IMG/VR virus record: IMGVR_UViG_3300025858_000011
Strand: one strand, 5' to 3'
Length of the DNA: 64,000 nucleotides
From: a virus
Taxonomy: Duplodnaviria > Heunggongvirae > Uroviricota > Caudoviricetes
Below are positions 1 to 64,000 of the stretch, piece by piece. Each line of letters starts with the position of its first letter. The stretch's first letter is position 1. The notes under the pieces are model-generated. The model had not been told where the DNA came from. It did not search any database and was given only the letters and a program-made list of their open reading frames with translations. The translations under genes were made by a program, and so were the position numbers.

Positions 1-178
1 CGGCTGCCTGGACCTTTTTAAGTGCAGCAGCATGCTTAGATGTATGTTGGCCGATCTCGAGCTCAAGAGCCGTGATTCGCGCATTCAATCGAGTGGCCGG
101 AGTGCTTTTAAAGGGATTAGAAATTACAGTTGTTCCGATCATCATCGAAAGCGCACCAAAAATTGCTGTGACACTCAT
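1..178 (-). CDS. hypothetical protein, N-terminal part (gene continues past window start)
   Basis: ATG at 178..176 preceded by AAGGA; open frame to position 1; coiled-coil-like MSVTAIFGALSMMIGTT... Confidence 0.4.
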   Translation of the reverse strand, partial: MSVTAIFGALSMMIGTTVISNPFKSTPATRLNARITALELEIGQHTSKHAAALKKVQAA

Positions 179-180
179 AC

Positions 181-429
181 TTACTTATTCCTTTCATGAA
201 GTGCTCTTCGCACTCTAATTATGAATTGTGTCAATGTTTCGACTGGCCTTCCTACGTCAGGGGTATTTATGATACCATTCACGATGTGTTTACCTGGACG
301 ACCCCATCTTAACAATGACTGATCAAAATCCTTTTCATCTTTATTTAAAAGAATTTCGATCCGTTTTCTCTTATGAGAGATTTTGTGCAGCCTTGTTTTT
401 TGCTGCCTTTTACCTAATACTTTTTTCAA
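181..429 (-). CDS. hypothetical basic protein (82 aa)
   Basis: six-frame ORF, minus-strand gene run. Confidence 0.4.
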   Translation of the reverse strand: MKKVLGKRQQKTRLHKISHKRKRIEILLNKDEKDFDQSLLRWGRPGKHIVNGIINTPDVGRPVETLTQFIIRVRRALHERNK

Positions 430-436
430 TAACGCC

Positions 437-2056
437 TCACTTTAAAGATAATTTATAAAGAATGTTTCCTTTATAAGCTACTATTACGCCCTCTTCAGCA
501 GACAGCCGAAGTCCTTGTGGAAGACCAGAATCTCTTACTTCTAAGACTTTGAGATCCTCTATCCTTCTGATTTCCAAAACATCCTCGTCATTTAAAATAA
601 CAAATACTGAGTTATTTTTCATCCCAAAATTTATATCTGTTGTGTACACATCTTGTTTTAGAATATGTACATAAGATGAAAAATCTTTGTTAAAAACAAC
701 AAGGTGACGATCATATCTATTATTCTTATACCCTATTACAATTAGTACCCTTCCGATGCGTTTCATTGAGGCGATCTTATATCCGGACAATTCTGGAAGC
801 CTTACATTATGAACGGCTCCATCTTCCGGAAATAATACATATGGATTATTGAGAATATCCTGGTATACCACTCCATCAAAAACTTTTGAACTATTAGGCA
901 TGATGTCCCAAGATGTTGCTATTGAGGCTACATCATTTTTTCCAAATGTAGTTACATCTACCTTGGTGATAGCCCTTTCCTGGACAACGTACAGAGTATT
1001 ATCGGATAATATAATACCTTTTGCTGCCAATGTCAAGTTCAAAAAGGAAACTAGTCCCTTATAATACCTAACATAGAGCTTTTTACCAGCCTCATTAATT
1101 ACATACGGATCTTGACCATTAAAAACAAGTTGCCTTCCATTATAAAACCAATGTTGCCTGATTGAGGTTGGATATTGCTCTATTATATCCATTTGAAGTT
1201 GCTGGGATATAACTTTAATAGGAGCACTTACTACGGCTGCAGGACCAGTCATGCTAACAATTCCCGGGGGAGCTATTCTTGCTCCATCCTGAAAAAGTTT
1301 TTCATACCAGGACATGTACTCTTTTGGAATAATTCCGAAGTCTCTAATATTAGGTGGTAAAGTTGCTCTTTTATCTAACATCGAAACATTCTTTTTCATT
1401 CTCTCTACCATGTCCCTGGGTCCAAAGTCAGGATGTCTTCCCTTAAAAGGATGCGCACCAGTGTATAACATGAAGCTAATTATGGCGATGCCATACCAGT
1501 CTGTTAACTCAGTACACTCCTTGGAAGAGTAATCCTGGACACCCGGGGCCAATGCAGACACCTTATAAGATTTGGTTCCGTAGCTATCTACGTCAATCCA
1601 ATAGATCTTGGAAAGATCGTCGGATATCAAGATATTGAACTCATTAGTATCTCCGATTATAGCAGAATGCCTATGTACCGCCTCCGCGCCTTTAATTGAT
1701 AAATTTACCAATCTAGTCGCAATATCTGCAGTCATATTATTATTTGTCCAAAAATCATTGGATACCGCGACTACCCATTGAAGCGTATTCTTGGCCCAAT
1801 GCATCGCATATCCAATTCTTTTGGTATTTTGAGTAACAAATGCCTTAGGAGCGATGATCATCGGCTCTACTGCCATCGGAGAAAGCTCTTTAAACTTCTG
1901 TTCGGAGATGCATCTTTTAGGATCGTGATATATTTTTATTACTAATCCCATCGGAGAGTGACCATATAATACCGCTTCTCCGCCTGTAGCCAGATAGTCT
2001 TTAGAAGCATTAAGTTCAATTTTACCGATGCCTTCAATATTTAATCTCGTACCCAT
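437..2056 (-). CDS. protein kinase-like (RIO/atypical kinase-like catalytic motif) protein
   Basis: 539 aa; HRHSAIIGDTNEFNILISDD...IYWIDVDS resembles HGDLSEYNILV / IIDVSQ catalytic and metal-binding loops of RIO-type kinases; overlaps next gene (operon). Confidence 0.45.
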   Translation of the reverse strand: MGTRLNIEGIGKIELNASKDYLATGGEAVLYGHSPMGLVIKIYHDPKRCISEQKFKELSPMAVEPMIIAPKAFVTQNTKRIGYAMHWAKNTLQWVVAVSNDFWTNNNMTADIATRLVNLSIKGAEAVHRHSAIIGDTNEFNILISDDLSKIYWIDVDSYGTKSYKVSALAPGVQDYSSKECTELTDWYGIAIISFMLYTGAHPFKGRHPDFGPRDMVERMKKNVSMLDKRATLPPNIRDFGIIPKEYMSWYEKLFQDGARIAPPGIVSMTGPAAVVSAPIKVISQQLQMDIIEQYPTSIRQHWFYNGRQLVFNGQDPYVINEAGKKLYVRYYKGLVSFLNLTLAAKGIILSDNTLYVVQERAITKVDVTTFGKNDVASIATSWDIMPNSSKVFDGVVYQDILNNPYVLFPEDGAVHNVRLPELSGYKIASMKRIGRVLIVIGYKNNRYDRHLVVFNKDFSSYVHILKQDVYTTDINFGMKNNSVFVILNDEDVLEIRRIEDLKVLEVRDSGLPQGLRLSAEEGVIVAYKGNILYKLSLK

Positions 2057-2856
2057 TGAATTGCTCCCATCGATAGATCGTCATAATGTACGATGTTTCT
2101 TTTAGCAAAATCTTTTTCCATTCTTTTCAAACGTCGCTGAACAAATCCTGGAGAGGAATTATTAAACGTAGTTATTTCCTTTATTAGGGAATTTGATGGA
2201 ATAGCAACTAACCTATTAAACTCATTATTATTATAATAAGTCTCGATGCCATCGCTAAAAATAACTACCTGGGATATTTCGCTAACGTCCGCACTTATAA
2301 TGAATACTTCATCAGCTCCATCAGTTTGAGTACGTACTAATGGAATACTGTCCCTATCAGTGTGTATATATTTGCAAGATTTGGTTTTTACTTCTGATAT
2401 ATATTCTTCCTCAGAAGATGAAGAAAGTTTATAACTTAGATAAAAAGGTTTTTCCATTGGATATTCAACGATGTATTGTTGCGAAGATCCATCGGTGTAT
2501 TTAATATATATGCATCCATCCCCAAATAGATAAACATACACCATACCTTCTATTTCAAATACAACTCCCAATGTTGCGTCTAAAGCAGAGACAGGGATAT
2601 CTAACTCGTCAATTATCGATCTAGCACTTTTGATTACAGCCCTTCCAAATCGATCAGGTTCAAAAAGAACATCATCATTAAAGTATTTAATAACGTGGGC
2701 CGCCCGATGGGCAAGAATCCGGGCACCTACGTCAGAATACAAAGCGGAGGAGCATCCGTCAGATATTATGGTGTAATTTTCTCCACTTAGCGCATAATCT
2801 TGACAAGCAAGATGCCCACTACCAATTACGTAATGGGCATCCATCGATATTGTCAA
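2041..2856 (-). CDS. PP2C-like Ser/Thr phosphatase (PPM family) candidate
   Basis: 271 aa; SDGCSS, FGDGCIY, FSDGIETY Asp/Gly-rich motifs typical of PPM metal sites; start overlaps vWA gene stop (ATGA). Confidence 0.45.
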   Translation of the reverse strand: MTISMDAHYVIGSGHLACQDYALSGENYTIISDGCSSALYSDVGARILAHRAAHVIKYFNDDVLFEPDRFGRAVIKSARSIIDELDIPVSALDATLGVVFEIEGMVYVYLFGDGCIYIKYTDGSSQQYIVEYPMEKPFYLSYKLSSSSEEEYISEVKTKSCKYIHTDRDSIPLVRTQTDGADEVFIISADVSEISQVVIFSDGIETYYNNNEFNRLVAIPSNSLIKEITTFNNSSPGFVQRRLKRMEKDFAKRNIVHYDDLSMGAIQWVRD

Positions 2857-3587
2857 ATTGTCAATTGCGCGGATTTGCCCGACCCACGCGCCGATGATTG
2901 TGATGATACTGAAGAAGACACGATGCCAGCGACTTTCGCCAATGACTCTGGGGTTGCGTCCGCAACACCAGTGTAATAACTGATCTGAGCCTCATCTTTA
3001 AAACTTATAAGAGCTGTTTTACATTCTGTATCATTAATCCCGATGAGAATGGAAAGATGTGATGCTAAGCATTCATCATGAACAGACTTTAATAGTTGTG
3101 CCCCGATGTCAAATAAAGCTCTTTTAGATGCATTTTCGACACCGTCAGTAATAGTAATTTGGATACTATTTACATCATAATCTTGACCATACAAGTATTT
3201 TGCATAATCAAAAAGAACCTGCTGCCCTTCGAGGTGTGCATCAATCAAATTCGTAAGATGATCACACTTGAATGGCTTATATTGTGCAAGGATATCGATC
3301 GATTTTACAGGAATGAATCCATGAATCTCTTCGACACCTATTTTGGAATTAAAGATAGAAACCCGCAATAAGATGTTAGCACTTGTAGCACCCTTTTGCA
3401 ATGCTAATACTGCCGTTTTGACCATCTCAAGTAAATCATTAGAGAATGGCTGTGTACTCCCGGTTATATCCACTGACACATTGGCCAGTGTGTATCCTCC
3501 CGGCTCTTTCAAATCTTTTGTGCCAGTTCCGCTATATTGATACCCCATACCGGCATCAAAACTAATGTCATTTGCTAGTCTAGGCAT
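2853..3587 (-). CDS. von Willebrand factor A (vWA) domain protein
   Basis: 244 aa; MIDAS-like VDITGST and downstream ITITDGVEN; first gene of kinase/PP2C/vWA cassette. Confidence 0.55.
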   Translation of the reverse strand: MPRLANDISFDAGMGYQYSGTGTKDLKEPGGYTLANVSVDITGSTQPFSNDLLEMVKTAVLALQKGATSANILLRVSIFNSKIGVEEIHGFIPVKSIDILAQYKPFKCDHLTNLIDAHLEGQQVLFDYAKYLYGQDYDVNSIQITITDGVENASKRALFDIGAQLLKSVHDECLASHLSILIGINDTECKTALISFKDEAQISYYTGVADATPESLAKVAGIVSSSVSSQSSARGSGKSAQLTI

Positions 3588-3596
3588 AACTTTTCC

Positions 3597-4505
3597 TTAA
3601 AAATATTTGTGAACATCTAATGTATTTGAGACTCTCATGCCCTTTGCACGAAACTCATCAATCCAGGCCGTAGTGAGGTGTTCAAAGCCAGTGACGGGAG
3701 AAGAGGCGTTTTCCAAGAAGATCAATTTCCTGCATAGATCGTCTCCCCCGTATTTTACAATGTCACGCGCCGTATTTGCGAGACAATGTGATGAAGCCTC
3801 CCCCATAAGAAGAATAAGATCACCACCAGAAATTACTTGGATAAATGGGGTATTAACCATAGTGCTGGGGTCACTAGGATCTGGCACTTCCGCCTCGATG
3901 GCTGAATAATGCTCAGTTAAAAAGTTGGACCCCTTTGTTACGTAATCAACATTTGCCTGTTGAGTCTTTTCCCAATTGATTAATGCCTTTGAAATTGCTT
4001 CATGTAGTGCTTGCCCACGAGTCCCAATAATGCAATGCTCTGGCCAAATAAGATGCGGATATTTTCCACTTGCTTCTAGGGCCTGATCATATTCTAATAC
4101 TACCTCATATAAAGTTTTGTTTCCATGAGACTTTATTCGCATGCCAGGAGCGAATACGTTCCAGGTTCCATTTTTTAAAAGGTCATATGACATTAATGTG
4201 AATGGAGCAGGATTTTCTCCATGACTATTGATATACATCTTTGGATGAGAAATATCGAACACTCGATGTGAGTCGAGAGTCACATGGGCATCCTCCAGGG
4301 CATCACCATAATCATCAATGAACTTTGCCCCAGTTACCATGTCCTCATGGGCGTGTTCAACGTAAAGTGAGCCACGCCAATTGTGGTCTACTAAGGCAGC
4401 CTCAGCATCAGCGGGTAGGCCTGCTGGTATTGGAGTCTCATTTCCTTTTTTACAAAAATCATCCTCCGGGTCGATAATGACCAGGTGGATCTTTTTCTTA
4501 GACAT
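3597..4505 (-). CDS. isochorismatase-family cysteine hydrolase (nicotinamidase-like)
   Basis: 302 aa; HLVIIDPEDDF (cf. ALLVIDMQNDF), TKGSNF Lys, GEASSHCLANT Cys give a D/K/C triad. Confidence 0.55.
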   Translation of the reverse strand: MSKKKIHLVIIDPEDDFCKKGNETPIPAGLPADAEAALVDHNWRGSLYVEHAHEDMVTGAKFIDDYGDALEDAHVTLDSHRVFDISHPKMYINSHGENPAPFTLMSYDLLKNGTWNVFAPGMRIKSHGNKTLYEVVLEYDQALEASGKYPHLIWPEHCIIGTRGQALHEAISKALINWEKTQQANVDYVTKGSNFLTEHYSAIEAEVPDPSDPSTMVNTPFIQVISGGDLILLMGEASSHCLANTARDIVKYGGDDLCRKLIFLENASSPVTGFEHLTTAWIDEFRAKGMRVSNTLDVHKYF

Positions 4506-4515
4506 ATTATGTCCT

Positions 4516-5226
4516 TTAATTTATTTGTATTACTTTATTATATAATAATGTGAATTTGTCATTTATCTCAATGTCTTGGTGAAAATGACCGAAAAACCAT
4601 TTGGTAAATTTGACTTTGGACTGAATCTCATCAAAATATTTACGTAGACCTACTTCGAAACCTGCTTTACCTAGGATTTCATCATACATAAATATCTTGC
4701 ATAGTTGCTCAAATACAGAACTTGGGCAAGTATGGGTAATGATAAAGTCTACTTCTGGATATTTCTCCAAAGTGAATAATCCATTCTCCATCTCCGCGTA
4801 TGAGGGAAGTTCTTCCTCCCACCAAGATACAAATTCGGTTCTATAGGCCTTGTCTATTGAGGCGGCTCCACCGAATGTAAAAAAAGTCTTACCTTCGATA
4901 TTATAAACATTGCCTCGATACAGGCGAAAAATGGAATCAGAAACTATACCCACAACGGAACCAAACATTTCCTGGATTGGAAGCCTATTTAAACGATAAA
5001 AGTTTTCGTGATTTCCATCGACGAAAAGTGTAGTCCACGGTTTATCGTTATACCAATCGATGAGATATTTTTCTGTCTCGGTTGGTACTGTATCCCAAAT
5101 TATTCCCATGTCCCCGGCAACAATTACGTAATCACTCTTTGTAAGAGTTTTTCCAATTGGAAAACTCTTACTGGATAAATCATTAAAATCAATTACCCCG
5201 TGTTTGTCACCTGTAACAAATATCAA
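4516..5226 (-). CDS. calcineurin-like metallophosphoesterase
   Basis: 236 aa; GDKHG, GDMG, DGNHE, GHFH metallophosphatase motifs. Confidence 0.7.
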   Translation of the reverse strand: MIFVTGDKHGVIDFNDLSSKSFPIGKTLTKSDYVIVAGDMGIIWDTVPTETEKYLIDWYNDKPWTTLFVDGNHENFYRLNRLPIQEMFGSVVGIVSDSIFRLYRGNVYNIEGKTFFTFGGAASIDKAYRTEFVSWWEEELPSYAEMENGLFTLEKYPEVDFIITHTCPSSVFEQLCKIFMYDEILGKAGFEVGLRKYFDEIQSKVKFTKWFFGHFHQDIEINDKFTLLYNKVIQIN

Positions 5227-5250
5227 TATAACTCCTTTCTATTTTTAAAA

Positions 5251-5279
5251 TAAAAAAAGGGGATATTGCCAATCCCCTT
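5251..5279 (-). terminator. intrinsic terminator (minus)
   Basis: GGGGAT-ATTGCCA-ATCCCC hairpin followed by T7 on minus strand, after structured RNA/tRNA-Leu pair. Confidence 0.6.
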
Positions 5280-5289
5280 GTTTCTGGTG

Positions 5290-5530
<241 letters not shown>

Positions 5531-5533
5531 TTG

Positions 5534-5616
5534 TACCGAAAGCTGGACTTGAACCAGCATAGCTTACGCCAATGGTTTTTGAAACCATCGTGTCTACCAA
5601 ATTCCACCATTTCGGT
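5534..5616 (-). tRNA. tRNA-Leu(CAA)
   Basis: cloverleaf by eye: acceptor ACCGAAA/TTTCGGT, anticodon loop TTCAAAA, long variable arm, T-loop TTCAAGT. Confidence 0.75.
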
Positions 5617-5626
5617 TTGTAACTTG

Positions 5627-5711
5627 TGCCAGGGGCGGGGGTCGAACCCGCATGACCTTGCGATCGTTGGATTTTAAGTCCAGTGCGTCTGCCTAGTTTC
5701 GCCACCCTGGC
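5627..5711 (-). tRNA. tRNA-Leu(TAA)
   Basis: acceptor GCCAGGG/CCCTGGC, anticodon loop CTTAAAA, long variable arm, T-arm GCGGGTTCGACCCCCGC. Confidence 0.75.
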
Positions 5712-5764
5712 ATAACTAACTAAGCCCAGCAATCCCCGTTCTGGCCAGGCTTAGTTATATTTAC

Positions 5765-6730
5765 TTATTTAACATCAAAAAACAATTTTCTTTCATCATC
5801 TCCCCATGAGATGAATTTAGGCCCTTTATTGGATTTAATGTCTACCGCGTCTAATCCCCATTGCCCAATTGAGTATGTATTAACATACACCGCAATTTTA
5901 TGGTCTCCCAAAGCATACATAAAATCGAGAGCGGCTGATGTAGTTTCTTTATCAGTATTACGAAGTTGATTACAGGCCAATGTTACCTTTGTAACACCAC
6001 AATCTGCTAGTCTACTAGCAAATTTTTCAGCATTACTTGGAATTATAAAAGGAGCTATTGACACATATAAGTCAACTCCCGCTTTTGTGAGTATTTCAAT
6101 ATTTCGAAGTCGAGAATCTATGCTCGACGCCTTACAAAATCCAGGGACATCGTGGTCGGTCTCAACGCTAACCCCTAGTAAATTATGTGCAGGAAGGGGC
6201 TTTCCAGCAAGAATTCTCTTGACAAAAGTCTCGGGACACCTAGTGTGCTCGAACCATTTTTGCCAGTATCCCAATACCATCATGTCAAAAATGAGATCGT
6301 GCATCCACGTCGGATATTGCCAATGAAAGGCTTCAAATGACGATTGCACGTAGATAGTATGTGATTTTTTGGGAAGTTTTAATTCTCTAAGGGCAGACTC
6401 CCTAAAAATTGCAAACTTTTTTTCACAAAATGGTTTGTTATTGGGAACTATTTGCATTATGCACTCTTTGCATCCAATAGGACACATGCCCATAAATGGG
6501 GTACACGTTAGTGTGTATAACGTTGGACAAGGCTCTTCTGCCCATTTTGGAACTCCCATCTCATTTACTTCTAAGTAATTTTTATCTCTTTGCTGTAACA
6601 ACCCCAGATACGAAGAAGTCTTAAGGCAATAATCAGTACTATATATTATTACTGCTCCCGCCTTAATTTGAGAAAAAACTTCAGCGTTTCTTTTACCAGA
6701 AGGGACCCAAACTTTTTTAGTAGTTTCCAC
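5765..6730 (-). CDS. radical SAM enzyme
   Basis: 321 aa; CPIGCKEC = CxxxCxxC cluster motif. Confidence 0.6.
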   Translation of the reverse strand: METTKKVWVPSGKRNAEVFSQIKAGAVIIYSTDYCLKTSSYLGLLQQRDKNYLEVNEMGVPKWAEEPCPTLYTLTCTPFMGMCPIGCKECIMQIVPNNKPFCEKKFAIFRESALRELKLPKKSHTIYVQSSFEAFHWQYPTWMHDLIFDMMVLGYWQKWFEHTRCPETFVKRILAGKPLPAHNLLGVSVETDHDVPGFCKASSIDSRLRNIEILTKAGVDLYVSIAPFIIPSNAEKFASRLADCGVTKVTLACNQLRNTDKETTSAALDFMYALGDHKIAVYVNTYSIGQWGLDAVDIKSNKGPKFISWGDDERKLFFDVK

Positions 6731-6751
6731 ATAGAGCTCACTTTCTCTACT

Positions 6752-7648
6752 TTAAAAAATAATAGTTGCCCTATTACCCCATCCAGTATAAAGATGCCCA
6801 TCAGGAAGCCAAACCAGGCTTCTGACATCAGACGTATTGTTCTCTTCCTGGATACAATAATCTGAAAATGCGATGGAGATCCCATCTTTTTCCCAGATTT
6901 TCATTCCATATGGAAGAACGGTGTGGGGCTTTTTTCCAAGTCGTACCTGGTTTTCTTCAAATTTATAAGCCATTTCCCGATACCTTTCGGAGTCCACATG
7001 GGCTTTAATCCAGGTTACCTGGGAGCACTTGCGGGCATTTCCAGGAAACGTGACATTTCTTATCAGGAATTGTCTGACTGGACTTTCTTTTACCATTTCG
7101 AAAATGGTTACAAAGTCTCCCACGATCATGTCGGTTAGATTAATACAGACCCGGACAACGATTCCCTTTTTATCAAGTGCGATGAACAACTCCTTATATT
7201 CATCAATTGTCTCAAGCGTGTCCACCGAAAAGGCAACTACGCGGACTCCCGATGTAAAGAGCTGCGGGATTCGGTCTTGATTCTTATTTAACCATATCCC
7301 ATTCGTCTGTATTTCAATCAACATCGGCCAGAATGCTTTAGCCATTTTTATAATGGCACCATAGTTCAAAAATGGTTCTCGTTTCCCGGTTAAGGTACAC
7401 ACCGCCGCACCTGCGCATCTGGCAAAGTTTTTTACAAACTTTACGTTATTGTCAATAAGACCTTGATTGGTGATGACCATGCCAGTGATTTGACTAATGC
7501 AATACGGACAGCCTTTATCACAGGTTTCTCCAGGAATTGCGATTGTCAGGTTCCAGGATTTCATATTATTCCTTTCTAAATAAAAATTAATTGGCCGTCC
7601 CATTTTATGTCGAGGGGTTCGATTGACAAGGATTTTGTTCGACACCAT
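6752..7648 (-). CDS. radical SAM enzyme (activase/QueE-like small rSAM)
   Basis: 298 aa; IPGETCDKGCPYC CxxxCxxC motif near N-terminus. Confidence 0.6.
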   Translation of the reverse strand: MVSNKILVNRTPRHKMGRPINFYLERNNMKSWNLTIAIPGETCDKGCPYCISQITGMVITNQGLIDNNVKFVKNFARCAGAAVCTLTGKREPFLNYGAIIKMAKAFWPMLIEIQTNGIWLNKNQDRIPQLFTSGVRVVAFSVDTLETIDEYKELFIALDKKGIVVRVCINLTDMIVGDFVTIFEMVKESPVRQFLIRNVTFPGNARKCSQVTWIKAHVDSERYREMAYKFEENQVRLGKKPHTVLPYGMKIWEKDGISIAFSDYCIQEENNTSDVRSLVWLPDGHLYTGWGNRATIIF

Positions 7649-7701
7649 TTGTTCCTTGCCTACGTAAGTGACGGATCAACTTACTAACGGCCAATTAATA
7701 A

Positions 7702-7995
7702 TTACAATTTAAATAGCTCATGTCCGGGTGCTATAAAAATAGGAAATGGACTGTCATTCACACTAATCCCATTTTCAGCAAAAACTGCCAGGCTTTCCTT
7801 TTCCAACATAGGAGCAAGTTCCGGATCATATGTAATTTCAATTACATGTGACCTTCTAGAAAGACTATCAGAAATATCCTTGGACTCACGAAGCCCCAGG
7901 CCAGTTAAAAGCCGAATTTGCCGAATTACAAATATCTTATTCACAAACTTAGATGGCTTAGATAATGTAAGTGTCCAGGTTTTCATTTTTTGCAC
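7702..7995 (-). CDS. hypothetical protein (97 aa)
   Basis: ORF upstream of rSAM pair, same strand. Confidence 0.4.
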   Translation of the reverse strand: MQKMKTWTLTLSKPSKFVNKIFVIRQIRLLTGLGLRESKDISDSLSRRSHVIEITYDPELAPMLEKESLAVFAENGISVNDSPFPIFIAPGHELFKL

Positions 7996-8158
7996 TCCTG
8001 GTTAGTCATTGGTATACCAAAGTCGCGCATCATTCCGCGAAATTCATCGTAGTCTGATGTCATTGCAGTTATAAACTCCTTCATTGCTTTTCCTTTCTGT
8101 TAAGGTTAGTGCGGGTGAGAGGCATCGAACCTCCACGACCTTACGGTCACTAGATCCT

Positions 8159-8957
8159 CTTACTACAATACCTTTCAGTATCCATTTCTGTTGTAGTCTG
8201 GACTATATCATCACCTACAGTTTTATCTGTTTAGGGCTCGGCGTATAGTCTCTGAGGGGTCATTTCGGACTTCCCTGCGGATTATCAATATATCCTATAA
8301 ATTTTTACTTGATAGTCATTCCATAATTATGTATATTATGGTAGACAGATAGTATTATAGGCTTTACGAGTTTCCCGCATATAGCCAAGTACAAATTAGT
8401 TATTTCTAATTAATCGCTCAGTGTAATGAAGATAGATAAAAATGTTCTATATGAGTTATATACATTGCAGAAGCTAACTCCTTCGAAAATAGCTAGGAAA
8501 TTTAAATGCAATCATAAAACCATTCGTAGTTGGTTAAAAAAATATAATATTGCTATGCGTAGCCCTGCAGAATACAATTATTTAGCACGTCCGACACATA
8601 TTAGCCCCACTGATTTACTATTATTCAGTGACATTAGCATTGCTGGGCACATCGCCTATTTGTGTGAGGGATGGCATACTAATAAAACTACCCAATTATA
8701 TTTTTGTAATACTGATCCAATATTAATCAACTTATTCTGTAAAATGTTATTTACAATTTATAGTATTAATCATATTAGATACATCATTATTTCTCCAACT
8801 TTAGAACTATCAACAAAATTTAAAACTCTTTATCCTTCTGCAAAGATTTATATAGAACCGCTTAGAAAAAATCCTATTATACGAATCTATGCTGGAGGAA
8901 AAACATTAGCAAAAGAGTTTATAAATAATGCTTATAAAATATCCTCTTCATTAAGTT
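8159..8957 (-). other. group I self-splicing intron in tRNA-Leu(TAG), inserted after anticodon position 34
   Basis: P ATGCGGGAAACT, Q AATCCGCAGG, R TCAGAGACTATACG, S GATATAGTCCAGAC on minus reading; 5' exon ends in U, intron ends GTAAG (omega-G). Confidence 0.7.
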
Positions 8958-8959
8958 AA
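8426..8959 (+). CDS. HTH-domain protein encoded antisense inside the tRNA-Leu intron (possible homing-endonuclease-like ORF)
   Basis: 177 aa; N-terminal helix-turn-helix LTPSKIARKFKCNHKTIRSWLKKYNI; IAGHIAYLCEG weakly LAGLIDADG-like; stop codon abuts 5' splice site. Confidence 0.5.
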   Translation: MKIDKNVLYELYTLQKLTPSKIARKFKCNHKTIRSWLKKYNIAMRSPAEYNYLARPTHISPTDLLLFSDISIAGHIAYLCEGWHTNKTTQLYFCNTDPILINLFCKMLFTIYSINHIRYIIISPTLELSTKFKTLYPSAKIYIEPLRKNPIIRIYAGGKTLAKEFINNAYKISSSLS

Positions 8960-9135
8960 GTCTAGCGCGTATTCCAATTTCACCACACCCGCATAAAAAT
9001 GTAGCAACTAGTCAGTTTTAGGATTGATCAGATCCCTAATGCTCAAGAGCCCCTCGAGGTAACCGGCGCGTCGAGTTCTTCTTCTGACCCAAGCCTGTCA
9101 CAGTAGACTTTTTAGTGGGCTGCTACAATATCTTT

Positions 9136-9714
9136 TTAGGGCAACTGCCAGTACATATCGTACTTTGAGTAGCTCTCTTTATTTTTCTTTCTACAGATTT
9201 GTGTCTCCACAAATCCCAAGTCCACCAGGTCGATGAATCCATCACCGTTTACATCAGCGTAGGCATCGTATCCGGTATTTCCTCTCACTGCACCCCAGTG
9301 TACCGAAGTATGCACGATGTTAAAGTCGTCATCATTGACGACTTTGTCCCCATTTACGTCACAGAAGACGTGCGGAGGGTTTCCATAAAAACTCGCCAGG
9401 GTATCACTAACAACCAGGGTACGAGTTTTATATACAGCAACGACAAAGAACGTAAGTCTCTCTGTATATTTTTGTACCAAGATCTGTTTCTTTAAACTAG
9501 TTCTGGAGTACGGAATACCCCCGTTCATTGGAATAGGGGCTTCTGGATTTGCGTAGCTTCTTTGGTAAAGTTTAAAATACAGTGGTTTTTCCGCTGGAAC
9601 TTTCCAAGTAATTCTAAGAGTGTCATCAGCAAAAACTGGTACTCTGATTTTTTCGCGTGCCGACACACTTATTACCAATAAAAGAATAAGTGCAATAACC
9701 AATACTTTTTTCAT
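9136..9714 (-). CDS. secreted protein with dockerin-like Ca-binding repeats
   Basis: signal peptide MKKVLVIALILLLVISVSA; DVNGDKVVNDDDFNIV and DVNGDGFIDLVDLGFV dockerin type I-like repeat pair. Confidence 0.55.
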   Translation of the reverse strand: MKKVLVIALILLLVISVSAREKIRVPVFADDTLRITWKVPAEKPLYFKLYQRSYANPEAPIPMNGGIPYSRTSLKKQILVQKYTERLTFFVVAVYKTRTLVVSDTLASFYGNPPHVFCDVNGDKVVNDDDFNIVHTSVHWGAVRGNTGYDAYADVNGDGFIDLVDLGFVETQICRKKNKESYSKYDMYWQLP

Positions 9715-9941
9715 TTTAAAAATCCTTCAATCTTTTGAATAGTTTTTGGCATTAAATGTGCATTTCCCGCCAAGATATCTTTAAGCCGAGATAACTTTAT
9801 CCCAACTTGCTTAGCAAAGTCCTCAGAAGAAACTTTTCTAGTTTTTAATGCAGAAGCCAACTTTTCCGCAAAGATATTTTGTTCCCTGACTGTTCTTTTC
9901 GTTCTGTCAGGAATGTTTTCAAGTAGTTTACTAAATTTCAT
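9711..9941 (-). CDS. XRE-family HTH transcriptional regulator
   Basis: start moved to internal ATG at 9941 (GGAGG SD; avoids overlap with tRNA 3' exon); HTH SEDFAKQVGIKLSRLKDILAGN. Confidence 0.6.
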   Translation of the reverse strand: MKFSKLLENIPDRTKRTVREQNIFAEKLASALKTRKVSSEDFAKQVGIKLSRLKDILAGNAHLMPKTIQKIEGFLK

Positions 9942-9959
9942 AAATACCTCCAAAATTGG

Positions 9960-10226
9960 AGCCTGGGAGAGGACTTGAACCCCCAACCCGCTGATTACCT
10001 TACCACTATAGTTTTCACTACCGATTACTCGTTTGTGGTCTGGACTATGTCTTCACCATCTCAGGTGCAACACGTATAGTCTCTACGGATCCCCTTAGGT
10101 TTCCTCGGCGTTGCCATACATAATATGTAAGGGTTCACCGATACAGTGTTGTACATTCTATAAATTTTTTTCTCTATAGAAGCCCATTTTTTAGGTCAGC
10201 AGCTCTACCAATTGAGCTACCCAGGC
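9960..10226 (-). tRNA. tRNA-Thr(TGT) candidate interrupted by 194-nt group I intron (exons 10193..10226 and 9960..9998)
   Basis: 5' exon GCCTGGG-TA-GCTCAATTGGTAGAGC-T-GCTGA-CCT; 3' exon GTAA-TCAGC-...GGTTCAAGTCC...CCCAGGC-T; unusual C33 makes the anticodon call tentative. Confidence 0.6.
9999..10192 (-). other. group I intron (Azoarcus-like small IC-type core) in tRNA
   Basis: TATGGCAACGCCGAG, GAAACCTAAG, CCGTAGAGACTATACG, CATAGTCCAG elements; ends GTAAG like the tRNA-Leu intron. Confidence 0.65.
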
Positions 10227-10286
10227 TTAAAAGTCACACGGGTTTCCTCGCCAAGGTCCTTACCCCTATGATGCGATCGACGGACA

Positions 10287-10320
10287 TCCGGAGGGCATAT
10301 TGCTTGCTCCGGATTTTTTA
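10287..10320 (+). terminator. intrinsic terminator (plus)
   Basis: CCGGAG..CTCCGG hairpin followed by ATTTTTTAT. Confidence 0.5.
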
Positions 10321-10900
10321 TAATGGATGCCTTGTTGTGACTTGGATTACTATAATCATGATAGACACTTATTGAGAGCGACTCAACGCCTGCCTATTTT
10401 AGATTGGTGATTCCGTAATCCTAAACGTCCCCGCTTCCACGGGTTTCGCTTGATAATACCGTATGGCGACAGTTTGTAACATTGGGCCAACCTTGCCGGA
10501 ATGCCCGGTTACAATTATCAATCATTTGCGTGACCCCTTGCGCTGTAGCAAGATTTAACAATTCACAAGGGATACCCTTTAGGTATTCTCAAATTCACAC
10601 CTTCTTTTGCACATAGTTTACTATGTGAGTTTTAAATAAGTAATGTCACGGGAGACCGAGCATAAGGATTACGATTCCTTGCTAGTCTACCCTTCGATTT
10701 AGGTGCTACTCGAAGTAGCCACCGCGACATTGTTTATTATATAAATAACACATGTGGGAGCGAACCCTTAGTACGGTGAACTCTTTGGGTGTGGTTGCCC
10801 AAAAAGCGCATACTGCTAAGTAGGTAATATCCCCATGAAGGATATTTACCATATTCCACAATCTTGCCCACTTACGCTATAAATTTTTAAGTGATCAAAT

Positions 10901-11164
10901 TCACATGTGTCGCGTTTTAAATAACATTTTTACTACTTCAAACAAATCTGGTGCAGATCCGGTCGTCTTGTCGTCTGGATTATCGCTGAATCCGGTACAA
11001 GTCTCTAGCCAGACTGGGTCAAAATTCGCCGGCCAGAGAAACCATCCCATCCGGATTCCATGTAGGTTCCCAGTTACATGTGCGGTATTATTCACACATC
11101 CCGAGTGTGCATCTCCTGGAACATTTCGACGATGAACACATTTATAACAATCTGGAGTGGCCAT
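10901..11164 (-). CDS. hypothetical Cys/His-rich protein (87 aa)
   Basis: ORF; overlaps start of NADAR gene by 23 nt. Confidence 0.35.
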   Translation of the reverse strand: MATPDCYKCVHRRNVPGDAHSGCVNNTAHVTGNLHGIRMGWFLWPANFDPVWLETCTGFSDNPDDKTTGSAPDLFEVVKMLFKTRHM

Positions 11165-11591
11165 TCAAATTTGTTCTCACCTCCATTAATAGCTTTCCAA
11201 GAACGTTTTCTCCTGGTATTTCCATACAGTGTTCGCATAAACAATTTCCCCAAAAATTGTCATGCCAGTAATTTCCCTCTTGTAATGGTTGGTCTCCAGT
11301 GTCACAAAGAAGACCGCTGAACGGTTCCTTGCTGAATTTTTTAACCAGGAGTTCCTTCATTAGGTCTACCTTTACTTGATTCCAATCCGGTCGTAAGGGA
11401 TTTACCAATCTTCCGAGTCGTTTTGCCTGACCGGGAGTTCCGGCTGCAATTCTCGCACGTTCATTGTTATCAAGTGATTTAGCCGCCTGAAACGCGTTTT
11501 CTACAGAATGATAAATTTTATTATCAAATTCTACATCAGCAGGATAAAAATTTGAAAGAAACTCGTATTTTCCTATAAATAACACTATCAT
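11142..11591 (-). CDS. NADAR (YbiA/DUF1768) domain protein, ADP-ribose processing
   Basis: 149 aa; FLSNFYPADVEFDNKIYHSVENAFQAAK is the hallmark NADAR N-terminal motif. Confidence 0.65.
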   Translation of the reverse strand: MIVLFIGKYEFLSNFYPADVEFDNKIYHSVENAFQAAKSLDNNERARIAAGTPGQAKRLGRLVNPLRPDWNQVKVDLMKELLVKKFSKEPFSGLLCDTGDQPLQEGNYWHDNFWGNCLCEHCMEIPGENVLGKLLMEVRTNLNGHSRLL

Positions 11592-11776
11592 CGTAGTTTC
11601 CTTTTATAATTTATAATCGTTATTCCATTAAGTTGTTTTGTTTGTGGATCGATGCGCATGATTGCTTCTACTTCTGTAGATCTGCAGGCTCGTGGATTTC
11701 CAAATGAAATATACATTACATCTGATTCTTTATCATATGAAAACGACACTGTTTCTGAAGACAGTTCTTCACACAT
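11588..11776 (-). CDS. DUF2283-like small protein
   Basis: 62 aa; YDKESDVMYISF matches the YDxExDxLYI signature. Confidence 0.4.
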   Translation of the reverse strand: MCEELSSETVSFSYDKESDVMYISFGNPRACRSTEVEAIMRIDPQTKQLNGITIINYKRKLR

Positions 11777-11921
11777 ATAGCCTCCTTGATTAAATTAATT
11801 TGTGCTGGCCCGCAGACCAGCACATGTAAGAATTTCACTTACATAATATGCCTTTGGGAATCGAGCCCAAATAGACTCCCATCTATATAGATGGGGGTGT
11901 TTCCATTACACCATTGCATCG

Positions 11922-11994
11922 CTCCAGGAGGAGGGCTCGAACCTCCGACCTGATGGTTAACAGCCATCCGCTTCCACCACTGAGCTACCCTGGA
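11922..11994 (-). tRNA. tRNA-Asn(GTT)
   Basis: acceptor TCCAGGG/TCCTGGA, D GCTCAGTGGTGGAAGC, anticodon loop CTGTTAA, T GGAGGTTCGAGCCCTCC. Confidence 0.7.
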
Positions 11995-12002
11995 GTAGTA
12001 CT

Positions 12003-12446
12003 TCAATTGAGCAAATCTTTACACCAACGAAGTATTTGCTTAGCACTCTTTTCTATATTTGAAATTTTTGTGTCACCATTGTCTGGCACCGATGCCAGTT
12101 GGGCCCTATAAGCTGGTGTCCAATTCTTTTGTTTATATTCTTCGGGGATGGAGATATATATTGTCAATACTCCATTTCCAGGGTCATTATAAGTTATCTG
12201 TTCAGGAGTAATTGGTACTAATTCTTGAAGATCAGCGGATCTTCTGATTACCAAAGACCGTCTGCTGTTGGCAATCACTATTTTATTACAGAAGATAATC
12301 ACCTGATAGGCCTCATCAATATCCGCATCTTCGTCCCGCACAATAATTTCGATTTGCTCCTTCTTATTAATCCGAGCTTCAAAATATGAAAACTCGGGAG
12401 TACCTTCTGTAGCAAATTCAAGTGATTCCATAATCTGTACTGACAT
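12003..12446 (-). CDS. hypothetical protein (147 aa)
   Basis: ORF. Confidence 0.5.
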   Translation of the reverse strand: MSVQIMESLEFATEGTPEFSYFEARINKKEQIEIIVRDEDADIDEAYQVIIFCNKIVIANSRRSLVIRRSADLQELVPITPEQITYNDPGNGVLTIYISIPEEYKQKNWTPAYRAQLASVPDNGDTKISNIEKSAKQILRWCKDLLN

Positions 12447-12653
12447 ACATCACCTTTCTTTTAAATTATAGTATTAGCGGCCTCGTAAGGGCCAGTCCTG
12501 GCGGAAACCTGCTTGTTGAAGTTCAAGCTCTCCCGCAACCAGACCTATCGAATATGTCAGCCGGTCCCCCATATTGCAAATCTGGGTTACAGCCTATCTG
12601 ACATATTACCTCAATCTCCTGGATATCGGCCATTAACTTGCCGTTGCTAACTG

Positions 12654-12724
12654 CTCAGGGAGAGGGGCTCGAACCCCCGTTTGTAGATCCAAAATCTACA
12701 GTCCTACCATTGAACGATCCCCGA
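12654..12724 (-). tRNA. tRNA-Gln(TTG)
   Basis: acceptor TCGGGGA/TCCCTGA (one GU), D GTTCAATGGTAGGAC, anticodon loop TTTTGGA, T GGGGGTTCGAGCCCCTC; overlaps 3' end of ORF 12696..13358 by 29 nt. Confidence 0.55.
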
Positions 12725-13358
12725 GTGACTCTTGAATTTCTCGCTGTTTCTTCTGTTTTTCCCGATTGCGATTATAGATAATCAACCGGTCCCAAGCCTC
12801 ATCTCGATCTTTAACATGGTCAAGGATGAGAGACATATTAGCATCGAATAACTTTCGAGCTATAAGCTTCCTTTCCTCATCAGTGTTATTCTGGTAGTAC
12901 CTAACAGTATCAACGTAATACCTGGACGTCTTAACAACGAACTTCCAGGGATACTTAACTTGGTACATTTTCCTTTTTTCAAACGAAAATGGAGGAATGA
13001 AACACTTCTTTTGTTGCTCTGTAAGAGAGTTGAAAGTCTTCTCTCCAATTTCTCTGAGACCCTGATCGAACCGAAACTCAAAGAAGAAACCATTCCCGAA
13101 TTTAGTTTTGGGGGTGCTGTTTTTTCCTCGCGTAAACCATTCCCGGTTCACAAGAGGAAGAATGCTCTTAAGTATCGGTCCTTCTGAAGATCGCAGCAGG
13201 TCGGGACGAACCTCATAGGTATGTTTGTATCCCCAGAATTGGGAAGAAGTTTTTACTTCGATGGGACGCTCTTTCCAAATCTCGTTCCATCTCCGTAGGA
13301 GACGCCGTGCCTCTTTTTGTTCTAACTCTTTTTTATGTTTTCTGCTTTCTCTGCTCAT
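12696..13358 (-). CDS. hypothetical basic protein (220 aa)
   Basis: ORF; Lys/Arg-rich. Confidence 0.5.
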   Translation of the reverse strand: MSRESRKHKKELEQKEARRLLRRWNEIWKERPIEVKTSSQFWGYKHTYEVRPDLLRSSEGPILKSILPLVNREWFTRGKNSTPKTKFGNGFFFEFRFDQGLREIGEKTFNSLTEQQKKCFIPPFSFEKRKMYQVKYPWKFVVKTSRYYVDTVRYYQNNTDEERKLIARKLFDANMSLILDHVKDRDEAWDRLIIYNRNREKQKKQREIQESLGDRSMVGL

Positions 13359-13410
13359 CGGCTATTACCTGATTAGAGTTAATTGCACAAACCTAATTAT
13401 CTAATAGTTG

Positions 13411-13494
13411 TGCGGAGAGAAGGATTTGAACCTCCGAAGCCTTACGGCAGCGGATTTACAATCCGCCCCCTTTGTACCACTTGGGTATCCCCGC
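13411..13494 (-). tRNA. tRNA-Tyr(GTA)
   Basis: acceptor GCGGGGA/TCTCCGC, anticodon loop TTGTAAA, long variable arm, T GGAGGTTCAAATCCTTC. Confidence 0.75.
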
Positions 13495-13495
13495 A

Positions 13496-13530
13496 TAAAA
13501 AAAGCCCGTCAGATTAGATCCAACGGGCTT
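13496..13530 (-). terminator. intrinsic terminator (minus)
   Basis: AAGCCCGT..ACGGGCTT hairpin + T7 on minus strand, 5' of tRNA-Tyr. Confidence 0.6.
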
Positions 13531-13656
13531 ACCGAATCATCCTGACATACTAATCCACACTATTTAATAAATTTTGATATGTGAGGGATATTAACGTCAA
13601 GAAGTTCATATATAAATATAATATATTCGAATGTAATGTGCAAGTGAATTCTTAAA

Positions 13657-13941
13657 TTATTTTCTTTCTTCCGGCTCTCCACAGTAAATGCACCCATACT
13701 CCTTAGGATTATAAGAACATATATGATCAGGAGAAACTGGGCAATACCAACCAAGATCTCGTTCACAACGGGAACAAACGGCGGAGGAGGAGTCACCTGG
13801 GTCTTCTATTTCTTTTACATCATGCTTACATCTGCACAATGCATCACGCGCAAGGTTACTAAGCCTTATGGTTTCCCGCATTTGTTCATCCGTAAGTTCC
13901 GCTCCGGACTCCCAAGCTTCTACCAAATTTTCATGATTCAT
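13657..13941 (-). CDS. Cys-rich zinc-finger-like hypothetical protein
   Basis: 94 aa; multiple CxxC pairs. Confidence 0.45.
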   Translation of the reverse strand: MNHENLVEAWESGAELTDEQMRETIRLSNLARDALCRCKHDVKEIEDPGDSSSAVCSRCERDLGWYCPVSPDHICSYNPKEYGCIYCGEPEERK

Positions 13942-14024
13942 TTTTTGCGCCTTGATATACTAACTGTTACCACAACACTATAAGTATCAATAATGCCATA
14001 GGATTTTCCTTTTTTTTAAATTAG

Positions 14025-14098
14025 TAGGCCCGGGTGGGCTTGAACCACCGACCTGACGCTTATAAGACGCCGGCTCTAACCAACTGAGCTACAGGCCC
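14025..14098 (-). tRNA. tRNA-Ile(TAT)
   Basis: acceptor GGGCCTG/CGGGCCT, D GCTCAGTTGGTTAGAGC, anticodon loop CTTATAA, T GGTGGTTCAAGCCCACC. Confidence 0.65.
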
Positions 14099-14100
14099 AT

Positions 14101-14188
14101 AATATATAGTAGTAGGGACAGGATCAACCTGCATACATGGCCGCAGCCCTGCTCTAATTTGAGCTACCCTACTTTATTTGTATTATTG
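14101..14188 (-). pseudogene. tRNA-like element, degenerate
   Basis: acceptor AGTAGGG/CCCTACT and D-arm GCTCAAATTAGAGC present but no convincing anticodon or T arms. Confidence 0.25.
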
Positions 14189-14276
14189 CGGAGAGTAGAG
14201 GATTTGAACCCCTGGAGCTTTTAGGGCCCTACAGTTTTCAAGACTGCCGCCATAAGCCAGACTCGGCCAACTCTCC
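14189..14276 (-). tRNA. tRNA-Ser(TGA)
   Basis: acceptor GGAGAGT/ACTCTCC, anticodon loop CTTGAAA, long variable arm, T AGGGGTTCAAATCCTCT. Confidence 0.75.
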
Positions 14277-14462
14277 AATTATTTAAACAAGAAACCTACA
14301 ATGTCAACCAATGTCGCCTTAAAGACTTTGTGCCCACGATGTCTTGCCTGACATTGAGTTAGGCTACTACCAAATGTCATCTTTTTCAAGGAGGGAACTT
14401 TAAAAACTTTCCTTCCCTTTTGCAACGCGATTAGTTTTGCTTTGAATGTCATAACACTCTCC

Positions 14463-14702
14463 TCAATCTTGATAAACAAACGTTAAATCAGTATTCTCGG
14501 GAAGATTGCTAAATTCACAAATAATATCTTCTAATAAAATTTCTTCAGCCTCTTTTAACGAGAACTCTTTTTCAAATATTGCTACTTTTTCTTTTAATGC
14601 TAAAAGAGTAATTTCTTTGATATCAAGCCTCTTTATAAGCTCAGACTCCTTGGAATTTAATCTCACCAGGAGATCCAGCGGCTGCATTACTGACTTTATC
14701 AT
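14463..14702 (-). CDS. hypothetical protein (79 aa)
   Basis: ORF. Confidence 0.35.
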   Translation of the reverse strand: MIKSVMQPLDLLVRLNSKESELIKRLDIKEITLLALKEKVAIFEKEFSLKEAEEILLEDIICEFSNLPENTDLTFVYQD

Positions 14703-14862
14703 TTTTTAATTTGGTTACTTGTGTGAATACTGCTCCACAACGTTTGCATACTTCAATATTCACTGATAGGTCATCGTTTGAAATATTTATAGGAGCGTAG
14801 TGTGTAACACTTTTACCCCAAAATTCAATTCTCTTATGACCAAATAAACAAAAAATATTCAT
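14641..14862 (-). CDS. zinc-ribbon hypothetical protein (73 aa)
   Basis: CxxC...CxxC; ORF. Confidence 0.4.
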   Translation of the reverse strand: MNIFCLFGHKRIEFWGKSVTHYAPINISNDDLSVNIEVCKRCGAVFTQVTKLKNDKVSNAAAGSPGEIKFQGV

Positions 14863-14883
14863 ATTAATTTCTGATTAAAATAG

Positions 14884-14956
14884 TGAGACCGGCGGGGTTT
14901 GAACCCACGACCCGTTGCTTAAAAGGCAACTGCTCTGCCAACTGAGCTACGGTCTC
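14884..14956 (-). tRNA. tRNA-Lys(TTT)
   Basis: acceptor GAGACCG/CGGTCTC, anticodon stem GTTGC/GCAAC, loop CTTTTAA, T GTGGGTTCAAACCCCGC. Confidence 0.8.
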
Positions 14957-14977
14957 GTTAATGTAAATTAAGTATCG

Positions 14978-15050
<73 letters not shown>

Positions 15051-15080
15051 TTTAGTTCCTATTATTCTTATACCAATAAG

Positions 15081-15165
15081 CGGAGAGAACAGGGATTGAA
15101 CCTGTGTATCCTTTCGGATAGTCTCGGTTTAGCAAACCGGCCCCTTACCACTTGGGTATCCCTCC
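15081..15165 (-). tRNA. tRNA-Ser(GCT)
   Basis: acceptor GGAGGGA/TCTCTCC, anticodon loop TTGCTAA, long variable arm TATCCGAAAGGATA, T ACAGGTTCAATCCCTGT. Confidence 0.7.
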
Positions 15166-15175
15166 AAAATTTTAT

Positions 15176-15210
15176 GATAAAAAAAGCGTAGCCCTGTAGC
15201 AGGGCTACAG
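15176..15210 (-). terminator. intrinsic terminator (minus)
   Basis: GCGTAGCCCT..AGGGCTACAG hairpin + T-run on minus strand. Confidence 0.55.
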
Positions 15211-15504
15211 CTTCTGGACCATAAATCGATCATAGACTGGAAAGTCGGTTATAGTTCTCGATTCAGACCAACGCACCAATGTACTAGTACGATACGCCGC
15301 TAAATCCACTATAAAGGTCTCCCTGCTCCTTGCAGGCCTACCCATCGAGGTTTCCCCAACTCTTCGTATCACTCGAACTTCCAGAAGATTTCGTTCTGGT
15401 TGAATTCGAACTACTTCAAGTTCAAGTGCTACTCGGCAACCAGTTATGCTGTCGTGTACTGTTCTTGGTCCAGGGGCGATTATTTGTCCAACTTCAAATC
15501 TCAT
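15205..15504 (-). CDS. YDRF/YDKF-family small protein
   Basis: 99 aa; C-terminal ...FPVYDRFMVQKL; member of the repeated family, GC-rich codons. Confidence 0.55.
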   Translation of the reverse strand: MRFEVGQIIAPGPRTVHDSITGCRVALELEVVRIQPERNLLEVRVIRRVGETSMGRPARSRETFIVDLAAYRTSTLVRWSESRTITDFPVYDRFMVQKL

Positions 15505-15515
15505 TCAGTAGTCTC

Positions 15516-15788
15516 CTATAATGGGACAACCACCAACCGATCATAAATTACAAAATCTGAAAAACTAAATCCACCCACTTCAAGGTGTGCATCCTCAAAG
15601 TACTCTGAACTAACCCGATGACTTGAATCGACCATACTATTACCAGATAGTATTTTAACTTGAAACATGGGGGAATCACCAATATCCACCACCTCTAACT
15701 TTGCGTTATTTTTTAAAGAGGTGTAATTGTAGTGGTTTGAAAGGGGGCCTGGTATAATTATGTCCCCTACTTTAAAACGTCTTTCCAT
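15516..15788 (-). CDS. YDRF/YDKF-family small protein
   Basis: 90 aa; KVGDIIIPGP...FVIYDRLVVVPL. Confidence 0.55.
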   Translation of the reverse strand: MERRFKVGDIIIPGPLSNHYNYTSLKNNAKLEVVDIGDSPMFQVKILSGNSMVDSSHRVSSEYFEDAHLEVGGFSFSDFVIYDRLVVVPL

Positions 15789-15855
15789 GTGTAGTTCTCC
15801 AATGATAAAGAGGGAGGACTGGCCTCCCTCTCATAACAACCAGCGGACCTGTGAC

Positions 15856-16182
15856 TTAGGCCTTAAGGGCGTTCATGATAACGTCCACCTTAATGCCGAA
15901 GGTCTCCTCGAATTCCTTTGCCATCAGTTCCTGCGTCCAGGTCAAGCTGTGCAGCTTGGCCAACAGGGCGGTAATGGCATTGAGATCGTAACTCGGGGTA
16001 CCGAGCTTCTTGCGCTGTTCGGTCAATTCGGCTTCGATGGTTGCACGCTCACGATCGCCACGGAGATACTTCTCCGCAACGGAAACACGCGCTTGCTGCA
16101 GGTCGGCAGTCTTTTGTGCCTCAGATTTGTCTTTCGGGTCTTTTCCGTAGAATTGCTCCCAAAGAGTTATGGACTTTTCCAT
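15856..16182 (-). CDS. hypothetical protein (108 aa), GC-rich
   Basis: ORF with GC-rich codon usage unlike its neighbours. Confidence 0.5.
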   Translation of the reverse strand: MEKSITLWEQFYGKDPKDKSEAQKTADLQQARVSVAEKYLRGDRERATIEAELTEQRKKLGTPSYDLNAITALLAKLHSLTWTQELMAKEFEETFGIKVDVIMNALKA

Positions 16183-16242
16183 AGTTAATTCCTTCTTTTT
16201 TTATGTTAATGCATTAACACCCTCCCGGCTGGAGGCGTGTTG

Positions 16243-16317
16243 TGGACGCTACTGGATTTGAACCAATGATCTCCTGCTTGTAAGGCAGGCGCTTTGAACC
16301 AGCTGAGCTAAGCATCC
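16243..16317 (-). tRNA. tRNA-Val(TAC)
   Basis: acceptor GGATGCT/AGCGTCC, anticodon stem CCTGC/GCAGG loop CTTACAA, T ATTGGTTCAAATCCAGT. Confidence 0.65.
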
Positions 16318-16559
16318 CAGTATTTCTTTAAACAGATCTCACACTCTGGATCCCCACATCCAAGATATGATGCACTGTTTAATTCTTCCATTTTTAAAAA
16401 CTCTGCGTCTAAGTACTCATCCACTTCCTCATGATACTTGAAGTGTCTTTCCCGACGACTGGTGCTTTTTTTTAGAAGTTGTTTGTTTTTGCCTTTATAA
16501 TATTTTATACTAGGAAGGCAGTATATACAAAAAAATAATTTCGGTCTTTTTCTTTTCAT
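16308..16559 (-). CDS. zinc-finger-like hypothetical protein (83 aa)
   Basis: CIYC...CGDPECEIC. Confidence 0.4.
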   Translation of the reverse strand: MKRKRPKLFFCIYCLPSIKYYKGKNKQLLKKSTSRRERHFKYHEEVDEYLDAEFLKMEELNSASYLGCGDPECEICLKKYWDA

Positions 16560-16562
16560 AGT

Positions 16563-16637
16563 GCGGTACGTACGAGATTTGAACTCGTGTTACTGGCGTG
16601 ACAAGCCAGCATCCTGGGCCCCTAGATGAACATACCG
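16563..16637 (-). tRNA. tRNA-Asp(GTC)
   Basis: acceptor CGGTATG/CGTACCG, anticodon stem CTGGC/GCCAG loop TTGTCAC, T ACGAGTTCAAATCTCGT. Confidence 0.7.
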
Positions 16638-16638
16638 T

Positions 16639-17142
16639 TTAACGATGGATATCGTAGGCCAAGGTCATAGCCGCCAAGAGTTTTGCATCATGAAAATGTT
16701 CTGCCTTTAGTGTTTTCCTGGGCACCCACCGATTTACCAAGTGCTCGTGTCCTTCGACACTATCAACCTTTAGTTTGGCTTCAGAGCTATCGACCAAGTA
16801 ATAATAATACAGAAATGTTCTTTCAGTAAAGCATCCCGGGGAAGAATACACAAAACCCAGATTCACCATCGGTGTAAGTGGAATAATGCCGGTTTCTTCA
16901 AACAGTTCCCGTTCAGCAGCTTCCTCGGGAGACTCTCCAGGGTCAATATTACCTGCTGGTAATTCCAAAAACTGTACCAGCCCTTGATTTATAAATGGGC
17001 CGATGCGAAATTGCTGAGTAAGTAACAAATTATGTTCTTTTGCAATTTCAGTTTCTACCAGGATGGCAACTACGTCTGTTTTTTTGACGTAAGAATAGTC
17101 AATCTTGCCCTTGGGATATCTTTCAATTGTAATATAGGCCAT
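16639..17142 (-). CDS. Nudix hydrolase
   Basis: Nudix box GNIDPGESPEEAAERELFEETGI; start moved to internal ATG 17142 to avoid the tRNA-Phe overlap. Confidence 0.75.
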   Translation of the reverse strand: MAYITIERYPKGKIDYSYVKKTDVVAILVETEIAKEHNLLLTQQFRIGPFINQGLVQFLELPAGNIDPGESPEEAAERELFEETGIIPLTPMVNLGFVYSSPGCFTERTFLYYYYLVDSSEAKLKVDSVEGHEHLVNRWVPRKTLKAEHFHDAKLLAAMTLAYDIHR

Positions 17143-17157
17143 AATATTCCTTTTAAG

Positions 17158-17230
17158 TGGTAGCGAATGGAATTGAACCACCGACACGAGGCTCTTCAGG
17201 CCACTGCTCTACCAACTGAGCTACGCTACC
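17158..17230 (-). tRNA. tRNA-Phe(GAA)
   Basis: acceptor GGTAGCG/CGCTACC, D GCTCAGTTGGTAGAGC, anticodon loop CTGAAGA, T GGTGGTTCAATTCCATT. Confidence 0.7.
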
Positions 17231-17235
17231 AATAT

Positions 17236-17709
17236 TTAATATGTTAGTGGAAATGGATCTCTTTCTGATAAATCCGAAATTAGAGTTCCGTTCAAATGAT
17301 CAACTTCATGTTGAATTATAATTGCAGACGTCCCGCGGACTCCCTCAGTTGCAATTCTTCCTGTTCTATCCATCGATCTTACTTTAATACTTTTAGATCG
17401 TAAAACAGGAACGAGCATGCCCGGACAACTTAAACATGCTTCCCCTTTAAGTGTTGTTTGCGAAGAACGTTTAACAATCTCAGGATTTATAAGAACCGAA
17501 ATATTATCATTGGGCTCTTTTACAAGAATAACGGCCTTATTAATACCCAACTGTGGGGCAGCAAGACCGATGCCCTTAGTTTTTATTAATACCTCCACCA
17601 TTTGTGCAACGATGGAATTAGGGGCAAAAAGATTTTCTAATTCTTCAGGTAAAATACTTTCGGCCTTAACCCGAAGTCTAGGATCACCTAGTTGTAATAT
17701 TTCTTTCAT
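17236..17709 (-). CDS. def: peptide deformylase
   Basis: GIGLAAPQ, EACLSCPG, QHEVDHLNG, the three PDF motifs. Confidence 0.85.
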   Translation of the reverse strand: MKEILQLGDPRLRVKAESILPEELENLFAPNSIVAQMVEVLIKTKGIGLAAPQLGINKAVILVKEPNDNISVLINPEIVKRSSQTTLKGEACLSCPGMLVPVLRSKSIKVRSMDRTGRIATEGVRGTSAIIIQHEVDHLNGTLISDLSERDPFPLTY

Positions 17710-17714
17710 TATTC

Positions 17715-18089
17715 TTATACCCTTTTTTTAAATTCTGTAAGTTTTATTTCTTTTGCACAAAAGATCCCATCTCGCTCAATTCCATCTAATTTAAGATAAA
17801 TTCCTTTATTCCAAAATTTATCCCAATCTCCAAGATCCGAGGGAAGATGATGTTTTATTAAAATTGGCTCTTTAATTTCAATCTTCCATATTTCAATGTC
17901 GATGTCATCTACTACAACAAATGTTCTGTAATGCCGCGCAAGAAGATCTACTTCTTCATAATCACTGCAAAAAAACAACATACCTCGTTTGGCAGCTGTC
18001 CAAACGTAAGGGGTATAAACTGTTTCATACTTACCTGTTGCCCATGGGGAAACCAAATTCCCAAACTGTCTTACTAAAAATTTATACAT
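17715..18089 (-). CDS. hypothetical protein (124 aa)
   Basis: ORF. Confidence 0.5.
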   Translation of the reverse strand: MYKFLVRQFGNLVSPWATGKYETVYTPYVWTAAKRGMLFFCSDYEEVDLLARHYRTFVVVDDIDIEIWKIEIKEPILIKHHLPSDLGDWDKFWNKGIYLKLDGIERDGIFCAKEIKLTEFKKRV

Positions 18090-18482
18090 AGTTTCCTTTA
18101 TAAAATTAAGTTGTGATGTGTTCCCATGGTCCTACATAATAAATATTGGCACACACATGGCATCGTAACTTATACTTAGGTTCTTCTTTATTAGGAAATT
18201 GGGTGATAATATATTTCCCCAAAGTTTTGCACTTAGGGCACTCAAATTTCTTTTCTACTTTGTTAAGCACTTCGCTGGAATTCATAATTAATGTTTCTCC
18301 TTATAATAAATAAGGGTTACATTCTCCCCAAACATGCCAAGAAACATTTTATGTACTTGTTATATCGCAGTTACTTCATATCCAATAGCTTGTAATTCAG
18401 TAACTGCTTCTTCCACGTCTTGACTATGATAAGCACCGATACCACGTATAATTTGTATCATAATATTTCCTTTCTTAAATAG

Positions 18483-18556
18483 TAGTGGCGGGAGGAGTTG
18501 AACCTCCGACCCTCGCCTTATCAGAGCGATGCCCTAACCAACTGGGCTACGCCACT
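18483..18556 (-). tRNA. tRNA-Ile(GAT)
   Basis: acceptor AGTGGCG/CGCCACT, D GCCCAGTTGGTTAGGGC, anticodon loop CTGATAA, T GGAGGTTCAACTCCTCC. Confidence 0.7.
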
Positions 18557-18770
18557 ATATCTCGATTCTTGGTGTCACTGATACATATACCCAGGATTTC
18601 TTTGACGTATCCCAGGTTCTGCTTATATCAAGACTCCGTACAATTGTTCCAGTAATTTCTTCGAAAACTTTGATGGCTGCTTCCACAGCAAGCTCAAGAT
18701 TTTCTTTTTCTTTCTTAATTGCCTCAGCGTATGTAGCAGGAGCAACTGTTATCGCGGTATCTTCTGCCAT
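18555..18770 (-). CDS. hypothetical protein (71 aa)
   Basis: ORF. Confidence 0.4.
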   Translation of the reverse strand: MAEDTAITVAPATYAEAIKKEKENLELAVEAAIKVFEEITGTIVRSLDISRTWDTSKKSWVYVSVTPRIEI

Positions 18771-18824
18771 TTATTTTCCTTTATAATATAAGTAATTTTT
18801 TTAAAGTTTCCAAATAAAATATTG

Positions 18825-18896
18825 AGGCCACGATGGGATTCGAACCCATGATCACAGTTTTGCAGACTGTTGCCTTAACCTCTCGGCCACACGGCC
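18825..18896 (-). tRNA. tRNA-Cys(GCA)
   Basis: acceptor GGCCGTG/CGTGGCC, 3-bp D stem, anticodon loop CTGCAAA, T ATGGGTTCGAATCCCAT. Confidence 0.7.
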
Positions 18897-19130
18897 TTAT
18901 TTTTGTGACATAATGTTATAACAGTTGATACACAGTGACCTTACTAGTAAATGAGATGGACACTGTTCACCACATCTTCTGCATGCTAGTATTTTTATAG
19001 TATATTGCTTCTTGTTAATGGAAACAATTCCTGCAATTGCTATAAATGCTATAAACAGAACAATACTCAATATTATGTACAATTTCTTCTCCTTATTATT
19101 ATTGCCAGGATTATGAGTATAATTATCCAA
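18897..19130 (-). CDS. small membrane/zinc-ribbon hypothetical protein
   Basis: TM helix + CRRCGEQC...CINC. Confidence 0.4.
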   Translation of the reverse strand: MDNYTHNPGNNNKEKKLYIILSIVLFIAFIAIAGIVSINKKQYTIKILACRRCGEQCPSHLLVRSLCINCYNIMSQK

Positions 19131-19209
19131 ATAATAATGGATAATATCGTTGAAAAACCAAAAATAAATACTGCTATTAAAAAGGCATAAAGTATCATTT
19201 CATGGTTAG

Positions 19210-19446
19210 TCATAATCTAAACCTCGGACAAGTTGGATCCAATTTGGCCATTCTATCACAAAGTTTATTGAACCTTATCTTTATAGAATAAAGATCTTTG
19301 CTGATATTTTCTGCCAGGGCTGCCCCACATGAGTATCCATCTAATATTCTATAATAAGCTCGATATGCGGCCTTAGCCTGTTTTTGAAGAGCAAGTATTT
19401 TAGGATCTGTAGTCTTATTTTGTTTCATATTCACATCCATCTCCAA
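19210..19446 (-). CDS. hypothetical protein (78 aa)
   Basis: ORF. Confidence 0.4.
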   Translation of the reverse strand: MEMDVNMKQNKTTDPKILALQKQAKAAYRAYYRILDGYSCGAALAENISKDLYSIKIRFNKLCDRMAKLDPTCPRFRL

Positions 19447-19682
19447 AAGTATCCGCTACTGCCCAGTCCCAAGATAAATTAACTTTTTTACTTTGATTTG
19501 CATAAAAATCCTTTAAATAATAGTAGTACCAAGTTGCACTTACTTGTATACTACCATTGTATACGGTGAATTTGGATTAATTTCCGGAGGAATTGGCTTA
19601 GGATTCGCACAACATAATAAACACGCTAGAGCAAATATTACTATGTACTTCGTAACGCATTCCCCTTTATAAATTTAACTGC

Positions 19683-19969
19683 GCCCTCCCCGGGACTCGG
19701 ACCCGGAACCTACGGATTCAAGATTATGTTAGTTTCCTAACGTCTTGGACTTTCTCTTTACCGTATCATATCTCTATGACTTAGGTAGTAGCCGTCAAGT
19801 CTCTACACTTCCCATCAATATTTATATTGACGGTTTAGCTCGGGATTGCCATAAAGTAATGCTACTTTTTAGGTTTCCCCGAATTTGACTACTTACACTT
19901 ATAAAATTTCTTTTATAAGGCCCAAATTTTTTAGAAGTCCGTTGCTCTGTCCAATTGAGCTAAGAGGGC
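19683..19969 (-). tRNA. tRNA-Arg(TCT) interrupted by 213-nt group I intron (exons 19933..19969 and 19683..19719)
   Basis: 5' exon GCCCTCT-TA-GCTCAATTGGACAGAGC-A-ACGGA-CTTCT; 3' exon AA-TCCGT-AGGTT-CCGGGTCCGAGTCCCGG-GGAGGGC-G; 5' exon ends U, intron ends G. Confidence 0.7.
19720..19932 (-). other. group I intron, subgroup IC3-like, inserted after anticodon position 36
   Basis: AGTAGTCAAATTCGGGGAAACCTAAAAAGT, TTATGGCAATCCCGAGCT and GGGAAGTGTAGAGACTTGACGGCTACTACCTAAGTCATAG closely match the Azoarcus pre-tRNA-Ile intron (GUGUCAAAUUCGGCGAAACCUAAGCG, UAUGGCAACGCCGAGCC, GAAGGUGUAGAGACUAGACGGCACCCACCUAAGGCA). Confidence 0.75.
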
Positions 19970-20033
19970 AAAACTGGCGCAGTCGATGGAATGCACTCTC
20001 ATTATGTGCATCCCATCTATGCACTATGTTTAC

Positions 20034-21059
20034 TTATATTTCAAATGCCTTTGCTTTAACCCATTTTCTATTTGTTAATAGCCATTCTTTTCGAACAACT
20101 ACTGACGCATAAACGGGATTATTATTCAAAAGCATACATTGTCCTATAAGCTGTTCATTACGAAGACTTACTACCTGAACGGAATCTACAGTCTCATCAG
20201 TTTCAGTAATAAGCGGATCATCAATCAATTCACTGACGATCTTTCTTGCCAAAAGCATCTCTTCAGCTTTTGCTTTATCATAATTTGCAAGAACTTCATC
20301 GATGGTTGACACATTTGCATCGATATGTACGTAGGTTTTATAGTCAACAGTTTTTTTGACATCGATGTCTTTTGACAATCGAATTGCTGCCGTACCATAA
20401 CAGGTGCGGATCAACGCGTCAAATACTTCCCGAAAGAATTCTTCATTAGGGCATCTTTCGATGCCAAATACCACACCATTGATTAAAATGATAGCGCCAA
20501 CCTGACCCTTTACAGGTTCAAATTGAACTACGAATTCATCCAATTCTTTCTGAAATTTCTCGTAGAAGTATATCAAATGCCCCTCACTACGTGAAATTCC
20601 TGATTCATTATTAAATCTGGTGATATAAGGCCATAGCTTAGAGTAAGACTCTTTTCCTTTTAATGCAGTAGCATCTGCACGAAGTGCCCATGGTAAAATT
20701 GCTAATGACTTTTTACCACGCGACAAATGACCGCCCTGTGTTTGTTGAATACAGGCGCAATCATTATACTGCTTTGTTTTACCCTTTGTAACATATCCCA
20801 TGCGCATCATCGCATGATCCTGGGCACTTTCTTTGGTCATATAAGATGCATGTGCCGGTATAATGATGCTTTTATCAGTTACATTGATAAACGTAAGATT
20901 ACCATATGCTGAGTTTGTTACCTCGGCATTAGTAGATGATACAAAGTCTTCACATTGAAGTCCTTTGTCTAATAACAATGGAATCATCGTGAAAACTCCT
21001 ACGTGCTGCATATTTCCAACTACGCATCCTCGTAGTATATCTCTCGTATTAGTAAGCAT
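20034..21059 (-). CDS. hypothetical protein (341 aa), partner of vWA protein
   Basis: ORF abutting the vWA gene (2-nt gap). Confidence 0.55.
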   Translation of the reverse strand: MLTNTRDILRGCVVGNMQHVGVFTMIPLLLDKGLQCEDFVSSTNAEVTNSAYGNLTFINVTDKSIIIPAHASYMTKESAQDHAMMRMGYVTKGKTKQYNDCACIQQTQGGHLSRGKKSLAILPWALRADATALKGKESYSKLWPYITRFNNESGISRSEGHLIYFYEKFQKELDEFVVQFEPVKGQVGAIILINGVVFGIERCPNEEFFREVFDALIRTCYGTAAIRLSKDIDVKKTVDYKTYVHIDANVSTIDEVLANYDKAKAEEMLLARKIVSELIDDPLITETDETVDSVQVVSLRNEQLIGQCMLLNNNPVYASVVVRKEWLLTNRKWVKAKAFEI

Positions 21060-21060
21060 A

Positions 21061-22578
21061 TCAGTTTCCTCCCACTAATTTAAGTGTAGAGTTTTCTAAC
21101 ATGCCGATGCCCATTACAGGATCTGTGATAAATATACTTCGTAACATCGCTACTCCAACCTTAGTGATATCCATTACAGGAACTACGAGTACTGAGTCAT
21201 TCTCTGTAAATTTTCTGACTCCTGATGCTTCAGCGGCCATTACAGACGGAAGATAAATGATAGGAACTGTCCATCCCACTTTCCTTAATAAGGATAATAA
21301 TTCATCAAATCTTCCCGCAATGACATTTTCGTATCCGTCAGACACCACGAATATACAGTTTACATCTTTTTTTGCTAAATTCCGTAAACCCTCTGCCAGA
21401 TTAGTACCATCTTGCGGAAAAGGAAGAGTTTTAATAGTTTTTCCACCAATTCGTTCGACATGGACTTCTTCAGCATGCATTAATGTTTTCATTGTTGCGT
21501 AGGCGATTGCCATCGGTCGCATCGGTTGAGTTACATGACCACTCATGCTCTGAGAAGCATCAAAGATGATACCGATGTTCTTATACTTAAAAGGAAACTG
21601 TTCGTAAGCTTTTTTAGCCTTCTCATCAATCACTTGATTAATCTCTACAGTGGTTCCTTTTTCATAAATATAGATCGCAAGATCATTTAGACTCATAGCT
21701 CTCGGATTAAATTCGATGACCTTTGTAACTCCTACTTTTTTCTGAGTAGTCTGAGTTATCATTTTTTCCTTATCAGTCATTGCTTCTTCTGATAATTCAA
21801 AAATCCTGGCTACGGGAATTTCGCGATGATACTTACTTCGAATGCCTTCTAAGGTTGTTCTTGGCAATCCTTTTCCCTTGGAAAAATCAACTTTGCAATC
21901 TTCATACTGCTGAAGAAGCGTAGTCTTAAATGGGCCACTATTTCCTAATATAAATGAAACACATTCTAACTGAGTTTCACTTATATCTGGCCCTAGAAAG
22001 TTTGCAATCATCTGACGTTCTCGTAATATCCGTATTTCAGTAGGAGCAGAACTCTTTGCTAATATCGCTTTTGTGATAGAAGCTCTACGTTCTCCGAGCA
22101 CGTGTTTCAATGCCGTTCGAAGTTTATTACGGTATTTCACTGCTTCAAATGGCAAGTGCTCATTTGATAGAATTGACGTTAATATCAGCTTTCTAGTGCG
22201 AGTGTTGTTAACGCGTGCTTTAGCCAATTTTACAAATAATTTAAAACGTCTAGTAGCGGGCAAATGACTTACGATGTGCTGTAGGCCGATGTATTCTTGT
22301 TCAGCGGTTAATATTCCACTACTAAAGGAAGTACCCAATAGTTTTTCGACGACTGTCTGTCGACCATTGTCTTGTACAGATGGTAATAGTGATGCTAAAA
22401 GATATAGTCCACGATCTATTGCTAATATTTGATCATGGGCAGACTTCTTTACAGCATCCTGCTCCCCTTCTGTATTTACTGCAGTTGCTTTTCCAGTTGA
22501 TGTAACCAACGAATCCAAGTATGTCGGCATCGCAGTTTTCAGCAACATAAGCGAAGCCTGTGAAAGTTGTTTTTCCAC
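21061..22578 (-). CDS. vWA domain protein (505 aa)
   Basis: MIDAS IFDASQSMSG; later VVSDGYEN. Confidence 0.6.
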   Translation of the reverse strand: MEKQLSQASLMLLKTAMPTYLDSLVTSTGKATAVNTEGEQDAVKKSAHDQILAIDRGLYLLASLLPSVQDNGRQTVVEKLLGTSFSSGILTAEQEYIGLQHIVSHLPATRRFKLFVKLAKARVNNTRTRKLILTSILSNEHLPFEAVKYRNKLRTALKHVLGERRASITKAILAKSSAPTEIRILRERQMIANFLGPDISETQLECVSFILGNSGPFKTTLLQQYEDCKVDFSKGKGLPRTTLEGIRSKYHREIPVARIFELSEEAMTDKEKMITQTTQKKVGVTKVIEFNPRAMSLNDLAIYIYEKGTTVEINQVIDEKAKKAYEQFPFKYKNIGIIFDASQSMSGHVTQPMRPMAIAYATMKTLMHAEEVHVERIGGKTIKTLPFPQDGTNLAEGLRNLAKKDVNCIFVVSDGYENVIAGRFDELLSLLRKVGWTVPIIYLPSVMAAEASGVRKFTENDSVLVVPVMDITKVGVAMLRSIFITDPVMGIGMLENSTLKLVGGN

Positions 22579-22622
22579 ATAGCCTCCTAATTAAAATTAA
22601 TGAAAAGTTTAGGTACAATTAT

Positions 22623-22658
22623 AAAAAAGGGGTAGGGCACACTAATGCACCCTACCCT
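22623..22658 (-). terminator. intrinsic terminator (minus)
   Basis: GGGTAGGGTGCATTAGTGTGCCCTACCC hairpin + T6 on minus strand. Confidence 0.55.
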
Positions 22659-22720
22659 ATGAATTTGAAGAAAATTCGTAAATGATTTTTTCTTATTACT
22701 CCCCAAAACTAACAATATAC

Positions 22721-22790
22721 TTGCGGGGAGTGCCGGAGTCGAACCAGCTTGACTATTATTGAGATAGTATTATCCATTCTGAAATCATTT
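22721..22790 (-). pseudogene. tRNA-like 3' top-half fragment
   Basis: T-arm GCTGGTTCGACTCCGGC + ACTCCCC then 24-nt loop and GGGGAGT; no D or anticodon arm. Confidence 0.25.
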
Positions 22791-22920
22791 TCAGTTCTTC
22801 AAAAAATAAACATTAGGAGTAGGACTGAGGTTGTCTTGTTTATTTTTCATTCGAAATATCTGAAACAGCGTCAAGTCTCCTAATACAATAAAATGGTGGT
22901 AAGTTTATAGTTATGTTTTT

Positions 22921-22990
22921 CGAGCGGGATTTGAACCCGCCACCGATTGATTATAAGTCAATTGCTCTACCAAATGAGCTATTCTGAAAT
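22921..22990 (-). pseudogene. tRNA-like gene with anticodon loop CTTATAA (Ile-TAT-like) but unpaired acceptor
   Basis: good D (GCTCATTTGGTAGAGC), anticodon (ATTGA/TCAAT) and T (GCGGGTTCAAATCCCGC) arms; acceptor TTCAGAA vs TCGAAAA does not pair. Confidence 0.3.
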
Positions 22991-23010
22991 AACTGTAAGT
23001 CCACCGATGG

Positions 23011-23090
23011 TTACGACAAAAGGATTTGAACCTCTAAATTACGGTACCCGGGAGGATTACCGTCGCGTCTGCCAATTCCGCCATATCGTA
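23011..23090 (-). tRNA. tRNA-like gene with aberrant 13-nt anticodon-loop region (anticodon undetermined), CCA encoded
   Basis: acceptor TACGATA/TGTCGTA, D GCGGAATTGGCAGACGC, T AGAGGTTCAAATCCTTT, 3' ACCA; anticodon arm ACGGT-AATCCTCCCGGGT-ACCGT. Confidence 0.35.
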
Positions 23091-23121
23091 ATAAATAGGC
23101 AATAATTAATAAGTAAATTTT

Positions 23122-23196
23122 GTTTAGAAACAGGACTTGAACCTGCAATTCATTGATCCGCAATCAATTGTCTATACCAAATTAGACGATTCTGAA
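23122..23196 (-). tRNA. tRNA-Arg(GCG) candidate
   Basis: acceptor TTCAGAA/TTCTAAA (one C-A mismatch), D GTCTAATTTGGTATAGAC, anticodon stem ATTGA/TCAAT loop TTGCGGA, T GCAGGTTCAAGTCCTGT. Confidence 0.45.
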
Positions 23197-23219
23197 ATTA
23201 CTTAGTAGTTTGCCTTTTG

Positions 23220-23292
23220 TAGCGGGGGAGGGATTCGAACCCTCGCATAGCCTGGTTATGAGCCAAGTGACTTGCCACTTGTCGACCCCGCA
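23220..23292 (-). tRNA. tRNA-Met(CAT) (elongator or Ile-lysidine type)
   Basis: acceptor TGCGGGG/CCCCGCT (1-72 mismatch), anticodon stem CTTGG/CCAGG loop CTCATAA, T GAGGGTTCGAATCCCTC. Confidence 0.6.
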
Positions 23293-23298
23293 ATCAAA

Positions 23299-23685
23299 TT
23301 ACTTTTCGATCTCATAGATAGCAGCTATTGCTGCATCAACGATTTTATTTATGGCCATTATCTTGGCCATTTTTACATCTGTCTCAGTGTCTCTTGTTCT
23401 TGTTGCCCTCGAACTAAATCTTGCCTCTTCAACCTGATCAGGAATCTTTACGAGCATTGTTCTTGCCCGAAGATATGACCGAAATAATGCAAATTTAAGA
23501 TTTTGCACTTCGATCTCCCTTATCGCCGATTTTAATGAATCCTGAACAACTTCTACTACGGGAGTCATCCCTTTAGAGTTTACAAGATCTTCAAATGCTG
23601 CCTGTGCGGTATTTAATTCTTGCGTAGGGGCCTGTGCACATGCCAATAAAAGACATATGACAAAAAGAATTGATAACTTACGCAT
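23299..23685 (-). CDS. lipoprotein (128 aa)
   Basis: signal peptide + lipobox LLACAQ. Confidence 0.55.
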   Translation of the reverse strand: MRKLSILFVICLLLACAQAPTQELNTAQAAFEDLVNSKGMTPVVEVVQDSLKSAIREIEVQNLKFALFRSYLRARTMLVKIPDQVEEARFSSRATRTRDTETDVKMAKIMAINKIVDAAIAAIYEIEK

Positions 23686-23832
23686 ATCATCCTTTCAATT
23701 TTGATGACGAAGGCAATAAAAACAAAGCTAAACAAGTAGGGTTTGTTAGAATCATAATATGAATTATAAAAATGCCTTCGTCATAAATCTTATACCAATT
23801 AATATATGCAATGCTTTTTTAAAAAGCAAGTA

Positions 23833-24050
23833 AAAAATAATAGATAGTTGTCCCTTGCGTTAGTGGGATCCCCGTAGCTGCAAACTCGGAGCAAATACCT
23901 TGGAAAGATCCGGAGGGTTTTGTTTGCAGATATCCCTCCTCATTTTTTCCATGAACATGGCGAAATACGCGAGGCCTTAAGTCCTCATTGATTTAAGTGT
24001 GAAGCTTAGCTTCTTCCTCTTAAACCTTCTCTGCTGCAACTATCTATTAA
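23833..24050. repeat. ~220-bp element bounded by 13-bp inverted repeats (TAATAGATAGTTG / CAACTATCTATTA)
   Basis: perfect IR 190 bp apart; internal sequence moderately GC-rich, no ORF >35 aa; preceded at 24030-24085 by a second copy of the promoter-like block seen upstream of gene 24588..25355. Confidence 0.4.
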
Positions 24051-24350
24051 TAAAAAATTAGACTACCGGCCAGGCGAACTGACTCCTTACGCCTATACTA
24101 ACATAAGTAAGATGTATTGATTGATAAATAAGCAATAGGCATAGGTCTACTTATCCTTACAATATCATTCCCAGCAATATTCGCAATATTAAAACCTAAC
24201 TAGTTAGATACTAATAATTAATTATGCTTCTAGTAATCTAATATAACTTTGGGCCGCCGAACATATCCTTGATCGCACGGCCAAATCAGATAATATGATC
24301 AAATTCATAGTCTGGAAGTATGTATTACAAATGTCACTCGCCGCCCTGAT

Positions 24351-24445
24351 TAATGCTAAATTTGCTGCTCTACCACTGAGCTACTCCGCCATAATAAACA
24401 ATAACATTAGAGGCGGAGGGTGGGATTGGACCACCGACACACAAA
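24351..24445 (-). tRNA. circularly permuted tRNA-like gene (3' half upstream of 5' half)
   Basis: minus reading: TTTGT-GTGTC-GGTGGTCCAATCCCACC-CTCCGCC, 21-nt spacer, then GGCGGAG-TA-GCTCAGTGGTAGAGC-A-GCAAA...; acceptor halves are perfectly complementary (7/7). Confidence 0.4.
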
Positions 24446-24587
24446 GAAAGAAAGAACTCGATGACATGTGATACTGTTACTAAAACTGTTTGGGCAAGAT
24501 GCTTTATATAAGACTGAGCTTAATATATGTAAGGTTGTAAAGCCTTACTTTGTAATGCTGATACTTTCCCAAAAGTTTAGTTACAAT

Positions 24588-25355
24588 TTATTGATTGTAA
24601 AAAAGAAACTTTAATAGCTCGAAGCCAAATTTAACATTGGTGGCTTCGTTACTATTTGCACGACTACGTGCGTCCGCGATGGCAGAGAGCATTTTATCTA
24701 CTCTGGACATCATATCGGCCTTTACTGCTGGAGAAATCTTTCCTGATACAATACGTCTTGAAAATTCTCCAACCTGTGTTTTCTTTACAGCCTCTCGCAC
24801 TTGTGCGGGATGCTTATCCGTCGCCGGAGCTAATACTACCGGAACAGTCTCTTCAACATATCGGTACGTAGGAGCCTCTTGAGTTACTGAGGTGCCATCA
24901 CGTTCATCGTCATTCTCTTTCCAAGCCTTAGCCATGTCCAGAGTTGGAAGATTATTTACGATATGCTCTCTGAGTTCTCTTACGGACTTCTCCAATTGGA
25001 GCAGTTCCTGCGAAGAAAATTCTCCGAAGTCACGATCTCCAATTAAGAGATTTGCCTTTAACCCGCCAGAAGCATTTGAAGCTTCTCGAGATAATTGAAC
25101 ATTAATAGAATCAGCAAGATAAGGAAGAATGAAATCCAATTTTTCTGTTACAGTTGTTATCAGTTCTTTTCCCTCATCCGGCTGCTTGTCCCCGGCCTCA
25201 TCGAAGGGAGTATAAGTCCGAAGATATCCTTCGAACATCTCGCCCTTTTGGAAAGTCTTTGCGGCTTCAGCTAGGAGTTTATTTCCTTGCTGTACTTTGT
25301 CTCCCATCACTGCAAGCAGTTGATGGAATTGCCCTGCTTTTGTTTTAGTAAGCAT
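24588..25355 (-). CDS. hypothetical protein (255 aa), GC-rich
   Basis: ORF; GAGGA SD; codon usage richer in GC than neighbours. Confidence 0.55.
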   Translation of the reverse strand: MLTKTKAGQFHQLLAVMGDKVQQGNKLLAEAAKTFQKGEMFEGYLRTYTPFDEAGDKQPDEGKELITTVTEKLDFILPYLADSINVQLSREASNASGGLKANLLIGDRDFGEFSSQELLQLEKSVRELREHIVNNLPTLDMAKAWKENDDERDGTSVTQEAPTYRYVEETVPVVLAPATDKHPAQVREAVKKTQVGEFSRRIVSGKISPAVKADMMSRVDKMLSAIADARSRANSNEATNVKFGFELLKFLFYNQ

Positions 25356-25379
25356 TTATTTTCCTGGTTATAATATAAA

Positions 25380-26500
25380 AAATGAATAGTTGCCCAGGCG
25401 AACTGGGTGTCCTGATACACGTTTTTTATGGACATAAACTGCTGTCAGTTGACTTCGATGATCTTCGTGTAATAGTATCTAGGTAGCTCTGACAATCTAA
25501 GTCTATGCGAAAGTTCGCGTCATTGGAGAATACTTGTCTAGAATTTCCTCTCCGACTTGTTCTGCTCCAGCTATTCATTAATTGAGCACATTGTGCGCTA
25601 ATATTCTTAAAGTAAAAACAAAACAACTCAGGGTTGATTACTCAGCTCAGAGATTGCTTTGTTTAGAAAGCCTGAGACTACAGCTTTCAATACGCACCTC
25701 TACTCCCTTATTGTTTAGGAGCTTATCCACTACGACCGCTGTTAACGTATCGTAGTAGTGCGCGATGCCGGATGGGTTACCATCCAATTTCGATGTGGTC
25801 TGCTCGGCGATACTTCGTTCCCCCTGGGTTCGACCCCAAGAATCGGACCTTGCGAGTCCGGGAGAAATACCTACCAAAGACGATGGCTTCGCAAGCCATA
25901 GCCTTCCACTTTCCAATGGAGTGGACTTGGGCAACTTGTAAACCACACGCGGAAGCGTTTTTGCTTTTAATTGCATTCAATTTTTGGCATGTTAGCCGGA
26001 TTCAGGAATCGCACCTGATAATTTAATTACCATTATTCTCATTTTTAAGCCAGGAGCTTCCGTGAGGGACCATTTCCTTTTGAGAAACAGCATCCCTCCC
26101 TGGCCTATGGCAGCATCTCTGCTAACCGGTAATTTACTCCGCGCTCGCTACGCGTTTCTGTAAATCACTAGAGCACGCTCTTGACAATCGCTTGTCTCGA
26201 ACTAAGCTCTCTGATCTTGTCTCCCTAGCTAACTGTTAGACGTGTGCCCTCTAGTTCTAAGTAGAGGTATAGACTCGGCGGTCGCCCCTGTCTACGATGG
26301 CAATCACACACCAGCTTACTAAGTTCGCCCATTTAATAATAGGCACCTCTTTGTAGAGGCGAAAGATCATTGCTTGGACGGACTACGTACCACGGCAAGC
26401 CGCAATTCATAGCGCAAATTTACGTGAGATACGTAAGGATTGCTTTCCCGTATTACTACGGATTATCTTCCCAAGCGAAAAGCGTACATAGTACGCTACC
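25380..26500. other. 1.1-kb GC-rich ORF-poor segment (candidate structured RNA or foreign insert)
   Basis: ~50% GC versus ~35% around it; only short mutually overlapping ORFs; abundant local complementarity. Confidence 0.35.
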
Positions 26501-26506
26501 TTTTTC

Positions 26507-26953
26507 TTATACCAAGAAATTTTTTATTTGTTTAGATAGATCCTCGAGAGAAAAAACTACTTTAATATATGGACGTCTAAGTGATGTTTGTATTAATACA
26601 TCACTACGTCTTGTATATTCAGGATCTACGCCAATAAATAACATTTTAGGTTTATACATTGACCAGGCACCCAGCTCGTATAATACAATTGGGCATAGGG
26701 TTTCCTTAGGAAACCAGAATGATATGGCAGCTGCTTCATTTAAATGATAAAATTCCCACTCGATTTGCGCACGGGCGGCATTGGGATCGCTGATGGGAAA
26801 ATTCTTTCTTCGTGGATTAACAAGTATAATATCTTCATCTTTTAGAAGATCTACTAGTTCCGCTTGCCAATCGGGACATCCAGTTATCCCTCCAGCGAGG
26901 AATATATGATCTCCATGGCCGAGATAATTATTTGGAGCTTCAATGTATGTCAT
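26507..26953 (-). CDS. nucleoside 2-deoxyribosyltransferase-like protein
   Basis: IFLAGGITGCPDW...VNP...EWEF...LYELGAW pattern of Nuc_deoxyri_tr2-type Rossmann-like hydrolases. Confidence 0.5.
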   Translation of the reverse strand: MTYIEAPNNYLGHGDHIFLAGGITGCPDWQAELVDLLKDEDIILVNPRRKNFPISDPNAARAQIEWEFYHLNEAAAISFWFPKETLCPIVLYELGAWSMYKPKMLFIGVDPEYTRRSDVLIQTSLRRPYIKVVFSLEDLSKQIKNFLV

Positions 26954-27114
26954 TTATATTCTTGGTTAAATTAATATAAAAAAATACCGCCCCTATGTTC
27001 ATTCATAGGTCTACTAAATCTCCAAGCATGACCATGGAGACGCGTAGAAAAGGACAGCGATGGCCCATGTCCGTCATCAGTAGTCCGGCGGCAAGCTTAT
27101 TATAAAGTGTGAAC

Positions 27115-27158
27115 ACCCGGGAGACAGGATGTGAACTCCCGGGTGGTCGTTTTCGTCT
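27115..27158 (+). terminator. intrinsic terminator (plus)
   Basis: ACCCGGGAG..CTCCCGGGT hairpin followed by CGTTTTCGTCT. Confidence 0.5.
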
Positions 27159-27177
27159 GACATCCAGCCAGGCGTTG

Positions 27178-27250
27178 TCTGGGTGGCAGGGGACGATCCT
27201 GCGACCTCCTGGTCCCAAACCAGGCGCGCTACCAGCTGCGCTACACCCAG
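27178..27250 (-). tRNA. tRNA-Pro(TGG), GC-rich
   Basis: acceptor CTGGGTG/CACCCAG (C1-G72, typical of Pro), D GCGCAGCTGGTAGCGC, anticodon stem CCTGG/CCAGG loop TTTGGGA, T GCAGGATCGTCCCCTGC. Confidence 0.65.
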
Positions 27251-27257
27251 ATTAATA

Positions 27258-27581
27258 CTATGCCCACCAGGAACCCATAGTCTCCTCGTAATCAAGTGCC
27301 CGTAATTCGGCTCTCATTGCATCTATACCAACTGGATTATCTGACACGATTGTGATTCTACCAGGTTTAAATTGTGGATTATCTGATAACCATCGCAAGA
27401 TTCCTACGCCGTCCCGGTGATATCGTTTTTTATCAATTTCAGCAAAATCATCTTGGCCGTAGTCATGATCAAGATATAGATGATCTACAAAGACGGTGCG
27501 TAGAATATTGATACCTTGCTCAAATGTACGAGCGATGTAATCTACATTATATTCCCTACGATCATCAATTAGTAGATTCAT
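27258..27581 (-). CDS. hypothetical protein (107 aa)
   Basis: ORF. Confidence 0.45.
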   Translation of the reverse strand: MNLLIDDRREYNVDYIARTFEQGINILRTVFVDHLYLDHDYGQDDFAEIDKKRYHRDGVGILRWLSDNPQFKPGRITIVSDNPVGIDAMRAELRALDYEETMGSWWA

Positions 27582-27749
27582 ATTTTTCTCTTAAATTCTT
27601 AATGATGACAGCCGCCGATAACCATCTTTTATTTTTTGGCATATTGGCAATCGCTTCGATTGTTAATCTCTTGGAAGCCTGCTGAACTAGATGCAAAATT
27701 AACCTTTGTTCTGCCGATTCAAAATCACACCATACATAATTTTTCATAA

Positions 27750-28297
27750 ATATTCTTTCATAATTAGATCCCTTGAGAGGGGTTGAACCCCCGTCTTACC
27801 AGAACGTTACTTGATAATGTCCTTCCGACAACCAAGATCTTGGGTGTTTAGACGACAAGGGAATAAAATGATGCTAGCCGGACGCCACTACGGCCACTTA
27901 TTTTAGGGCTTGCTCAACCTCTCTATGAGAGGTGCACTTTTGTCCGAGGGTTTAAGACCGACAACCTCAATACCGTACGTGGTAGCATTACACGTTTTAG
28001 CATCATAATTGGCGGGTGAAGATCTCCAGCAGGTAAGGATTCGAATGATTTTAATCAGTAATTAAGTCGGCATTTTTACGTATCCGGATTTCTATTTTAT
28101 GCGTTCTTAATACTTCCCCTGCAACTTCACCCATTAAATTAATATACCGATCGGAATTACACCGACTGCATAGGTGCCACTATTATGCTTTTGGCCAATG
28201 CCCACTTAAACTCCATTTTGCGCCCGGCACAAAGCGCTGATGGCTGACATCGTTCCGCGTGTCATTGTCCACGCTGCAGTATATTATAATTTGGTCT
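27750..28297. other. 550-bp ORF-free region with tRNA-like T-arm fragments
   Basis: no ORF >=60 aa; contains GGGGTTCAACCCC and GGATTCGAAT motifs and several hairpins. Confidence 0.3.
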
Positions 28298-28567
28298 TTA
28301 CGCTTGTGCCATCATTGATGTAGTAATTTTATAACCGTCAATGTATGAGACGCTCGTTACCTTCTTTGGAAGAGACCAAGACTTAAGTGTTACATAAGGC
28401 TTCTTGGCCCCTTTAACCCTATACTCAGTGGTGCTCTCACTGCTGCCAACACCACTGGAATTACTGCTGGCGTCAGTATCGGATGTACTAGATGCACAAT
28501 TACACCAGATTTCACCTAATGCCGCCAGAAGAAACAGAATAGCTAGTCGAACTGCCAGTTTTTTCAC
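28298..28567 (-). CDS. small secreted protein / lipoprotein
   Basis: signal peptide MKKLAVRLAILFLLAALG. Confidence 0.45.
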   Translation of the reverse strand: MKKLAVRLAILFLLAALGEIWCNCASSTSDTDASSNSSGVGSSESTTEYRVKGAKKPYVTLKSWSLPKKVTSVSYIDGYKITTSMMAQA

Positions 28568-28782
28568 GCAGCTCCTCCGTAAATTTGTAATTTCCCCTAA
28601 TTATTTCCCCGAACTCCCGTTTATAAATGGGCCTCCAGGACGGTTTATTAGTATCATACAAGATTGGCGTAGGCCACTTATAATAATACATATTAATTCC
28701 AAGGACGCGTACTCCAAATTCATCCATATCATTAATAATCCATTGAACTCGGAGTACTTTTTCTATCAAAAATCTGAAAAAT

Positions 28783-29322
28783 TTATCCTTCATATGGTGC
28801 GTCGTGCTCCTTCCAGGCGACTACGATTCCTATACCGTCTTCATGGTCCCACCCATTATCAAATCCGATGCCGTACCCATAATAACAAGAGTCGGTCCAT
28901 CGATGTCCCTTTTGCTCGAAAGTAACACTATACATCTTTGACACTTCTGGAAGCCCAATGGTAACCGGAATCCATGGATCTTTTAGGCAAACAATCTCTG
29001 TAAATGCTTTTTCACAATTATGATAATTTATTGCCGCATCTTTGGCGGCTTTAATAGAACATATCATCTTGTTACGATGGTTTACTTCTGCACGGAAATG
29101 ATCCGCGCTATTGTGATAATGCATCGCCGCGTCTTTCGCTTCAGATAATTTCTTTCTGAGATTAGCAAGCTCATTTTCAAGCTCAACACGTATTAGATTG
29201 GATTCATTATACATATGCCGAAATTCGTCAGCCTCTTTCTTAGCCTTTACCAGTTCGATTTCGAGGATACTGATGCCGCCGACGCCCATGTTTGCTGTAT
29301 TTATTTCAGTGTGCTCACTCAT
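28783..29322 (-). CDS. coiled-coil hypothetical protein (179 aa)
   Basis: ORF. Confidence 0.5.
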   Translation of the reverse strand: MSEHTEINTANMGVGGISILEIELVKAKKEADEFRHMYNESNLIRVELENELANLRKKLSEAKDAAMHYHNSADHFRAEVNHRNKMICSIKAAKDAAINYHNCEKAFTEIVCLKDPWIPVTIGLPEVSKMYSVTFEQKGHRWTDSCYYGYGIGFDNGWDHEDGIGIVVAWKEHDAPYEG

Positions 29323-29506
29323 ATATTATCCGATTTAAATTGTTCAAAGTTATATCCAAATCCGTCTTCATACATTGGGACATCCTGGAACTCTGCTAAA
29401 ACCTTAGCAGCTTCTTCATGAGCGGAGTGATTTTGACAGCAACTGCATGTAATCTGCCAATGCCTGGCGAATTTTTGTTTCATAATTTAATACTCCAACT
29501 AAAAAG

Positions 29507-29578
29507 TACTCCGAGTGGGATTCGAACCCACGATGCAGGGTCGAAAACCCTGAGACTTTACCACTTGTCGATCGGAGC
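29507..29578 (-). tRNA. tRNA-Glu(TTC)
   Basis: acceptor GCTCCGA/TCGGAGT, anticodon stem CAGGG/CCCTG loop TTTTCGA, T GTGGGTTCGAATCCCAC. Confidence 0.7.
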
Positions 29579-29598
29579 AAAAAGGGGGGTTAATCCCC
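29576..29598 (-). terminator. intrinsic terminator (minus)
   Basis: GAGGGGGATTAACCCCCCTT + T5 on minus strand. Confidence 0.6.
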
Positions 29599-29628
29599 CT
29601 CATTCACCACTGTAATGCCATAAGGCAT

Positions 29629-30138
29629 TTACACCACCTCCTGCATGAGTGCGTCGCACTCAAGTTTATACTTCCATATTGTTAATGACACGTCAAGTGC
29701 TGCCTGTAAATCTTTTACCAGGAATACACTATTATGTGTAGTTCCTAATAGATGTTTTATCAGCATTTCGCGTGCTAATATTGACGCTTTTGCTAGCCCA
29801 AGGTCGGCTTCAATTAAGGATTTTGATACATCCGGATCGATAAAGACTATTAACTTTCGAAATGAGTCTTTCATTCTTCCGATGGCCATCGCGGCTTCCA
29901 TTAATGATATAAACGCGTAGGTTTCATCAGTAATTGCAAAAATAACTATGTCATCATTAGCAAGATGACATATTTCTTTATCTGAGTCCGCGGGTGTCCA
30001 CATTCCATCAGCTACCTGAGGATTAAAAAAAGGAATACCTCTAACAGTATACTGATCTACGAACGCTTGTCGCCAGATGGACTTTCCACATGTACCGAAA
30101 AGTCCGATGAAGTTACGGTCTTGTTGGTAAATCTCCAA
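29629..30138 (-). CDS. hypothetical protein, possibly nucleoside deoxyribosyltransferase-like
   Basis: 169 aa; IGLFGTCGKSIWR...IVIFAITDE weak resemblance to the Rossmann-like Ndt/DUF4062 fold. Confidence 0.3.
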   Translation of the reverse strand: MEIYQQDRNFIGLFGTCGKSIWRQAFVDQYTVRGIPFFNPQVADGMWTPADSDKEICHLANDDIVIFAITDETYAFISLMEAAMAIGRMKDSFRKLIVFIDPDVSKSLIEADLGLAKASILAREMLIKHLLGTTHNSVFLVKDLQAALDVSLTIWKYKLECDALMQEVV

Positions 30139-30188
30139 GATCTACTCCTAAAACTTTCATTTTTTTATCTCTTATGCAGCCTATTAAG

Positions 30189-30512
30189 TCAGTCCTCGCT
30201 GCGAGAGGCATTTTGACGTTCAATCCATTCATCCAGGGTTACCACTCGAATACTAGGAAATTGTCCGAGAAGTATTCCTGAGAAAATTATTAACGGTAGA
30301 TTAATGGATATTAACGTAGTATATAATATAATAATAATTAATGTGGCATGCAACAATAAAAAACACGCACGCCCCAGATTTGGCTTTTCATCGATGTCCA
30401 GTCCAAGGATAAACAATATATCATTGAACCGTTCATATAATAAAATTTTCCATTTTCGATATAAAATTGTTGTAATTACCGAAAATATAAATATTACAGA
30501 TCCTAATAACAT
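30189..30512 (-). CDS. membrane protein (107 aa)
   Basis: two or three TM helices. Confidence 0.45.
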   Translation of the reverse strand: MLLGSVIFIFSVITTILYRKWKILLYERFNDILFILGLDIDEKPNLGRACFLLLHATLIIIILYTTLISINLPLIIFSGILLGQFPSIRVVTLDEWIERQNASRSED

Positions 30513-30563
30513 AGTGCCTCCTATGATAAAAGAAAGCGGCCAGACTTGGCCGCTTTTTTTATG

Positions 30564-31508
30564 TTACTTGGTCAGCTTAAATCCCCTAAGTGGGCCTTCG
30601 CCTGTTGAAAGCACGATATTCGTGTTCTCATCAATGGTCTCTTCAAGAGTTCTCAAGCTCCGCATGAACGAATAAAATTCGGGGTATTGTCCGTAGGCGC
30701 TACTATAAATAGCCGCCGCTTCGCCCTCGCCCTTCGCATGAAACTCCTTAGCTTGTCTATAGGCCTCAGAACGAATGATTGCAATTTCGCGATCTTTCTT
30801 TCCAACGATTTCCATAGCCAGGCCGTTGCCCTTTGATGTATACAACTCTGCAACCCGGTTCTGATCGGAAATCATCCGATCATATACTCCCTGCAGGTTG
30901 TTTTTGGTGTACATCAATGTACGAAAATTCAGGTTTGCAAATTCAATACCTAGCGAGTCCGTGCTGGGTTTCGTAAGTTTCATGATCTGTACCAGCATCG
31001 AATCCCTGCCAACCCGTACCTTCGCAGAATCCGCTGAGGCAACTGAGATAATAACCGAGTCCGACTCTGATACACTGGCAATCAACATGACCCGGTTCGA
31101 AGTCCGTACGGCCTCATTCAGCATATTTGCCGAAATAAGGTCATTTACTTTGCCGTCGAAGATGTCATCGAGCCTGGAGAAACACTGTTCAGTATTACCT
31201 ACGGCATTCTTGAACAGCAGGGGATTTACAATCTTCCACCGTCCAAAAACCGAGATTGCCACATACTTGCGATCCAGCGTCGGAAGCTCCATCGGAGCAC
31301 CGTCCCACTCGTACCAACGGTTATCGTAGGTGTAACGATGCTCGATAATCGGCGTCTTAAACGCGACACCGGGGACTTTATTGATATTAACGGGATCACC
31401 CATGCGAGTGACTACGCTCTGTGTCACCATGTCCTGGACGTAGATTGAATCACAAACGATAACCAGGGCAATCATACACAGAACAGCCAGAATTATTTGT
31501 TTCTTCAT
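30564..31508 (-). CDS. hflC: SPFH/band-7 protein HflC-like
   Basis: N-terminal TM, SPFH core, YTKNNLQGVYDRMISDQ; paired with upstream HflK-like gene. Confidence 0.7.
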   Translation of the reverse strand: MKKQIILAVLCMIALVIVCDSIYVQDMVTQSVVTRMGDPVNINKVPGVAFKTPIIEHRYTYDNRWYEWDGAPMELPTLDRKYVAISVFGRWKIVNPLLFKNAVGNTEQCFSRLDDIFDGKVNDLISANMLNEAVRTSNRVMLIASVSESDSVIISVASADSAKVRVGRDSMLVQIMKLTKPSTDSLGIEFANLNFRTLMYTKNNLQGVYDRMISDQNRVAELYTSKGNGLAMEIVGKKDREIAIIRSEAYRQAKEFHAKGEGEAAAIYSSAYGQYPEFYSFMRSLRTLEETIDENTNIVLSTGEGPLRGFKLTK

Positions 31509-32479
31509 TGTTTGGCCTCGGGGTTCAGGTTCATGAATGGCAGAACATTGCGGACAGCATTGTCGACGAAGGTCTTATGGGCAGTTTTGTCCAATGCCCT
31601 TACGATGGCCTCGTTATACAGTCGCTCTTCAGTAGTTTTGGCATTCTTTGCATGTTCCCGCGCCAGGGCGAGGAATTCCGCTACGTCACCACGTGCATTG
31701 TTCACACGTTCGGCGTAAAAACCGTTAGCAAGTTCTACTGTCTGCAGAGCTTTGCCCTGTTCCAGCGGAACCTCCCGGTTATAAAGCTGCCTAGCCTTGT
31801 TGATCGTCTCGTCCATGCCTGATCGGGCATTGGTAACGTTTTCGTAAGATGTCTTGACTTCCTTAGGAGGTTGTGCCTCCTGAAGTTCAGTCATTACAAT
31901 GCCGAGTCCGGTGCCAAAATCACGTAGGCGCTTATCTGTTTCGATACGCGCCTGGATCGCGATGTCAGTCCTGGCGAGGTTAATAACCTCATCACCAGAA
32001 TGATCGCCTACGACTTTGCGCATCTCAGCGATTGACACATCGTCCAGTGTTTTCAAGGGGTCGATGACATTGTATGCATACTGATACGGATTAACAATCT
32101 GATAGTGATGCACCCATTGAACCCATACTACGGAAAGATCTCCCGTAAGCATAAGTGCCTCTTTGGCGAAATCGCCCTCAGCATATGTTGACTTCACATC
32201 TGCCTTAATTGTTCGAAACCCATACTCCGCCTTAAAGCGAGTCTTGACCGGAATATCCTTTACGGTTTCAACCCCTACGGGAAGTTTGAAATGAAGACCT
32301 GGACCAACGGTCCGATCGTACTTCCCAAGCGTCTCCACCAGGCCGACAGAATCAGATGATACCGTGTAAGGAGTCGTGAGTGCAAAAATGCATATCACGA
32401 TCAGTACTGCGATGCCGACGTATTTTTTTGGCATGTTACCCTTTCTTTCTTTGTTTTGTGTGACTTTTAACATCATCAA
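31505..32479 (-). CDS. hflK: SPFH/band-7 protein HflK-like
   Basis: 324 aa; N-terminal TM, SPFH domain, long C-terminal coiled coil; stop overlaps the hflC start. Confidence 0.7.
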   Translation of the reverse strand: MMMLKVTQNKERKGNMPKKYVGIAVLIVICIFALTTPYTVSSDSVGLVETLGKYDRTVGPGLHFKLPVGVETVKDIPVKTRFKAEYGFRTIKADVKSTYAEGDFAKEALMLTGDLSVVWVQWVHHYQIVNPYQYAYNVIDPLKTLDDVSIAEMRKVVGDHSGDEVINLARTDIAIQARIETDKRLRDFGTGLGIVMTELQEAQPPKEVKTSYENVTNARSGMDETINKARQLYNREVPLEQGKALQTVELANGFYAERVNNARGDVAEFLALAREHAKNAKTTEERLYNEAIVRALDKTAHKTFVDNAVRNVLPFMNLNPEAKQ

Positions 32480-32687
32480 GGACTTCCTCAGTTTTCACAA
32501 TCTCATCGATAAGGCCTTTTTTTGCAGTAGCCATCCGTAGATTGGCCCTTACAAGGTTCAATTCGGATTGTAAAGCTTCGATGTCCTTTTGATGTTCCTT
32601 GTTAATGTAGCCACGAACCAGTTGTACCAGAAAATATACTAATACTAAAACAAGCCCGATGGCTACAAAAAATCTCGCAAGATACAT
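32436..32687 (-). CDS. small membrane protein (83 aa)
   Basis: N-terminal TM + coiled coil. Confidence 0.45.
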   Translation of the reverse strand: MYLARFFVAIGLVLVLVYFLVQLVRGYINKEHQKDIEALQSELNLVRANLRMATAKKGLIDEIVKTEEVLDDVKSHTKQRKKG

Positions 32688-32690
32688 ATG

Positions 32691-32945
32691 CTACTCCTGC
32701 TCCCATTTTGTAATTACTACGGCAAGATAAACCCCTACGAGTTCCCCAAGAACTCCACCGATGCTTATCAGGGCCATCAGAAACAAGGATGTACCGAAGA
32801 CTGGAAAAAGAACTTTATCAGAGAATAATTCACTGACATCCTCATCGGTTTCCTCTCTGATTTCTTGTATCAATTGCTTCCCGTACTTCCGGCCCAAAAA
32901 TACGAGTATAAAACTAATAAGAAAAACTAAAACAAAACCAGTCAC
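32691..32945 (-). CDS. small membrane protein (84 aa)
   Basis: two TM helices. Confidence 0.45.
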   Translation of the reverse strand: MTGFVLVFLISFILVFLGRKYGKQLIQEIREETDEDVSELFSDKVLFPVFGTSLFLMALISIGGVLGELVGVYLAVVITKWEQE

Positions 32946-32964
32946 ATGAAATCTCCTATGTTAA

Positions 32965-33477
32965 TTAGGTTCTATCTATGTTCTTATACCGAAATTGATT
33001 TAAAATGCTCATTTGATCTACGGTCCACCATTCGGGTGGAGCTACTCCACGTTTCCATTTACTCTTCTTTCTGCTTTGTTGATAATAAGCCCGGTATGAC
33101 ACTACAACCTCAGACGATCTAAAACGAACAGGAACTGTTAGTTTAAATCCAAATGGACTATTAGGTAATCGCGTAGGAGCTATTTGCAATAATTTTATTA
33201 CATTTGCAAGTTTATGTTGACGTTGATATCTTATATTATATTGATTAAGTAATTCATTCAACATGATGCTTGCCCATCTATATTTATTTATGGTACACAT
33301 ATTCTGATCGATGGGCACCGGGGTATCATGTAATAATCTATATTTAAATGGAGATCCCAATGCCCAATGAATAAATGATAAATCTTTTGTAATCAAAAAA
33401 ATACTAGTAATTACATCCTGATCGCAATGTGCCTGTGCTGATAATATTGGATCGTAATCTAATATATTATAAATCAT
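32965..33477 (-). CDS. hypothetical protein (170 aa)
   Basis: ORF. Confidence 0.5.
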   Translation of the reverse strand: MIYNILDYDPILSAQAHCDQDVITSIFLITKDLSFIHWALGSPFKYRLLHDTPVPIDQNMCTINKYRWASIMLNELLNQYNIRYQRQHKLANVIKLLQIAPTRLPNSPFGFKLTVPVRFRSSEVVVSYRAYYQQSRKKSKWKRGVAPPEWWTVDQMSILNQFRYKNIDRT

Positions 33478-33634
33478 ATTATTTCCAATTTAAAAAAAAT
33501 TTGGGGGATTAGCCCGCAGACAAATCCCCCCATCTAAGTTATACCTAATATAAGATAGAAAGGGTACCGTTCTCTTCATTATATAAAGAGATTTGACGAT
33601 ATGTCTTTCTATAATTTTCTTATACCCTATTTTT

Positions 33635-33707
33635 ATTACATTTGCAGGGGCAGGAGGCATCGAACCCCCAACCGTCGGATTTGGAGTCCGATGCTCCGCC
33701 AGTTGAG
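33635..33707 (-). tRNA. tRNA-Trp(CCA)
   Basis: acceptor AGGGGCA/TGCCCCT, D GCTCAACTGGCGGAGC, anticodon stem TCGGA/TCCGA loop CTCCAAA, T GGGGGTTCGATGCCTCC. Confidence 0.75.
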
Positions 33708-33974
33708 CTATGCCCCTATGGCCGATAGGATGACCAAGACCAGGATATGCAATGCCTGATCTAACCAAATGCTTTTTATAATGCCTTGGCATTTAAATGC
33801 GTCGATTATCAAGTGCATAACAAATAGCACGATGAGACTCAACAGTCTTAGAGGGGAGAATAAAACGAATGGGGCTACATAAGTAGCGACATGATACATT
33901 AGTATCTCGTCACTTTTCACTTTTTCAGAGGACATCCAGGCGGATTGAAAGCGAAGTCCCCGATGAAGTGACAT
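33708..33974 (-). CDS. membrane protein (88 aa)
   Basis: two TM helices. Confidence 0.4.
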   Translation of the reverse strand: MSLHRGLRFQSAWMSSEKVKSDEILMYHVATYVAPFVLFSPLRLLSLIVLFVMHLIIDAFKCQGIIKSIWLDQALHILVLVILSAIGA

Positions 33975-34167
33975 GCTATAAGAACTAATACTGGATGCAT
34001 TGTTTTCTCTTATTCTTGTTCAGGTTCTGGTTCACTATGCTGGGCATTACGTGCCCAATCCTCATAATAACCATCTGTTCCATGCCCGATGTCTCCGTAG
34101 CACATCGAACACAAATCCCCTTGTCCGTCAGGAATTTTCTCTCCGCAAGATTTACAATATTTTTGAC

Positions 34168-34482
34168 TCATCGGTACCTTCTGGTTTCTCTTTCTAATGC
34201 ATCAAGACGTTGTTTTATCTCCTCGATATCAGTATAATTATCAACCTTATCTCTTTTCTGCCGGCACGATGGGCATACAGCAGAGTAAGGCTGAGGGGTG
34301 TCATAGGGGATTTGTATCATTCTATTACAGTCACAACAGTAAGTTAATCTCACTTTATTTTCTTCATGAGACTTTTTTTCCGTTGCGTCCTCTATCTCTT
34401 GAAGCATTATTTCCTTGTGTTTTTGCTCCATCGAGTCCGTCGGGACAAAATTCTCGATGAAATATTTAACATTTCTTAACAT
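34168..34482 (-). CDS. zinc-ribbon hypothetical protein (104 aa)
   Basis: CCDC...CPSC. Confidence 0.45.
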   Translation of the reverse strand: MLRNVKYFIENFVPTDSMEQKHKEIMLQEIEDATEKKSHEENKVRLTYCCDCNRMIQIPYDTPQPYSAVCPSCRQKRDKVDNYTDIEEIKQRLDALERETRRYR

Positions 34483-34654
34483 ATTAATACTGGTTAATAT
34501 TAAGTGGCCACGATGCGGCCACCGTTGATTAGAGACACTTTAGAGTCTCTCTTGCTAGGAATACAGCTTCTTTTGCCATCTCAGGAGCACATCAGAATAA
34601 AAATTACTAATAATATAAGTTTTTTCATACTACGTCCTTTCAGATTAAATATCA

Positions 34655-34680
34655 GTGTAAAAAGACCGGTTATCCGGCCC
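34655..34680 (-). terminator. intrinsic terminator (minus)
   Basis: GGCCGGATAACCGGTC hairpin + CTTTTTACACT. Confidence 0.5.
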
Positions 34681-34825
34681 TTTCTACAAAAGTCCACCTG
34701 GTAGAAAAAGTAACCCAAATAGTGCAACCATAGCTGTTAACACCAGGAGTATTAATAAAATTAAAAACTCTGGATCATTGATAAGTTTCATGTTACTTCC
34801 TATTTAAAGTTATTAATATCTAATG

Positions 34826-34857
34826 TTCTTATACCTATTCTTAAGGTAAAAAATAAG
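34826..34857 (-). promoter_or_regulatory. terminator-promoter composite motif copy
   Basis: TTCTTATACCTATTCTTAAGGTAAAAAATAAG. Confidence 0.45.
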
Positions 34858-35541
34858 CCTACGCGATTTGATGGTGACGGCGATTGGCCGTTATAGTCCA
34901 AGAATGTGCGTGGCTTATTTTTAAGGAGACTTTATGTCCTACGTATCTTATACCAGAAAAAATCTATAATGATTCACATTACAGATTTCTTTTCTTTTAA
35001 TGGTTGATATTTTGTAAATAAATTAGTTTCAGTAAATTGTCTAGTTATGTGATCATATATACCACTTACAATTATAGGTTCACATACACCACCTATTCCC
35101 ACGGTAGTGTGTCCTGATATAGTTCCACAAAAAGCATCTTCGCTAATTGGGCATGATAGTAAATCAAGACAATACCAATCACAAATTAGAAATTAGAAAC
35201 TTACATTGTACCTTTGTAAATGATACATACGGACATTTATTATTTTTCATTTCGTATTTTGTAATATAAATCCTCACATAATAATATCAAGTATACCAAT
35301 GAAAGGTATAGCTGAATACGTACTGCTGGATATGCTAAAAACTGAATAATTGTATTTATAGGCTTGCGTCCTCATAATGAAGAAATAATACATTTTTAAG
35401 ATTAATTATATGAACGACTTTGTTAACAAGAAATCTAAAAATTTTCCCGTCATCTTGTATATTATATGCATTTGGAAAATTAAATACATCCCCGTTTTCA
35501 AATTTTACATGAATAGTCGCCATATTTCCTCATATTATAAT

Positions 35542-35566
35542 AAAAAAATGGTGGCATAGCCACCAT
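35542..35566 (-). terminator. intrinsic terminator (minus)
   Basis: ATGGTGGCTATGCCACCAT + T7. Confidence 0.6.
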
Positions 35567-35746
35567 TACTTGTTATCCTGAATCTTTTTTTCAATCTCTC
35601 GTTGAGAGGCTGCGATGCGTGCAGCCTGCTCATCAAGCTTCTTAAGCTCCGCTGTTTGCTGATCGGCTTTAACCTTATCAGGGGATTTCCCGGGATCGGC
35701 ACAGCTTAGCGAAAATAGTAGCATGAGAACTAGTATAATTCTCATA
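35567..35746 (-). CDS. small lipoprotein (59 aa)
   Basis: MRIILVLMLLFSLSC lipobox; ATG overlaps upstream stop (ATGA); below the 60-aa ORF-track cutoff. Confidence 0.4.
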
Positions 35747-36005
35747 AGGCAACCACTTTGAATCTATCGTAGATTTGCATTGGGCTGGTAATAGTTAGTT
35801 CCAGCACAGACTCAGGAAACCAATAAGTGCCTTCCACATCTATGCCTGTGGCCAACAGATACCCATATTTACGATTATACCTTATCACCTTATATTCCTT
35901 GCCGATGCATTTATCCATTTGAGTTACCCAGTTTGCTTCCCAGACTCCAGCTTCAGATTCCTCTTTTCTGGTAACTCTTACTACGTCATTAACATTAAAT
36001 TTCAT
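35742..36005 (-). CDS. YDKF-family small protein
   Basis: 87 aa; VNDVVRVTR...WEANWVTQMDKCIGKEYKV...WFPESVLELT...IYDRFKVVAL. Confidence 0.6.
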   Translation of the reverse strand: MKFNVNDVVRVTRKEESEAGVWEANWVTQMDKCIGKEYKVIRYNRKYGYLLATGIDVEGTYWFPESVLELTITSPMQIYDRFKVVAL

Positions 36006-36259
36006 AAGGCAATCACCTCGAATTTATTGTAAATTGGCATTGCTACGGATAGTTCCAATGCAGTTTCAGGAAACCAATAAATAATTGTACCATTGCTTAG
36101 TGTGGATAGCAAATAACCGTAGACACCACCACACATTCGTATTACATATTCTTTCCCAATGTGCTTGTCCATTCCAGATACCCACTCTCCTTCCCAACCA
36201 TCACTTAGAGACTCTATTTTCTTGATGACCATAACCTTGTCATTAACTTTGAATTTCAT
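36002..36259 (-). CDS. YDKF-family small protein
   Basis: 85 aa paralog, ends IYNKFEVIAL; translationally coupled. Confidence 0.6.
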   Translation of the reverse strand: MKFKVNDKVMVIKKIESLSDGWEGEWVSGMDKHIGKEYVIRMCGGVYGYLLSTLSNGTIIYWFPETALELSVAMPIYNKFEVIAL

Positions 36260-37263
36260 AGGGGGACCACCTGAAATTTATCGTAGATTTCAAAATCTGA
36301 TTCTGATTTCAATATAAATTCAGGAAACCAAAAATTATAGGAATTAAGAGATGGATCTGCGGATGTATTGAGTCTAACTCCAAGACCATCATTATGATCT
36401 ATAACCTTGTATTTATTCCCTACGCATCTGTCCATCCTCGGATTCCAATCCACGTTCCATCCCTTTTCGCCTCGATGTGCTATTCTTGTAACAGTTACTA
36501 CGTCTCCAATTTTTAGTTTAGATCTTTTTGAATTATCAGTAACTTTCTCAAGAATAAAATAGGGTACGTAGGCGGAGTCCGTGTCATCCAGGCGTATAGA
36601 AACTCCCATTACATCATTGGTACTTTCTACTCTAACCTGTTTTCTAATAAGATGGTCCATTGAATCTAACCAAACTGTTCCCCATCCATTTTCATAACTC
36701 TTGGCCGCTCTGGTTATTTTAACAGTGTCTCCCGCCCGAAATCCCGCAGAATTTTGCCGGGATGCATAGTCATTTTGTTTTTCTAGTACAAAAAAGGGAA
36801 CCCACATTGATACATGATTTTTTGTCATTATTTTAATTCCCTCATTTTCACGAATATCCGTAATGGTAACTACGGATCCTACGTAAAAATTCATTGAGGA
36901 GGTCCAGTTATTACTCCAGCCATCTTGTAAGGACTTGGCAGTTGTAGTGATCTTTACTACGTCACCAATTTTAAGTCCGCACTCATTCTGGCGGCGTAGA
37001 TAATCTCTGGTAAGTTCTCCTCTTACGTCTGTTTTTTGTAATACAAAATATGGCCAGCTATAGGAGATCCGGGAACCATCTTCTTTGCCTAATATAACCC
37101 CTGAATCAGAAATTGAAAGAATTATAAAAGTCTTTCCAACAGATCTATCCATGTCTGATACCCAGGAATTCATCCAATCTTTTTCATGAGTTACCGCCGA
37201 ACGAGTAATTTTTACGTGATCTCCGATGCGAAAACCACTTTTAGCTTGATCATCACAATACAT
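36256..37263 (-). CDS. YDKF-family protein with four tandem domain repeats
   Basis: 335 aa; four ~80-aa repeats each with GD.V.IT..W...W...MD...GK; ends EIYDKFQVVPL. Confidence 0.65.
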   Translation of the reverse strand: MYCDDQAKSGFRIGDHVKITRSAVTHEKDWMNSWVSDMDRSVGKTFIILSISDSGVILGKEDGSRISYSWPYFVLQKTDVRGELTRDYLRRQNECGLKIGDVVKITTTAKSLQDGWSNNWTSSMNFYVGSVVTITDIRENEGIKIMTKNHVSMWVPFFVLEKQNDYASRQNSAGFRAGDTVKITRAAKSYENGWGTVWLDSMDHLIRKQVRVESTNDVMGVSIRLDDTDSAYVPYFILEKVTDNSKRSKLKIGDVVTVTRIAHRGEKGWNVDWNPRMDRCVGNKYKVIDHNDGLGVRLNTSADPSLNSYNFWFPEFILKSESDFEIYDKFQVVPL

Positions 37264-37273
37264 AATTTTTCCT

Positions 37274-37474
37274 TTAATTTGAAACTAATGGTTGAAAAAC
37301 ATTATCTTCTTCATTATGATAAATTGTTTTATTATAATCATTGCCGCCACACTTGGGGCATTTATAATTATAATAAGTAAAAGAGGGATTAGTATCTAAT
37401 ATTGCAGGTCTGTAATGATTCCCACAAAAACCACATACTGCCTCATCATCTTCTATTGTTCTTATACCTTCCAA
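37274..37474 (-). CDS. zinc-ribbon protein (66 aa)
   Basis: CGFCGNHY...CPKCGGNDY. Confidence 0.45.
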   Translation of the reverse strand: MEGIRTIEDDEAVCGFCGNHYRPAILDTNPSFTYYNYKCPKCGGNDYNKTIYHNEEDNVFQPLVSN

Positions 37475-39624
37475 TTTAACTTATACCCCTTTCGTGGTTC
37501 TCCATTAACTCTAATGGATTGCTTTTCTTCTACGTACATCGAAATTAACTTACCAAAGGATGCAACTGATAAATCTTTTCGATACATGTAATTATATAGT
37601 TTACATAGTTCCTCAGTAGTAGCATTGCCACGCTCTTTGATAGCATGTAATATTGCTGCTGCCTGAGCGTAAGTTTCCTGACGCATCGGCTCAGATACAA
37701 GATTTTCCTGTAGATATGTAATGTCCCCGGTCCGTAGTGCTACGAAGAAATCTTCTGACGTAGTAGTTGACATTTCCTGAAGTTTACGTTTTGCCTCATT
37801 ATTAATGGGCTTAGATACATCTGCCGTAGTAACATTTATTGTCTTTAAATATCTAACAAATTCTGGTAGTTCTGATGTTACCATCGATAACCATTCTTCA
37901 TGCCCTGGATACCATGGCATATCATGAAGCTTCTTTTCCTGCCTTGGGCACACATTAAATCTACGGTCACCTTTTGATAATATAATACCATGATGACGAT
38001 TTGTAGCAAAAAGAAAAGTACAAACTTGTTCTTCCTTATCTGCCTCTACGCCTTTTCGTTCAACGATGCCCGATGTCTCAGTGATTGCCTGTTTAATCTT
38101 TTCCATCGCTGAACGATTCCGCTCGGAATCATCCATGTGAACTTCATTTACAAGAACTAATAGATATGACGTAAGAAAAGAATTAAATTGATTCCCAAAT
38201 CTGTCTTGATCCGCATCAGAACAATAACGATGGCCAATGATTGGTGTTAGTATATGATTAAATGTAACTCCTTTCCCCGTTCCCTCTGTACCTTGAAATA
38301 GGAAAGTAGTAATTACCTTCTTACGAAATTGAATAAAGTATGCTAACCACTTTACAAATTGGTTATACATTACCTCATCATCACCAACGATGTGACGAAG
38401 TGTCTTGCCAATCATGTAAGGCATCTCATGTTTTTCTGATGGGATGGGTACCAATGTAATTAACTCTGTCGGAATATATTTATTAACCATTTGTTTTTCA
38501 AAATTTATAACATCATTAGAATCAAATCTAATTCCGTAGTCCATTCTTTGTAAAGTTAATGGTATTGGTATTTTATTCCCTTTACAAAAATTATAAAGGT
38601 TGTCTTTTGTAGCAAGATGCCGGAATACAGGTTCCTTGGTCTCGAGATCATACTCCAGTCCGTAGGTATTTCCAGTTCGTTTATCCTCAAAAACGTATTC
38701 ACGTTTCTCTAATATCATGTACTCATACCAGTCATCAGGATGAAGTTGATATACACCAGACCCAGCTTTTCCCAGGTCTCTGCTTGCACATGAACTACAA
38801 TAGACATGGGGCATCGCATTTCTGGCGATAAACATCGTAGCATTATGAGTGGCATTGCTTCGGTACGGGGCATCTCCGCACTTCGGACAGAATATTCTAT
38901 CTCCAGGCTTAGCGTCCCGCATTTTCATCGGCATTCCAGCTTCATCCCTGGCATTTTCATCCAGGCGGTACGAGATTTGTTCAATCTCGTAGGATGTGTA
39001 ATGTGGTTTAGCTTTTGCTTCAGCCTGAAGAATTGGGGCCTGATCCTTTCCGTACCCAGGAATATCTTTATAATTAAGAAATCCTCGATCCGTAGTTATA
39101 GAATCGATGCCTGAATCTGCTCTGCCATGTGCAAAGTATCGATTTCTATCCATGAAGGAGCCATCGATGGCCTTTCCAAAATTCTGAACAAAGATTTGTT
39201 TTATAATCTTACGATCGTCTTCATTCTGAATTGGCGTAGATAAAGGTATCAATACTCTAAGTTTTTCTACTACGGGCTTTGGTTGTCCAGATTTATCGTA
39301 TGTAGCTTTCATATGATTCTGGGATGTGAAAATATAAGAATTAAATGCAAACGCATCCTGAATCTGTAATAGTCTTTGACTTGTCATGATGCCATTATCA
39401 AAATCAAGCATCAGACAATGAAAGCAAAACCAGGATGTATTAACTTTATGACCATCCAGAAATTCTGAACAAGATACTCCATTAGTAGTAACTAATGTAC
39501 GAATATCCTCCCATGCCCATGGTACTTCGATGATTTTCCACCCAGATGATACCCGGGAGTTATTATACTCTTTATCCTTAGTGTAATCATAACGATCACA
39601 AATTGATATCTTAATATTAGTCAT
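37462..39624 (-). CDS. DNA primase-helicase (D5/P4-alpha-like: prim-pol N-domain + SF3 helicase)
   Basis: 720 aa; Walker A FQGTEGTGKGV, Walker B LLVLVNEV, zinc motif CPKCGD...CSSC in the central region. Confidence 0.7.
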   Translation of the reverse strand: MTNIKISICDRYDYTKDKEYNNSRVSSGWKIIEVPWAWEDIRTLVTTNGVSCSEFLDGHKVNTSWFCFHCLMLDFDNGIMTSQRLLQIQDAFAFNSYIFTSQNHMKATYDKSGQPKPVVEKLRVLIPLSTPIQNEDDRKIIKQIFVQNFGKAIDGSFMDRNRYFAHGRADSGIDSITTDRGFLNYKDIPGYGKDQAPILQAEAKAKPHYTSYEIEQISYRLDENARDEAGMPMKMRDAKPGDRIFCPKCGDAPYRSNATHNATMFIARNAMPHVYCSSCASRDLGKAGSGVYQLHPDDWYEYMILEKREYVFEDKRTGNTYGLEYDLETKEPVFRHLATKDNLYNFCKGNKIPIPLTLQRMDYGIRFDSNDVINFEKQMVNKYIPTELITLVPIPSEKHEMPYMIGKTLRHIVGDDEVMYNQFVKWLAYFIQFRKKVITTFLFQGTEGTGKGVTFNHILTPIIGHRYCSDADQDRFGNQFNSFLTSYLLVLVNEVHMDDSERNRSAMEKIKQAITETSGIVERKGVEADKEEQVCTFLFATNRHHGIILSKGDRRFNVCPRQEKKLHDMPWYPGHEEWLSMVTSELPEFVRYLKTINVTTADVSKPINNEAKRKLQEMSTTTSEDFFVALRTGDITYLQENLVSEPMRQETYAQAAAILHAIKERGNATTEELCKLYNYMYRKDLSVASFGKLISMYVEEKQSIRVNGEPRKGYKLNWKV

Positions 39625-39910
39625 CTGTCTTTATCTTCCTCTCCTCCCATACTTCATCCATGATTTTTTTCATCGATGAGAACCCCTGATGTATTTCTTT
39701 CTTTTTTGGATGTAGCTCAAAATCTTTATCAGATCCCGGGCTATACTCCACTACGTCGAGGGATTTATATTTTTCCAAAAACAATCGTAGCCCCTCTTCT
39801 ACTCTTGCAGAAAAAGACTCGACGTAGGCTGTTGCTGGTATTTCTTTAACTGCATTTACAAGATCGATGTCGATGACGACATTATATCTTGGCTTTGGAT
39901 TTTTTGACAT
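39617..39910 (-). CDS. hypothetical protein (97 aa)
   Basis: ORF overlapping primase-helicase start. Confidence 0.45.
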   Translation of the reverse strand: MSKNPKPRYNVVIDIDLVNAVKEIPATAYVESFSARVEEGLRLFLEKYKSLDVVEYSPGSDKDFELHPKKKEIHQGFSSMKKIMDEVWEERKIKTDD

Positions 39911-39923
39911 ATTATTTATTGAT

Positions 39924-39950
39924 TAAAAATTAATGTAAAAGAACCGGTTA
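39924..39950 (-). terminator. intrinsic terminator (minus)
   Basis: GGACCGGGTAACCGGTTC + TTTTACATTAATTTTT. Confidence 0.55.
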
Positions 39951-39994
39951 CCCGGTCCTTTCAGGAGAACCAATGAACACTGCGCACGTAGTTC

Positions 39995-40531
39995 TTATAC
40001 CAAATTCTTGGCATTCTCGAATGCGTCCGCGATGTCACATGGAATAATTACAGTGAATTCCCCTTTAATGAGCTGTTCATATATCCTTGAGAGCGACCCA
40101 TCGTTTTCAATCCCCCTTGGCCATGGGCATAATAGAAATTGAGGTTCTTTAACAGTTCCCCAGGCCCAGGCGCAGCTAGCGTAGTATGATCTCCAGGCCC
40201 AGTCTGAGGTCGGATGCACCCCAGAACGAAGAATGGACAGGATCGCCGTGTATATCAGCGGCATCGTCCATGGGGATTCAACGTCCCAACCCAGGGCGTC
40301 TATGATGTCCTGGAGCTTACGAAGATTCTTGCAGGTGATCAAACTTTCTGACACTTCATTAAGCTCCTCGATGGTATACCAGCCGATGCGTATTCTAGCG
40401 ATTAGTACATCGACTGCCTTTCTTTTGTATGCTTCAAATATCTCGTGAGGCATCAGACCTCCTTTCAATAGTACCATGAGTAGCCAAATAGAACCGGTCG
40501 TAGCCTGTAGCCGCACCGATGGCGGTATCAA
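39995..40531 (-). CDS. hypothetical protein (178 aa)
   Basis: ORF. Confidence 0.5.
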   Translation of the reverse strand: MIPPSVRLQATTGSIWLLMVLLKGGLMPHEIFEAYKRKAVDVLIARIRIGWYTIEELNEVSESLITCKNLRKLQDIIDALGWDVESPWTMPLIYTAILSILRSGVHPTSDWAWRSYYASCAWAWGTVKEPQFLLCPWPRGIENDGSLSRIYEQLIKGEFTVIIPCDIADAFENAKNLV

Positions 40532-40916
40532 GCGTACCGGTAACTCGAAGAATCTCTTCTCCGGTCTGATCCCTTATAATCCAGGATCCGTAAGCATCGG
40601 GGCCAAACTTTCTAAGAAGATTCTTGACCACTTTAGACTTTGTAAAGGTCTTTTTTTCTTCTTCTGAAACCTCATCCCGAATCTCCCAGGCTAGGCCCTG
40701 GAGGTTATTGGCGATGTCAGAAACCTTTGCTTGATCAACATCGGTTATGTCCAGACAGGCTCCTGCCAGTGAGTTAAGGTCACGGAGAACTCTGAGTAAT
40801 TCCTCAAGAGCCTCCGTAGGATCTCTCGTGAGCAATGCTAGCTCACTTAAGGTGATGCTATCTGATGGAAACATCCCTTGAGACCAGTCAGCAACGCTGA
40901 TTAAAAGTCTTTTCAT
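40434..40916 (-). CDS. hypothetical protein (160 aa)
   Basis: ORF. Confidence 0.45.
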   Translation of the reverse strand: MKRLLISVADWSQGMFPSDSITLSELALLTRDPTEALEELLRVLRDLNSLAGACLDITDVDQAKVSDIANNLQGLAWEIRDEVSEEEKKTFTKSKVVKNLLRKFGPDAYGSWIIRDQTGEEILRVTGTLDTAIGAATGYDRFYLATHGTIERRSDASRDI

Positions 40917-41143
40917 AGCCTTTTTATCTCTCCTATGTGAGGTCTGACACCGATGAATCCTTCTATTGGTACACCATACAGAACTGCCTCGTCAAGTGTA
41001 CCACGAAAAAGTATAGCGGGACTTAGTATGTTATCAAAGAGAATAACCCAGTCTCTTACTTTGTCTACATAATAAGTGCGTAGTTCCTGGTATTCTGTTG
41101 ATTTTATAAAGCCTTCACTGCCATGAGCTGTCATGGATATCAA
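40913..41143 (-). CDS. hypothetical protein (76 aa)
   Basis: ORF. Confidence 0.4.
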   Translation of the reverse strand: MISMTAHGSEGFIKSTEYQELRTYYVDKVRDWVILFDNILSPAILFRGTLDEAVLYGVPIEGFIGVRPHIGEIKRL

Positions 41144-41164
41144 TGATGATCTCCTTTGTTATAC

Positions 41165-41200
41165 TTCTTATACCAATTCTTAATGTAAGAAAAGGAAGAA
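41165..41200 (-). promoter_or_regulatory. terminator-promoter composite motif copy
   Basis: TTCTTATACCAATTCTTAATGTAAGAAAAGG, ~25 nt upstream (minus) of gene start 41143. Confidence 0.5.
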
Positions 41201-41228
41201 ATCTCCCTTTCTACGTAGGTGCAAGGCC

Positions 41229-41696
41229 CTATTTGTGGGCTCTTGCTTTAGGCGCTTTGGCCGGCTCGATCGGAACATCCTTCAGATCCAGGCCCTCTAC
41301 GATGGCCCGCATTCCTTCATAGATCTGATTCAATTTTGCCGCATCACATGTGTGCACCAGGACTCGTGCCGCCTGAGCACCAAGGGTGAAAATGCCTTCT
41401 GCCTGTTTATCGCTCCTGGGAGTAAATCCCAGATTTTTGCAGGCTGCGATGGCAAACCTTGTAAGCGTCTTCCCATCTTCGTACTGCCGTAAGTCTTCCA
41501 GCCACTTCTCTTGCTGTCGGAGATACTCCAGCATAGTCGCCATAACTGTGTCGGCTTGTTGTTTGTTTCCAACCGACGATGGTAGTGGAAGCTGATACGG
41601 ATGCTTAATTAGCAATTCCCCTCGCATCGGAAACACGTAGGGGGTAAAGTCCATCGGCGATGTTTGCCGGATAGTAAAATCTTTCGGATCGTACAC
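41229..41696 (-). CDS. hypothetical protein (155 aa)
   Basis: ORF. Confidence 0.5.
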   Translation of the reverse strand: MYDPKDFTIRQTSPMDFTPYVFPMRGELLIKHPYQLPLPSSVGNKQQADTVMATMLEYLRQQEKWLEDLRQYEDGKTLTRFAIAACKNLGFTPRSDKQAEGIFTLGAQAARVLVHTCDAAKLNQIYEGMRAIVEGLDLKDVPIEPAKAPKARAHK

Positions 41697-41716
41697 TCGA
41701 CTCCTTGTTTGTTAGG

Positions 41717-41953
41717 TTAACAGCCGAACCCCGTTAAAGGCATCGGGATGTTTTTGAGGTGTAACACCAGGTCTTCCAGGGAACCCTCATAACTCTGGAC
41801 CGAAAAGTCATTCTCGTCGGTTTCGAGAATTGCAAACTTATGTTTCTTGTCCTTCAATTTTTCGAAGAAGAACTGATAGGCGGCAGTGCTACGGAACATC
41901 ACCCCGATGCCAATTATTTCGGTTAGAGACTTAGTGGAATTAATTCCTTTCAT
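41717..41953 (-). CDS. hypothetical protein (78 aa)
   Basis: ORF. Confidence 0.4.
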   Translation of the reverse strand: MKGINSTKSLTEIIGIGVMFRSTAAYQFFFEKLKDKKHKFAILETDENDFSVQSYEGSLEDLVLHLKNIPMPLTGFGC

Positions 41954-41959
41954 TATTCT

Positions 41960-42650
41960 TATACATTTAAGTGTGTGTATAGAATTTACTAAATCTGACG
42001 ATTTCTATACACACAGTCAAATACTTGTTTTTATTGAGTTGACAAGTTTTAACGCTGATTGTAAGCCTTTTTTAAGCATTTTTTATGATTTTTGTAGTCG
42101 CAAATTTTTAGTGAAAAATGGCTTAATTAATTATAATATATATAATTAAGTCTGTAGTAAGGTGTAGTCAGTAACTGACTACACTTAAGTTTATTATATA
42201 TTACATGTTACATTACACATATATGTTTTAAATACTACGGAGCTAATTATATAATAAATATTAAGTTATTAATGTTTTTTGGGTTCATGTAGTCAGAAAA
42301 AGAGGTCAAATTACCAAATTTTCATAAAAAGGTGTGTATAAAGTGTGTATAGAATTACAGATTTTCGGTAATTTCGATGTAATTTGCGACTACAAATTAA
42401 TTAAATATAAAAAAAATAATTACTTAACGCGTAGTACCTTGTAGTCAGTAGCGACTACGGAGCTAAGTATAATAAACAAATAAAGTTAAGGTATAATGAA
42501 AAAAATCGTTATAAACTAAAGTGTGGCATAAATGCCACACTTTTCGCTTATTTTCGTCAGTTTTTGAGGGTGTGGCATAAATGGGACACTATTATTGGAT
42601 GAGAAATGGTGAATTTTCGTTCGTAGATATCTACCCCGAGAGTGTAGCCT
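41960..42650. repeat. AT-rich repeat- and palindrome-dense intergenic region (candidate replication origin / regulatory hub)
   Basis: inverted repeats GTGTGTATAGAA..TTCTATACACAC (41974-42013), GTAGTCGCAAAT/ATTTGCGACTAC (42093/42378), palindromes TAGTCAGTAACTGACTA and GTGTGGCATAAATGCCACAC, direct repeats TACGGAGCTAA(T/G)TATA (42236, 42452); 700 bp without ORFs. Confidence 0.5.
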
Positions 42651-42668
42651 TGACGTGAAACTTGGCTA

Positions 42669-42869
42669 TTATAGCATAGATAGATCACCCGCTAATAACA
42701 CTAAGGGCTCTGTGTTAGTTAGCAGTTTTTGTGTTTGTATCGCAGCTTGGTGCTCGGCTCGTGTTCCGATGTCAACGCCAAAAATAAGTGCTAACATAAC
42801 CAGCACAATAAATAAGATGGTGGTCCAATCTATTTTCATAACTCTCTTACAGAAAAAAGATACAGGCAA
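42669..42869 (-). CDS. small membrane protein (66 aa)
   Basis: single TM. Confidence 0.35.
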   Translation of the reverse strand: MPVSFFCKRVMKIDWTTILFIVLVMLALIFGVDIGTRAEHQAAIQTQKLLTNTEPLVLLAGDLSML

Positions 42870-43089
42870 AAATTCCGTTGATTACGATGCAGGTAAGAAC
42901 TCCTGCTGCTATTATTTTGCCTTTTTTAATTTCGACAAAATTCGGCCGCATCGCAACGCGAATTGCCGCGATGGCGATGTTCATCGCCGATGTACTCATC
43001 GACAATAAAAACCAAATCATTGCTTTTGTGACGAGCATGTTGCCTCCAGTTGTGTTAAATAATATACAAATTAAACATTGATAATGCAA
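42847..43089 (-). CDS. small membrane protein (80 aa)
   Basis: two or three TM helices. Confidence 0.4.
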   Translation of the reverse strand: MHYQCLICILFNTTGGNMLVTKAMIWFLLSMSTSAMNIAIAAIRVAMRPNFVEIKKGKIIAAGVLTCIVINGIFACIFFL

Positions 43090-43288
43090 CTATTTTAACT
43101 GTCCTCGTAAAATAAACTGTTGTTCTTGAAACAGAATCATGTGTCACACTTGTGACATCGGATACAAAGTATGGATTTGTGATTTGAAATACTCACCAGA
43201 TACTTCACATCGATGGTGTAATACATTATCACTAATGTAAATTACACTCATCGATGAGTCGGGGATGATTAATGTGAGATGTTTTTTG

Positions 43289-43816
43289 TTATAGGGATGT
43301 ACGTTGATAGTGCATAGAAAGTAGATCATTGAGATGATCAGCACAACCAAGCTTATCCATGTTTTGTAGGTCTGTATTAAACCTTTTAAGGTGCCCATGT
43401 CTTCCCATTGAGTAGTATAGTTTTTTTGTGACAATCACATGATCCATTAATGTAATATTAAAAATTCCGGCGGCTGAAAAACAAAGTCTTGTAGTTTCGA
43501 TGTCCGCCGAACTTGGATTTGGATCGCCACTTGGATGATTATGAACAAGGATAATTCCTCGTGCACCCGTTAATAAAGCGGTTTGCAACATCGCTACTGG
43601 GTCTAGGTCAAGCCCGTGCCGTGGTCCCTTTGCAAGAACATACTTTGCGATGATGTCCATTTTTCCGTTTAGATATAATGCAATCAGTGTTTCCGTAGCA
43701 AGATTGCGAATATCCCCAACGAGGTCAAGAACATCCTCCAGATATCTAGCATGTTTTCGAGCTCTGGACTTTTTTACAACGTGAAGTTCAATTTCCTCGT
43801 AGCTGTAAGTTTTCAT
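43289..43816 (-). CDS. radC: RadC-like JAB/MPN domain protein
   Basis: ILVHNHPSGDPNPSSADIETTRL JAMM-like motif. Confidence 0.7.
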   Translation of the reverse strand: MKTYSYEEIELHVVKKSRARKHARYLEDVLDLVGDIRNLATETLIALYLNGKMDIIAKYVLAKGPRHGLDLDPVAMLQTALLTGARGIILVHNHPSGDPNPSSADIETTRLCFSAAGIFNITLMDHVIVTKKLYYSMGRHGHLKRFNTDLQNMDKLGCADHLNDLLSMHYQRTSL

Positions 43817-43833
43817 CTAGCCTCCTTTCATAG

Positions 43834-43870
43834 TTCTTATACCTATTCTTAATGTAAAAAAGCGGAGGAT
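43834..43870 (-). promoter_or_regulatory. terminator-promoter composite motif copy
   Basis: TTCTTATACCTATTCTTAATGTAAAAAAGCGGAGG; minus reading gives GGTATAAGAAC-N12-AAGGAGG-ATG (43816). Confidence 0.55.
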
Positions 43871-43877
43871 CCCTCCT

Positions 43878-44099
43878 CTAATAAAGCGGAACTGCATCTA
43901 TGAACTTTTTGGAAGGAGTGGACGGAATGCTGCTTACATAATAATAAATGGGGAAAGTGAGGGTTAGATTTCGTAGACGATCATAGGCTCCGGGATATGC
44001 AGAGCGCATTTCCATCGCTCGTTCCAGTTCATATAAACTTGTCGCCTGACGTTCATTGCATGCTGATGTCTCGGTTTTGTTGAGATTTAAATATTTCAT
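43878..44099 (-). CDS. hypothetical protein (73 aa)
   Basis: ORF. Confidence 0.4.
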   Translation of the reverse strand: MKYLNLNKTETSACNERQATSLYELERAMEMRSAYPGAYDRLRNLTLTFPIYYYVSSIPSTPSKKFIDAVPLY

Positions 44100-44167
44100 G
44101 TATATTCCTAAGTTAAAGAGTAGCGTAGGCTACTCTTCGATTCTGCCGCTGCCGCTGCAAAATGCAA

Positions 44168-44398
44168 TTAGTCTTCCAGGGGGCTCACGACGGTTTTTCC
44201 GCCGAGGACCTTATCGCCGAATTTGTGGCCGAGGAAAAAAGTGCCGATGGCTGCGACGGTTGCGGTTGCACCAGCGATGATCCAGGTGGCCGGATCTTTG
44301 GCCGAAGTCCTTACACGCGTAACCATGTTCGGAGATGTCTGAATGGCATCTGCAACGAACTCTTCAGGAGTTTGTTTGGACATGATAACCTTTCTCAT
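44168..44398 (-). CDS. hypothetical protein (76 aa) with C-terminal TM
   Basis: ORF. Confidence 0.45.
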   Translation of the reverse strand: MRKVIMSKQTPEEFVADAIQTSPNMVTRVRTSAKDPATWIIAGATATVAAIGTFFLGHKFGDKVLGGKTVVSPLED

Positions 44399-44440
44399 TA
44401 AAGATTAAGAACTGTACTATCTATAGAGTTCTTATACCAA

Positions 44441-44728
44441 TTATAATTGGTAAACCCAGTATTTATCATAAATTGGAAAGGACTCCTCTACCTCGACTGA
44501 TACTGTCGGCCAGGCGCTGAATAGACGTATCTTGATAAGGTCAATGGCAGCTTTCACACTAAATACTGAACTAGTACGGCAACGATGCGAATCTTGCCCT
44601 GGCATAGGACTACCCCAATTCCTGCCTAGTTCCTGGCTAAACAACATGAGTCCCGACGGATGTTGATGTAACAATGTGACAGGTATAATCACTGTCACCA
44701 TCTTGCGATCTGTTTTGATTCTGATCAT
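44441..44728 (-). CDS. YDKF-family small protein
   Basis: 95 aa; ends FPIYDKYWVYQL. Confidence 0.5.
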   Translation of the reverse strand: MIRIKTDRKMVTVIIPVTLLHQHPSGLMLFSQELGRNWGSPMPGQDSHRCRTSSVFSVKAAIDLIKIRLFSAWPTVSVEVEESFPIYDKYWVYQL

Positions 44729-44760
44729 AGCTTCTTCTTATAGTAAGAGGGCGTTAGCCC

Positions 44761-44901
44761 TCATCCACACCTCGCCATGAAGTCCTTCAGGGACTCCATT
44801 CTGCGAGGCAGCTTGTGTCGGGTGTGAACCATTTCGATGACTTCGGTACGTTCGGTTTTTCCGAACAAACTGCAAATCCAACTCCAAAGTTTCGTCAACA
44901 T
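44761..44901 (-). CDS. small hypothetical protein (46 aa)
   Basis: AGGAG SD + ATG; preceded on minus strand by a GGTATAAGAAAG promoter-motif copy. Confidence 0.35.
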   Translation of the reverse strand: MLTKLWSWICSLFGKTERTEVIEMVHTRHKLPRRMESLKDFMARCG

Positions 44902-44958
44902 GCTTTTTCTCCTAAAGTTTGGGGTTGCTTTCTATCTTTCTTATACCTATATTTAAGC

Positions 44959-46896
44959 ATGATTACCTTATTTAGAGCTCGTGTATCTAGTGTTGAGGAC
45001 ATAATTGTAGGAGATACTAGGGAAGGAAGAAAACAAATCTACGTAGAACCCATCGGCTACGCTAATAATGCTACTACACAACAAAAGGTGTATCCTCCAA
45101 ATTTTATGCCTAATAGTGTTGCCGGAAGTGGAGTATGGTCTTGGCCTGATGTAGGTCAGGAATGTATCGTTGCCGTAGATGATCAGTATGAAGAAGGATT
45201 TATTATATCATATACTGTATTTCCTGGCATGGATATATTTGGAGATTACATCGAAGCCGAAACTGGAGAAATGGGTGGAGTAGTATTAAAAGTAGGGGGC
45301 TATGAAAGTGCGAAAGTAGCGATGTCTCCTGGAGGAATTATTGACATCGGTTCTAATAGATTTAGTAGAATTAGCATCGATGGAACACAGCGATTCATCG
45401 AGATTCAGTCGATGCCGATGCGCATCGATTTTGCAGGTGGTACTTTTGTTTTTAATTATGGTAAGGAACATATCGATACTGGAATTAAGGAAATTACCAG
45501 TAATGTGATAGAGTTTGCACGAACCTACGAAGAGCCTGGATTCTCTGATTGGGAACAGCTATGTGCTGAAAGAACAATTGAGATTCCTCCTCTTGTGGAC
45601 TATGTAGATAAATGTGTGATACGAGCTGGGTACATTCCGAATTTTAATAAGACAACGGACACTCCCAAGCATGTATTTCAATTAGATACTCGTCAATCTA
45701 TCGGGGATGATCCTAAGTTAAAAGATGTTACAACAGAGTTAAAATTAGGATATCAATATGAATCAGATGTATACGGAAATGGTGTAGTTTATCCTGAAGG
45801 ATCAATTCTGGAATGGAAGGCTAAAAGAAATGTTGCTGATGACATCGGTACAGCCTACATTAGATATGGAAAATTAAAAACTGGTGATTATTCTGGTGAG
45901 GTTTACAGAATCCAGTTACGTGAAAACATCGATCCAGGTACGGGATCATCTACGTTAGGTACAAATGTTGCAGGATACCGTTATTTTGATTCTACAGGAT
46001 TTGGAAAAGGATTTGACTACGTAGATAATCTTAAAGTGGGTGAACAGTATGTATTAAGCGTAGGAACTTTATCTGATAATACTTTATTTAGAGAACAGTA
46101 TTATAATGATATAGATAGTTATAATTATATATTTGGCGGGGATGTAATTTCATCAGAAGTTATACGTAGTGTAAATGTTTATAAAAGTGAAATTCTGGAT
46201 AAACAGTCATATGTAGTATCACATCAGACCCCTGGAAAAGTAAATACATTAGCATTTAGACCTGATGAGGTTTTATTAAAGCATCACGTAGATGACATCG
46301 TGGATGTATCGATGCTATTAGATAACCATGATCTTGCTCTTGCACGTATTGCAAATAAAGAAAAAGAAAGAGAACAAATTTATCTCACAGATCAGGAAAT
46401 TTACATCGAGTATTATACTGATGAAGATTCTGATTTCATTGATATACAGAAGGATGATATAGAATTTGAAAACAGAACCACGTCTAATATCCGTTTACAT
46501 GAAGAAACAATTTCTGCAAAGTCAGGTGGACACCCAGATGTTGATAATTTGGTCATCGATGGTGATAAATTATCTCTTACACATGGAACTAGTGGCATCG
46601 TTATAGAAACTGGAAAGGTTACTATTACAGCTGGAACCAGTTACGTCGAAGTAGCAGATGATAAGATTACTATCAATGCCCTGGGATCCAATGAGCTAAT
46701 ATTAAGTTCTACAGGATTTACATTAAATGGTGTAGCTTTTGCAATGGAAACATTAGTTGCCTGGCTAAACACTTACTCTACGATGCTTGGAATGGGAAAT
46801 CTTGGAGCGCCAGTGCCAATGTTCCCAGTAGCGAAAACTGCTTTCCAGATAGGAAATTTATTAGAGTATCCAGTATTAGGAGCATTTAAATCATGA
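44959..46896 (+). CDS. baseplate central spike protein (gpV/gp5/VgrG-like OB-fold N-domain)
   Basis: AGSGVWSWPDVGQECIVAVDDQYEEGFII resembles the gp5/gpV OB-fold motif; first plus-strand gene; start uncertain (six-frame ORF opens at 44815). Confidence 0.5.
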   Translation: MITLFRARVSSVEDIIVGDTREGRKQIYVEPIGYANNATTQQKVYPPNFMPNSVAGSGVWSWPDVGQECIVAVDDQYEEGFIISYTVFPGMDIFGDYIEAETGEMGGVVLKVGGYESAKVAMSPGGIIDIGSNRFSRISIDGTQRFIEIQSMPMRIDFAGGTFVFNYGKEHIDTGIKEITSNVIEFARTYEEPGFSDWEQLCAERTIEIPPLVDYVDKCVIRAGYIPNFNKTTDTPKHVFQLDTRQSIGDDPKLKDVTTELKLGYQYESDVYGNGVVYPEGSILEWKAKRNVADDIGTAYIRYGKLKTGDYSGEVYRIQLRENIDPGTGSSTLGTNVAGYRYFDSTGFGKGFDYVDNLKVGEQYVLSVGTLSDNTLFREQYYNDIDSYNYIFGGDVISSEVIRSVNVYKSEILDKQSYVVSHQTPGKVNTLAFRPDEVLLKHHVDDIVDVSMLLDNHDLALARIANKEKEREQIYLTDQEIYIEYYTDEDSDFIDIQKDDIEFENRTTSNIRLHEETISAKSGGHPDVDNLVIDGDKLSLTHGTSGIVIETGKVTITAGTSYVEVADDKITINALGSNELILSSTGFTLNGVAFAMETLVAWLNTYSTMLGMGNLGAPVPMFPVAKTAFQIGNLLEYPVLGAFKS

Positions 46897-47573
46897 GTGT
46901 ACAAAAAGAAATATTAACCGCGGCAATTACCGCGGATTTATCGCAGTATGACCTTGTTACTGAAGATGGTCTTTCTATTCCTACGGAATTCAGTTATAAT
47001 GGTCTTATAGTAACTGTGCCAGAAGGATACTATGATGATGTAGCAAAACGTGGTAATATCAGAAGTGTTAATTTAAGGTATGATGTAATAGATGCAGCAA
47101 TTACGCCCGAGGAAGACGCAGGCCAAACACTAGTATTTGATCAGGTGCGAGCTGTAGAGAACCAAAGACTGGCTACAGTATTATCGGATAGAATATTAGG
47201 GCACATCGTTGAATATTTAGAAACAGATGCTGCTGCTAATAATATTGAATTAGCTAGGAAGCAAACACAATCCATCGTTGATGATGTAGTTAAAATAACA
47301 GAGAATATAGAAGACCTTGCAATATTTGCAAATTCTCAATCCGTAAGTTATAATCAGTTATTAACTATATTACAGACTACATTTGCTGCTGTACTAGGTG
47401 GAGCAGCGGCGATTCCATTATTAGCAAATTTACAGGCTACCTACGCAGCTCCTAATATTATTACATCTGCAACTCAGATTCAAGCTGATATGATTGAGTT
47501 GAAGACAAAATTAGAAGAGATAAAAAAGACACTAGATACAATTACTCGAGATAATTCTATAGCTGTAATATAA
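46893..47573 (+). CDS. hypothetical virion-associated protein (226 aa)
   Basis: ORF translationally coupled to spike gene. Confidence 0.5.
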   Translation: MSVQKEILTAAITADLSQYDLVTEDGLSIPTEFSYNGLIVTVPEGYYDDVAKRGNIRSVNLRYDVIDAAITPEEDAGQTLVFDQVRAVENQRLATVLSDRILGHIVEYLETDAAANNIELARKQTQSIVDDVVKITENIEDLAIFANSQSVSYNQLLTILQTTFAAVLGGAAAIPLLANLQATYAAPNIITSATQIQADMIELKTKLEEIKKTLDTITRDNSIAVI

Positions 47574-47592
47574 TTTTAATGTAAAAAGAAAA

Positions 47593-47620
47593 AGCCCTGT
47601 TTCCAGGGCTCTTTCCTCTA
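47593..47620 (+). terminator. intrinsic terminator (plus)
   Basis: AGCCCTGTTTCCAGGGCT + CTTTCCTCT. Confidence 0.5.
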
Positions 47621-47791
47621 TCGTGCAGCATTGGGCGCCGGCCGAAAGAAGGTTGACTCCGGAAGTCTGACGACTTCCACTCCCACTGTTCCAAAACAGA
47701 ACCTGGATTCATCCAGGTCATTTAGTAACGTGCCATTGCCCGAAGTAATAGTGTCCTGCTGGGCCTGCTGGCCCAAATCCTGCGTTTCCAT
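47618..47791 (-). CDS. small hypothetical protein (57 aa)
   Basis: AAGGAG SD before the internal Met of ORF 47618..47860; promoter motif upstream. Confidence 0.4.
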   Translation of the reverse strand: METQDLGQQAQQDTITSGNGTLLNDLDESRFCFGTVGVEVVRLPESTFFRPAPNAAR

Positions 47792-47825
47792 CTTAATCTC
47801 CTTAATGGAATATTCTCGTCTATAG

Positions 47826-47876
47826 TTCTTATACCAAAACTTAATGTAAAAAATAGGCAAAAGGCTCTTTGCCTAT
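47826..47876 (-). promoter_or_regulatory. terminator-promoter composite motif copy (TTCTTATACC-N-TTAATGTAAAAAA + hairpin)
   Basis: on minus strand: hairpin AGGCAAAGAGCCTTTTGCCT, TTTTTTACATTAAG, then GGTATAAGAAC ~35 nt upstream of ATG 47791. Confidence 0.55.
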
Positions 47877-48072
47877 CTTCGAGAAAGGGGGCTGACGAGG
47901 CCCGGAGAAATTTTTAGGGGACGCATTAGGTGCCCCTTCCGAGGGGGATATTCCTCGGTTCAATTTGAATAAAAATAGAAAAAATTTAACTCGATAAACT
48001 TTTTCTTTTTTTATTCATTTCACTTCTCCGGTTTGGGTTCCACTTTAAAAAAAGACTAATTATTTATCATTG

Positions 48073-48120
48073 TTCTTATACCAAGTTTTAACGTAAGAAA
48101 AGCGCGTTAGCGCTCCTCCG
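48073..48120 (-). promoter_or_regulatory. terminator-promoter composite motif copy
   Basis: TTCTTATACCAAGTTTTAACGTAAGAAAA + GCGCGTTAGCGC hairpin. Confidence 0.5.
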
Positions 48121-48189
48121 GCCGGCTTTCGCCTTATATGTAGGATTCTTCTCAAACCGGTCGCATAATTTGGCCTATGGTGTTGGATA

Positions 48190-48525
48190 TTAACTGCGTT
48201 CCGGGATTTCTCTCCCGGTGTGATCATAACCCCAGAATGTTTCCTTCGTGGGGGCGAACCAATTTCGTATTGCAGTTTGGATGTGGGACCCAGACATAGT
48301 ACCTCTCGGTTCTTGTCCGAGTTTCGGAGTACTCCGGCGTTCGTATTTACGCCAATGATAATAGCCTCTGGCATCCCAGGCATTTGGCTTATCGGTGCGG
48401 ACCAGAATAGCTGAGCAATGGTCCTCACCAATCCATAACTCGTCTGCCTCATTAAAAGTCCGAGTTTCGGACTCATTCATGTGGCAACGCATGAATTGTG
48501 CTGTTACAAATGTTCCCAAATACAT
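48190..48525 (-). CDS. hypothetical protein (111 aa)
   Basis: start moved to internal ATG with AGGAGA SD; motif copy at 48561 lies upstream. Confidence 0.45.
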   Translation of the reverse strand: MYLGTFVTAQFMRCHMNESETRTFNEADELWIGEDHCSAILVRTDKPNAWDARGYYHWRKYERRSTPKLGQEPRGTMSGSHIQTAIRNWFAPTKETFWGYDHTGREIPERS

Positions 48526-48560
48526 CTTTGTTCTCCTAGTTAATGATTCCTCGTCAATTT

Positions 48561-48600
48561 TTTTATACCTAATATTAATGTAAAAGAAAGCCAATTCGGC
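48561..48600 (-). promoter_or_regulatory. terminator-promoter composite motif copy (variant TTTATACC)
   Basis: TTTATACCTAATATTAATGTAAAAGAAA + GCCAATTCGGC hairpin. Confidence 0.5.
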
Positions 48601-48830
48601 TTTCTCTACGCCAACTAAGTTGGCAGTTAACTTGAAGGCAGGGGCCATGTATACCGGCCCAATATGTAAGAACCGAAAATGAAACAGAGAGGGTCAGACT
48701 CATAGGGCTCGATATGAATTACTGACTATTTATGGCCTGGCGATAATCGTGCTCATCGCGGTCGGTGGTTTTTAAATTGTGAGCCTCTATGCGACTACCT
48801 CGCATATAGACTATATTTCTATAGTCTTCA

Positions 48831-48885
48831 TTCTTATACCAAAAATTTTAATGTAAAAAACTTGGTAGCCGCAGGCTACCAAGCA
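48831..48885 (-). promoter_or_regulatory. terminator-promoter composite motif copy
   Basis: TTCTTATACCAAAAATTTTAATGTAAAAAA + GGTAGCCGCAGGCTACC hairpin. Confidence 0.5.
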
Positions 48886-49082
48886 CATGCCAACTACCCT
48901 GAGTTGGCTAAGCAAGTTATAGCACGGCCTTATAACCTTGCTTCTCGAGAAGCCTTCCTAAGAAGGACAGCATGGATTTTAAACACCGTGCGGGCCTCAC
49001 CATAAAGGCACAATTTCCTCCTAATCTCTGCAGCGAGGGAGGGACCATATTATTGGTCTTTATTCTTATACCGATAAAAAAC

Positions 49083-49112
49083 ACTTGACGTTTACAGTTT
49101 AGTTCAATATAT
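49083..49112 (+). promoter_or_regulatory. sigma70-like promoter for plus-strand structural gene
   Basis: TTGACG-17 nt-TATATT upstream of 49155 ATG (SD GGAGG). Confidence 0.45.
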
Positions 49113-49154
49113 TTAATCATGAACACAAATCAACAATTTTTGGAGGATATAAAT

Positions 49155-51359
49155 ATGAATCAGCTGTTTCTCACACCGACAATAGAGAAACAAGCTACAT
49201 ACCATGTCATCGGCAGAGATCAAACTCAGTGGGTGAAGGACATTGTAACTAAATTTCTTGAAGAATATCCTTTCTTGCAAAATTCACCACTAACGGTGAC
49301 ATGGACTAAAAAAGATGCAACAAAGGGGTATGCCGTCGGATCGCTACATGTACTTGGAGGACAGGTACCATTAATTATTAAAGAAGGAGCGTTAGCTCCG
49401 ATGGATGTTATCATGTTTCCTGGAAATGCAACTGTACCATTGAGTGAGTCAATATTGAAAGAATTGATGGCCGAGCCAACTCCATTTAAAGGGGTCACTA
49501 TGGCAAAAGGAAAGTCAAATCTGGGATTATGGGGAGAAACTGTTGCAGGATTGCAATGGTCACCTACGGATACTGATACAGACGCATTAAATACGGAAGA
49601 GTCTTCATCTACTAGAGACGCTATTAAAGTTTCTTCTTTTATTGACAATATTGGACAAATTGGTAAAGATGCCGCTAAAGAAATTTTATTAGAGGTAAAG
49701 AATAGTCCTGAATTATTAGAAGGTTTTAAAAAGAATGGTACTTTATCTGTATTGGAGAAACTTGCTAAGGCTGTAGATGCCGTAGATGAAGTTGATTCTT
49801 TTGTAAGGGGTCTTGAAATTGATAGACAATGCTTATTTTCAGATAAGTTTGGTAATTATCATGTAAAAATGGCAAATCATCAGGTTGATCATACTTGGGA
49901 GGTAGAAATTGCTCCTAATGAGGTAGAAACCATCGTTGAAAAATTTGCTGCTTGTAAACCTCAGAAAAAATCCGCAAAAACTCTTAAAAAGGCCAATGCT
50001 TATAAAATATTAGACAAAAAAGCCTATTTATATGTTGATGAAAGCAAGAATTGGAGCATATTAGAGGGTGATTTAGTTAAAAATTCAGTTGAAAATGTTA
50101 AAATTGCGTCAAATACCCCTCAAATTGGTGACATTGGAGTATGGAAGATTGATGATGTAGTAACAACGCCTTTTGAAATTATAGCTATTTCAAAGAATGC
50201 AGAGTTTGAAAAGGGTAATTTATATAAATTAGCTAATAGAGTTGGATCATTATATATAAATGAACAAAAAGAATGGTCTATAGATGATAAAACTATTACT
50301 AAGACAGCAACTGTTGTTGATATTGAGGGTGTTGATCCACAAGTAGGTGACCATGGTTGTTGGATAATTGGTGACGTGGCAACTACGCCATTTGATATAG
50401 TTGGGATGCAGAAGCTTTCGACAGTCGGTGGTTGGAAGATAATTGCACATGATGGTTTGAATAAGGTATCTTACTATCCAATAAGACCTAAAAATGCATC
50501 TATTACTGCACATGATGCCGAAAAATCAGCTTTTTATGTGCCAGGAAATGCAAAATTTGTGAGATTAGACCAAAAATTAGTTAAAATTGCTGGATTGACA
50601 AGGGCTAATACTGCTGCAGAGTCTGGAATTATTGAAATATTGGCATTAGAGGGGCTAACCAAGCGTTCTTTCTTAATAACTCGTCAAAAAGATGGACAAT
50701 TTGAGAAAAATTCAGCATATATTCCAGAAAATGCTGATTTTATAAAATTATCGTCTAGAATTAAGATTTCTGAGGATAATTTTGATTTATTAGAGCCAAC
50801 TGCCATAGTTACACGTGATACGTCTGGTCTTTATAATGTAAGTGGCAATGTTGCTGAAAAATATGCAGCGATGCATTCCATTAGAGATTTAGAGAAAAAT
50901 GATATAAAATGGGCATTAACTCATCTAGGAGCTACCATAGTTGATTTGCAAAAGGTTGCAAATCTAAAAAAAGGAGAATTTACTAAGATTTCATCTGATT
51001 TATCATGTCCAGTTGATCCAAAAGTAATTATAACTGCTATTAAAACTAATTATGATGCATCAAGTTCAAAAATTGCGATGCTTACTAAAAATCTTGTGAA
51101 AGAAGCTGCAGTTTTAACGGATGAAACTACTGTTGATGCTGTTTTGTCATTAGGTTTACTTAGAAAAAATAATGTAGCAGAGTATATTGCATTAATTCCT
51201 GATTATGAGAAAATAATGTCAGAATTAGCAAAATTACTTGTTTCCACACGATTAGGTATGACTCAGTTACCAGAGTATGTAGTAAAAAATGCGATGGAGG
51301 GAGTTACTAGTGTTGTGGAGATTTTGCGTGGTATTAGAGCATCATTGATGAAAAATTAG
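49155..51359 (+). CDS. large virion-type hypothetical protein with internal duplicated segment
   Basis: ~734 aa from ATG 49155 (GGAGG SD; the six-frame ORF opens at 49119); repeats PQIGDIGVWKIDDVVTTPFEIIAIS / PQVGDHGCWIIGDVATTPFDIVGMQ. Confidence 0.6.
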   Translation: MNQLFLTPTIEKQATYHVIGRDQTQWVKDIVTKFLEEYPFLQNSPLTVTWTKKDATKGYAVGSLHVLGGQVPLIIKEGALAPMDVIMFPGNATVPLSESILKELMAEPTPFKGVTMAKGKSNLGLWGETVAGLQWSPTDTDTDALNTEESSSTRDAIKVSSFIDNIGQIGKDAAKEILLEVKNSPELLEGFKKNGTLSVLEKLAKAVDAVDEVDSFVRGLEIDRQCLFSDKFGNYHVKMANHQVDHTWEVEIAPNEVETIVEKFAACKPQKKSAKTLKKANAYKILDKKAYLYVDESKNWSILEGDLVKNSVENVKIASNTPQIGDIGVWKIDDVVTTPFEIIAISKNAEFEKGNLYKLANRVGSLYINEQKEWSIDDKTITKTATVVDIEGVDPQVGDHGCWIIGDVATTPFDIVGMQKLSTVGGWKIIAHDGLNKVSYYPIRPKNASITAHDAEKSAFYVPGNAKFVRLDQKLVKIAGLTRANTAAESGIIEILALEGLTKRSFLITRQKDGQFEKNSAYIPENADFIKLSSRIKISEDNFDLLEPTAIVTRDTSGLYNVSGNVAEKYAAMHSIRDLEKNDIKWALTHLGATIVDLQKVANLKKGEFTKISSDLSCPVDPKVIITAIKTNYDASSSKIAMLTKNLVKEAAVLTDETTVDAVLSLGLLRKNNVAEYIALIPDYEKIMSELAKLLVSTRLGMTQLPEYVVKNAMEGVTSVVEILRGIRASLMKN

Positions 51360-51368
51360 GAGAATGAT

Positions 51369-52190
51369 ATGGCATTAGATGTTAGAATGTTATTAGCAAA
51401 AGGAAAGCAGTACGGTAAACAATTAGTTAGTGAGAGTGTTGAATCTGCTAAGAATTTACCACATGCACCTAAATATTTTAGTAATATAAGAAAAGATATT
51501 AGATTGCTAAATTTGCCAAAGAAAGATAGCAGAGTTATAATGAAGCAACGTGCCGCTGATGCACTTCATACAGAATTAATTGAAGAGAAACGTAAATTAA
51601 GATCTGCAATGAAATTGCCACTTGCTGGAGTTGCTGGATATGGCGGTTATAAAGCTGTAAAAATTATGAGAGATCCTAAGATTCCTCAAAATTATGTAGA
51701 AGCTCCAGAAGGTCAGTATCTTACTGAAGAGGAATTGTTAAAATCATCTGCTTTTGATTTTAGAAAGATTATAGGTGCAGCGGCTGCAAAATTTAGAAAT
51801 AGAACATTATCAGTTGCTGAACAGGCTGCAACTAGTGTAAAAGGTACACCTAAGATTAAGTCTGTTGCATCATCTTTTGATGCAGCTAAGGCTCGTGCTA
51901 CAGATATTCCATTTGCTGATGTACATAGTAATGTTGTTAAACCAATAGATATTCGCAATGGTATAGCTAGTAAACCTAAAGCTCCTGATGTACAGGATAT
52001 AAAGTTTAAAGATGTGAAACCAGCTTCAGCAAAGGCTTCAGCTCCTGAACCAACTATAAAAGTAGTTCCTGCTCCAGTTCCTGAACCAAAAAAGAGTGGA
52101 ATAGCTAAGTATGTTATGGCTGGAGGTGCTATAGGTGTAGGTGCAATTGCTCTTAATTCAAATAAGAAAAAGAAAGAAGAAGAATATTAA
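51369..52190 (+). CDS. hypothetical protein with C-terminal TM anchor (273 aa)
   Basis: ORF. Confidence 0.55.
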   Translation: MALDVRMLLAKGKQYGKQLVSESVESAKNLPHAPKYFSNIRKDIRLLNLPKKDSRVIMKQRAADALHTELIEEKRKLRSAMKLPLAGVAGYGGYKAVKIMRDPKIPQNYVEAPEGQYLTEEELLKSSAFDFRKIIGAAAAKFRNRTLSVAEQAATSVKGTPKIKSVASSFDAAKARATDIPFADVHSNVVKPIDIRNGIASKPKAPDVQDIKFKDVKPASAKASAPEPTIKVVPAPVPEPKKSGIAKYVMAGGAIGVGAIALNSNKKKKEEEY

Positions 52191-52204
52191 GTAGGAGATA
52201 ACAA

Positions 52205-52480
52205 ATGGGTAAAGCTGAAACAATTATGGATGGTATGAAGTATTTATTGCGCAGAACAAAACAATTACCACAGAATATAAGTGAAGTGGTTGCTGCAAAT
52301 AAGATAGTAAATAAGAAAGTGCCTATTGACATGTTTTCTGATACAACAAAGATTATTAATGAGGCTAAGAGAGTAAGACAAGTTGGTTTAAAGAAGATTT
52401 GGCAAGGAGCTCAACTTCCTTTAGCTGCTGGTGCTGGAGGTGGGTTAGGTCTTGCTGCCACTAGGTCATCTGATCAGTAA
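52205..52480 (+). CDS. hypothetical protein (91 aa)
   Basis: ORF. Confidence 0.45.
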   Translation: MGKAETIMDGMKYLLRRTKQLPQNISEVVAANKIVNKKVPIDMFSDTTKIINEAKRVRQVGLKKIWQGAQLPLAAGAGGGLGLAATRSSDQ

Positions 52481-52532
52481 TCTGGATCTACCCTGATAAA
52501 CACATTTTGTAAAGTTAATTTTTGTATGTATA

Positions 52533-52922
52533 ATGGATAATATGATGAAAACATTAATTATAGATGATGAATTACAAGCATATGACTGTGTTAAGAACAT
52601 GTTGGGGTGCTATGATGTAGCTGAAACTGGTTTGATAGGGATCGAGTATGCTGAGACTGCTCTAAAAGTTAACTCCTATTATAATTTAATTTTATTAGAT
52701 GTTGTAATACCAGGTCTTAATGGCATAGAAGTTATAAAAAGGCTTAGAGATCTTGAAAAACATTACAACATCAAGTCAATTAGGGAAGCTAAAATTATAG
52801 TAGTCTCATCTCGTAGGGATGAGCCTGCTATACTAGAGGCATTCAGGAATGGAGCAACAGGATGGATTGAGAAACCAGTAGTTACAGATATACTTATAAC
52901 TAAACTAAAAAACTTAATGTAA
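52533..52922 (+). CDS. stand-alone response-regulator receiver (REC/CheY-like) domain protein
   Basis: LIIDDE acidic pocket, LILLDVVIPGLNG phospho-acceptor Asp, IVVSS, GATGWIEKP. Confidence 0.65.
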   Translation: MDNMMKTLIIDDELQAYDCVKNMLGCYDVAETGLIGIEYAETALKVNSYYNLILLDVVIPGLNGIEVIKRLRDLEKHYNIKSIREAKIIVVSSRRDEPAILEAFRNGATGWIEKPVVTDILITKLKNLM

Positions 52923-52950
52923 AAAAGAATCCCAGACTTACATCTGGGAT
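52918..52950 (-). terminator. hairpin terminator (probably bidirectional) with partial TTAATGTAAAAAA motif
   Basis: AATCCCAGACTTACATCTGGGATT flanked by an A-run (plus) / T-run (minus). Confidence 0.5.
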
Positions 52951-52962
52951 TCCATGTGCTGA

Positions 52963-53112
52963 CTAAGCCTGAACCTCTTGCGAGGCACGCTTATCAAGCA
53001 CCGATTTCGCCACGAAGGATGCAGCCGTGATGGCAGCGAGTGTCAGTACAACAATGACTTTTGTCTTGTGCACTTTGACAGCGCTGATAGCGGCAACGAT
53101 TTTCTCGTTCAT
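52963..53112 (-). CDS. small membrane protein (49 aa)
   Basis: internal Met of ORF 52963..53313 with AAGGA SD; motif copy at 53165 upstream. Confidence 0.35.
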   Translation of the reverse strand: MNEKIVAAISAVKVHKTKVIVVLTLAAITAASFVAKSVLDKRASQEVQA

Positions 53113-53342
53113 AGTCTTATCCTTTCTCTGGTGAAAAACTTGACCTTTATTAGGTCCGTCAATACTCTTATACCATAAAATACAAATAATCTTGCGAGAT
53201 TGGGTCCCATACACTACCCCCTCCCTCGTTCCAGGATCTAACCTGTAATTTATATATTTTATTGTATCTGGTATCAAATTCGAAAACCTAAAATTTTTTT
53301 TGGAAAAAAACACACATGAATAAAGCGCAAAATATTATAATA

Positions 53343-53372
53343 TAAAAAGAGAGCCTTGCGGCTCTCTTAGAT
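53343..53372 (-). terminator. intrinsic terminator (minus)
   Basis: AGAGAGCCGCAAGGCTCTCT + TTTTATATT. Confidence 0.55.
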
Positions 53373-53374
53373 GC

Positions 53375-53541
53375 TACGACTGCTGAGCGTTATACTCACG
53401 CAATCCTTGCATCGCAATTTCCATTTCCTTTTTTTGCCACTCAACTAGATGGGGTGCAACAACTACTGCAAGCAGTATCGCACAGGCACCAGCAACGATG
53501 GGAGCTCCATAGTCGCACACGAAGTTTTTAATTCTGTTCAT
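53375..53541 (-). CDS. small membrane protein (55 aa)
   Basis: CAGGAGA SD + ATG; MNRIKNFVCDYGAPIVAGACAILLAVVVAP; motif copy at 53588 upstream. Confidence 0.4.
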
Positions 53542-53620
53542 TGTGTATCTCCTGAAATGAAGTGAATGTACTTCGATTAATTACATAGTTCTTATATACC
53601 ATAAAATTTAGAGAAATAGT

Positions 53621-53878
53621 ATGTTTAAATTTTCAGCAACTAAAATGATACAATTACTTAGAGAGGGAAAACTATCTCTGGAAGCAGCTGGAGAAGCTGC
53701 AAAGAAATTAAATTTAAATACTCGCACTATAAGTGAACTAGGAAGAGGTGCTGAAGGAATAGCAGAAAAGGCCATCGGTGCAAGATTTACTGATACTGGA
53801 TTTGGTGTAATGAAAACTTATAATCCTACAGGTATGCTATATAGTGATAAACAATTTTTAGCTAAAACTAAAGCATAG
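53621..53878 (+). CDS. hypothetical protein (85 aa)
   Basis: ORF. Confidence 0.45.
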   Translation: MFKFSATKMIQLLREGKLSLEAAGEAAKKLNLNTRTISELGRGAEGIAEKAIGARFTDTGFGVMKTYNPTGMLYSDKQFLAKTKA

Positions 53879-53959
53879 GAAACTCTTGGAAAAGATAAAC
53901 AATTTGCAAAGTATTATGGAAAACATGATACTAGACCAACTACATACCATGAGTTAATT

Positions 53960-54403
53960 GTGGGAGATAAAAGAGATAGTTTTCTTGATGAACGTGTTCT
54001 GATACCTGCATTTTTAACTGGAGCAAAAGCAAGACTACATGGATTTAAAATTGGAGATACTTTTATAAATCCAGGAAATGTAATAAATACGGCATCCGGC
54101 CCAAAGGTTATTGATTTTTTAGTAAAAGGTCATCCACAAGTTGGTATGATGTCAGGAAGGGAGGCAATAAAAGCATTATTTTCTACAGATCCTGTGGCCA
54201 GATTTGGAAGTTTATTATTAAAACGGGTAAACGGAGTAGCAACAGCAGGCAGTGATATTAGGAAACTAAATAATGCAAAGATAGTGGATCCATCGGCTTT
54301 TAATAAAGTAGACAGAGTCATGGGAGCAATAGGCGCTCATAAGGTACCTTTAATTATAGGTGGTGTATCTAGTACGATCGCCATAAACAATAGGAGAAAA
54401 TAA
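53960..54403 (+). CDS. hypothetical protein (147 aa)
   Basis: ORF. Confidence 0.5.
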   Translation: MGDKRDSFLDERVLIPAFLTGAKARLHGFKIGDTFINPGNVINTASGPKVIDFLVKGHPQVGMMSGREAIKALFSTDPVARFGSLLLKRVNGVATAGSDIRKLNNAKIVDPSAFNKVDRVMGAIGAHKVPLIIGGVSSTIAINNRRK

Positions 54404-54407
54404 TGAA

Positions 54408-54485
54408 ATGAATAAAGCACAAGTAGTATTTAATAAATTGGCATTTATAGCTGTTACACCATTTAAAGAGGAAATAAGCATATGA
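54408..54485 (+). pseudogene. truncated copy (25 codons) of the MNKAQVVFNKLA-leader family
   Basis: MNKAQVVFNKLAFIAVTPFKEEISI*; stop overlaps the ATG of the next full-length paralog. Confidence 0.35.
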
Positions 54486-54796
54486 ATAAAGCGCAAATAG
54501 TATTTGAAAAATTAGCACTTTCTCCTGAGTTACTAGAGAGGGCTTCTGTAAAAGCTTTTGATAAAGCTTACACATATAGTGAATTGGCGAGGGCCGCTCA
54601 TCTTGATGGGGATTTGGTTCAAAAAAAATTATTTAAAGGTTTGGAAAATAAATTTACTAATAAATCTATCAAGTTTGACACTGCTGCATTTAAAAAGGGC
54701 CTGGCAGAACCATCCGCAGAAGCAATGGCCCTTTCTAAAAGAATTTTAAGTAAATTTTCAAAAGATGATCTGGACTTATTAAGTAGATTAATATAG
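54482..54796 (+). CDS. MNKAQ-leader family protein (104 aa)
   Basis: MNKAQIVFEKLALSPELLERA... Confidence 0.55.
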   Translation: MNKAQIVFEKLALSPELLERASVKAFDKAYTYSELARAAHLDGDLVQKKLFKGLENKFTNKSIKFDTAAFKKGLAEPSAEAMALSKRILSKFSKDDLDLLSRLI

Positions 54797-54915
54797 TGGA
54801 TAAAGTACAACCAATATTTAATAAGTTATCAGCATACGGTCCCGCGGGTACCCGGGAACGAATGAATAATTATTATAGTGGTATCAGAGAACTATTTAAA
54901 CCGAAGAAGTAAACA

Positions 54916-55011
54916 ATGAATAAAGCACAGGTAGTATTTAGTAAATTAGCAGAAAAGTTAAGTCCTCTTTTTAAGGGGCCACTAGAGGCGGAAAAGACTA
55001 TCCAATGGTAA
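54916..55011 (+). pseudogene. truncated copy (31 codons) of the MNKAQ-leader family
   Basis: MNKAQVVFSKLAEKLSPLFKGPLEAEKTIQW*. Confidence 0.35.
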
Positions 55012-55277
55012 AGCTTCGTTCAAAGGATTATTATAAAAATGTAGTTTTACCAGATACATTAGAACGCGGTGCAGGCATTCTTCCAGCAACTGCAGCAGCG
55101 GCGTATGCAATGGTAAAGGGCAAAAAGAACCTGGTGTTTGGACTGGGTGGGGTCAGTGTTTTGGGCGCATTAGTTGCTGGACATCGTGCAAATAAAAGAG
55201 ATCAAAAATGGCTTGGAGAACATGGTATAAAAAGAAATTATTTTAATACGAAATTTGAGAGGTTAAAAAGTGAATAA
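55005..55277 (+). CDS. hypothetical protein (90 aa) with Gly-rich hydrophobic segment
   Basis: ORF. Confidence 0.45.
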   Translation: MVKLRSKDYYKNVVLPDTLERGAGILPATAAAAYAMVKGKKNLVFGLGGVSVLGALVAGHRANKRDQKWLGEHGIKRNYFNTKFERLKSE

Positions 55278-55533
55278 AGTAAAAATATTATTTGGAAAAC
55301 CCTTGGCTAAAACAGAAAGAAATGTAGCTGCAACAAAAGAATTAAAAACAAATTGGAATGAGTTCCATCGGATGTCCAAGAGAAATAGAGCAGCTGGATA
55401 TGCAATACATGGAGATAAGGAATTAGAAAAATATGTTACCAGGATAGTAAATGGCTTAAAACTTCCAGTAGCAGCAACAGGCGTAGTGGCAGCAACTGGA
55501 CTCGCTGGCAAAAAATTATTGGATAAGAATTGA
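55270..55533 (+). CDS. MNK-leader family protein (87 aa)
   Basis: MNKVKILFGKPLAKTERN... Confidence 0.45.
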   Translation: MNKVKILFGKPLAKTERNVAATKELKTNWNEFHRMSKRNRAAGYAIHGDKELEKYVTRIVNGLKLPVAATGVVAATGLAGKKLLDKN

Positions 55534-55597
55534 CTTTGTATCTCGGATGTGTTATATTAAATAAAAGTACACGATTAATAATTAGAGGAAGAATCAA

Positions 55598-56215
55598 ATG
55601 TGGACAGAGGTAATCGTCGCACTTATATCATCAATTACAACTCTTGCGGCGCTTTTTATTACTAATTATTTAAAACATAAAAATGCGAAAAAAAGATCTT
55701 TAAATCATCGTATCCAAAGAGACGTAGTAGTATATGAAATATTAAATAGTATCAAGACTAAATTTAAATTTAGTAGAGTAGTAATTATATTATTTCATAA
55801 TGGTTCCAAGTATTTTAGTGGTGAACCAATACAGAAAGCATCAGTTGTATTTGAAACTGTATCACCGGGCATCGACCCCATCGGTAAATCGATGCAAGAT
55901 ATTCCAGTATCAACGATGACTGTAGCATTAAAAGCAATCTCTTCTGAAGGTTGGTTCCTCATCGATGATATCGAAAAGATTGATGATGAGCATTATAAGA
56001 ACCTAATGAAGAGTTATAGAGAAACTCAACATTATTCTTATAAAATTGAAGACGTAGATGGTTGGATTGGAATATTAACTTGTGATTACACAGTAGAAAA
56101 CTCACAACCTCCATTAACTAGGGAGTGTGCGGAATATATTCGTCTTCAGGCTGGAAGACTTGCTACGTTGTTAAAATTGACAAATAAAATTTATGGAGTC
56201 CACAAAAATGAGTAG
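55598..56215 (+). CDS. hypothetical protein with N-terminal TM (205 aa)
   Basis: ORF. Confidence 0.55.
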   Translation: MWTEVIVALISSITTLAALFITNYLKHKNAKKRSLNHRIQRDVVVYEILNSIKTKFKFSRVVIILFHNGSKYFSGEPIQKASVVFETVSPGIDPIGKSMQDIPVSTMTVALKAISSEGWFLIDDIEKIDDEHYKNLMKSYRETQHYSYKIEDVDGWIGILTCDYTVENSQPPLTRECAEYIRLQAGRLATLLKLTNKIYGVHKNE

Positions 56216-57335
56216 ACTATCAGAATGGCAAGAAGCAAGAAAAAAACATGGTTGGTTTAATAGAAGAGATATTAATAGTTCTATCGATCCTAAGATAAAA
56301 AAAATTAGGGCAGCCTATCCACTCGAAACACATCTTGACCTTGATGAAAGGTTATTTCCAGGACCATGGGACTCATTTGGAGAAGGACTTCATCAGGCGC
56401 GTAATATGTCAAATGACAAATTACGTAATATCCTTATTAAGCAAGATATCACTCCAAGGACCGTAGGACTTTTTACGGAGTATATGTTTAGAGAAACCGT
56501 AGATCAGGAAATTCTTGATAAGTATAAGAATATTAATATTGATAATTATCTTGCTTTTATTAAACGTCGTATGGCAGAAGCAAATTCGGCAGAGACACTT
56601 AGTGCCATCGGAAATTTTGGTGCATTTGGAATATCCCTGGGCGCTGGTTTCGCATTAAATAGAATGGCTAGTAATTCTGAAAATATAACTCCATTCATTG
56701 ATTTTATTAAGAAAAAAGATAACATCGATACTACAGTTAATGTAATTGATGATACACTTTTTTCTAGATTTTCTCAGTCAAAGAATCTGGCATCAGTTGG
56801 TAAAGACTTGGCTATAGCAGGACACGAACTTGGACATGCAAAAAATTATGCACAACTTAGTAAATATTTTGGAAAAGCTGCTCCAATTATAAGCACTGTT
56901 ACTTATAATGGACTTGGTGACATTCCATTTATTGGCCGTGTATTTGGTAAATCAATAGGAGGGGTACCATTACTTGGGTTAGCGGCGATTCCTTTTGCTG
57001 ATCGTAGATTTACTAATAAATTAAAAAGTGACGATCGGCACTCGATGCAAAATAAGGCGGTAGATTACATCGAGCGGCATCCGTTACAACTTGGAGCATT
57101 AGCGGTGTCTCCTAAGTTAATTGAAGAGGGATCTGCTACAGTAAGAGCTTTAAATAATCTTGGAAGATATAGTGGTGCTGCATCTGCACTTAAAGGATCT
57201 CCTAAGTTATTAACTGCTTTTGCAACATATCTTGCGGCTGCGGCTCTTCCAGTCCTTGCAATCAATTTTATTAATAAAAAAACAAAAGGGACACAGCAAG
57301 CACAGACATACTTAAGAAATAGGATCGTAAACTAA
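56193..57335 (+). CDS. hypothetical protein (380 aa)
   Basis: ORF. Confidence 0.55.
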   Translation: MESTKMSRLSEWQEARKKHGWFNRRDINSSIDPKIKKIRAAYPLETHLDLDERLFPGPWDSFGEGLHQARNMSNDKLRNILIKQDITPRTVGLFTEYMFRETVDQEILDKYKNINIDNYLAFIKRRMAEANSAETLSAIGNFGAFGISLGAGFALNRMASNSENITPFIDFIKKKDNIDTTVNVIDDTLFSRFSQSKNLASVGKDLAIAGHELGHAKNYAQLSKYFGKAAPIISTVTYNGLGDIPFIGRVFGKSIGGVPLLGLAAIPFADRRFTNKLKSDDRHSMQNKAVDYIERHPLQLGALAVSPKLIEEGSATVRALNNLGRYSGAASALKGSPKLLTAFATYLAAAALPVLAINFINKKTKGTQQAQTYLRNRIVN

Positions 57336-57336
57336 T

Positions 57337-57906
57337 ATGCCAGCAAAAAGTAAAAAACAACAAAGATTCATGGGAATGGTTCACGCTTATAAAACAGGAC
57401 AACTTCCCGAGTCAAAAGCATCTCCTCAGATAATTGCGGCGGCTAGGGCAATTACCGATAAAACAGCAAGAGAATTTGCAAAATCTGCAGGCGTTGCTTC
57501 TACTGCAGTTACTTTATATAAGAAGCCGCCGCTACGAACTAGAATTCTAAGAACTGTCCTAGAGGACATGATCCCTGGATTCCTTGGAGGAGCCGCGGGC
57601 GGAGCAATTCCTACTGCCATTACCTACGCGGCTGATACCCAAAATATCAGACAACAATCTGGAATGCCTCCGGCTACTACGATGGCTGAAAAATATAAAG
57701 GATTTGATACCAAGATGTTTAAGACCATCGCATCCGTAGGATTAACATTTGCATTGGCTAAACCACTTGAGGACTATGTTAAGGCTATGTCTAAAGTACA
57801 TCCAAAACTAGTACGCGCGGGTGCAGGCGCTGGATTAGTTGGGCTAGGTGCTCTTGGTACTCGCATCGTTAGACGTAATAATATGGAATTAAAAAAGAAT
57901 GCATAA
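57337..57906 (+). CDS. hypothetical protein (189 aa), Gly/Ala-rich hydrophobic segments
   Basis: ORF. Confidence 0.5.
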   Translation: MPAKSKKQQRFMGMVHAYKTGQLPESKASPQIIAAARAITDKTAREFAKSAGVASTAVTLYKKPPLRTRILRTVLEDMIPGFLGGAAGGAIPTAITYAADTQNIRQQSGMPPATTMAEKYKGFDTKMFKTIASVGLTFALAKPLEDYVKAMSKVHPKLVRAGAGAGLVGLGALGTRIVRRNNMELKKNA

Positions 57907-58465
57907 AGTAGCAGTAACAGCTGATCAAATAATGGCTGGAAAAAGTATTTTTAACATTGCTAATAAAGGCACGTATCGCAGGATAATGATGGAGCAACCA
58001 GATGTTAAGAAGGTATTAAAGTTCTTTGGAAAGATAGATAAAAAACTTGAAAATGCTGGAGGGGACCTTTTCATAAAACAACACGGTTATGGGTCACTTC
58101 GTAAAAATCTTAGAGATCAGTTTAATTTAAATTTTATGAAAAACTACGATACTTCTTTAGGCACAGTAATAAAGTCTAATACTGGTAAGAAATCAATTGT
58201 TTTAAATTCTAAATTTTTTGATTTGCCTAAAAAAGAAAGACGTAATATATTACATCATGAAGCTTTTCATGTTAAAAATCCTATATTAGGCAAATCCGAA
58301 ATACTCGCACATATGTATGGCAATTATAAGACCAAAGATTCTATAGTAGCAGGAATTGCACATTTAATTAAGACCAGGCCTGATAGATTTTTATTAGAAG
58401 CTATTCCATTGGCAGGGGTAGTGGCAGGAACCGGGTTAATAACAAAAAAAGTAATAGGAGATTAA
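57899..58465 (+). CDS. hypothetical protein with HExxH motif (possible small zincin-like peptidase)
   Basis: ILHHEAFHV. Confidence 0.35.
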   Translation: MHKVAVTADQIMAGKSIFNIANKGTYRRIMMEQPDVKKVLKFFGKIDKKLENAGGDLFIKQHGYGSLRKNLRDQFNLNFMKNYDTSLGTVIKSNTGKKSIVLNSKFFDLPKKERRNILHHEAFHVKNPILGKSEILAHMYGNYKTKDSIVAGIAHLIKTRPDRFLLEAIPLAGVVAGTGLITKKVIGD

Positions 58466-58466
58466 T

Positions 58467-58757
58467 ATGTTTGTATTTAACGCGATGTTTATAACAATCA
58501 TGGGAACCGTGATAGTTCCCTTTGTAGCACAATGGTTAAAGAAAGAATCCTGGAGTCGCGCATTGAAGTTCCTTGTTACCGTAGGACTATGTCTGGTAAC
58601 TGGTGGCATCGGCTATGTTGCATCAGGATATGCACTTGCAGAATTTGCCGTAGTTGCAAAGGGAGTATTTATATTAGCAATTTCTTCTTATACTCTATGG
58701 TGGAAGAAAGTATTTGAAGAGTCTATAACGATGAAGTCATTGGGATTACGTAAATAA
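58467..58757 (+). CDS. membrane protein (96 aa)
   Basis: three TM helices. Confidence 0.5.
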   Translation: MFVFNAMFITIMGTVIVPFVAQWLKKESWSRALKFLVTVGLCLVTGGIGYVASGYALAEFAVVAKGVFILAISSYTLWWKKVFEESITMKSLGLRK

Positions 58758-58766
58758 GGAGATAAA

Positions 58767-59378
58767 ATGAACAAGGCAGAAGTAGCATTTAATAAATTAG
58801 CAAATCTTTTTCATGTGCCACCTGGTGGAAAATCAGTGGCTCAGTTAATAGTAGATGCCAAAAATATACCGGACGAAGTAAAAAGTGCTAAGGCATTAAA
58901 AAATATTCTTAGGGAGTATCCTGAGGCAGAGTACCTGGTACGTAGATTTACCGGAAAAACTGGAGCTGGCGCTGTATATCGTAAAGGTAAGTCTTCAATA
59001 AGATTTGATATGAAAAAGATATCAACATTAGTAATGACTTCTCCACAAAATGCGCTTGATCAAAGAAAAGCTAGAGCTGCAGTTGTTCTTGATAAATCTT
59101 ATGCTACGCCGATGGTTGGGGGAGCAGTACTTGGGGCACTTACAGGGGCAGCAATACCAACACACAATGGTTCATATAAGAAATTATTAATTCAAGCTGG
59201 CGTAGGAGCGGCGCTAGGAACAAGTGCAGGTGCTACGGCAAAAGTCATTACTAATGCAAGAGCCAAGAGTTTATTAAATCCTGAAAATGATCTAGAGAAC
59301 AAGATGGAGATAGCTGCTCGGCGTAATAGAATAGCGATGACTTTGACTAAAGCTGATGTACCAGTAATAGTATCATGA
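58767..59378 (+). CDS. MNKAE-leader family protein (203 aa)
   Basis: MNKAEVAFNKLANLF... Confidence 0.55.
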   Translation: MNKAEVAFNKLANLFHVPPGGKSVAQLIVDAKNIPDEVKSAKALKNILREYPEAEYLVRRFTGKTGAGAVYRKGKSSIRFDMKKISTLVMTSPQNALDQRKARAAVVLDKSYATPMVGGAVLGALTGAAIPTHNGSYKKLLIQAGVGAALGTSAGATAKVITNARAKSLLNPENDLENKMEIAARRNRIAMTLTKADVPVIVS

Positions 59379-60706
59379 TATTAGGAATTCCAAATATTAA
59401 ATTTTTTTCTCCAGCACCCCAGACTCAATCTGAGGGAGAGACCTGGAGACTAAATGTTCAGGAGCACGCAGCAGATAAAGCTGGATTACATTATGATCTT
59501 CGCCTGGGTCCACCTGGATCCGATGATGCATTATCATGGGCAATTCGTACTACGTCCCTGCCCTCTGCTGGTCAAAAGGTATTAGCAGTAGAACAACCTA
59601 CGCATGCAAAGTCTTACATGGGTTGGTCCGGTAAAATTCCGGAGGGATATGGTGCTGGAGAAGTTAAGTCCATTATCGATGATCAAGTTGAGATTTTAAA
59701 GTCAAGCCCTGATCAGATTGAATTCGTGATGCACTCATCACAGATTCCGCAACGTTTTATGCTAAAACGTACATCTGGCCGAGACTGGTTATTCTATAAT
59801 TACACAGCTACTGACTCAAATAAATTAATTCCAGATTATAAACCATCATATCAGGAAATAAGCATGGGAGACGTTCATACCATCGATGAGAACGAAGTTC
59901 TCTCTCCCAAGATTGATGGTGCCCATAATACTATTATATTACGGCCTGAGAAGAGAATTGATCTTTATTCTTATCGTAAATCCAAACGTTCTAATGAACG
60001 CATCGATCATTCTTATAAAACTGATTTTTATAAAATTCGATCACCTAAGGACCTCGGTACAACCGTTCTTCGTGGGGAACTTTACATGCCGGGTCAATCA
60101 GCAACAACGATTGCAGGAGTATTAAACTCTAATACACTTAAGGCAAGAGAAAAACAAAAAGAACTTGGAACACCACTACGTGTAATGGCTTTTGACGTAG
60201 TAACGTTTAAAAACAAGAACGTTGAAAACGCCCCGTACCGAGATAAACTTGATATGCTACGAGAAGTAAATTCATACTTACCAGAAATTGAATTACCAGA
60301 GCTTGCTTACACTCCTGATCAGAAGGTTAAGTTATTGGATGAAATTAAAAAGAAAAAGCACTCATTGACCGAAGAAGGCGTAGTTATTTATAAGTTAGAT
60401 AAGGCAGTTCCGATGAAGGCTAAAGTAAAAAGTGATTATGATGTACTTATAACTGGAGTATATCCAGCACAACCTGGAACCAAATATTCTGGAAATGCCA
60501 TCGGAGGATTCGTAGGTATTCCTGAGAATGGAAAGTCTGTAATTCAAATCGGCTCTGGACTTAGTGATGAACTTCGAAGATCGGCATACTTAAATCCGGA
60601 GAGATTTATCGGAAATTGGGCAAAAATTGAAGGACAACTTCAATATGAGGATTCCGGAAAATTACGAATGCCTATATTTAAAGGATTTCGTATTGATAAA
60701 TATTAA
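59375..60706 (+). CDS. ATP-dependent DNA ligase with N-terminal LigD-type 3'-phosphoesterase-like domain
   Basis: HYDLRLG (PE-domain-like), ligase motif I SPKIDGAHN, MAFDVV, C-terminal RMPIFKGFRIDK. Confidence 0.65.
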   Translation: MILGIPNIKFFSPAPQTQSEGETWRLNVQEHAADKAGLHYDLRLGPPGSDDALSWAIRTTSLPSAGQKVLAVEQPTHAKSYMGWSGKIPEGYGAGEVKSIIDDQVEILKSSPDQIEFVMHSSQIPQRFMLKRTSGRDWLFYNYTATDSNKLIPDYKPSYQEISMGDVHTIDENEVLSPKIDGAHNTIILRPEKRIDLYSYRKSKRSNERIDHSYKTDFYKIRSPKDLGTTVLRGELYMPGQSATTIAGVLNSNTLKAREKQKELGTPLRVMAFDVVTFKNKNVENAPYRDKLDMLREVNSYLPEIELPELAYTPDQKVKLLDEIKKKKHSLTEEGVVIYKLDKAVPMKAKVKSDYDVLITGVYPAQPGTKYSGNAIGGFVGIPENGKSVIQIGSGLSDELRRSAYLNPERFIGNWAKIEGQLQYEDSGKLRMPIFKGFRIDKY

Positions 60707-60717
60707 CAGGAGATTTA

Positions 60718-60929
60718 TGATTATAATTTCAAATCCGCCAGCAACAACTGCTCCGGCCACCATCGATCCTAGTTCCGTAGCTCTTAATGACGCGCGGGTA
60801 TACGTAGGAAATGGAATCGGCGATGCAGACATCGCATTTATCGCCCTAAGAAACTCTGCAGGAGTTCAGGTCTTTATATATCCCAATAGTACTGGGAATG
60901 GCATCGTGGTTAGTACAGTTCATCCGTAG
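60718..60929 (+). CDS. hypothetical protein (70 aa)
   Basis: AGGAG SD + ATG at 60718 inside six-frame ORF 60627..60929. Confidence 0.4.
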
Positions 60930-60949
60930 ACATAGGAGAATGAAGTAGT

Positions 60950-61627
60950 ATGTTTAAAAAAATATTTATAATATTAGCCATCATGGCGTCAGTAGTTACG
61001 GCACAAAATATTCAAACAGTGGGAGAACCTGCTGATACATTACACCAGGTAAATATTAAAATTGGTGCCGTAGGGGATACATATGTAATGCCCGTAGGTA
61101 ATGGTACCGCAGGACAGTTATTAAAAACTGATGGTAATAAAACAGCATCCTGGGCAACACCAGATAGTAGTTTATTGGAGAATGATACTATCACATCCGA
61201 GACAATTAAAGATAATCAAATTAAGTATGTTGATCTGGCTACTGCGGTGCAAGATAGTTTAAAATCATATGCTAATAGAAAATTTGTTTATAGTATAACC
61301 ATCGATAGTACAGCTATACTAACTACAAGAATTATTCCATTTTTTTATACATCATTTCCAGTAACCATCGACACTGTAATATCAAATAATGTAGGAATAC
61401 CCTCCCCATCAACTGTTTTTAATATCGTTCATGATGATACGCTGGGGGCGGCCGATGGTGCCCTTGTAATAAACACTCCTGCTGCAACTACGCTTAGAAC
61501 TGTTGGAAATAGATATACTGACTTCGTCGATGCAACACTAACTTATAAAGAGTGGGTTTGGATAAAATTCACTACGGTAACCACGGCACCACAATCAATA
61601 ATTATATCGGTAATCGGGAGAAGATAG
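60950..61627 (+). CDS. secreted/structural hypothetical protein (225 aa)
   Basis: signal peptide MFKKIFIILAIMASVVTAQN. Confidence 0.5.
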   Translation: MFKKIFIILAIMASVVTAQNIQTVGEPADTLHQVNIKIGAVGDTYVMPVGNGTAGQLLKTDGNKTASWATPDSSLLENDTITSETIKDNQIKYVDLATAVQDSLKSYANRKFVYSITIDSTAILTTRIIPFFYTSFPVTIDTVISNNVGIPSPSTVFNIVHDDTLGAADGALVINTPAATTLRTVGNRYTDFVDATLTYKEWVWIKFTTVTTAPQSIIISVIGRR

Positions 61628-62400
61628 TGCGAAATATTTTTATATTTTTATTAACCTTGACCACGATAACTTCGGCGCAAGTTATGTCCTTTATTAAACC
61701 AGCCACAGGCATAAATCCAAAGACAGGCCTGGTAGCTTTTTGGAAATTTGAGGAAACTGCTACCCCATATAGTGAATATACTGGTGCGTATGCCTTAACA
61801 GCCTCAAGTACTCCCGGCACAGCTACTGGAAAAATTGGTAAAGCAGTTGATCTGGAATGGAGTACCGAATGGCAATATCTTTTTAGATCTGGTGTTTCTG
61901 ATTTAACTTTTAATAATGTAACTTTTACATTATCATGTTGGGTAAAATTTGAGAGTATTGAATCCACGTACTTCGTAGGACTAATGACTCGATATGATAC
62001 TGGTGGCGGTAAGCGAGAGTATGGTCTTTTTTGTGATAATACCTGGAAGTGCCTGGATTTTAGAGTTTCTCCCGATGGGGTTAATTCTGTCGCCGCCAGA
62101 ACTCCTAATGAATCCGTAACTACGGGAGTGTGGTATAATGTAGTTGGTTGGTATAATGCCACTACTGACAGTGCTTACATCGCGATTAATGACGGGACAA
62201 TATATAGAACCTACGGGGCTACGGGCGCTAAGCCGGCCGCCAATGATTTTTGCATCGGCATGAATGTTACATCAACTAATAATCGCCTGGATGGTCTGAT
62301 AGATTGTGCTGGAGTATGGAACACTTGCCCACAGGCATCCGATGGTTACGCGATGTTAACCTCATTATATAATGGCGGAAATGGGTGGGAACCTAATTAA
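61627..62400 (+). CDS. LamG/concanavalin-A-like lectin-fold secreted protein
   Basis: GTG start coupled to the upstream stop (TAGTG) with GGGAG SD; signal peptide; FTLSCWVKF jelly-roll motif. Confidence 0.45.
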   Translation: MRNIFIFLLTLTTITSAQVMSFIKPATGINPKTGLVAFWKFEETATPYSEYTGAYALTASSTPGTATGKIGKAVDLEWSTEWQYLFRSGVSDLTFNNVTFTLSCWVKFESIESTYFVGLMTRYDTGGGKREYGLFCDNTWKCLDFRVSPDGVNSVAARTPNESVTTGVWYNVVGWYNATTDSAYIAINDGTIYRTYGATGAKPAANDFCIGMNVTSTNNRLDGLIDCAGVWNTCPQASDGYAMLTSLYNGGNGWEPN

Positions 62401-62448
62401 AATCTTAATATAAAAAAAGCTAGCAATGCTGGCTTTTTTATTATAATT

Positions 62449-63189
62449 CTAGAAAAATAGTCCCAGGTCATGGGCCCGATGTGAGCCCTTTGCAAATTCC
62501 TTGATAAGGGCCTGGAATATCTCTCCTCTTTTGTCAGCGCAGTCCAGCACATAGATATGTGCCGCAAGCTGCTGCAGTACGCTGATATCCACAATTGCCC
62601 CGGCGCTTCCGCACCATAGTGGCCAACATGCGAAGTCTATATCGGCCCCACGAAAATCTGTACCTCTGAGTAATGTCCCGGTGATGTTGGCTCCGCATAG
62701 TGTAGCCTTTTGTAAATTTGCAGACTGCAGACTTGCTCCTTGTAGATTTACACCCGATAAATCAGCACTCTCAAAATTTGCACTAATAAAATGACCTTCG
62801 CCTAGATCTGCCATAGTTAAGTCTGCATTTTTTAGATTTGCATTATGGGCGCACGCATGTTGAAGGCAAGAGTAGGACAAGTTCACACCATGCAGGTCAG
62901 CATTATTAAGGCTGGCCTGTCGTAAATTCGTGTGTTGCATTTCCGAATTTTTGAACTTGGCAGCGTCCAGGTTCGTATTGGCAAAATTAACACCATCAAG
63001 AATAGTGTTTCGGAAGTCTGCCTTGATAAGATTTAAATTGCTAAGATCCTTATCAGTCAGATCCATGTCTTTGAATTTGGCGCATTTCCCGCCTCTTTCC
63101 TTTCTTATCCATTTATTATGGCGTAAGAGAATTTCTGAAATTTCCATACTGCCTCCTTTGTTGTCATAGTTTTTATACCTATAATTCAC
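62449..63189 (-). CDS. pentapeptide-repeat protein
   Basis: tandem A(D/N)LxxA(N/D)L pentapeptides over ~150 residues. Confidence 0.7.
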   Translation of the reverse strand: MNYRYKNYDNKGGSMEISEILLRHNKWIRKERGGKCAKFKDMDLTDKDLSNLNLIKADFRNTILDGVNFANTNLDAAKFKNSEMQHTNLRQASLNNADLHGVNLSYSCLQHACAHNANLKNADLTMADLGEGHFISANFESADLSGVNLQGASLQSANLQKATLCGANITGTLLRGTDFRGADIDFACWPLWCGSAGAIVDISVLQQLAAHIYVLDCADKRGEIFQALIKEFAKGSHRAHDLGLFF

Positions 63190-63223
63190 TTGACAACTAC
63201 GTAGTTTATGTATATATTAAAAT

Positions 63224-64000
63224 ATGGGTAAATTTTATAAATCAGCGTCTGAACTAAAACCGCACCAACAACGGGTCATCGATAAACTTCGTAATGAAGA
63301 CTCAATATTAGTATATCATGGAGTTGGTTCCGGTAAGACTCTTACCGCTCTTGAAGCTGGTGAACAGCTTAATCTTCCGATGGACATCATCGGTCCTGCA
63401 GCATTAAAGTCAAATTTTGCCAAGGAAAAGGCAAAACATCATGTAAAGGTTCCATTTAAATATTTTAGTTATAATAAACCCCCCGCGGCATCGGAGGTTA
63501 ATTCCGGAAATAAATTATTAGTATTTGATGAGGCTCATAATATGGGTCGCATGGAAAGCGCCAGATCACATTATCCTGATCAGTATTATGGTAATAAGAC
63601 TATGTTCCTCACTGGTACTCCATTGCGTAATTCTCCCGATGAATTAATTCCACTCATGCGTGGATTGGGAGTTGCTGTTCCTAGGGATCGTCAACGTTTC
63701 AATAATTTATTCGTAGAAGAAATTGTTAAGAAACCAAGTTTTCTTGCAGCTACGATGCTTGGAGTAAAACCTGGTACTATAAAAGTTCCCAGAAATCTCG
63801 AGTTATTTAAGAAACTATTAGAAGATAAAGTTGATTATTACAAACCTGAATCGGCTGATTATCCATCAGTATCAGAAAGTACTAAGATAGTTGAAATGAG
63901 TGATCGTCAATTTGATACCTACAAAGAAATGATGAAGGGTAATCCTGGATTAGCTTATAAAGTTAAACATGGATTACCGCCTGATAAATCAGAGGCATCA
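63224..64000 (+). CDS. SF2 (DEAD/DEAH, SNF2-like) helicase, N-terminal part (continues past window end)
   Basis: Walker A GVGSGKT, DEAH box LLVFDEAHNM, motif III LTGTP. Confidence 0.7.
   Translation, partial: MGKFYKSASELKPHQQRVIDKLRNEDSILVYHGVGSGKTLTALEAGEQLNLPMDIIGPAALKSNFAKEKAKHHVKVPFKYFSYNKPPAASEVNSGNKLLVFDEAHNMGRMESARSHYPDQYYGNKTMFLTGTPLRNSPDELIPLMRGLGVAVPRDRQRFNNLFVEEIVKKPSFLAATMLGVKPGTIKVPRNLELFKKLLEDKVDYYKPESADYPSVSESTKIVEMSDRQFDTYKEMMKGNPGLAYKVKHGLPPDKSEAS

What the first reader, a model, noticed from the sequence alone, without database searches (positions are those of the whole stretch)
15065..53599. Seventeen same-orientation copies of a terminator-promoter composite motif
TTCTTATACC-N(4-9)-TTAATGTAAAAAA followed by a GC hairpin occurs at 15065, 32981, 33606, 34826, 37459, 39992, 41165, 43834, 44429, 44938, 47826, 48073, 48561, 48831, 49064, 53165 and 53588. 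Every copy is in the same orientation, even inside the plus-strand block. Read on the minus strand each unit is hairpin + U-tract, running into TTTTTTACATTAAG, then GGTATAAGAAC, placed 25-40 nt upstream of a minus-strand ATG with a good SD (for example 43816, 47791, 48525, 44901, 53541, 53112). The unit therefore looks like an intrinsic terminator fused to a phage-specific promoter. The GGTATAAGAA box fits the sigma70 -10/-35 spacing poorly and may be recognised by a phage sigma factor or RNAP.
Basis: seen in the sequence. Interest (0 to 1): 0.6.

Follow-up and report, generated by a model that had tools for sequence, protein, structure and literature searches.

The report
Phage-specific promoter, often fused to terminators
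A 10-base signal (GGTATAAGAA, read on the minus strand) marks the start of the leftward genes of this 204-kb phage, often directly after the previous gene's terminator; the same signal recurs in a large, mostly uncultured group of big phages that encode their own RNA polymerase, so it is probably that group's own promoter.

Summary
The core observation is real. GGTATAAGAA occurs 17 times exactly on the minus strand and never on the plus strand (about 0.2 expected). Nearly all copies lie outside genes, and 13 lie 2-52 nt upstream of an SD-led start codon; one lies 14 nt before a tRNA and one about 400 nt before a GOLLD RNA. The "composite" description is overstated. Only 7-8 copies carry the upstream hairpin, T-run and TTTACATTAA(G). 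Three terminators carry that tail with no core. Two listed coordinates are off, and three exact copies were missed.

The core is best read as a phage-specific promoter with no -35 box. It looks like a -10 element, with G fixed where sigma70 needs T, and a conserved T-purine 5-6 nt downstream that is the likely start site.

The same core, with the same strand logic, occurs in:
- cultured Salmonella phage Arash (30 minus, 1 plus), whose virions carry a fused beta/beta' RNA polymerase and a sigma factor;
- 74 viral contigs encoding that polymerase (235 vs 12, GC 0.37-0.61);
- an AT-rich relative of this window that encodes a 2,023-aa fused polymerase.

The composites resemble T4-type PeSL cassettes. 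No transcript data exist.

The parts
34826..34864 (-). Composite: weak hairpin, T-run, TTTACCTTAAG, then core GGTATAAGAA (34835-34826). SD-ATG at 34791.
41165..41212 (-). Composite: terminator hairpin 41212-41188 (-14.3 kcal/mol), CTTACATTAAG, then core 41174-41165. Start codon at 41143 or 41134.
43834..43879 (-). Composite: hairpin 43879-43861, TTTTTTACATTAAG, then core 43843-43834. SD-ATG at 43816 (RadC-like gene, 175 aa).
47826..47880 (-). Composite: hairpin 47880-47849 (-14.8), TTTTTTACATTAAG, then core 47835-47826. SD-ATG at 47791.
48073..48119 (-). Composite: hairpin 48119-48096 (-19.1), CTTACGTTAAA, then core 48082-48073. A short ORF starts near 48018.
48560..48607 (-). Composite with a variant core: hairpin 48607-48583 (-21.0), TTTACATTAA, then GGTATAAAAA (48569-48560). 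SD-ATG at 48525.
48831..48884 (-). Composite: hairpin 48884-48860 (11 pairs, -17.8), TTTTTTACATTAAA, then core 48840-48831. About 230 nt of hairpin-rich sequence follow, with no ORF before the next terminator.
15065..15074 (-). Stand-alone core between tRNA-Ser (15080-15165) and tRNA-Lys (14977-15050), 14 nt before the tRNA.
17712..17721 (-). Stand-alone core ending 2 nt before the ATG of the peptide deformylase gene (17709). It overlaps the stop codon of the upstream gene.
26504..26513 (-). Stand-alone core about 400 nt upstream of the GOLLD RNA match (26107-25669), with no called ORF in between.
32981..32990 (-). Stand-alone core. SD-GTG at 32945 (35 nt downstream).
33617..33626 (-). Stand-alone core 18 nt after tRNA-Trp (33644-33717).
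37459..37468 (-). Stand-alone core overlapping the stop codon of the 720-aa primase/helicase gene. A second near-copy, GGTATAAGTT, lies 21 nt upstream.
39992..40001 (-). Stand-alone core followed, about 30 nt downstream, by the orphan terminator 39962-39930. Gene start at 39910.
44429..44438 (-). Stand-alone core (TTTACC lies 12 nt upstream, no hairpin). SD-ATG at 44383.
44938..44947 (-). Stand-alone core. SD-ATG at 44901 (46-aa ORF). It sits back-to-back with the start of the plus-strand 645/693-aa gene.
49063..49072 (-). Stand-alone core, divergent from the plus-strand sigma70-like promoter at 49085-49113. A short ORF starts near 49013.
723..732 (-). Exact core inside the 539-aa gene (437-2056). 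Either an internal promoter or the one copy that chance could give.
53165..53174 (-). Variant core GGTATAAGAG. SD-ATG at 53112.
53588..53600 (-). Variant core with a 2-nt insertion, GGTATATAAGAAC. SD-ATG at 53541.
63170..63179 (-). Variant core GGTATAAAAA, divergent from the plus-strand promoter at 63190-63218. SD-ATG at 63147. The orthologous site in relative L179 reads GGTATAAGAA.
23787..23796 (-). Variant core GGTATAAGAT, 101 nt before the ATG at 23685.
34945..34954 (-). Variant core GGTATAAGAT, intergenic.
39930..39962 (-). Orphan terminator: hairpin (-16.3) plus TTTACATTAA with no core. It lies in the leader between core 40001 and the ATG at 39910.
47576..47619 (-). Orphan terminator: hairpin (-23.9) plus TTTACATTAA with no core, at the end of a minus-strand island and convergent with the plus-strand gene ending at 47573.
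52914..52953 (-). Orphan terminator: 12-pair hairpin (-18.8) plus TTTTTTACATTAAG. Only a degenerate core (GTTATAAGTA) follows, 13 nt on. Convergent with the plus-strand gene ending at 52922.
49085..49113 (+). Second promoter class, for contrast: TTGACG-N17-TATATT upstream of the 734/746-aa plus-strand gene.
55530..55558 (+). Second promoter class: TTGACT-N17-TATATT upstream of the plus-strand operon starting at 55598.
63190..63218 (+). Second promoter class: TTGACA-N17-TATATT, 5 nt before the ATG of the SNF2 helicase gene (63224).

Best explanation
GGTATAAGAA (minus strand) is the promoter of the leftward transcription units of this ~204-kb phage. These units hold small ORFs, replication and nucleotide-metabolism genes, tRNAs and a GOLLD RNA.

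How it is proposed to work:
- It is a single-box, -10-like element. If TATAAG occupies -12 to -7, then GG sits at -14/-13, G replaces the T that sigma70 needs at -7, and there is no fixed -35 box.
- Transcription probably starts at the conserved purine that follows a conserved T, 5-6 nt after the 10-mer.
- It is most likely read by phage-encoded machinery, not by the unmodified host sigma70 holoenzyme. The candidate is a fused beta/beta' multisubunit-type RNA polymerase, a phage sigma factor, or both, as encoded by relatives. This step is inferred.
- In the gene-island region (34-53 kb), the promoter is fused through a conserved AT-rich linker (T-run, ACATTAAGAAT) to the Rho-independent terminator of the preceding gene. 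Each small gene there is an insulated terminator-promoter-gene unit, resembling the PeSL cassettes of T4-type phages.
- A separate class, TTGACx-N17-TATATT, serves the rightward genes.
For: Shown in the window:
- 17 exact copies on the minus strand, 0 on the plus strand, about 0.18 expected.
- 15 of 17 lie outside called genes although 80% of the window is coding.
- 13 cores or variants are followed by an SD-led start codon within 2-52 nt. One lies 14 nt before a tRNA and one lies upstream of GOLLD.
- The spacer to the TTTACA box is 11 nt, and the cores without that box have no conserved -35-like hexamer.
- A T-purine pair is conserved at positions 14-15 of the motif.
- Hairpins upstream of the TTTACATTAA tail fold at -14 to -24 kcal/mol, with z-scores of -2.8 to -6.9 for 8 of 10.

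Shown in other genomes:
- The complete genome of cultured phage Arash (GC 0.53) has GGTATAAG 30 times on the minus strand and once on the plus strand. The minus-strand copies sit upstream of minus-strand CDS, tRNA or SD-ATG starts, and most lie 20-60 nt before an annotated start (read against the annotation tables).
- Arash virions contain RNA polymerase proteins gp206 and gp216, sigma factor gp10 and SNF2 helicase gp217 (PMC10585845).
- In 74 IMG/VR loci encoding gp206 homologues, the motif occurs 235 times opposite the polymerase gene and 12 times on its strand, over 1.29 Mb and GC 0.37-0.61.
- In 38 loci with distant beta'-C-terminal homologues, the counts are 50 vs 3.
- The AT-rich relative contig that carries the same composite motif (L007/L061, 7 cores) encodes a 2,023-aa fused beta-beta' polymerase with the NADLDGD catalytic motif.
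- L259 (GC 0.27) has the motif divergent from its polymerase gene.
- The window shares its SNF2 helicase (35-39% identity) and LigD-type ligase (24-33%) with polymerase-encoding relatives (Arash, L259, several IMG/VR loci), and the 236-aa and 746-aa proteins with AT-rich motif-bearing relatives (L007, L067).

Literature:
- Jumbo phages that encode RNA polymerases have ~10-nt conserved early promoter motifs centred near -10, with the start site about 6 nt downstream (PMC7598289, PMC5312081).
Against: - There are no transcript 5' ends for any of these phages.
- No RNA polymerase or sigma gene was found in the 71.6 kb of this genome that could be read (Pfam lists; motif scan; phmmer). The other ~130 kb could not be fetched.
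- TGGTATAAG resembles an extended -10 element (TGnTATAAT), so recognition by host RNA polymerase, possibly modified by the phage, is not excluded.
- Vibrio phage D69 has a homologous polymerase (29% identity) but no such motif in 47 kb. L177, a relative by helicase similarity, has none in 21 kb.
- One exact copy (723) lies inside a gene.
- The function of the TTTACATTAAGAAT linker is unexplained.
Confidence: 0.62

Rival explanations
1. The core is an extended -10 promoter read by the host's primary sigma holoenzyme, either unmodified or helped by a small phage protein. No phage polymerase or sigma factor is involved.
For: - TATAAG differs from TATAAT at only one base.
- G at -14 is invariant, and T at -15 is the commonest base (about half to three quarters of sites), which mimics the TGn extended -10 element.
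- The sequence upstream is AT-rich or T-rich, like an UP element.
- No polymerase or sigma gene was seen in the readable part of this genome.
Against: - G at the -7 position is invariant in 17 of 17 copies here and in all 30 minus-strand GGTATAAG sites in Arash. T at -7 is one of the two bases that sigma70 flips out and binds (PMC7598289).
- The identical 8-mer is kept in phages from GC 0.27 to 0.61, which presumably have very different hosts.
- The same genomes hold a separate, near-consensus class, TTGACA-N17-TATATT.
Confidence: 0.2
2. The repeats matter mainly as recombination cassettes, like PeSLs. They would be conserved homology patches that shuffle small genes, with promoter activity secondary or absent in many copies.
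For: - Composite copies cluster in 34-53 kb, each flanking a single small gene.
- Partial cassettes exist: three orphan terminators carry the tail, and two of these are followed by degenerate cores.
- The conserved linker is shared by diverged relatives.
- PeSLs are described as doing this in T4-type phages (PMC2839356, PMC4122927).
Against: - Hairpin sequences differ between copies, so the shared homology is only about 25-30 nt.
- Stand-alone cores occur before tRNAs, before GOLLD and before core replication genes.
- The core is conserved in distant, GC-rich genomes that lack the linker.
- No indel comparison between close relatives could be made.
Confidence: 0.1
3. The motif acts at the RNA level, as a processing site or translation enhancer, or is a binding site for a regulator rather than a promoter.
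For: The motif sits at a short and fairly constant distance upstream of start codons.
Against: - It also precedes tRNA-Lys and the GOLLD RNA, which are not translated.
- In the composites it lies downstream of a terminator, so little read-through RNA would contain it.
- Its -10-like sequence and the conserved T-purine 5-6 nt downstream fit an initiation signal.
Confidence: 0.05

Closest known systems
Early promoters of RNA-polymerase-encoding jumbo phages (phiKZ; AR9 AAATATATATTAT-N6-G), read by the virion RNA polymerase
   Same: Both are a single, highly conserved box of about 10 nt centred near -10 with no -35 element. In both, the start site (known for AR9 and phiKZ, inferred here) lies about 6 nt downstream. 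Both occur in many copies in front of small early-type genes and can be found by over-representation alone (PMC7598289, PMC5312081).
   Different: The sequence is different. The polymerases of the relatives here are fused beta-beta' proteins (1,525 + 606 aa, or about 2,020 aa in one chain) that standard Pfam models recognise, not the split phiKZ type. Sigma-factor genes are present in Arash and D69. The motif is shared across very diverged phages, whereas the phiKZ-group motifs differ from phage to phage. The temporal class and the reading enzyme are untested here.
PeSL (promoter-early stem-loop) composite terminator/promoter cassettes of T4-type phages
   Same: Both are a stem-loop terminator directly followed by a conserved promoter. 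Both are repeated many times and bracket single small ORFs in variable regions (PMC2839356, PMC4122927).
   Different: The promoter here is not a T4-type sigma70 early promoter, and the phage is not T4-like. A recombination role was not tested. Fewer than half of the promoter copies here are composite.
T4 late promoter TATAAATA (gp55 sigma, from my own knowledge)
   Same: Both are an 8-10-nt -10-like box with no -35 element. TATAAGAA matches TATAAATA at 6 of 8 positions. Both are conserved across a phage group whatever the host, because the phage supplies the recognition factor.
   Different: This motif drives tRNA, replication and small early-type genes, not structural genes. It has the extra invariant GG. 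No gp55 or gp33 homologue was seen.
Bacterial extended -10 promoters (TGnTATAAT)
   Same: G at -14, often T at -15, the shared TATAA bases, and no -35 box.
   Different: G is invariant at -7, G is invariant at -13, and AA is conserved at -6/-5 in the AT-rich group.

Membership tests
Sigma70/sigmaA-type promoter | -10 hexamer TATAAT with A at -11 and T at -7 | tested here: not met
   A at -11 is present, but -7 is G in 17 of 17 exact copies here and in all 30 minus-strand GGTATAAG sites in Arash.
Sigma70/sigmaA-type promoter | -35 hexamer (TTGACA-like) 17 +/- 1 bp upstream of the -10 hexamer | tested here: not met
   No position around -35 is conserved. TTTACA, where present, lies 11 bp (once 13 bp) from TATAAG. 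Genuine TTGACx-N17-TATATT sites form a separate class.
Sigma70/sigmaA-type promoter | Extended -10 element TG at -15/-14 | tested here: inconclusive
   G at -14 is invariant. T at -15 reaches only the 50-75% consensus level.
Intrinsic (Rho-independent) terminator | GC-rich hairpin directly followed by a T-run, at the 3' end of a gene | tested here: met
   Met for the composite and orphan sites. Hairpins fold at -14 to -24 kcal/mol with z-scores down to -6.9, followed by T4-T6. The sites at 34850 and 43858 are weak. The stand-alone cores have no such hairpin.
Intrinsic (Rho-independent) terminator | Transcripts actually end in the T-run | not testable with these tools
   No RNA data are available.
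PeSL composite cassette (T4-type phages) | Stem-loop terminator immediately upstream of a conserved promoter, repeated around small ORFs in variable regions | tested here: met
   There are 7-8 composites between 34.8 and 48.9 kb, each in front of a small ORF or short transcription unit.
PeSL composite cassette (T4-type phages) | The promoter part is a T4-type early (sigma70) promoter in a T4-like genome | tested here: not met
   The motif is different. Megablast and tblastn found no T4-like or other known-phage similarity.
PeSL composite cassette (T4-type phages) | Indel and replacement end points between close relatives fall in the cassettes | not tested
   The only other assemblies of this region are 100% identical. 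The nearest relative, L179, covers a region without composites.
Phage-polymerase early promoter (jumbo-phage type) | A conserved box of about 10 nt near -10, over-represented upstream of early-type operons | tested here: met
Phage-polymerase early promoter (jumbo-phage type) | The genome encodes its own multisubunit-type RNA polymerase | tested here: inconclusive
   None was found in the 71.6 kb that could be read. It is present in relatives that carry the motif: L242 (2,023 aa), Arash, L259 and 74 IMG/VR loci. The rest of this contig could not be fetched.
Phage-polymerase early promoter (jumbo-phage type) | Start site about 6 nt downstream; transcription early and independent of host RNA polymerase | not testable with these tools
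   The only support is a conserved T-purine 5-6 nt downstream of the motif.
T4 late promoter (gp55) | TATAAATA box in front of late structural genes; gp55 and gp33 encoded | tested here: not met
   The box matches at 6 of 8 positions only. The genes it precedes are tRNAs, primase/helicase, RadC, deformylase and small ORFs. No sigma-like Pfam hit was found in the window.

The most novel reading that the evidence does not exclude
GGTATAAG is the shared promoter of a large, almost entirely uncultured lineage of big phages whose RNA polymerase is a fused beta-beta' enzyme. In some members the enzyme is a single chain of about 2,000 aa. In Arash it is carried in the virion together with a sigma70-family factor. 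If so, this would be a virion-delivered, sigma-dependent phage polymerase with one promoter specificity held constant across hosts from GC 0.27 to 0.61. The terminator-linked TTTACATTAAGAAT tail could then be a signal specific to that enzyme, for termination or re-initiation.
Probability: 0.3. Interest if true: 0.72.

Novelty: new member of a known kind. Interest (0 to 1): 0.5.

Why it matters
- It gives a simple sequence marker that splits the genes of a whole, poorly known phage group into two transcription classes directly from metagenomic DNA.
- It names a cultured model in which the prediction can be tested at once. Salmonella phage Arash has the same motif at 30 sites, and its published description contains no promoter analysis.
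- If the fused beta-beta' polymerase, with or without the phage sigma factor, reads this box, it would be a compact multisubunit-type polymerase and promoter pair independent of host transcription. That would interest work on the evolution of transcription and on expression tools.
- The composite terminator-promoter units also show how this phage insulates single small genes placed inside an oppositely transcribed block.

Tried and rejected
Searches that found nothing useful:
- Megablast of 12 kb and tblastn of the 746-aa protein against 50,697 phage records gave no match.
- The search for related loci with the primase/helicase in IMG/VR gave nothing.
- The window's own contig is absent from the metagenome contigs and viral contigs collections, so a genome-wide count was impossible.
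- A literature search for the string GGTATAAG returned only primer sequences and unrelated papers.

Attempts to find a polymerase or sigma gene in this genome:
- Pfam on the large ORFs and the precomputed Pfam lists found none.
- A six-frame scan for the [FY]DGD catalytic motif found none.
- phmmer with the Arash proteins matched only the SNF2 helicase.
P0268 (206.7-kb contig) turned out to be a different phage.
- The neighbourhoods of helicase homologues P0130 and P0122 hold no polymerase.
- Two look-ups of genes near the left end returned only short contigs, so the window's left flank could not be extended beyond 432 bp.

Ideas considered and dropped:
- Reading TTTACA as a -35 box. Rejected because the spacer is 11 nt, and the alternative -10 candidate at 17 nt (AACTAT) is poor.
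- The TTTACATTAA tail as a general feature of minus-strand terminators. Rejected because strong terminators at 5279, 13530, 15209, 22657 and 30556 lack it.
- TTGTCAAG upstream of some cores as a -35 box. It is the reverse complement of the -35 box of the divergent plus-strand promoter.
- The motif as universal among phages with this polymerase. Rejected because Vibrio phage D69 lacks it in 47 kb.

Full report
**What the window is.** The window is part of a ~204.3-kb metagenomic contig (JGI 3300009694 Ga0116170_10000006). ENA holds a 204,363-bp assembly with a different start point, which suggests a circular or permuted phage genome. It has no nucleotide match in 50,697 phage records, and its 746-aa protein finds no match there either. 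Bases 1-42 kb are transcribed leftward and hold 21 tRNA genes, all on the minus strand. From 42 kb onward most genes run rightward, with islands of small leftward genes.

**Checking the observation.**
- GGTATAAGAA (the minus-strand reading of TTCTTATACC) occurs 17 times exactly on the minus strand and never on the plus strand. A 3rd-order Markov model expects 0.18.
- With one mismatch allowed there are 32 matches against 6.5 +/- 2.4 in shuffles, and 29 are on the minus strand.
- It is the most over-represented 8-10-mer in the window. TTACATTAA comes second, with 11 copies against 1.0 expected.
33606 should be 33617, and 49064 should be 49063.
- 48561 (really 48560) and 53165 are one-mismatch variants. 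53588 is GGTATATAAGAAC, a variant with a 2-nt insertion.
- Exact copies at 723, 17712 and 26504 were missed.
- The composite description holds for only 7-8 sites: 34826 (weak), 41165, 43834, 47826, 48073, 48560 and 48831. There a hairpin of -14 to -21 kcal/mol and a T-run run into (T/C)TTAC(A/C/G)TTAA(G/A), followed 4-6 nt later by the core.
- The other cores have only AT-rich sequence upstream.
- Three good terminators with the same tail have no core (39930, 47576, 52914).
- Strong minus-strand terminators in 1-33 kb lack the tail.

**Position relative to genes.**
- About 80% of the window is coding, yet 15 of the 17 exact copies lie outside called genes. One overlaps the last codons of an ORF, and one (723) is inside a 539-aa gene.
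- 13 cores or variants are followed by an SD-led start codon 2-52 nt downstream.
- 15065 lies 14 nt before tRNA-Lys.
- 26504 lies about 400 nt upstream of a full-length GOLLD RNA match, with no ORF called by JGI/ENA in between.
- This rules out a purely translational role and fits a promoter.
- No copy faces a plus-strand gene. The copies 'inside the plus-strand block' precede small minus-strand genes embedded there.

**Anatomy of the core.**
- If TATAAG is placed at -12 to -7, GG sits at -14/-13 and G occupies -7, the position where sigma70 needs T.
- Nothing around -35 is conserved. TTTACA, where present, is 11 bp away (once 13 bp), too close for a sigma70-type -35 box.
- A T followed by a purine is conserved at motif positions 14-15, which is 5-6 nt after the 10-mer. 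This is the probable start site.
- Rightward operons instead carry near-consensus TTGACx-N17-TATATT at 49085, 55530 and 63190, and at 68466 just beyond the window. At 49.07 and 63.18 kb the two classes are arranged back to back.

**Relatives with the same signal.** Exact-pattern scans for the composite found diverged contigs in which the core is again repeated on one strand upstream of SD-ATG, often after a hairpin, T-run and TTTAC-TTAAGAAT tail:
- a 179.9-kb IMG/VR contig, read as L007 and L061, with 7 cores;
- a 41.8-kb contig, L015, with 6 cores;
- an 82-kb contig, L067, with 12 cores in 13 kb;
- several smaller contigs, including one from the Sargasso Sea data.

L179, whose helicase is 76% identical to the one at the window's right edge, has the same divergent pair of promoters at the orthologous place.

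**The link to a phage RNA polymerase.**
- The SNF2 helicase that begins at the window's right edge (63224-64618; its last 618 bases lie beyond the window and were read from L005) is 35% identical to gp217 of Salmonella phage Arash.
- Arash (180.8 kb, GC 0.53) encodes gp206 and gp216. gp206 is a 1,525-aa fusion of beta and the N-terminal part of beta', with the AADYDGD catalytic motif. gp216 is the C-terminal part of beta'. It also encodes two sigma factors.
- Its virions contain gp206, gp216, sigma factor gp10 and the helicase. The paper describing Arash does not mention promoters (PMC10585845).
- In the complete Arash genome GGTATAAG occurs 30 times on the minus strand and once on the plus strand. 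Read against the annotation, most minus-strand copies lie 20-60 nt before the start of an annotated minus-strand CDS or tRNA. The rest precede unannotated SD-ATG ORFs or lie further upstream of the next gene (one about 150 nt).
- gp206 has hundreds of metagenomic homologues. In 74 IMG/VR loci around such genes (1.29 Mb, GC 0.37-0.61), GGTATAAG occurs 235 times on the strand opposite the polymerase gene and 12 times on its strand. About 20 per strand are expected by chance.
- In 38 loci with more distant homologues of the beta' C-terminal part, the counts are 50 vs 3.
- One of those distant loci, L242, lies on the same 179.9-kb contig as L007. It encodes a 2,023-aa single-chain beta-beta' polymerase (Pfam Rpb2_6, Rpb1_2, Rpb1_5; NADLDGD; 32% identical to gp206). 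A TTGACA-N17-TATATT site precedes the gene, and a GGTATAAG core diverges from it.
- A 206.7-kb contig of GC 0.27 (L259) shows the gene order polymerase, then (after five other genes) LigD-type ligase, then SNF2 helicase. It also has a core divergent from the polymerase gene. The window's ligase and helicase are 33% and 39% identical to those of L259.
- Both groups share tGGTATAAG-N5-T-purine. The GC-richer group adds TTCAATA about 17 bp upstream in roughly 30% of sites. The AT-rich group adds AA after the core and the TTAAGAAT and T-run tail in roughly half of sites.

**Interpretation.** A -10-like box is kept letter for letter in phages whose GC content spans 0.27-0.61. It always lies on the strand of the early-type genes, in genomes that also carry an ordinary sigma70-like promoter class. 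This is what one expects if the phage supplies the recognition factor. T4 late promoters with gp55, and the early promoters of phiKZ and AR9 read by virion RNA polymerase, behave the same way (PMC7598289, PMC5312081).

I therefore read the core as a phage-specific promoter, most likely read by the fused beta-beta' polymerase, a phage sigma factor, or both. The step from motif to enzyme is inferred. I could not see the polymerase gene of this particular genome, because only 71.6 of about 204 kb could be read. Which enzyme reads which class is also unknown. The near-consensus sigma70-like site in front of the polymerase gene in L242 would fit a T7-like cascade. The virion-packaged enzyme in Arash would fit a phiKZ-like one.

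Host sigma70 reading an extended -10 element remains a real alternative (about 0.2). Two counter-examples show the motif is not universal: Vibrio phage D69, with a 29%-identical polymerase, lacks it in 47 kb, and L177 lacks it in 21 kb.

**The composite.** In 34-53 kb the promoter is fused to the previous gene's terminator, so single small genes form insulated units, some of them inside the oppositely transcribed block. The nearest described thing is the PeSL cassette of T4-type phages, a composite terminator/early-promoter motif implicated in gene shuffling (PMC2839356, PMC4122927).

The hairpin sequences differ between copies. Only the T-run, linker and core are shared. The tail occurs at three terminators without a core, and two of these are followed by degenerate cores. 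In relative L084 the T-run abuts the core directly. The role of the linker is open: an upstream promoter element, a termination signal specific to one polymerase, or a recombination patch.

**Novelty.** Phage-specific promoters and terminator-promoter cassettes are known kinds of feature. This sequence, and its conservation across a large uncharacterised polymerase-encoding lineage, was not found in the literature searched. It can be tested directly in a cultured phage.

Noticed in passing
window 25669-26107 (-): Full-length match to GOLLD RNA (RF02032): 165.5 bits against a gathering score of 150, model positions 1-416. An exact GGTATAAGAA core lies about 400 nt upstream, and JGI/ENA call no ORF in between. 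One pipeline called a 109-aa ORF (25647-25976) inside the RNA, probably spurious.
   Followed up: partly
window 19726-19944 (-) and 8180-8435 (-): Two group I intron matches (RF00028; 81.6 and 72 bits). The genes they interrupt were not worked out.
   Followed up: no
window 49085-49113, 55530-55558, 63190-63218 (+); 68466 beyond the window (L005); weaker at 8309: A second promoter class, TTGACx-N17-TATATT, precedes rightward operons. At 44948, 49108 and 63213 the TATATT is followed by exactly 5 nt and then ATG, which suggests leaderless mRNAs or start codons called too early. At 49119 an SD-led ATG lies 36 nt further on. The same TATATT-5-ATG arrangement occurs in relatives L007 and L179.
   Followed up: partly
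window 39930-40001 (-): A core (40001-39992) is followed within about 30 nt by a strong terminator hairpin with the TTTACATTAA tail, and only then by the gene start at 39910. This layout looks like an attenuator or a regulated leader.
   Followed up: no
window 48600-48831 (-): The promoter at 48840-48831 is followed by about 230 nt holding several perfect hairpins (for example GACTATAGAAATATAGTC) and no ORF before the next terminator. This may be a small RNA.
   Followed up: no
Salmonella phage Arash OQ632216 (L097-L101): Rightward genes (structural proteins, polymerase, endolysin) are preceded about 25-35 nt upstream by (C/T)TAAAATA, for example before gp185, gp188, gp212, gp216, gp218, gp241, gp39 and gp2. 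In several places this box abuts the leftward core back to back (TATTTTAG|GGTATAAG). It is a probable second promoter class and is not discussed in the Arash paper.
   Followed up: partly
hit list (P0244, P0247, P0261, P0264, P0272-P0275 and others): Many of the ~2,000-aa fused beta-beta' polymerases are lengthened to 2,400-3,500 aa by intein or homing-endonuclease domains (PF14528, PF14890, PF05204).
   Followed up: no
window 437-2844 (-): A PP2C-type phosphatase gene (2041-2844) overlaps by 16 nt the 539-aa gene immediately downstream of it on the minus strand (437-2056). That protein's N-terminal half looks kinase-like (my own reading of the sequence, with no Pfam hit). Two Band_7 proteins, ARPP-1, two receiver-domain proteins and NADAR also lie in the window.
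   Followed up: no
L084 (Ga0265323_10006044), L067: In relative L084 the terminator T-run runs straight into the core (TTTTTTAC|GGTATAAG) without the ~10-nt ATTAAGAATA linker seen in the window. The linker is therefore dispensable, or specific to one lineage.
   Followed up: no
L262 (Vibrio phage D69, OZ195729 123345-170321): This cultured phage has a homologous beta-beta' polymerase (29% identity) and a sigma-factor gene, but no GGTATAAG upstream of its leftward genes in 47 kb. Its promoter must differ.
   Followed up: no

Follow-up and report, generated by a model that had tools for sequence, protein, structure and literature searches.

A permuted tRNA-like element between a DUF7873 gene and a Ro60-like gene of a phage as the probable core of a YrlA-class Y RNA

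The element described here lies in a stretch of viral DNA of 64,000 nucleotides (IMGVR_UViG_3300025858_000011), which was analysed as a whole and is referred to as the window. The window is dense in tRNAs and RNA-related genes. ARAGORN identified 21 ordinary tRNAs, a set without Ala, Gly, His and Thr, and the tRNA-rich region also carries a GOLLD RNA and group I introns. Around the element, the minus strand encodes a cassette in the order DUF7873, Y-like RNA, three tRNAs, Ro60-like protein, ARPP-1. The DUF7873 gene (PF25283, Pfam 1.4e-56; 24588..25355, 255 amino acids) is located directly upstream of the RNA. The genes for tRNA-Met, tRNA-Arg and tRNA-Ile (22915..23292) are found between the Y-like RNA and a gene encoding a 505-amino-acid protein (21061..22578), for which a Ro60/Rsr-like fold is predicted, with a TROVE-like ring of helical repeats and a vWA domain with MIDAS. 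An ARPP-1 domain gene (20034..21059, Pfam 8.6e-26) follows directly, also on the minus strand.

Read on the minus strand from 24445 to 24361, the module consists of a tRNA 3' half, a 21-nt spacer and a tRNA 5' half. The 3' half begins with the 3' strand of an anticodon-like stem (UUUGU, 24441..24445), which pairs with GCAAA at 24365-24361, and continues with the equivalent of a variable loop (GUGUC, 24436..24440), in which C24436 corresponds to N48, the Levitt partner of G24376 (N15). The T arm (GGUGG-UCCAAUC-CCACC, 24419..24435), all five pairs of which covary in the family, contains an atypical C at position 55 and is followed by the 3' strand of the acceptor stem (CUCCGCC, 24412..24418). 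The acceptor stem is closed by an AU-rich loop of 21 nt (24391..24411), starting with U-CUA and ending with UAU before G+1. [quoted passage not shown] U8 and A9 (UA, 24383-24382) and the D arm (GCUC-AGUGGUA-GAGC, 24381-24367) occupy 24367..24383, with covariation of the four D-stem pairs, and A26 (24366) and the 5' strand of the anticodon-like stem (GCAAA, 24365-24361), as read from the sequence, complete the module (24361..24366).

The initial annotation had proposed a candidate circularly permuted tRNA gene at 24351-24445. All tRNA-half elements listed there were located on the minus strand by direct reading, including the fully complementary acceptor strands and the permuted order, in which the 3' half precedes the 5' half. 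The span is correct for these elements, but its start at 24351 takes in 10 nt of the 3' junction. The window copy retains U8, A14, G15:C48, G18G19, U54 and A58, the replacement of U55 by C being the only exception. The T loop UCCAAUC had rightly been called atypical, as it is unique to the window copy among 116 family members. The same loop is present in an ordinary colinear phage tRNA-Phe (L002), and a search of IMG/VR with the exact 17-mer of the T arm yielded four matches, none of them homologous and one of them in a normal tRNA-Phe that shares this T loop.

In its natural order, the element was not called as a tRNA by ARAGORN and remained below the threshold of the Rfam tRNA model. When the halves were re-joined in silico, ARAGORN called a tRNA with any 7-nt loop supplied. 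The complete cloverleaf expected from re-joining was thus recovered, but its anticodon varies with the junction chosen, the assignment to Lys, Ile or Leu being set solely by arbitrary junction nucleotides. Neither a separate 5' half upstream nor a separate 3' half downstream of the element was found, and the identical element is present in several independent contigs. A tRNA split by a group I intron was considered and rejected; no intron match was obtained near the element up to E 10, and matching halves were not found elsewhere.

Beyond the anticodon-like stem, the flanks form internal loops of about 12 x 20 nt and then a long helix. The 5' strand of this outer closing helix (GUAU..AUGUCAUCG, 24456..24474) and its 3' strand (CGA-G-UGACAU..AUAC, 24322..24340, with a bulged G at 24337) were obtained from MFE and duplex folds and follow the layout of the YrlA consensus. 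In the MFE fold, AUGUCAUCG (24467-24459) pairs with CGA-G-UGACAU (24340-24331), giving a long bulged helix that closes the module. According to duplex folds, three related loci (L016, L018 and L020) build equivalent closing helices from differing sequences. Since the flanks pair in this way, there is no anticodon loop. A complete bulge-helix-bulge (BHB) motif was not found in the flanks, where only three partial, chance-like matches were detected. At the helix-loop junction, UCGAGU (24461-24456) occupies the position of the YrlA motif GNCGAA(N)G, the proposed Ro60 contact near the 5' end, an approximate correspondence judged by eye against the consensus; by the same judgement, L018 has CCGAAA at the equivalent position. 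By analogy with Y RNAs, UCGAGU and the outer helix would be the site of Ro binding. The junction motif on the 3' side (UUUAGCAUUAA, 24350..24360, minus strand) corresponds in the alignment to uAuG at the junction of the YrlA consensus, and the 3' junction of the family follows the pattern YUAAG/UUAG-RCU-NA, which was recognised by eye and partly quantified.

Two further conserved parts are located outside the closing helix. A conserved block (AUCUUGCCCAAACAGUUUUAG, 24480..24500, minus strand), 65 nt 5' of the T arm, is probably the 5' part of the RNA. Actinobacteria, Bacteroidota and phages contain a related block, UCAGAUUCUCGCUCCAG..UUCAG, at a fixed distance of 65-71 nt 5' of the T arm, and the strict pattern was present in 35/116 modules compared to 31/544 control windows. 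On the other side, a conserved hairpin (GGCCGUGCG..AAGGAUAU..CGGCGGCC, 24252..24282, minus strand), about 80 nt downstream, is the probable 3' end. In L016, L018 and L020, a U run comes after this hairpin; the window copy has none. Since the upstream block and the downstream hairpin flank the module, the RNA is probably roughly 250 nt long, extending on the minus strand from about 24510 to 24250.

In Rfam searches with relaxed thresholds, the sole match over the element was YrlA (RF02553), a bacterial Y RNA with an effector domain that imitates a tRNA whose acceptor stem ends in a closing loop, with 29.7 bits compared to a gathering score of 69 (E = 1e-4 in a search of 311 nt). The alignment is arm for arm and covers model positions 20-89. 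Relatives of the element gave full-length YrlA matches of 33-40 bits, also below the gathering score of 69. The collection of such relatives required an alignment-based search, as a single DUF7873 protein query yielded one weak related locus only; megablast of 23300-27200 against 50,697 GenBank phages gave no match. The sample comprised 156 usable DUF7873 loci from species-representative genomes and IMG/VR. These were searched with a scanner demanding a T stem of 5 bp around a loop U[UC]C[AG]A, U8 and N9, a D stem of 4 bp around a loop A..GG, and an acceptor stem of seven positions, at least six of them paired, with a closing loop of 3-330 nt. A module was found within 600 nt downstream of DUF7873 on the same strand in 115/156 loci, compared to only 16 scanner matches elsewhere in these loci on either strand. 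A covariance model (R1) built from 80 family members, with the window left out, recovered approximately 30 of the 41 loci missed by the scanner, often with two tandem copies (an approximate number, counted from the listing). Scanner and R1 combined, the module is located next to DUF7873 in about 145 of the 156 loci (approximately 93%). The window element, which the scanner recognised as well, reached 60.8 bits with R1 (E 5.7e-16) in a full-length match (model positions 1-97), and the next-best R1 matches in the window were junctions between tRNA genes in tandem, with at most 36.8 bits. Judged from these two sequence models, the local E value of Rfam YrlA (1e-4) and the 60.8 bits of the independent model, the element is far beyond chance.

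In an alignment of 81 sequences, 22/22 pairs showed changes on both sides (574 cells compared to 192 in shuffles). The covariation score was 0.83 compared to 0.24 in shuffled alignments, with 0/500 shuffles reaching 0.83, and slid controls gave 0.10-0.24. Since the scanner required the T, acceptor and D stems, pairing in these stems is by construction; the Levitt pair and the anticodon-like stem are features outside its requirements. The Levitt pair N15:N48 is G:C in 58 and A:U in 58 of the 116 modules with no exception; in alignment A3, N48:N15 was C:G in 49 and U:A in 32 sequences and unpaired in none. The anticodon-like stem, represented by 52 distinct sequences, is fully paired in 69/116 modules compared to 12.4 in a control with shuffling between sequences. 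At the level of sequence comparison, both features thus support a tRNA-like fold independently of the scanner.

DUF7873 is the most constant neighbour of the RNA. In the window, the DUF7873 reading frame ends at 24588 and the T arm follows from 24435 onwards, so that the module lies downstream on the same strand. The comparison with related genomes, which had been suggested as a check, revealed the permuted module again downstream of diverged DUF7873 homologues, with 60% (L016), 54% (L018), 50% (L020) and 41% (L021) DUF7873 identity and acceptor loops of 185, 76, 186 and 33 nt, respectively. Every stem of the module contains compensatory changes in these four loci, and in L021 the module is kept without Ro-like and ARPP genes. 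This conservation and the covariation across relatives rule out the rearranged pseudogene that had been offered as an alternative. Across the family, the acceptor loop ranges from 5 to 186 nt, with only 5-9 nt in some relatives. The sampled loci come from Actinomycetota, Bacteroidota, Planctomycetota, Chloroflexota, further phyla and numerous phages, and relatives are present in no fewer than 576 species-representative genomes as well as in 190 viral contigs. In two loci (L074 and L105), the module is located upstream instead of downstream of DUF7873. The structure model of DUF7873 is confident, but no informative fold neighbour and no hint of RNA binding or catalysis was obtained from it. No match for DUF7873, the Ro-like protein, ARPP-1 or a 128-amino-acid ORF was found in PHROGs, PADLOC and NCBIfam, and DUF7873 is not mentioned in the searchable literature.

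The 505-amino-acid protein is not recognised by common sequence searches. Pfam TROVE had no match among the 30 ORFs scanned, and for the 505-amino-acid ORF there was no Pfam match and a negative result with both phmmer and a profile search against the PDB. Distant homologues are labelled "TROVE domain-containing protein" in UniRef, and the consensus of the Ro-like family contains a C-terminal MIDAS motif (DxSxS..T..D). The AF2 model (pLDDT 92.5, pTM 0.89) was compared with known structures by Foldseek. The top four matches (2i91, 9nf8, 9kop and 9l5y) are all Ro60, namely the Xenopus and the human protein, an entry with a TROVE domain and the Ro60 of Thermus phage phiLo; the best match had an E value of 2.7e-5, a probability of 1.0 and a TM score of 0.51 over the whole length. 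Because of the UniRef naming, the MIDAS motif, the AlphaFold model and the Ro60 fold matches, the protein is thus predicted to be a divergent Ro60. Its gene is located 1.8 kb downstream of the RNA on the same strand, which is within the distance of less than 4 kb on the same strand used for YrlA (PMC4201824).

The Ro-like gene is always followed by an ARPP-1 or ARPP-2 gene, and the pair was seen in L006-L020 and L187-L189. Two of these loci are bacterial and have no DUF7873. One (L188) contains an array of 13 tRNAs followed by a YrlA-like RNA (YrlA 40.4 bits, R1 52.8 bits) and the Ro-like gene; in the other (L189), the module (R1 48.1 bits), with G-CCA, is located just upstream of the Ro-like/ARPP genes on the same strand. 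At the DUF7873 loci, the Ro-like profile matched within 5 kb of DUF7873 in the clade of the window only, apart from one partial match. TROVE was absent from the protein families seen at least three times among 91 large same-strand ORFs of 78 DUF7873 loci. From these sequence neighbourhoods, the RNA type is tied to DUF7873 far more widely than to Ro60. Since outside the window clade the RNA adjoins DUF7873 and not a nearby Ro60, Ro60 is perhaps not the main partner. A Ro60-like partner is also absent from the neighbourhoods listed in the paper on ARPP.

The acceptor loop of many relatives encodes a CCA end. Among the 68 distinct modules whose loops exceed 9 nt, 38 have CCA at loop positions 2-4, compared to 1.6% expected from loop composition, and so do 12/44 short loops. 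The first of these three positions is almost always C in the family, and many loops end with UAU before G+1. The family consensus is N-CCA; the loop of the window reads U-CUA...UAU, so that discriminator and CCA of this kind are not found there. The acceptor stem has 7 bp throughout the DUF7873-linked family. YrlA of M. smegmatis, also with a 7-bp acceptor stem, is cleaved by RNase P, both in vivo and in vitro, to give a two-piece RNA, and of its CCA tail one C is encoded and CA is added (PMC4201824). By analogy, maturation by RNase P and CCA completion of the M. smegmatis type would be expected for the family of the window. N-CCA follows the 3' acceptor strand in most family members, so that an opened acceptor end, as the initial annotation had imagined it, is quite plausible. 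This encoded N-CCA also suggests that the acceptor loop is opened as a rule in this branch, an event demonstrated once, in M. smegmatis. The acceptor sequences vary freely, and therefore no amino-acid identity is apparent.

With its architecture, L-shape constraints, conservation and gene neighbours shown computationally, the element is probably the tRNA-like core of a non-coding, YrlA-class Y RNA and not a tRNA gene. The RNA would traverse the tRNA-shaped domain 'backwards', its own 5' and 3' flanks pairing where the anticodon loop would sit. The outer helix with UCGAGU would bind the Ro60-like protein, as Y RNAs bind Ro60. Enzymes of tRNA metabolism might handle the tRNA-like domain, with RNase P cutting 5' of G24390 and the 3' side being trimmed and completed to CCA (U-C is encoded), which would result in a two-piece RNA as for M. 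smegmatis YrlA. The tRNA-like domain or the conserved non-tRNA parts might recruit a second protein, for which DUF7873 is a candidate because it is the most constant neighbour of the RNA. The particle would probably act in RNA surveillance or decay, or in a tRNA-centred conflict with the host, during infection. The occurrence of the same RNA type upstream of Ro-like/ARPP pairs without DUF7873 (L188 and L189) supports, from sequence, the reading as a Ro60-associated Y RNA. Points against a YrlA-class RNA are the score below threshold, the approximate Ro motif, the fold-based assignment of Ro60 (TM 0.51), C55 and CUA in place of CCA, as well as R1 scores of up to 36.8 bits where two tRNA genes adjoin in tandem.

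A ribonucleoprotein centred on DUF7873 instead of Ro60 is possible, though rather unlikely. The RNA would then represent a separate, widespread class of CCA-encoding tRNA mimics opened by RNase P, with DUF7873 using the two-piece RNA, possibly charged or modified at its CCA end, or with the RNA serving as a decoy for tRNA-targeting enzymes; the Ro60-like and ARPP genes would be neighbours in this phage clade only. The module downstream of DUF7873 in about 145 of the 156 loci across phyla, the restriction of Ro-like matches within 5 kb to the window clade with TROVE not among the recurrent neighbours, the enrichment of N-CCA, the UAU loop ends and the strict 7-bp acceptor stem are in line with it, as is the persistence of the pair at 41% protein identity without Ro-like/ARPP (L021). 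It is weakened by the same RNA type beside Ro-like/ARPP genes without DUF7873, by the DUF7873 fold, which gives no hint of RNA binding or catalysis, and by acceptor sequences without a conserved identity element; moreover, Ro60 could sit elsewhere in those genomes. A DUF7873-centred particle and a YrlA-class RNA are compatible and not mutually exclusive. Considerably less probable is a cis-acting 3' element of the DUF7873 mRNA, a tRNA punctuation mark at which RNase P or RNase Z would set the 3' end of the mRNA or make it stable, with no function in trans. Its constant position 60-400 nt past the DUF7873 stop on the same strand, with no convincing promoter between the DUF7873 gene and the RNA in the window, would fit such a signal; however, modules are also found without DUF7873 upstream of Ro-like genes and upstream of DUF7873 in L074 and L105, and a signal for processing would need neither a closing helix nor conserved flanks outside the tRNA part nor modules in tandem pairs.

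A genuine circularly permuted tRNA gene, in which the precursor ends are ligated and the acceptor is opened to yield a decoding tRNA, is very improbable. The permuted halves, their acceptance by ARAGORN after re-joining, the CCA encoded in many relatives and a window tRNA set without Ala, Gly, His and Thr speak for it. However, the anticodon call shifts with the junction, no complete BHB is present, the flanks pair into a long helix interrupted by large internal loops, and relatives have acceptor loops of 5-9 nt; bacteria are not known to possess the splicing endonuclease. Acceptor, T and anticodon-like stems vary freely, which fits a structural mimic and not a single isoacceptor. The kind of permuted gene known from algae and archaea, to which the element had been assigned, therefore does not apply, with no definable anticodon loop, no complete BHB and acceptor loops of down to 5 nt. 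Least probable is a rearranged tRNA pseudogene or a junction of two decayed tandem tRNA genes, although R1 scores of up to 36.8 bits for tandem tRNA junctions, the atypical C55 and the dense tRNA array could be taken in its favour. A 5' half upstream and a 3' half downstream are absent, the element is identical in several independent contigs, and compensatory conservation extends over neighbours of 41-60% identity and about 145 loci; this reading is already refuted by the comparative sequence data.

Taken beyond the window, DUF7873 and a permuted, CCA-encoding tRNA mimic might form a widespread two-gene ribonucleoprotein that is largely independent of Ro60, in which DUF7873 reads the tRNA-like domain or uses the opened two-piece mimic; here, the RNA would bridge DUF7873 to Ro60-ARPP. 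This proposal is tentative and judged slightly more doubtful than not. If true, DUF7873 would be the long-sought reader of the tRNA-like domain of Y-type RNAs. Bacterial Y RNAs with a tRNA-shaped domain have been known since 2014, and the interactor of this domain is unknown according to the discoverers themselves (PMC4201824); DUF7873 is a candidate partner. Phage Y RNAs are already known as well, whereas no description of the link to DUF7873, of the encoded CCA or of the divergent Ro60-ARPP pair appears to exist in the searchable literature. The variant is marked by its failure to reach the Rfam YrlA threshold, its cryptic Ro60, the CCA of most relatives and the wider tie to DUF7873. A Ro60 family that is invisible to Pfam and always accompanied by the predicted enzyme ARPP widens the search space for Ro60/Y RNA systems, for which large tRNA-rich phages are places to look. 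For annotation, a bacterial or phage sequence that looks like a "permuted tRNA gene" ought to be examined as a possible Y-type tRNA mimic before anything else.

Among known systems, the closest is YrlA, which is defined by the order of its module, Levitt covariation, a GNCGAA(N)G motif on the 5' side and a Ro60 (TROVE) gene within 4 kb on the same strand; Chen et al. (2014, PMC4201824) reported it from 254 bacteria and from 22 phages. The window RNA shares with it the order of stem, variable loop, T arm, closed acceptor stem, D arm and stem, the Levitt covariation, an outer helix of 5' and 3' ends with a CGA-containing junction motif, a Ro60-type gene within less than 4 kb on the same strand, and the occurrence in a phage. 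It differs in its score (29.7 bits compared to 69), in UCGAGU in place of GNCGAA(N)G, in a Ro60 partner too divergent for Pfam TROVE and paired with ARPP-1, in the DUF7873 gene directly upstream, in the N-CCA encoded by most relatives and in its apparently greater length, with the block 65 nt upstream and the 3' hairpin. YrlA-class RNAs are bound by Ro60/Rsr, contain pseudouridine-55 and dihydrouridine, and are processed by RNase P and provided with CCA if the stem has 7 bp (PMC4201824); with C55 in the window, pseudouridine-55 would therefore be precluded. Like the M. smegmatis RNA, the window RNA has a 7-bp acceptor stem, and it encodes U-C after the acceptor strand; whereas M. smegmatis YrlA relies on the addition of CA, many relatives of the window RNA encode the whole CCA.

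The two-piece tmRNA of alpha- and betaproteobacteria and cyanobacteria is similar in its succession of T arm, 3' acceptor strand with CCA, excised segment and 5' acceptor strand, and weak Rfam beta_tmRNA matches were obtained on the tRNA-like part of relatives, while the window element itself had no Rfam tmRNA match. In contrast to tmRNA, the window element has a canonical D arm and an anticodon-like stem, C3:G70 instead of G3:U70, neither a tag reading frame nor pseudoknots, and a companion protein other than SmpB. A tmRNA was accordingly rejected on account of the missing tag, the canonical D arm and the negative result of ARAGORN. The permuted tRNA genes of Cyanidioschyzon merolae, other algae and Thermofilum pendens likewise have the 3' half before a 5' half with a complementary acceptor strand. 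However, these genes yield decoding tRNAs via a BHB-dependent circular intermediate, whereas the window element has neither an anticodon loop nor a BHB and is placed inside a larger RNA, with acceptor and anticodon-like stems that carry no conserved isoacceptor identity.

The permuted arrangement had been described as not known from phages, but 22 phages with YrlA-type Y RNAs beside Ro60 have been reported (PMC4201824), and Thermus phage phiLo is a further case (PMC12135203). In phiLo, as in the window, a phage Ro60 is adjoined by Y-like RNAs (Yrl1 and Yrl2); these were identified by a CGAA motif and a stem-bulge-stem shape, and the terms 'tRNA-like' and 'YrlA' do not occur in the text of that paper (PMC12135203). 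Y RNAs tether Ro60 to PNPase, and the Ro60-Yrl particle of phiLo engages the PNPase of its host (PMC12135203).

The variable loop and T arm of the window element (GUGUC GGUGG UCCAAUC CCACC) are identical to those of an ordinary, colinear tRNA-Phe(GAA) encoded in a phage locus (L002, 12165 to 12260). The C55 T loop is therefore present in apparently normal phage tRNAs. The window harbors 21 tRNA genes (5533 to 33717), all on the minus strand; tRNA-Ile(UAU) was called twice and one tRNA-Arg(GCG) was found, and no Ala, Gly, His or Thr tRNA gene is among the 21 within the window.

Additional permuted units, each consisting of a T arm and a closed acceptor, were detected in the related loci L018 (10475 to 10588 and about 10640 to 10720), L020 (7166 to 7256) and L016 (8377 to 8557). 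These units are weaker (36 to 42 bits with R1, the covariance model built from 80 family members without the window) and occupy the interval that separates the Y-like RNA from the Ro-like gene. In L018 and L020, a (A/T)T(T/C)ACAG motif recurs 5' of each extra unit and likewise precedes several odd tRNA-like genes. No clear counterpart was identified in the window.

Other Rfam matches are located on the minus strand of the window. A full-length GOLLD RNA (RF02032; 25669 to 26107, 165.5 bits, above the Rfam gathering score) immediately precedes the DUF7873 gene in the same orientation, within the tRNA-rich region. Two group I introns exceeded the Rfam threshold (19726 to 19944, 81.6 bits, right downstream of the ARPP-1 gene; 8180 to 8435, 72 bits). 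A weak mt-tmRNA match adjoining tRNA-Pro (26944 to 27005; 27.5 bits versus a gathering score of 65) is probably a tRNA-like fragment or a chance match.

In both bacteria and phages, the Ro60-like gene and the ARPP-1 or ARPP-2 gene that follows it are conserved as a two-gene unit (L187 to L189; 20034 to 22578 in the window), preceded in L188 by an array of 13 tRNA genes. The Ro60-like pairing is absent from the ARPP neighbourhoods listed in PMC9503650. Near the window cassette are a pair of neighbouring SPFH/Band_7 genes and also two nucleoside 2-deoxyribosyltransferase-like genes (30564 to 32479, 26507 to 26953 and 29629 to 30138, all minus strand); synteny of the Band_7 pair is kept in the loci L006 and L008.

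The R1 search (E <= 1e-6) gave no matches in the Raineyaceae loci L027 to L032. The usual order is broken in two Planctomycetota MAGs, with modules upstream of DUF7873 on the same strand (L074, 4604 to 4871; L105, 1719 to 1981), and in an Acidimicrobiia MAG, where they are encoded on the strand opposite DUF7873 (L090, 4557 to 4821, minus strand). At many loci, two tandem tRNA-mimic modules are located 3' of a single DUF7873 gene, as in L155 (5838 to 5921 and 5983 to 6085), L175, L102, L151, L036, L117 and L148, the first usually having the lower score. These tandem modules resemble YrlA/YrlB pairs.

Follow-up and report, generated by a model that had tools for sequence, protein, structure and literature searches.

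A short N-terminal leader on unrelated proteins of uncultivated jumbo phages, a candidate transferable address tag

Introduction

The internal proteins of phage T4 (IPI, IPII, IPIII and Alt) carry at their extreme N-terminus a capsid-targeting sequence (CTS), MKTYQEFIAE. These internal proteins are basic (PMC9026906), the first 10 residues are enough to bring a foreign protein into the core of the prohead (PMC9026906, PMC3012670), and the CTS ends in the cleavage motif of gp21, L/I-x-E (PMC9026906). Outside T4, how jumbo phages choose the proteins that they package and inject is largely unknown. In encapsulins, a short cargo-loading peptide, which is not removed, docks diverse cargo inside an HK97-fold shell. 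A T4-like protease cuts the inner-body and ejection proteins of the jumbo phages phiKZ and SPN3US at S/A/G-x-E sites, and we know of no report of one short conserved leader common to these propeptide-bearing proteins. The virions of both phages contain many proteins, virion RNA polymerase (RNAP) subunits included, that are ejected into the host cell (PMC5694885, PMC10052503).

Here we describe a 12-residue leader found in a 64-kb stretch of DNA (64,000 nucleotides; hereafter ‘the window’) from a viral genome of at least 204 kb (IMGVR_UViG_3300025858_000011). A first-pass annotation of the window had likened this leader to the T4 CTS, and the likeness holds in part. In each of the two systems, basic, dispensable-looking proteins that are not otherwise related begin with a common short conserved peptide of ~10-12 residues, the cargo genes are poorly conserved among related phages, with hypervariable gene content, and the tag can be moved between proteins. 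The leader proved to be widespread, interchangeable and co-varying, the properties expected of a T4 CTS-like address tag. Kinship with the CTS did not stand, however: the leader has no sequence similarity to it, and position 5 is E, Q or K preceded by K-A, not L/I-x. Nor could the proposed cleavage of the leader by a prohead protease be upheld, as the leader ends K-[LI]-[ASG] without L/I-x-E, nothing is conserved after residue 12, and neither a gp21-type protease nor a gp22-type scaffold was recognised in the window with Pfam or PHROGs. The phages themselves belong to an unrelated, uncultivated jumbo clade that encodes a multisubunit RNAP together with an SNF2 helicase, their cargo includes large enzymes and Gly-zipper proteins, and its packaging is putative.

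The phages phiKZ and SPN3US are likewise jumbo phages, and the tagged genes found here also lie near RNAP-beta-like and head genes, although the leader proteins lack a cleavage motif similar to theirs. Encapsulin peptides differ in being usually C-terminal, in having another consensus and in serving a bacterial nanocompartment rather than a virion, and they show no homology to the leader. A signal peptide of the Sec, lipoprotein or Tat type was considered and rejected, since no more than three successive residues of the leader are hydrophobic (V-V-F), KD19 peaks at 0.47 in the N-terminal part of the protein at 54482, and there is neither a twin arginine nor a lipobox. A double-glycine bacteriocin or RiPP leader was likewise set aside: there is no GG motif, the cargo reaches 466 aa and includes enzymes, and no C39-peptidase transporter or RiPP-enzyme family was found among the Pfam matches of the genes of locus L001 (array and flanks).

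Results

Six ORFs of the window begin with the leader (54408, 54482, 54796, 54916, 55270 and 58767), following the pattern M-[ND]-K-[AV]-[QEK]-x-[VIL]-F-x-K-[LP]-[ASL], for which we take the 12-residue peptide MNKAQVVFNKLA as reference (Table 1). All copies in the first-pass annotation were recovered, and a sixth, at 54796-54912, was added. Every copy lies on the + strand at an ORF start, within a block syntenic with the TerL-adjoining blocks of relatives, and none of the 80 ORFs in the minus-strand block of the window carries it. The 36-mer leader, with at most 3 mismatches, has two matches in the window (0.00 expected) and its 21-mer core has four (0.04 expected), which excludes a chance origin of the copies.

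Table 1. Leader-bearing ORFs and associated genes in the window
Position	Strand	Feature	Remarks
49155-51359	+	Conserved 734-aa protein (746 aa if read from 49119)	Always just upstream of the tagged-gene array
52205-52480	+	Possible degenerate leader copy, 91 aa, MGKAETIMDGMK...	C-terminal LPLAAGAGGGLGLAAT segment
53318-53347	+	Leader remnant, 9-codon ORF (ATGAATAAAGCGCAAAAT..., MNKAQNIII*)	Direct reading and DNA alignment
54408-54485	+	Truncated leader gene, 25 aa, MNKAQVVFNKLAFIAV... (MNKAQVVFNKLAFIAVTPFKEEISI*)	Pseudogene remnant
54482-54796	+	Leader-tagged protein, 104 aa, MNKAQIVFEKLA followed by LSPELLERA...	Basic
54796-54912	+	Leader ORF, 38 aa, (M)DKVQPIFNKLS...	GTG start; absent from the earlier listing
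54916-55011	+	Leader-only ORF, 31 aa, MNKAQVVFSKLA... (MNKAQVVFSKLAEKLSPLFK...)	Overlaps next ORF by 7 nt
55005-55277	+	Basic protein, 90 aa	Gly/Ala-rich uncharged segment LVFGLGGVSVLGALVAG
55270-55533	+	Leader-tagged protein, 87 aa, (M)NKVKILFGKPL...	GTG start; C-terminal LPVAATGVVAATGLAGKK segment
56193-57335	+	380-aa HExxH (AGHELGHAKN) protein with hydrophobic segments	Sub-threshold Zn_peptidase_2; array context gene
57337-57906	+	189-aa protein, DUF3008-like N-terminus MPAKSKKQQRFMGMV	PHROG matches to residues 1-50 only
57899-58465	+	188-aa SprT-like HExxH protein, C-terminal IPLAGVVAGTGLITKK segment	SprT-like E 1.3e-4, below cutoff; context gene
58767-59378	+	Leader-tagged protein, 203 aa, MNKAEVAFNKLA...	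Basic; Gly-zipper segment
63224-64000	+	SNF2-family helicase, cut by window end (464 aa in L001)	Short tag variant MGKFYKSA

The shorter copies vary in their state of preservation. A partial leader noted earlier at 53332 is present but belongs to the 9-codon ORF of Table 1, 3' of which a GC-rich hairpin and T run at ~53348-53372 reads as a terminator. The stop codon of the truncated gene at 54408 overlaps the next start (ATGA), and its body (FIAVTPFK) is homologous to the full-length genes L026:14551-14997 (148 aa; 72% over 18 aa, E 5e-5) and L027:18138-18566. As this copy retains the leader together with 13 body codons, decay by deletion is indicated; the short copies, previously taken as a sign of recombination at the leader, are thus read from their sequences as decay remnants and not as evidence of it. 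In the interval 54975-55011, where runs of G4 and A4 occur, one indel would be enough to join the 54916 ORF to 55005-55277, which may be its body, so that the two may be read either as a split gene or as two genes; 55005-55277 has no homologue in any of the fetched loci. The assignment of 52205 is tentative, since it matches the consensus at M1, K3, A4, E5 and I7 only. Among the intact genes, 54482, which has no hydrophobic segment, has homologues with the same leader in L008, L006, L012 and L015. The protein at 58767, with a sub-threshold Pfam match to Gly-zipper_YMGG, is found in only two clusters in 5.8 billion proteins; its L002 orthologue (82% identical) retains the leader, and a decayed orthologue lies at L027:12631.

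Degenerate DNA scans for the leader located it in 21 metagenomic or IMG/VR loci, at an ORF start every time, and a catalogue then widened with syntenic loci holds 63 distinct tagged ORFs in 24 loci. Their consensus is M-[ND]-K-A-[EQ]-x-[VIL]-F-x-K-[LI]-A, with the core phi-x-K-phi-A, and the positions left free by the search patterns still show M at -2, N/D at 2 and V/I/L at 7. The boundary of the leader is sharp: across these 63 ORFs position 12 still carries ~3.5 bits of information, whereas the positions from 13 onwards carry ~0.6, and a DNA alignment of the window copies shows similarity that begins at the start codon and is over after codon 12, with no conservation upstream. A few tag-like motifs are internal rather than N-terminal (L024:10836 and L026:15697). 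In an AlphaFold 2 model of a tagged SNF2 helicase (P0040; pLDDT 91.8), residues 2-12 form a separate helix at pLDDT ~48, and the tag is accordingly modelled as standing outside the cargo fold.

The near-identity of leader DNA that had drawn attention to these genes was confirmed for three window copies, which differ at 0-5 of 36 nt, but has a simple explanation. Conserved leader residues are encoded by AAA, GCA, GAA and TTT in 82-95% of cases (63 leaders, many contigs), and leaders differ synonymously from one another (GCA/GCG, CAA/CAG, TTG/TTA, AAT/AAC). Amino-acid conservation combined with AT-rich codon bias accounts for the identity, which is therefore not independent evidence of recent recombination.

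Beyond the leader the proteins diverge completely, as first proposed: BLAST sorts the 54 bodies that reach 30 aa into 49 separate clusters. Some of the cargo is recognisable, namely a thioredoxin, a DUF5662 protein, a protein with an HExxH motif, and an SNF2 helicase that matches the Pfam families SNF2-rel_dom (3e-16) and Helicase_C. The tagged proteins are very basic: their net charge per 100 aa has a median of +10.8, while the median of the remaining window ORFs is 0.0 (p = 1e-14). Gly/Ala-rich uncharged segments, which are only marginally hydrophobic (KD19 0.9-1.7) and would equally fit membrane proteins, occur in 19 of the 63, as well as in several untagged neighbours. The cargo array, between the ~735-aa gene and a ligase gene, differs in content in each related genome (compared in the window, L024, L026 and L027), with decayed copies remaining; the DNA ligase and primase of the same genome are untagged.

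The tag can be exchanged on a single protein. Orthologues of 57337 in L002 and L027 bear a KA[EQ] leader in place of the DUF3008-like N-terminus. The DUF3008 module (PF11450; MPxxSKKQQxFMG) is, like the leader, a short N-terminal module of diverse phage proteins and takes the leader's place on orthologues, but it has another sequence and in L027 forms a separate upstream gene. PF11450 is recorded on L026:15487, a homologue of 57337; a Pfam search of the window protein reported no DUF3008 at E <= 0.1. Such orthologues with different N-terminal modules give better evidence of module shuffling than do the truncated copies.

A second line of evidence comes from the SNF2 helicase, whose window copy is 55% identical to the leader-tagged L015:3743-5143, which begins MDKALFIFEKLA. 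The tag variant on this helicase differs by lineage, and the same variant is found on unrelated proteins of its own contig: MQKTAQQ.A.EVI.KVA stands on the helicase and four other proteins in L031, and FW.GF..K.A on helicase and thioredoxin in L033, while FPLLEK[VYI]A stands on at least nine genes around TerL in L034. Of 93 SNF2 orthologues that are extended at the N-terminus, 63 contain the motif phi-x-K-x-A, compared with 10.4 +/- 3.0 in shuffles. Lineage-matched tags on the helicase and on unrelated proteins therefore point to one receptor, probably co-evolving with the tag within each lineage.

The genes around the tagged ORFs were compared across loci. The 734-aa protein, the N-terminus of which (MNQLFLTPTIEKQA) resembles the tag, has 16 homologues, and its gene is syntenic with the array in L010, L013, L014, L024, L026, L027 and L033; no known fold was found for it, and it has a weak collinear match to gp218, a structural protein of Salmonella phage Arash. 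The protein at 56193 is a candidate peptidase with HELGHA homologues in L026 and L027, and in L011 the leader is carried by a 160-aa protein with an HExxH-type motif, HELVH (a likeness judged by eye). In L020, TerL is followed by an 85-aa tagged gene, two ORFs of 379 and 172 aa without a family match, a 606-aa protease-like protein that matches phrog_18299 (head maturation protease) and has no homologue in the window, two ORFs of 166 and 145 aa, and then the major head protein. Portal genes adjoin tagged genes in L019, L016, L023 and L007, TerL does so in L017 and L034, and an RNAP-beta-like gene lies directly upstream of them in L018, L022 and L033.

The proposed link to the virion thus draws support from relatives, through their TerL, portal, protease-like, major capsid protein (MCP) and RNAP-beta-like neighbours, as well as from basic charge and an SNF2 orthologue in Arash; within the 64-kb window (genome at least 204 kb), Pfam and PHROGs revealed no gene for a capsid protein, portal, terminase or prohead protease. 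The description of this region as a virion-gene block is partly supported, by synteny and by sub-threshold VgrG/gp138 spike matches.

The SNF2 orthologue of Arash, a cultured relative, is gp217, which is 35% identical to the window helicase and is represented in purified virions by 38 unique peptides and 1148 spectra, a number comparable to the 1333 spectra of the MCP (PMC10585845). This virion proteome lists 116 proteins, ribonucleotide reductases included, and so may hold contaminants (PMC10585845). Arash gp217 has no tag, and the leader is absent from the 75 kb of Arash searched. Because gp217 is packaged untagged, what proteomics connects with the virion is the cargo family rather than the tag.

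Discussion

Our judgement is evenly balanced on the proposal that the leader is a capsid- or virion-targeting N-terminal tag which resembles the T4 CTS in working without being related to it. Under this proposal the tag would fold as a short amphipathic helix, with A4, V7, F8, L11 and A12 on one face, and would have been added to proteins that are mostly small and very basic but not otherwise related. A single partner, encoded by the phage, would recognise it; we infer that this partner is located in the prohead, most likely as scaffold, core, portal or shell interior of the assembling head. Cargo bearing the tag would in this way enter the virion and reach the host cell along with the DNA, as T4 internal proteins do by means of the CTS, and the array at 54.4-55.5 kb together with 58767 would be a fast-turnover cargo locus. 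A wider form of the proposal, which we hold only tentatively and would on balance bet against, is that a large uncultivated jumbo-phage clade, defined by shared SNF2 helicase and multisubunit RNAP genes, possesses a general protein-addressing code. The code would take the form of an N-terminal amphipathic helix, 8-17 residues long and left uncleaved, whose core is phi-x-K-phi-A; it would co-evolve lineage by lineage with a candidate prohead receptor, would load a rapidly changing set of injected proteins (helicase, thioredoxin, metallopeptidase-like proteins and small basic Gly-zipper peptides), and would have arisen independently of the T4 CTS.

Co-variation and interchangeability prove a common partner only, not its place, and the tag could direct proteins to a destination other than the capsid, such as a phage chaperone, the complex of RNAP and helicase, a membrane or ejection complex, or a compartment that the phage builds within the infected cell. 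We regard this as possible though rather unlikely. It would suit the 19 tagged proteins in which Gly-zipper-like segments are followed by K/R clusters, in the manner of tail anchors, as well as the RNAP-beta-like genes immediately before tagged genes in three loci. However, those segments are hydrophobic only marginally, and soluble SNF2 helicase and thioredoxin are tagged, so the tag is not a membrane-insertion signal as such; the untagged ligase and primase speak against a general replication-compartment signal, and the neighbourhood of tagged genes is one of head and packaging. It is improbable that the leader is instead a regulatory N-terminal signal, either a degron for ClpXP, Lon or a phage protease, or an optimiser of translation initiation. 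N-terminal recognition motifs are known for ClpX, HExxH or trypsin-like genes occur within the same arrays, and codons 2-5 are AT-rich (AAT AAA GCA GAA), as is usual in efficient starts. Yet it is the amino acids that are conserved, their codons varying synonymously, on contigs of 29-41% GC; upstream regions are not conserved; and start-codon context leaves the conserved F8, K10, L11 and A12 unexplained. Lineage variants, moreover, vary in length and sequence yet keep phi-x-K-phi-A, as would be expected of a receptor that the phage encodes and that co-evolves with the tag, and less so of a host protease.

Two further explanations dispense with an address altogether. That the tagged genes have no common function, and form one tandemly duplicated paralogous family in which bodies diverged and the N-terminus evolved slowest, is quite improbable. 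The copies are tandem and clustered, some bodies have weak similarity or a basic, Gly/Ala-rich composition in common, and the pseudogene remnants speak of rapid gene birth and death; but the tag is found on independent recognisable folds (SNF2 helicase, thioredoxin and DUF5662), differs between orthologues of one protein and co-varies among unrelated proteins of one genome, none of which whole-gene common descent predicts. We give least credence to the possibility that the leader serves first of all as DNA, its 36 nt being a recombination site at which cassettes are exchanged, like the mobile regulatory cassettes of T4-type hyperplastic regions, with the peptide incidental. It gains from the closeness of the three window copies, from arrays that differ in every relative and from an L027 leader lying just downstream of a decayed gene. 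But codon bias explains the DNA identity, the peptide is kept between contigs where the DNA differs, the remnants, with leader and body codons retained, speak of deletion and not of leader-to-leader exchange, and 36 nt is short for efficient homologous recombination.

The tag marks dozens of unannotated protein families as one functional class. If the capsid- or virion-targeting reading is true, co-variation of tag variants with candidate proteins would point to the receptor, and the tag would be a portable handle for bringing foreign cargo into phage capsids, as the CTS is for T4. The injected proteome of uncultivated phages would then be readable from the genome, candidate anti-defence and host-takeover effectors included.

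A 12-residue leader heads unrelated proteins in uncultivated phages

The first-pass annotation had described a group of proteins with a common N-terminal leader in this window, an observation that was confirmed and much extended: six ORFs begin with the same 12 residues, and 63 distinct tagged ORFs were catalogued across 24 loci. When seven leader starts were aligned, similarity set in exactly at the start codon and ended after codon 12, and the regions upstream proved unrelated. The DNA of these copies had been called nearly identical. It does recur far above chance in the window (two hits for the 36-mer against 0.00 expected, and four for the 21-mer core against 0.04), but the identity follows from codon bias: AAA, GCA, GAA and TTT dominate at conserved leader residues, and the occurrence of synonymous variants at these codons indicates that selection acts on the peptide. 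The partial copy placed at 53332 is indeed a leader remnant, although its real start lies at 53318, where a short ORF (MNKAQNIII, then a stop) leads into a terminator-like hairpin. The gene at 52205 may be a degenerate copy. The minus-strand block, with its 80 ORFs, contains no leader; these counts refer to the 64-kb window, which is part of a 204-kb contig.

Relatives were sought with a degenerate DNA pattern in which codons 6, 7 and 9 were left free, which identified 11 loci in JGI metagenome contigs, and with a slightly looser pattern, which identified 10 in IMG/VR, where the contigs reach 210 kb; a strict pattern had no hits in IMG/VR, and a leader pattern none in GTDB genomes. Additional syntenic loci were fetched via a conserved 746-aa neighbour of the array (the cluster of tagged genes). 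All JGI and IMG/VR matches lay at an ORF start with a ribosome-binding site ahead, the free positions carried the same residues as the window copies (I, V or L), and most loci carried several tagged genes. A profile of 30-aa N-termini, run against 1.84 billion representatives, recovered nothing beyond the proteins of the window and their close orthologue; motifs of 12 residues cannot attain E <= 0.001. The 203-aa tagged protein retrieved no related loci from IMG/VR.

The 63 tagged ORFs define the consensus M-[ND]-K-A-[EQ]-x-[VIL]-F-x-K-[LI]-A, with an information content of ~3.5 bits at position 12 and ~0.6 bits from position 13 on. Placed on a helix, the hydrophobic positions 4, 7, 8, 11 and 12 share one face. 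In a few proteins, tag-like motifs are internal or near the C-terminus (for example ...LSKAEQTFNKYAK and ...TAELDKAQTVFEKLVK); these may be gene fusions, internal starts, or tags active away from the N-terminus.

Features of the window and of related loci (Lnnn, fetched loci; L001 is the window's own contig, running past the window end)
Feature	Position	Strand	Size	Remark
Candidate degenerate leader	52205			begins MGKAETIMDGMK
Leader remnant	53318		9 codons	
Leader ORF	54408	+	25 aa	
Leader ORF	54482	+	104 aa	
Leader ORF	54796	+	38 aa	GTG start; not in the first-pass annotation
Leader ORF	54916	+	31 aa	
Leader ORF	55270	+	87 aa	GTG start
Leader ORF	58767	+	203 aa	
Non-N-terminal tag-like motifs	L024:10836; L026:15697; L027:about 15320; L032:9489-10120			
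MGK[FY][FY] start, SNF2 helicase	63224-64000			continues at L001:14458-15852
Other MGK[FY][FY] starts	L001:19147; L002:6569, 7306; L010:771, 1046; L024:12510, 13328			L001:19147 lies just past the window end
MGK[FY][FY] start	L013:6907	-		
Recurring segment, examples	52205, 53960, 55005, 55270, 57337, 57899, 58767			
Receiver-domain protein	52533-52922		129 aa	Pfam Response_reg
ORF similar by look to it	L010:3287-3604			not BLAST-confirmed
DNA ligase	59375-60706			LigD 3'-phosphoesterase domain fused to ATP-dependent ligase
tRNA genes	5533-33717	-	21 genes	two with anticodon TAT (Ile)
ARPP-1 domain protein	20034-21059	-		Pfam E 8.6e-26
RadC/JAB-like by look	43289-43816	-		motif HNHPSGDPNPSSAD, read by eye only
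Large terminase	L020:9037-11643	-	868 aa	
Large terminase	L017:4718 onward		868 aa	
Actin/ParM-like ATPase	L019:3636-4616; L023:3812-4861	-		
Actin/ParM-like ATPase	L016:15-395			

Cargo proteins and decayed copies

The complete divergence noted beyond the leader holds across the catalogue, since 54 tagged bodies of at least 30 aa fell into 49 separate BLAST clusters, 44 of them singletons. These cargoes range from 15 to 466 aa and include an SNF2 helicase (L015; Pfam SNF2-rel_dom, 3e-16, and Helicase_C), a DUF5662 protein (L018), an HExxH protein (L011) and a thioredoxin bearing a tag variant (L033). Tagged proteins are markedly basic, with a median net charge per 100 aa of +10.8, whereas that of the other ORFs in the window is 0.0 (Mann-Whitney p = 1e-14), and 19 of the 63 contain uncharged, Gly/Ala-rich segments that are 14 or more residues long. 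Similar segments followed by K/R clusters also occur in several untagged genes at 51.4-59.4 kb, and in tagged and untagged proteins alike their hydrophobicity is only marginal.

Many proteins of the block at 51369-59378, whether tagged or untagged, share a recurring segment, mostly near the C-terminus, in which [LIV]P[LV]AG precedes 14-17 Gly/Ala-rich uncharged residues and then K/R residues. This layout recalls that of tail anchors or C-terminal sorting signals, with hydrophobicity that is marginal.

Truncated copies had been read as a sign of recombination at the leader. This reading was not borne out: the remnants described next all keep body codons, which indicates deletion decay in a fast-turnover locus and not leader exchange. 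The 13 codons that follow the leader at 54408 (FIAVTPFK...) match full-length proteins in two other loci (L026:14551, 148 aa; L027:18138, 142 aa), identifying this ORF, from its sequence, as a true gene remnant. The L027 orthologue of the 203-aa protein has also decayed: a stop comes 24 codons after the leader, and the rest of the gene beyond it is frameshifted. The ORFs at 54916 and 55005 (90 aa) overlap by 7 nt and would be joined by a single indel within 54975-55011; they may represent a split gene, or else two genes. A programmed frameshift was rejected here, as a canonical X XXY YYZ heptamer is missing from the overlap.

Tag variants are exchanged on orthologues and co-vary within genomes

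Orthologous proteins were found to begin with different tags. The N-terminus of the protein at 57337 is a DUF3008-like module (MPAKSKKQQRFMG); orthologues of this protein start with VNKAEKTFDFL (L002) and MNKAQIIFNKLA (L027), and L027 encodes the DUF3008 module in a separate gene upstream. Likewise, the SNF2 helicase of the window (464 aa in L001) begins MGKFYKSA, and an orthologue that is 55% identical, on a 210-kb IMG/VR contig, begins MDKALFIFEKLA. Judged by the helicase alignment (MGK----FYKSA versus MDKALFIFEKLA), the MGK[FY][FY] start looks like the main leader minus four residues; besides the helicase, its bearers are unrelated small proteins, some with Gly-zipper segments.

The helicase family, with 988 homologues at E <= 1e-20, allowed this pattern to be followed more widely. 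Among 93 N-terminally extended orthologues, 63 contain phi-x-K-x-A, compared with 10.4 +/- 3.0 (maximum 21) in shuffles. In every lineage examined, the variant on the helicase is also the one found on unrelated proteins of the same contig: MDKAxxxFEKLA in L015 and L032 (12 or more genes within 10 kb in L032), MQKTAQQ[LI]A[HY]EVI.KVA in L031 (the helicase and four other proteins), FPLLEK[VYI]A in L034 (at least nine genes around the terminase gene TerL) and FW.GF..K.A in L033 (the helicase and a thioredoxin). Such lineage-wise matching is what would be expected of a tag recognised by a single phage-encoded receptor that co-evolves with it, and is predicted neither by common descent of whole genes nor by a role for the peptide inside each fold. 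A confident AlphaFold 2 model of a leader-tagged helicase (pLDDT 91.8 overall) fits this receptor reading: residues 2-12 form a helix of their own, modelled with low positional confidence (~48), that precedes the first helix of the core. That the leader is a shared recognition tag is well supported, and we regard it as very probable.

The closest functional analogue would be the capsid targeting sequence (CTS) of T4, as the first-pass annotation had suggested: an N-terminal element of ~10 residues, carried by internal proteins that are diverse, basic and poorly conserved, which is enough to bring foreign proteins into the prohead core and is removed by the gp21 protease (PMC9026906, PMC3012670). 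Unlike the CTS, to which it has no sequence similarity, the leader lacks an L/I-x-E terminus, and no homologue of gp21 or gp22 was recognised in the 64-kb window by Pfam or PHROGs, so that it appears to work like the CTS and not to belong to the same family; the proposed removal of the leader by a prohead protease is accordingly unsupported. A signal peptide and a bacteriocin or RiPP leader were also tested and excluded.

Genomic setting of the array and destination of the tag

The contig from which the window comes is jumbo-phage-like. The window carries a DUF5906 primase and a LigD_N-type ATP-dependent DNA ligase, together with 21 dispersed tRNA genes, scattered among small ORFs as is typical of huge phages; most of its proteins have no Pfam or PHROG hit. 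No INPHARED phage matched the region (BLASTN) or the 746-aa protein (tblastn). The 203-aa protein occurs on contigs of 0.2-1 Mb, the longest of which with a match to it measures 204,363 bp, and its NCBI entry is a hypothetical protein from a Bacteroidales MAG. The ARPP-1 and RadC/JAB-like genes of the early block are possible defence or anti-defence genes.

The array is bordered by a conserved trio (693, 226 and 746 aa) before it and the ligase after it, a synteny kept in L024, L026, L027, L010, L013, L014 and L033; in L002, L024 and L027 the variable array ends on its right-hand side at the conserved ligase. In or beside the array there is also a conserved stand-alone receiver domain protein of the response-regulator type, unusual in a block of this kind, with homologues in L003, L004, L008 and L027. 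Profile searches with the 693-aa protein yielded hits below threshold only, to VgrG and to phi92 gp138 spike proteins (E about 0.2). The 746-aa protein, whose N-terminus (MNQLFLTPTIEKQA) resembles the tag, gave nothing by phmmer against PDB sequences and, as an AlphaFold 2 model (pLDDT 73), no Foldseek match in the PDB at E <= 0.001; its only BFVD match is an uncharacterised phage protein, and it shows a weak collinear match to gp218, a structural protein of Salmonella phage Arash (E 0.0015 among 208 ORFs).

The head and virion context is weaker in the window than in relatives, where tagged genes sit in head and packaging neighbourhoods. On the 131-kb contig L020, TerL is followed by an 85-aa tagged gene, ORFs of 379 and 172 aa without a family match, a 606-aa protein that matches a PHROG for head maturation proteases, two more ORFs (166 and 145 aa) and the major head protein. 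Tagged genes lie next to the portal in L019, L016, L023 and L007, next to TerL in L017 and L034, and after an RNAP-beta-like gene in L018 and L022; in L033, where the trio is ~1.6 kb from TerL, a fused RNAP beta/beta' gene and one small gene precede the tagged helicase. The large terminase of L020 and L017 also matches thymidylate synthase and ribonucleotide reductase PHROG families, which suggests an intein or other insertion. Between tagged genes and portal in L019, L023 and L016 lies an actin/ParM-like gene with an N-terminal IDIGTNT motif, read by eye, and no PHROG hit.

The closest cultured relatives of the helicase (33-35% identity) belong to Pseudanabaena phage PA-SR01 and Salmonella phage Arash, and in both its gene sits among head genes. 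In purified Arash virions, LC-MS detected the helicase orthologue gp217 with 38 unique peptides and 1148 spectra, compared with 1333 for the MCP and 1210 for RNAP beta' (PMC10585845). Arash gp217 carries no tag, however, and a scan covering 75 kb of Arash detected no leader. The literature searched contains no account of such a peptide. The leader is apparently undescribed and is widespread in uncultivated jumbo phages; as its destination, the virion is inferred, at about even confidence, as the best single hypothesis.
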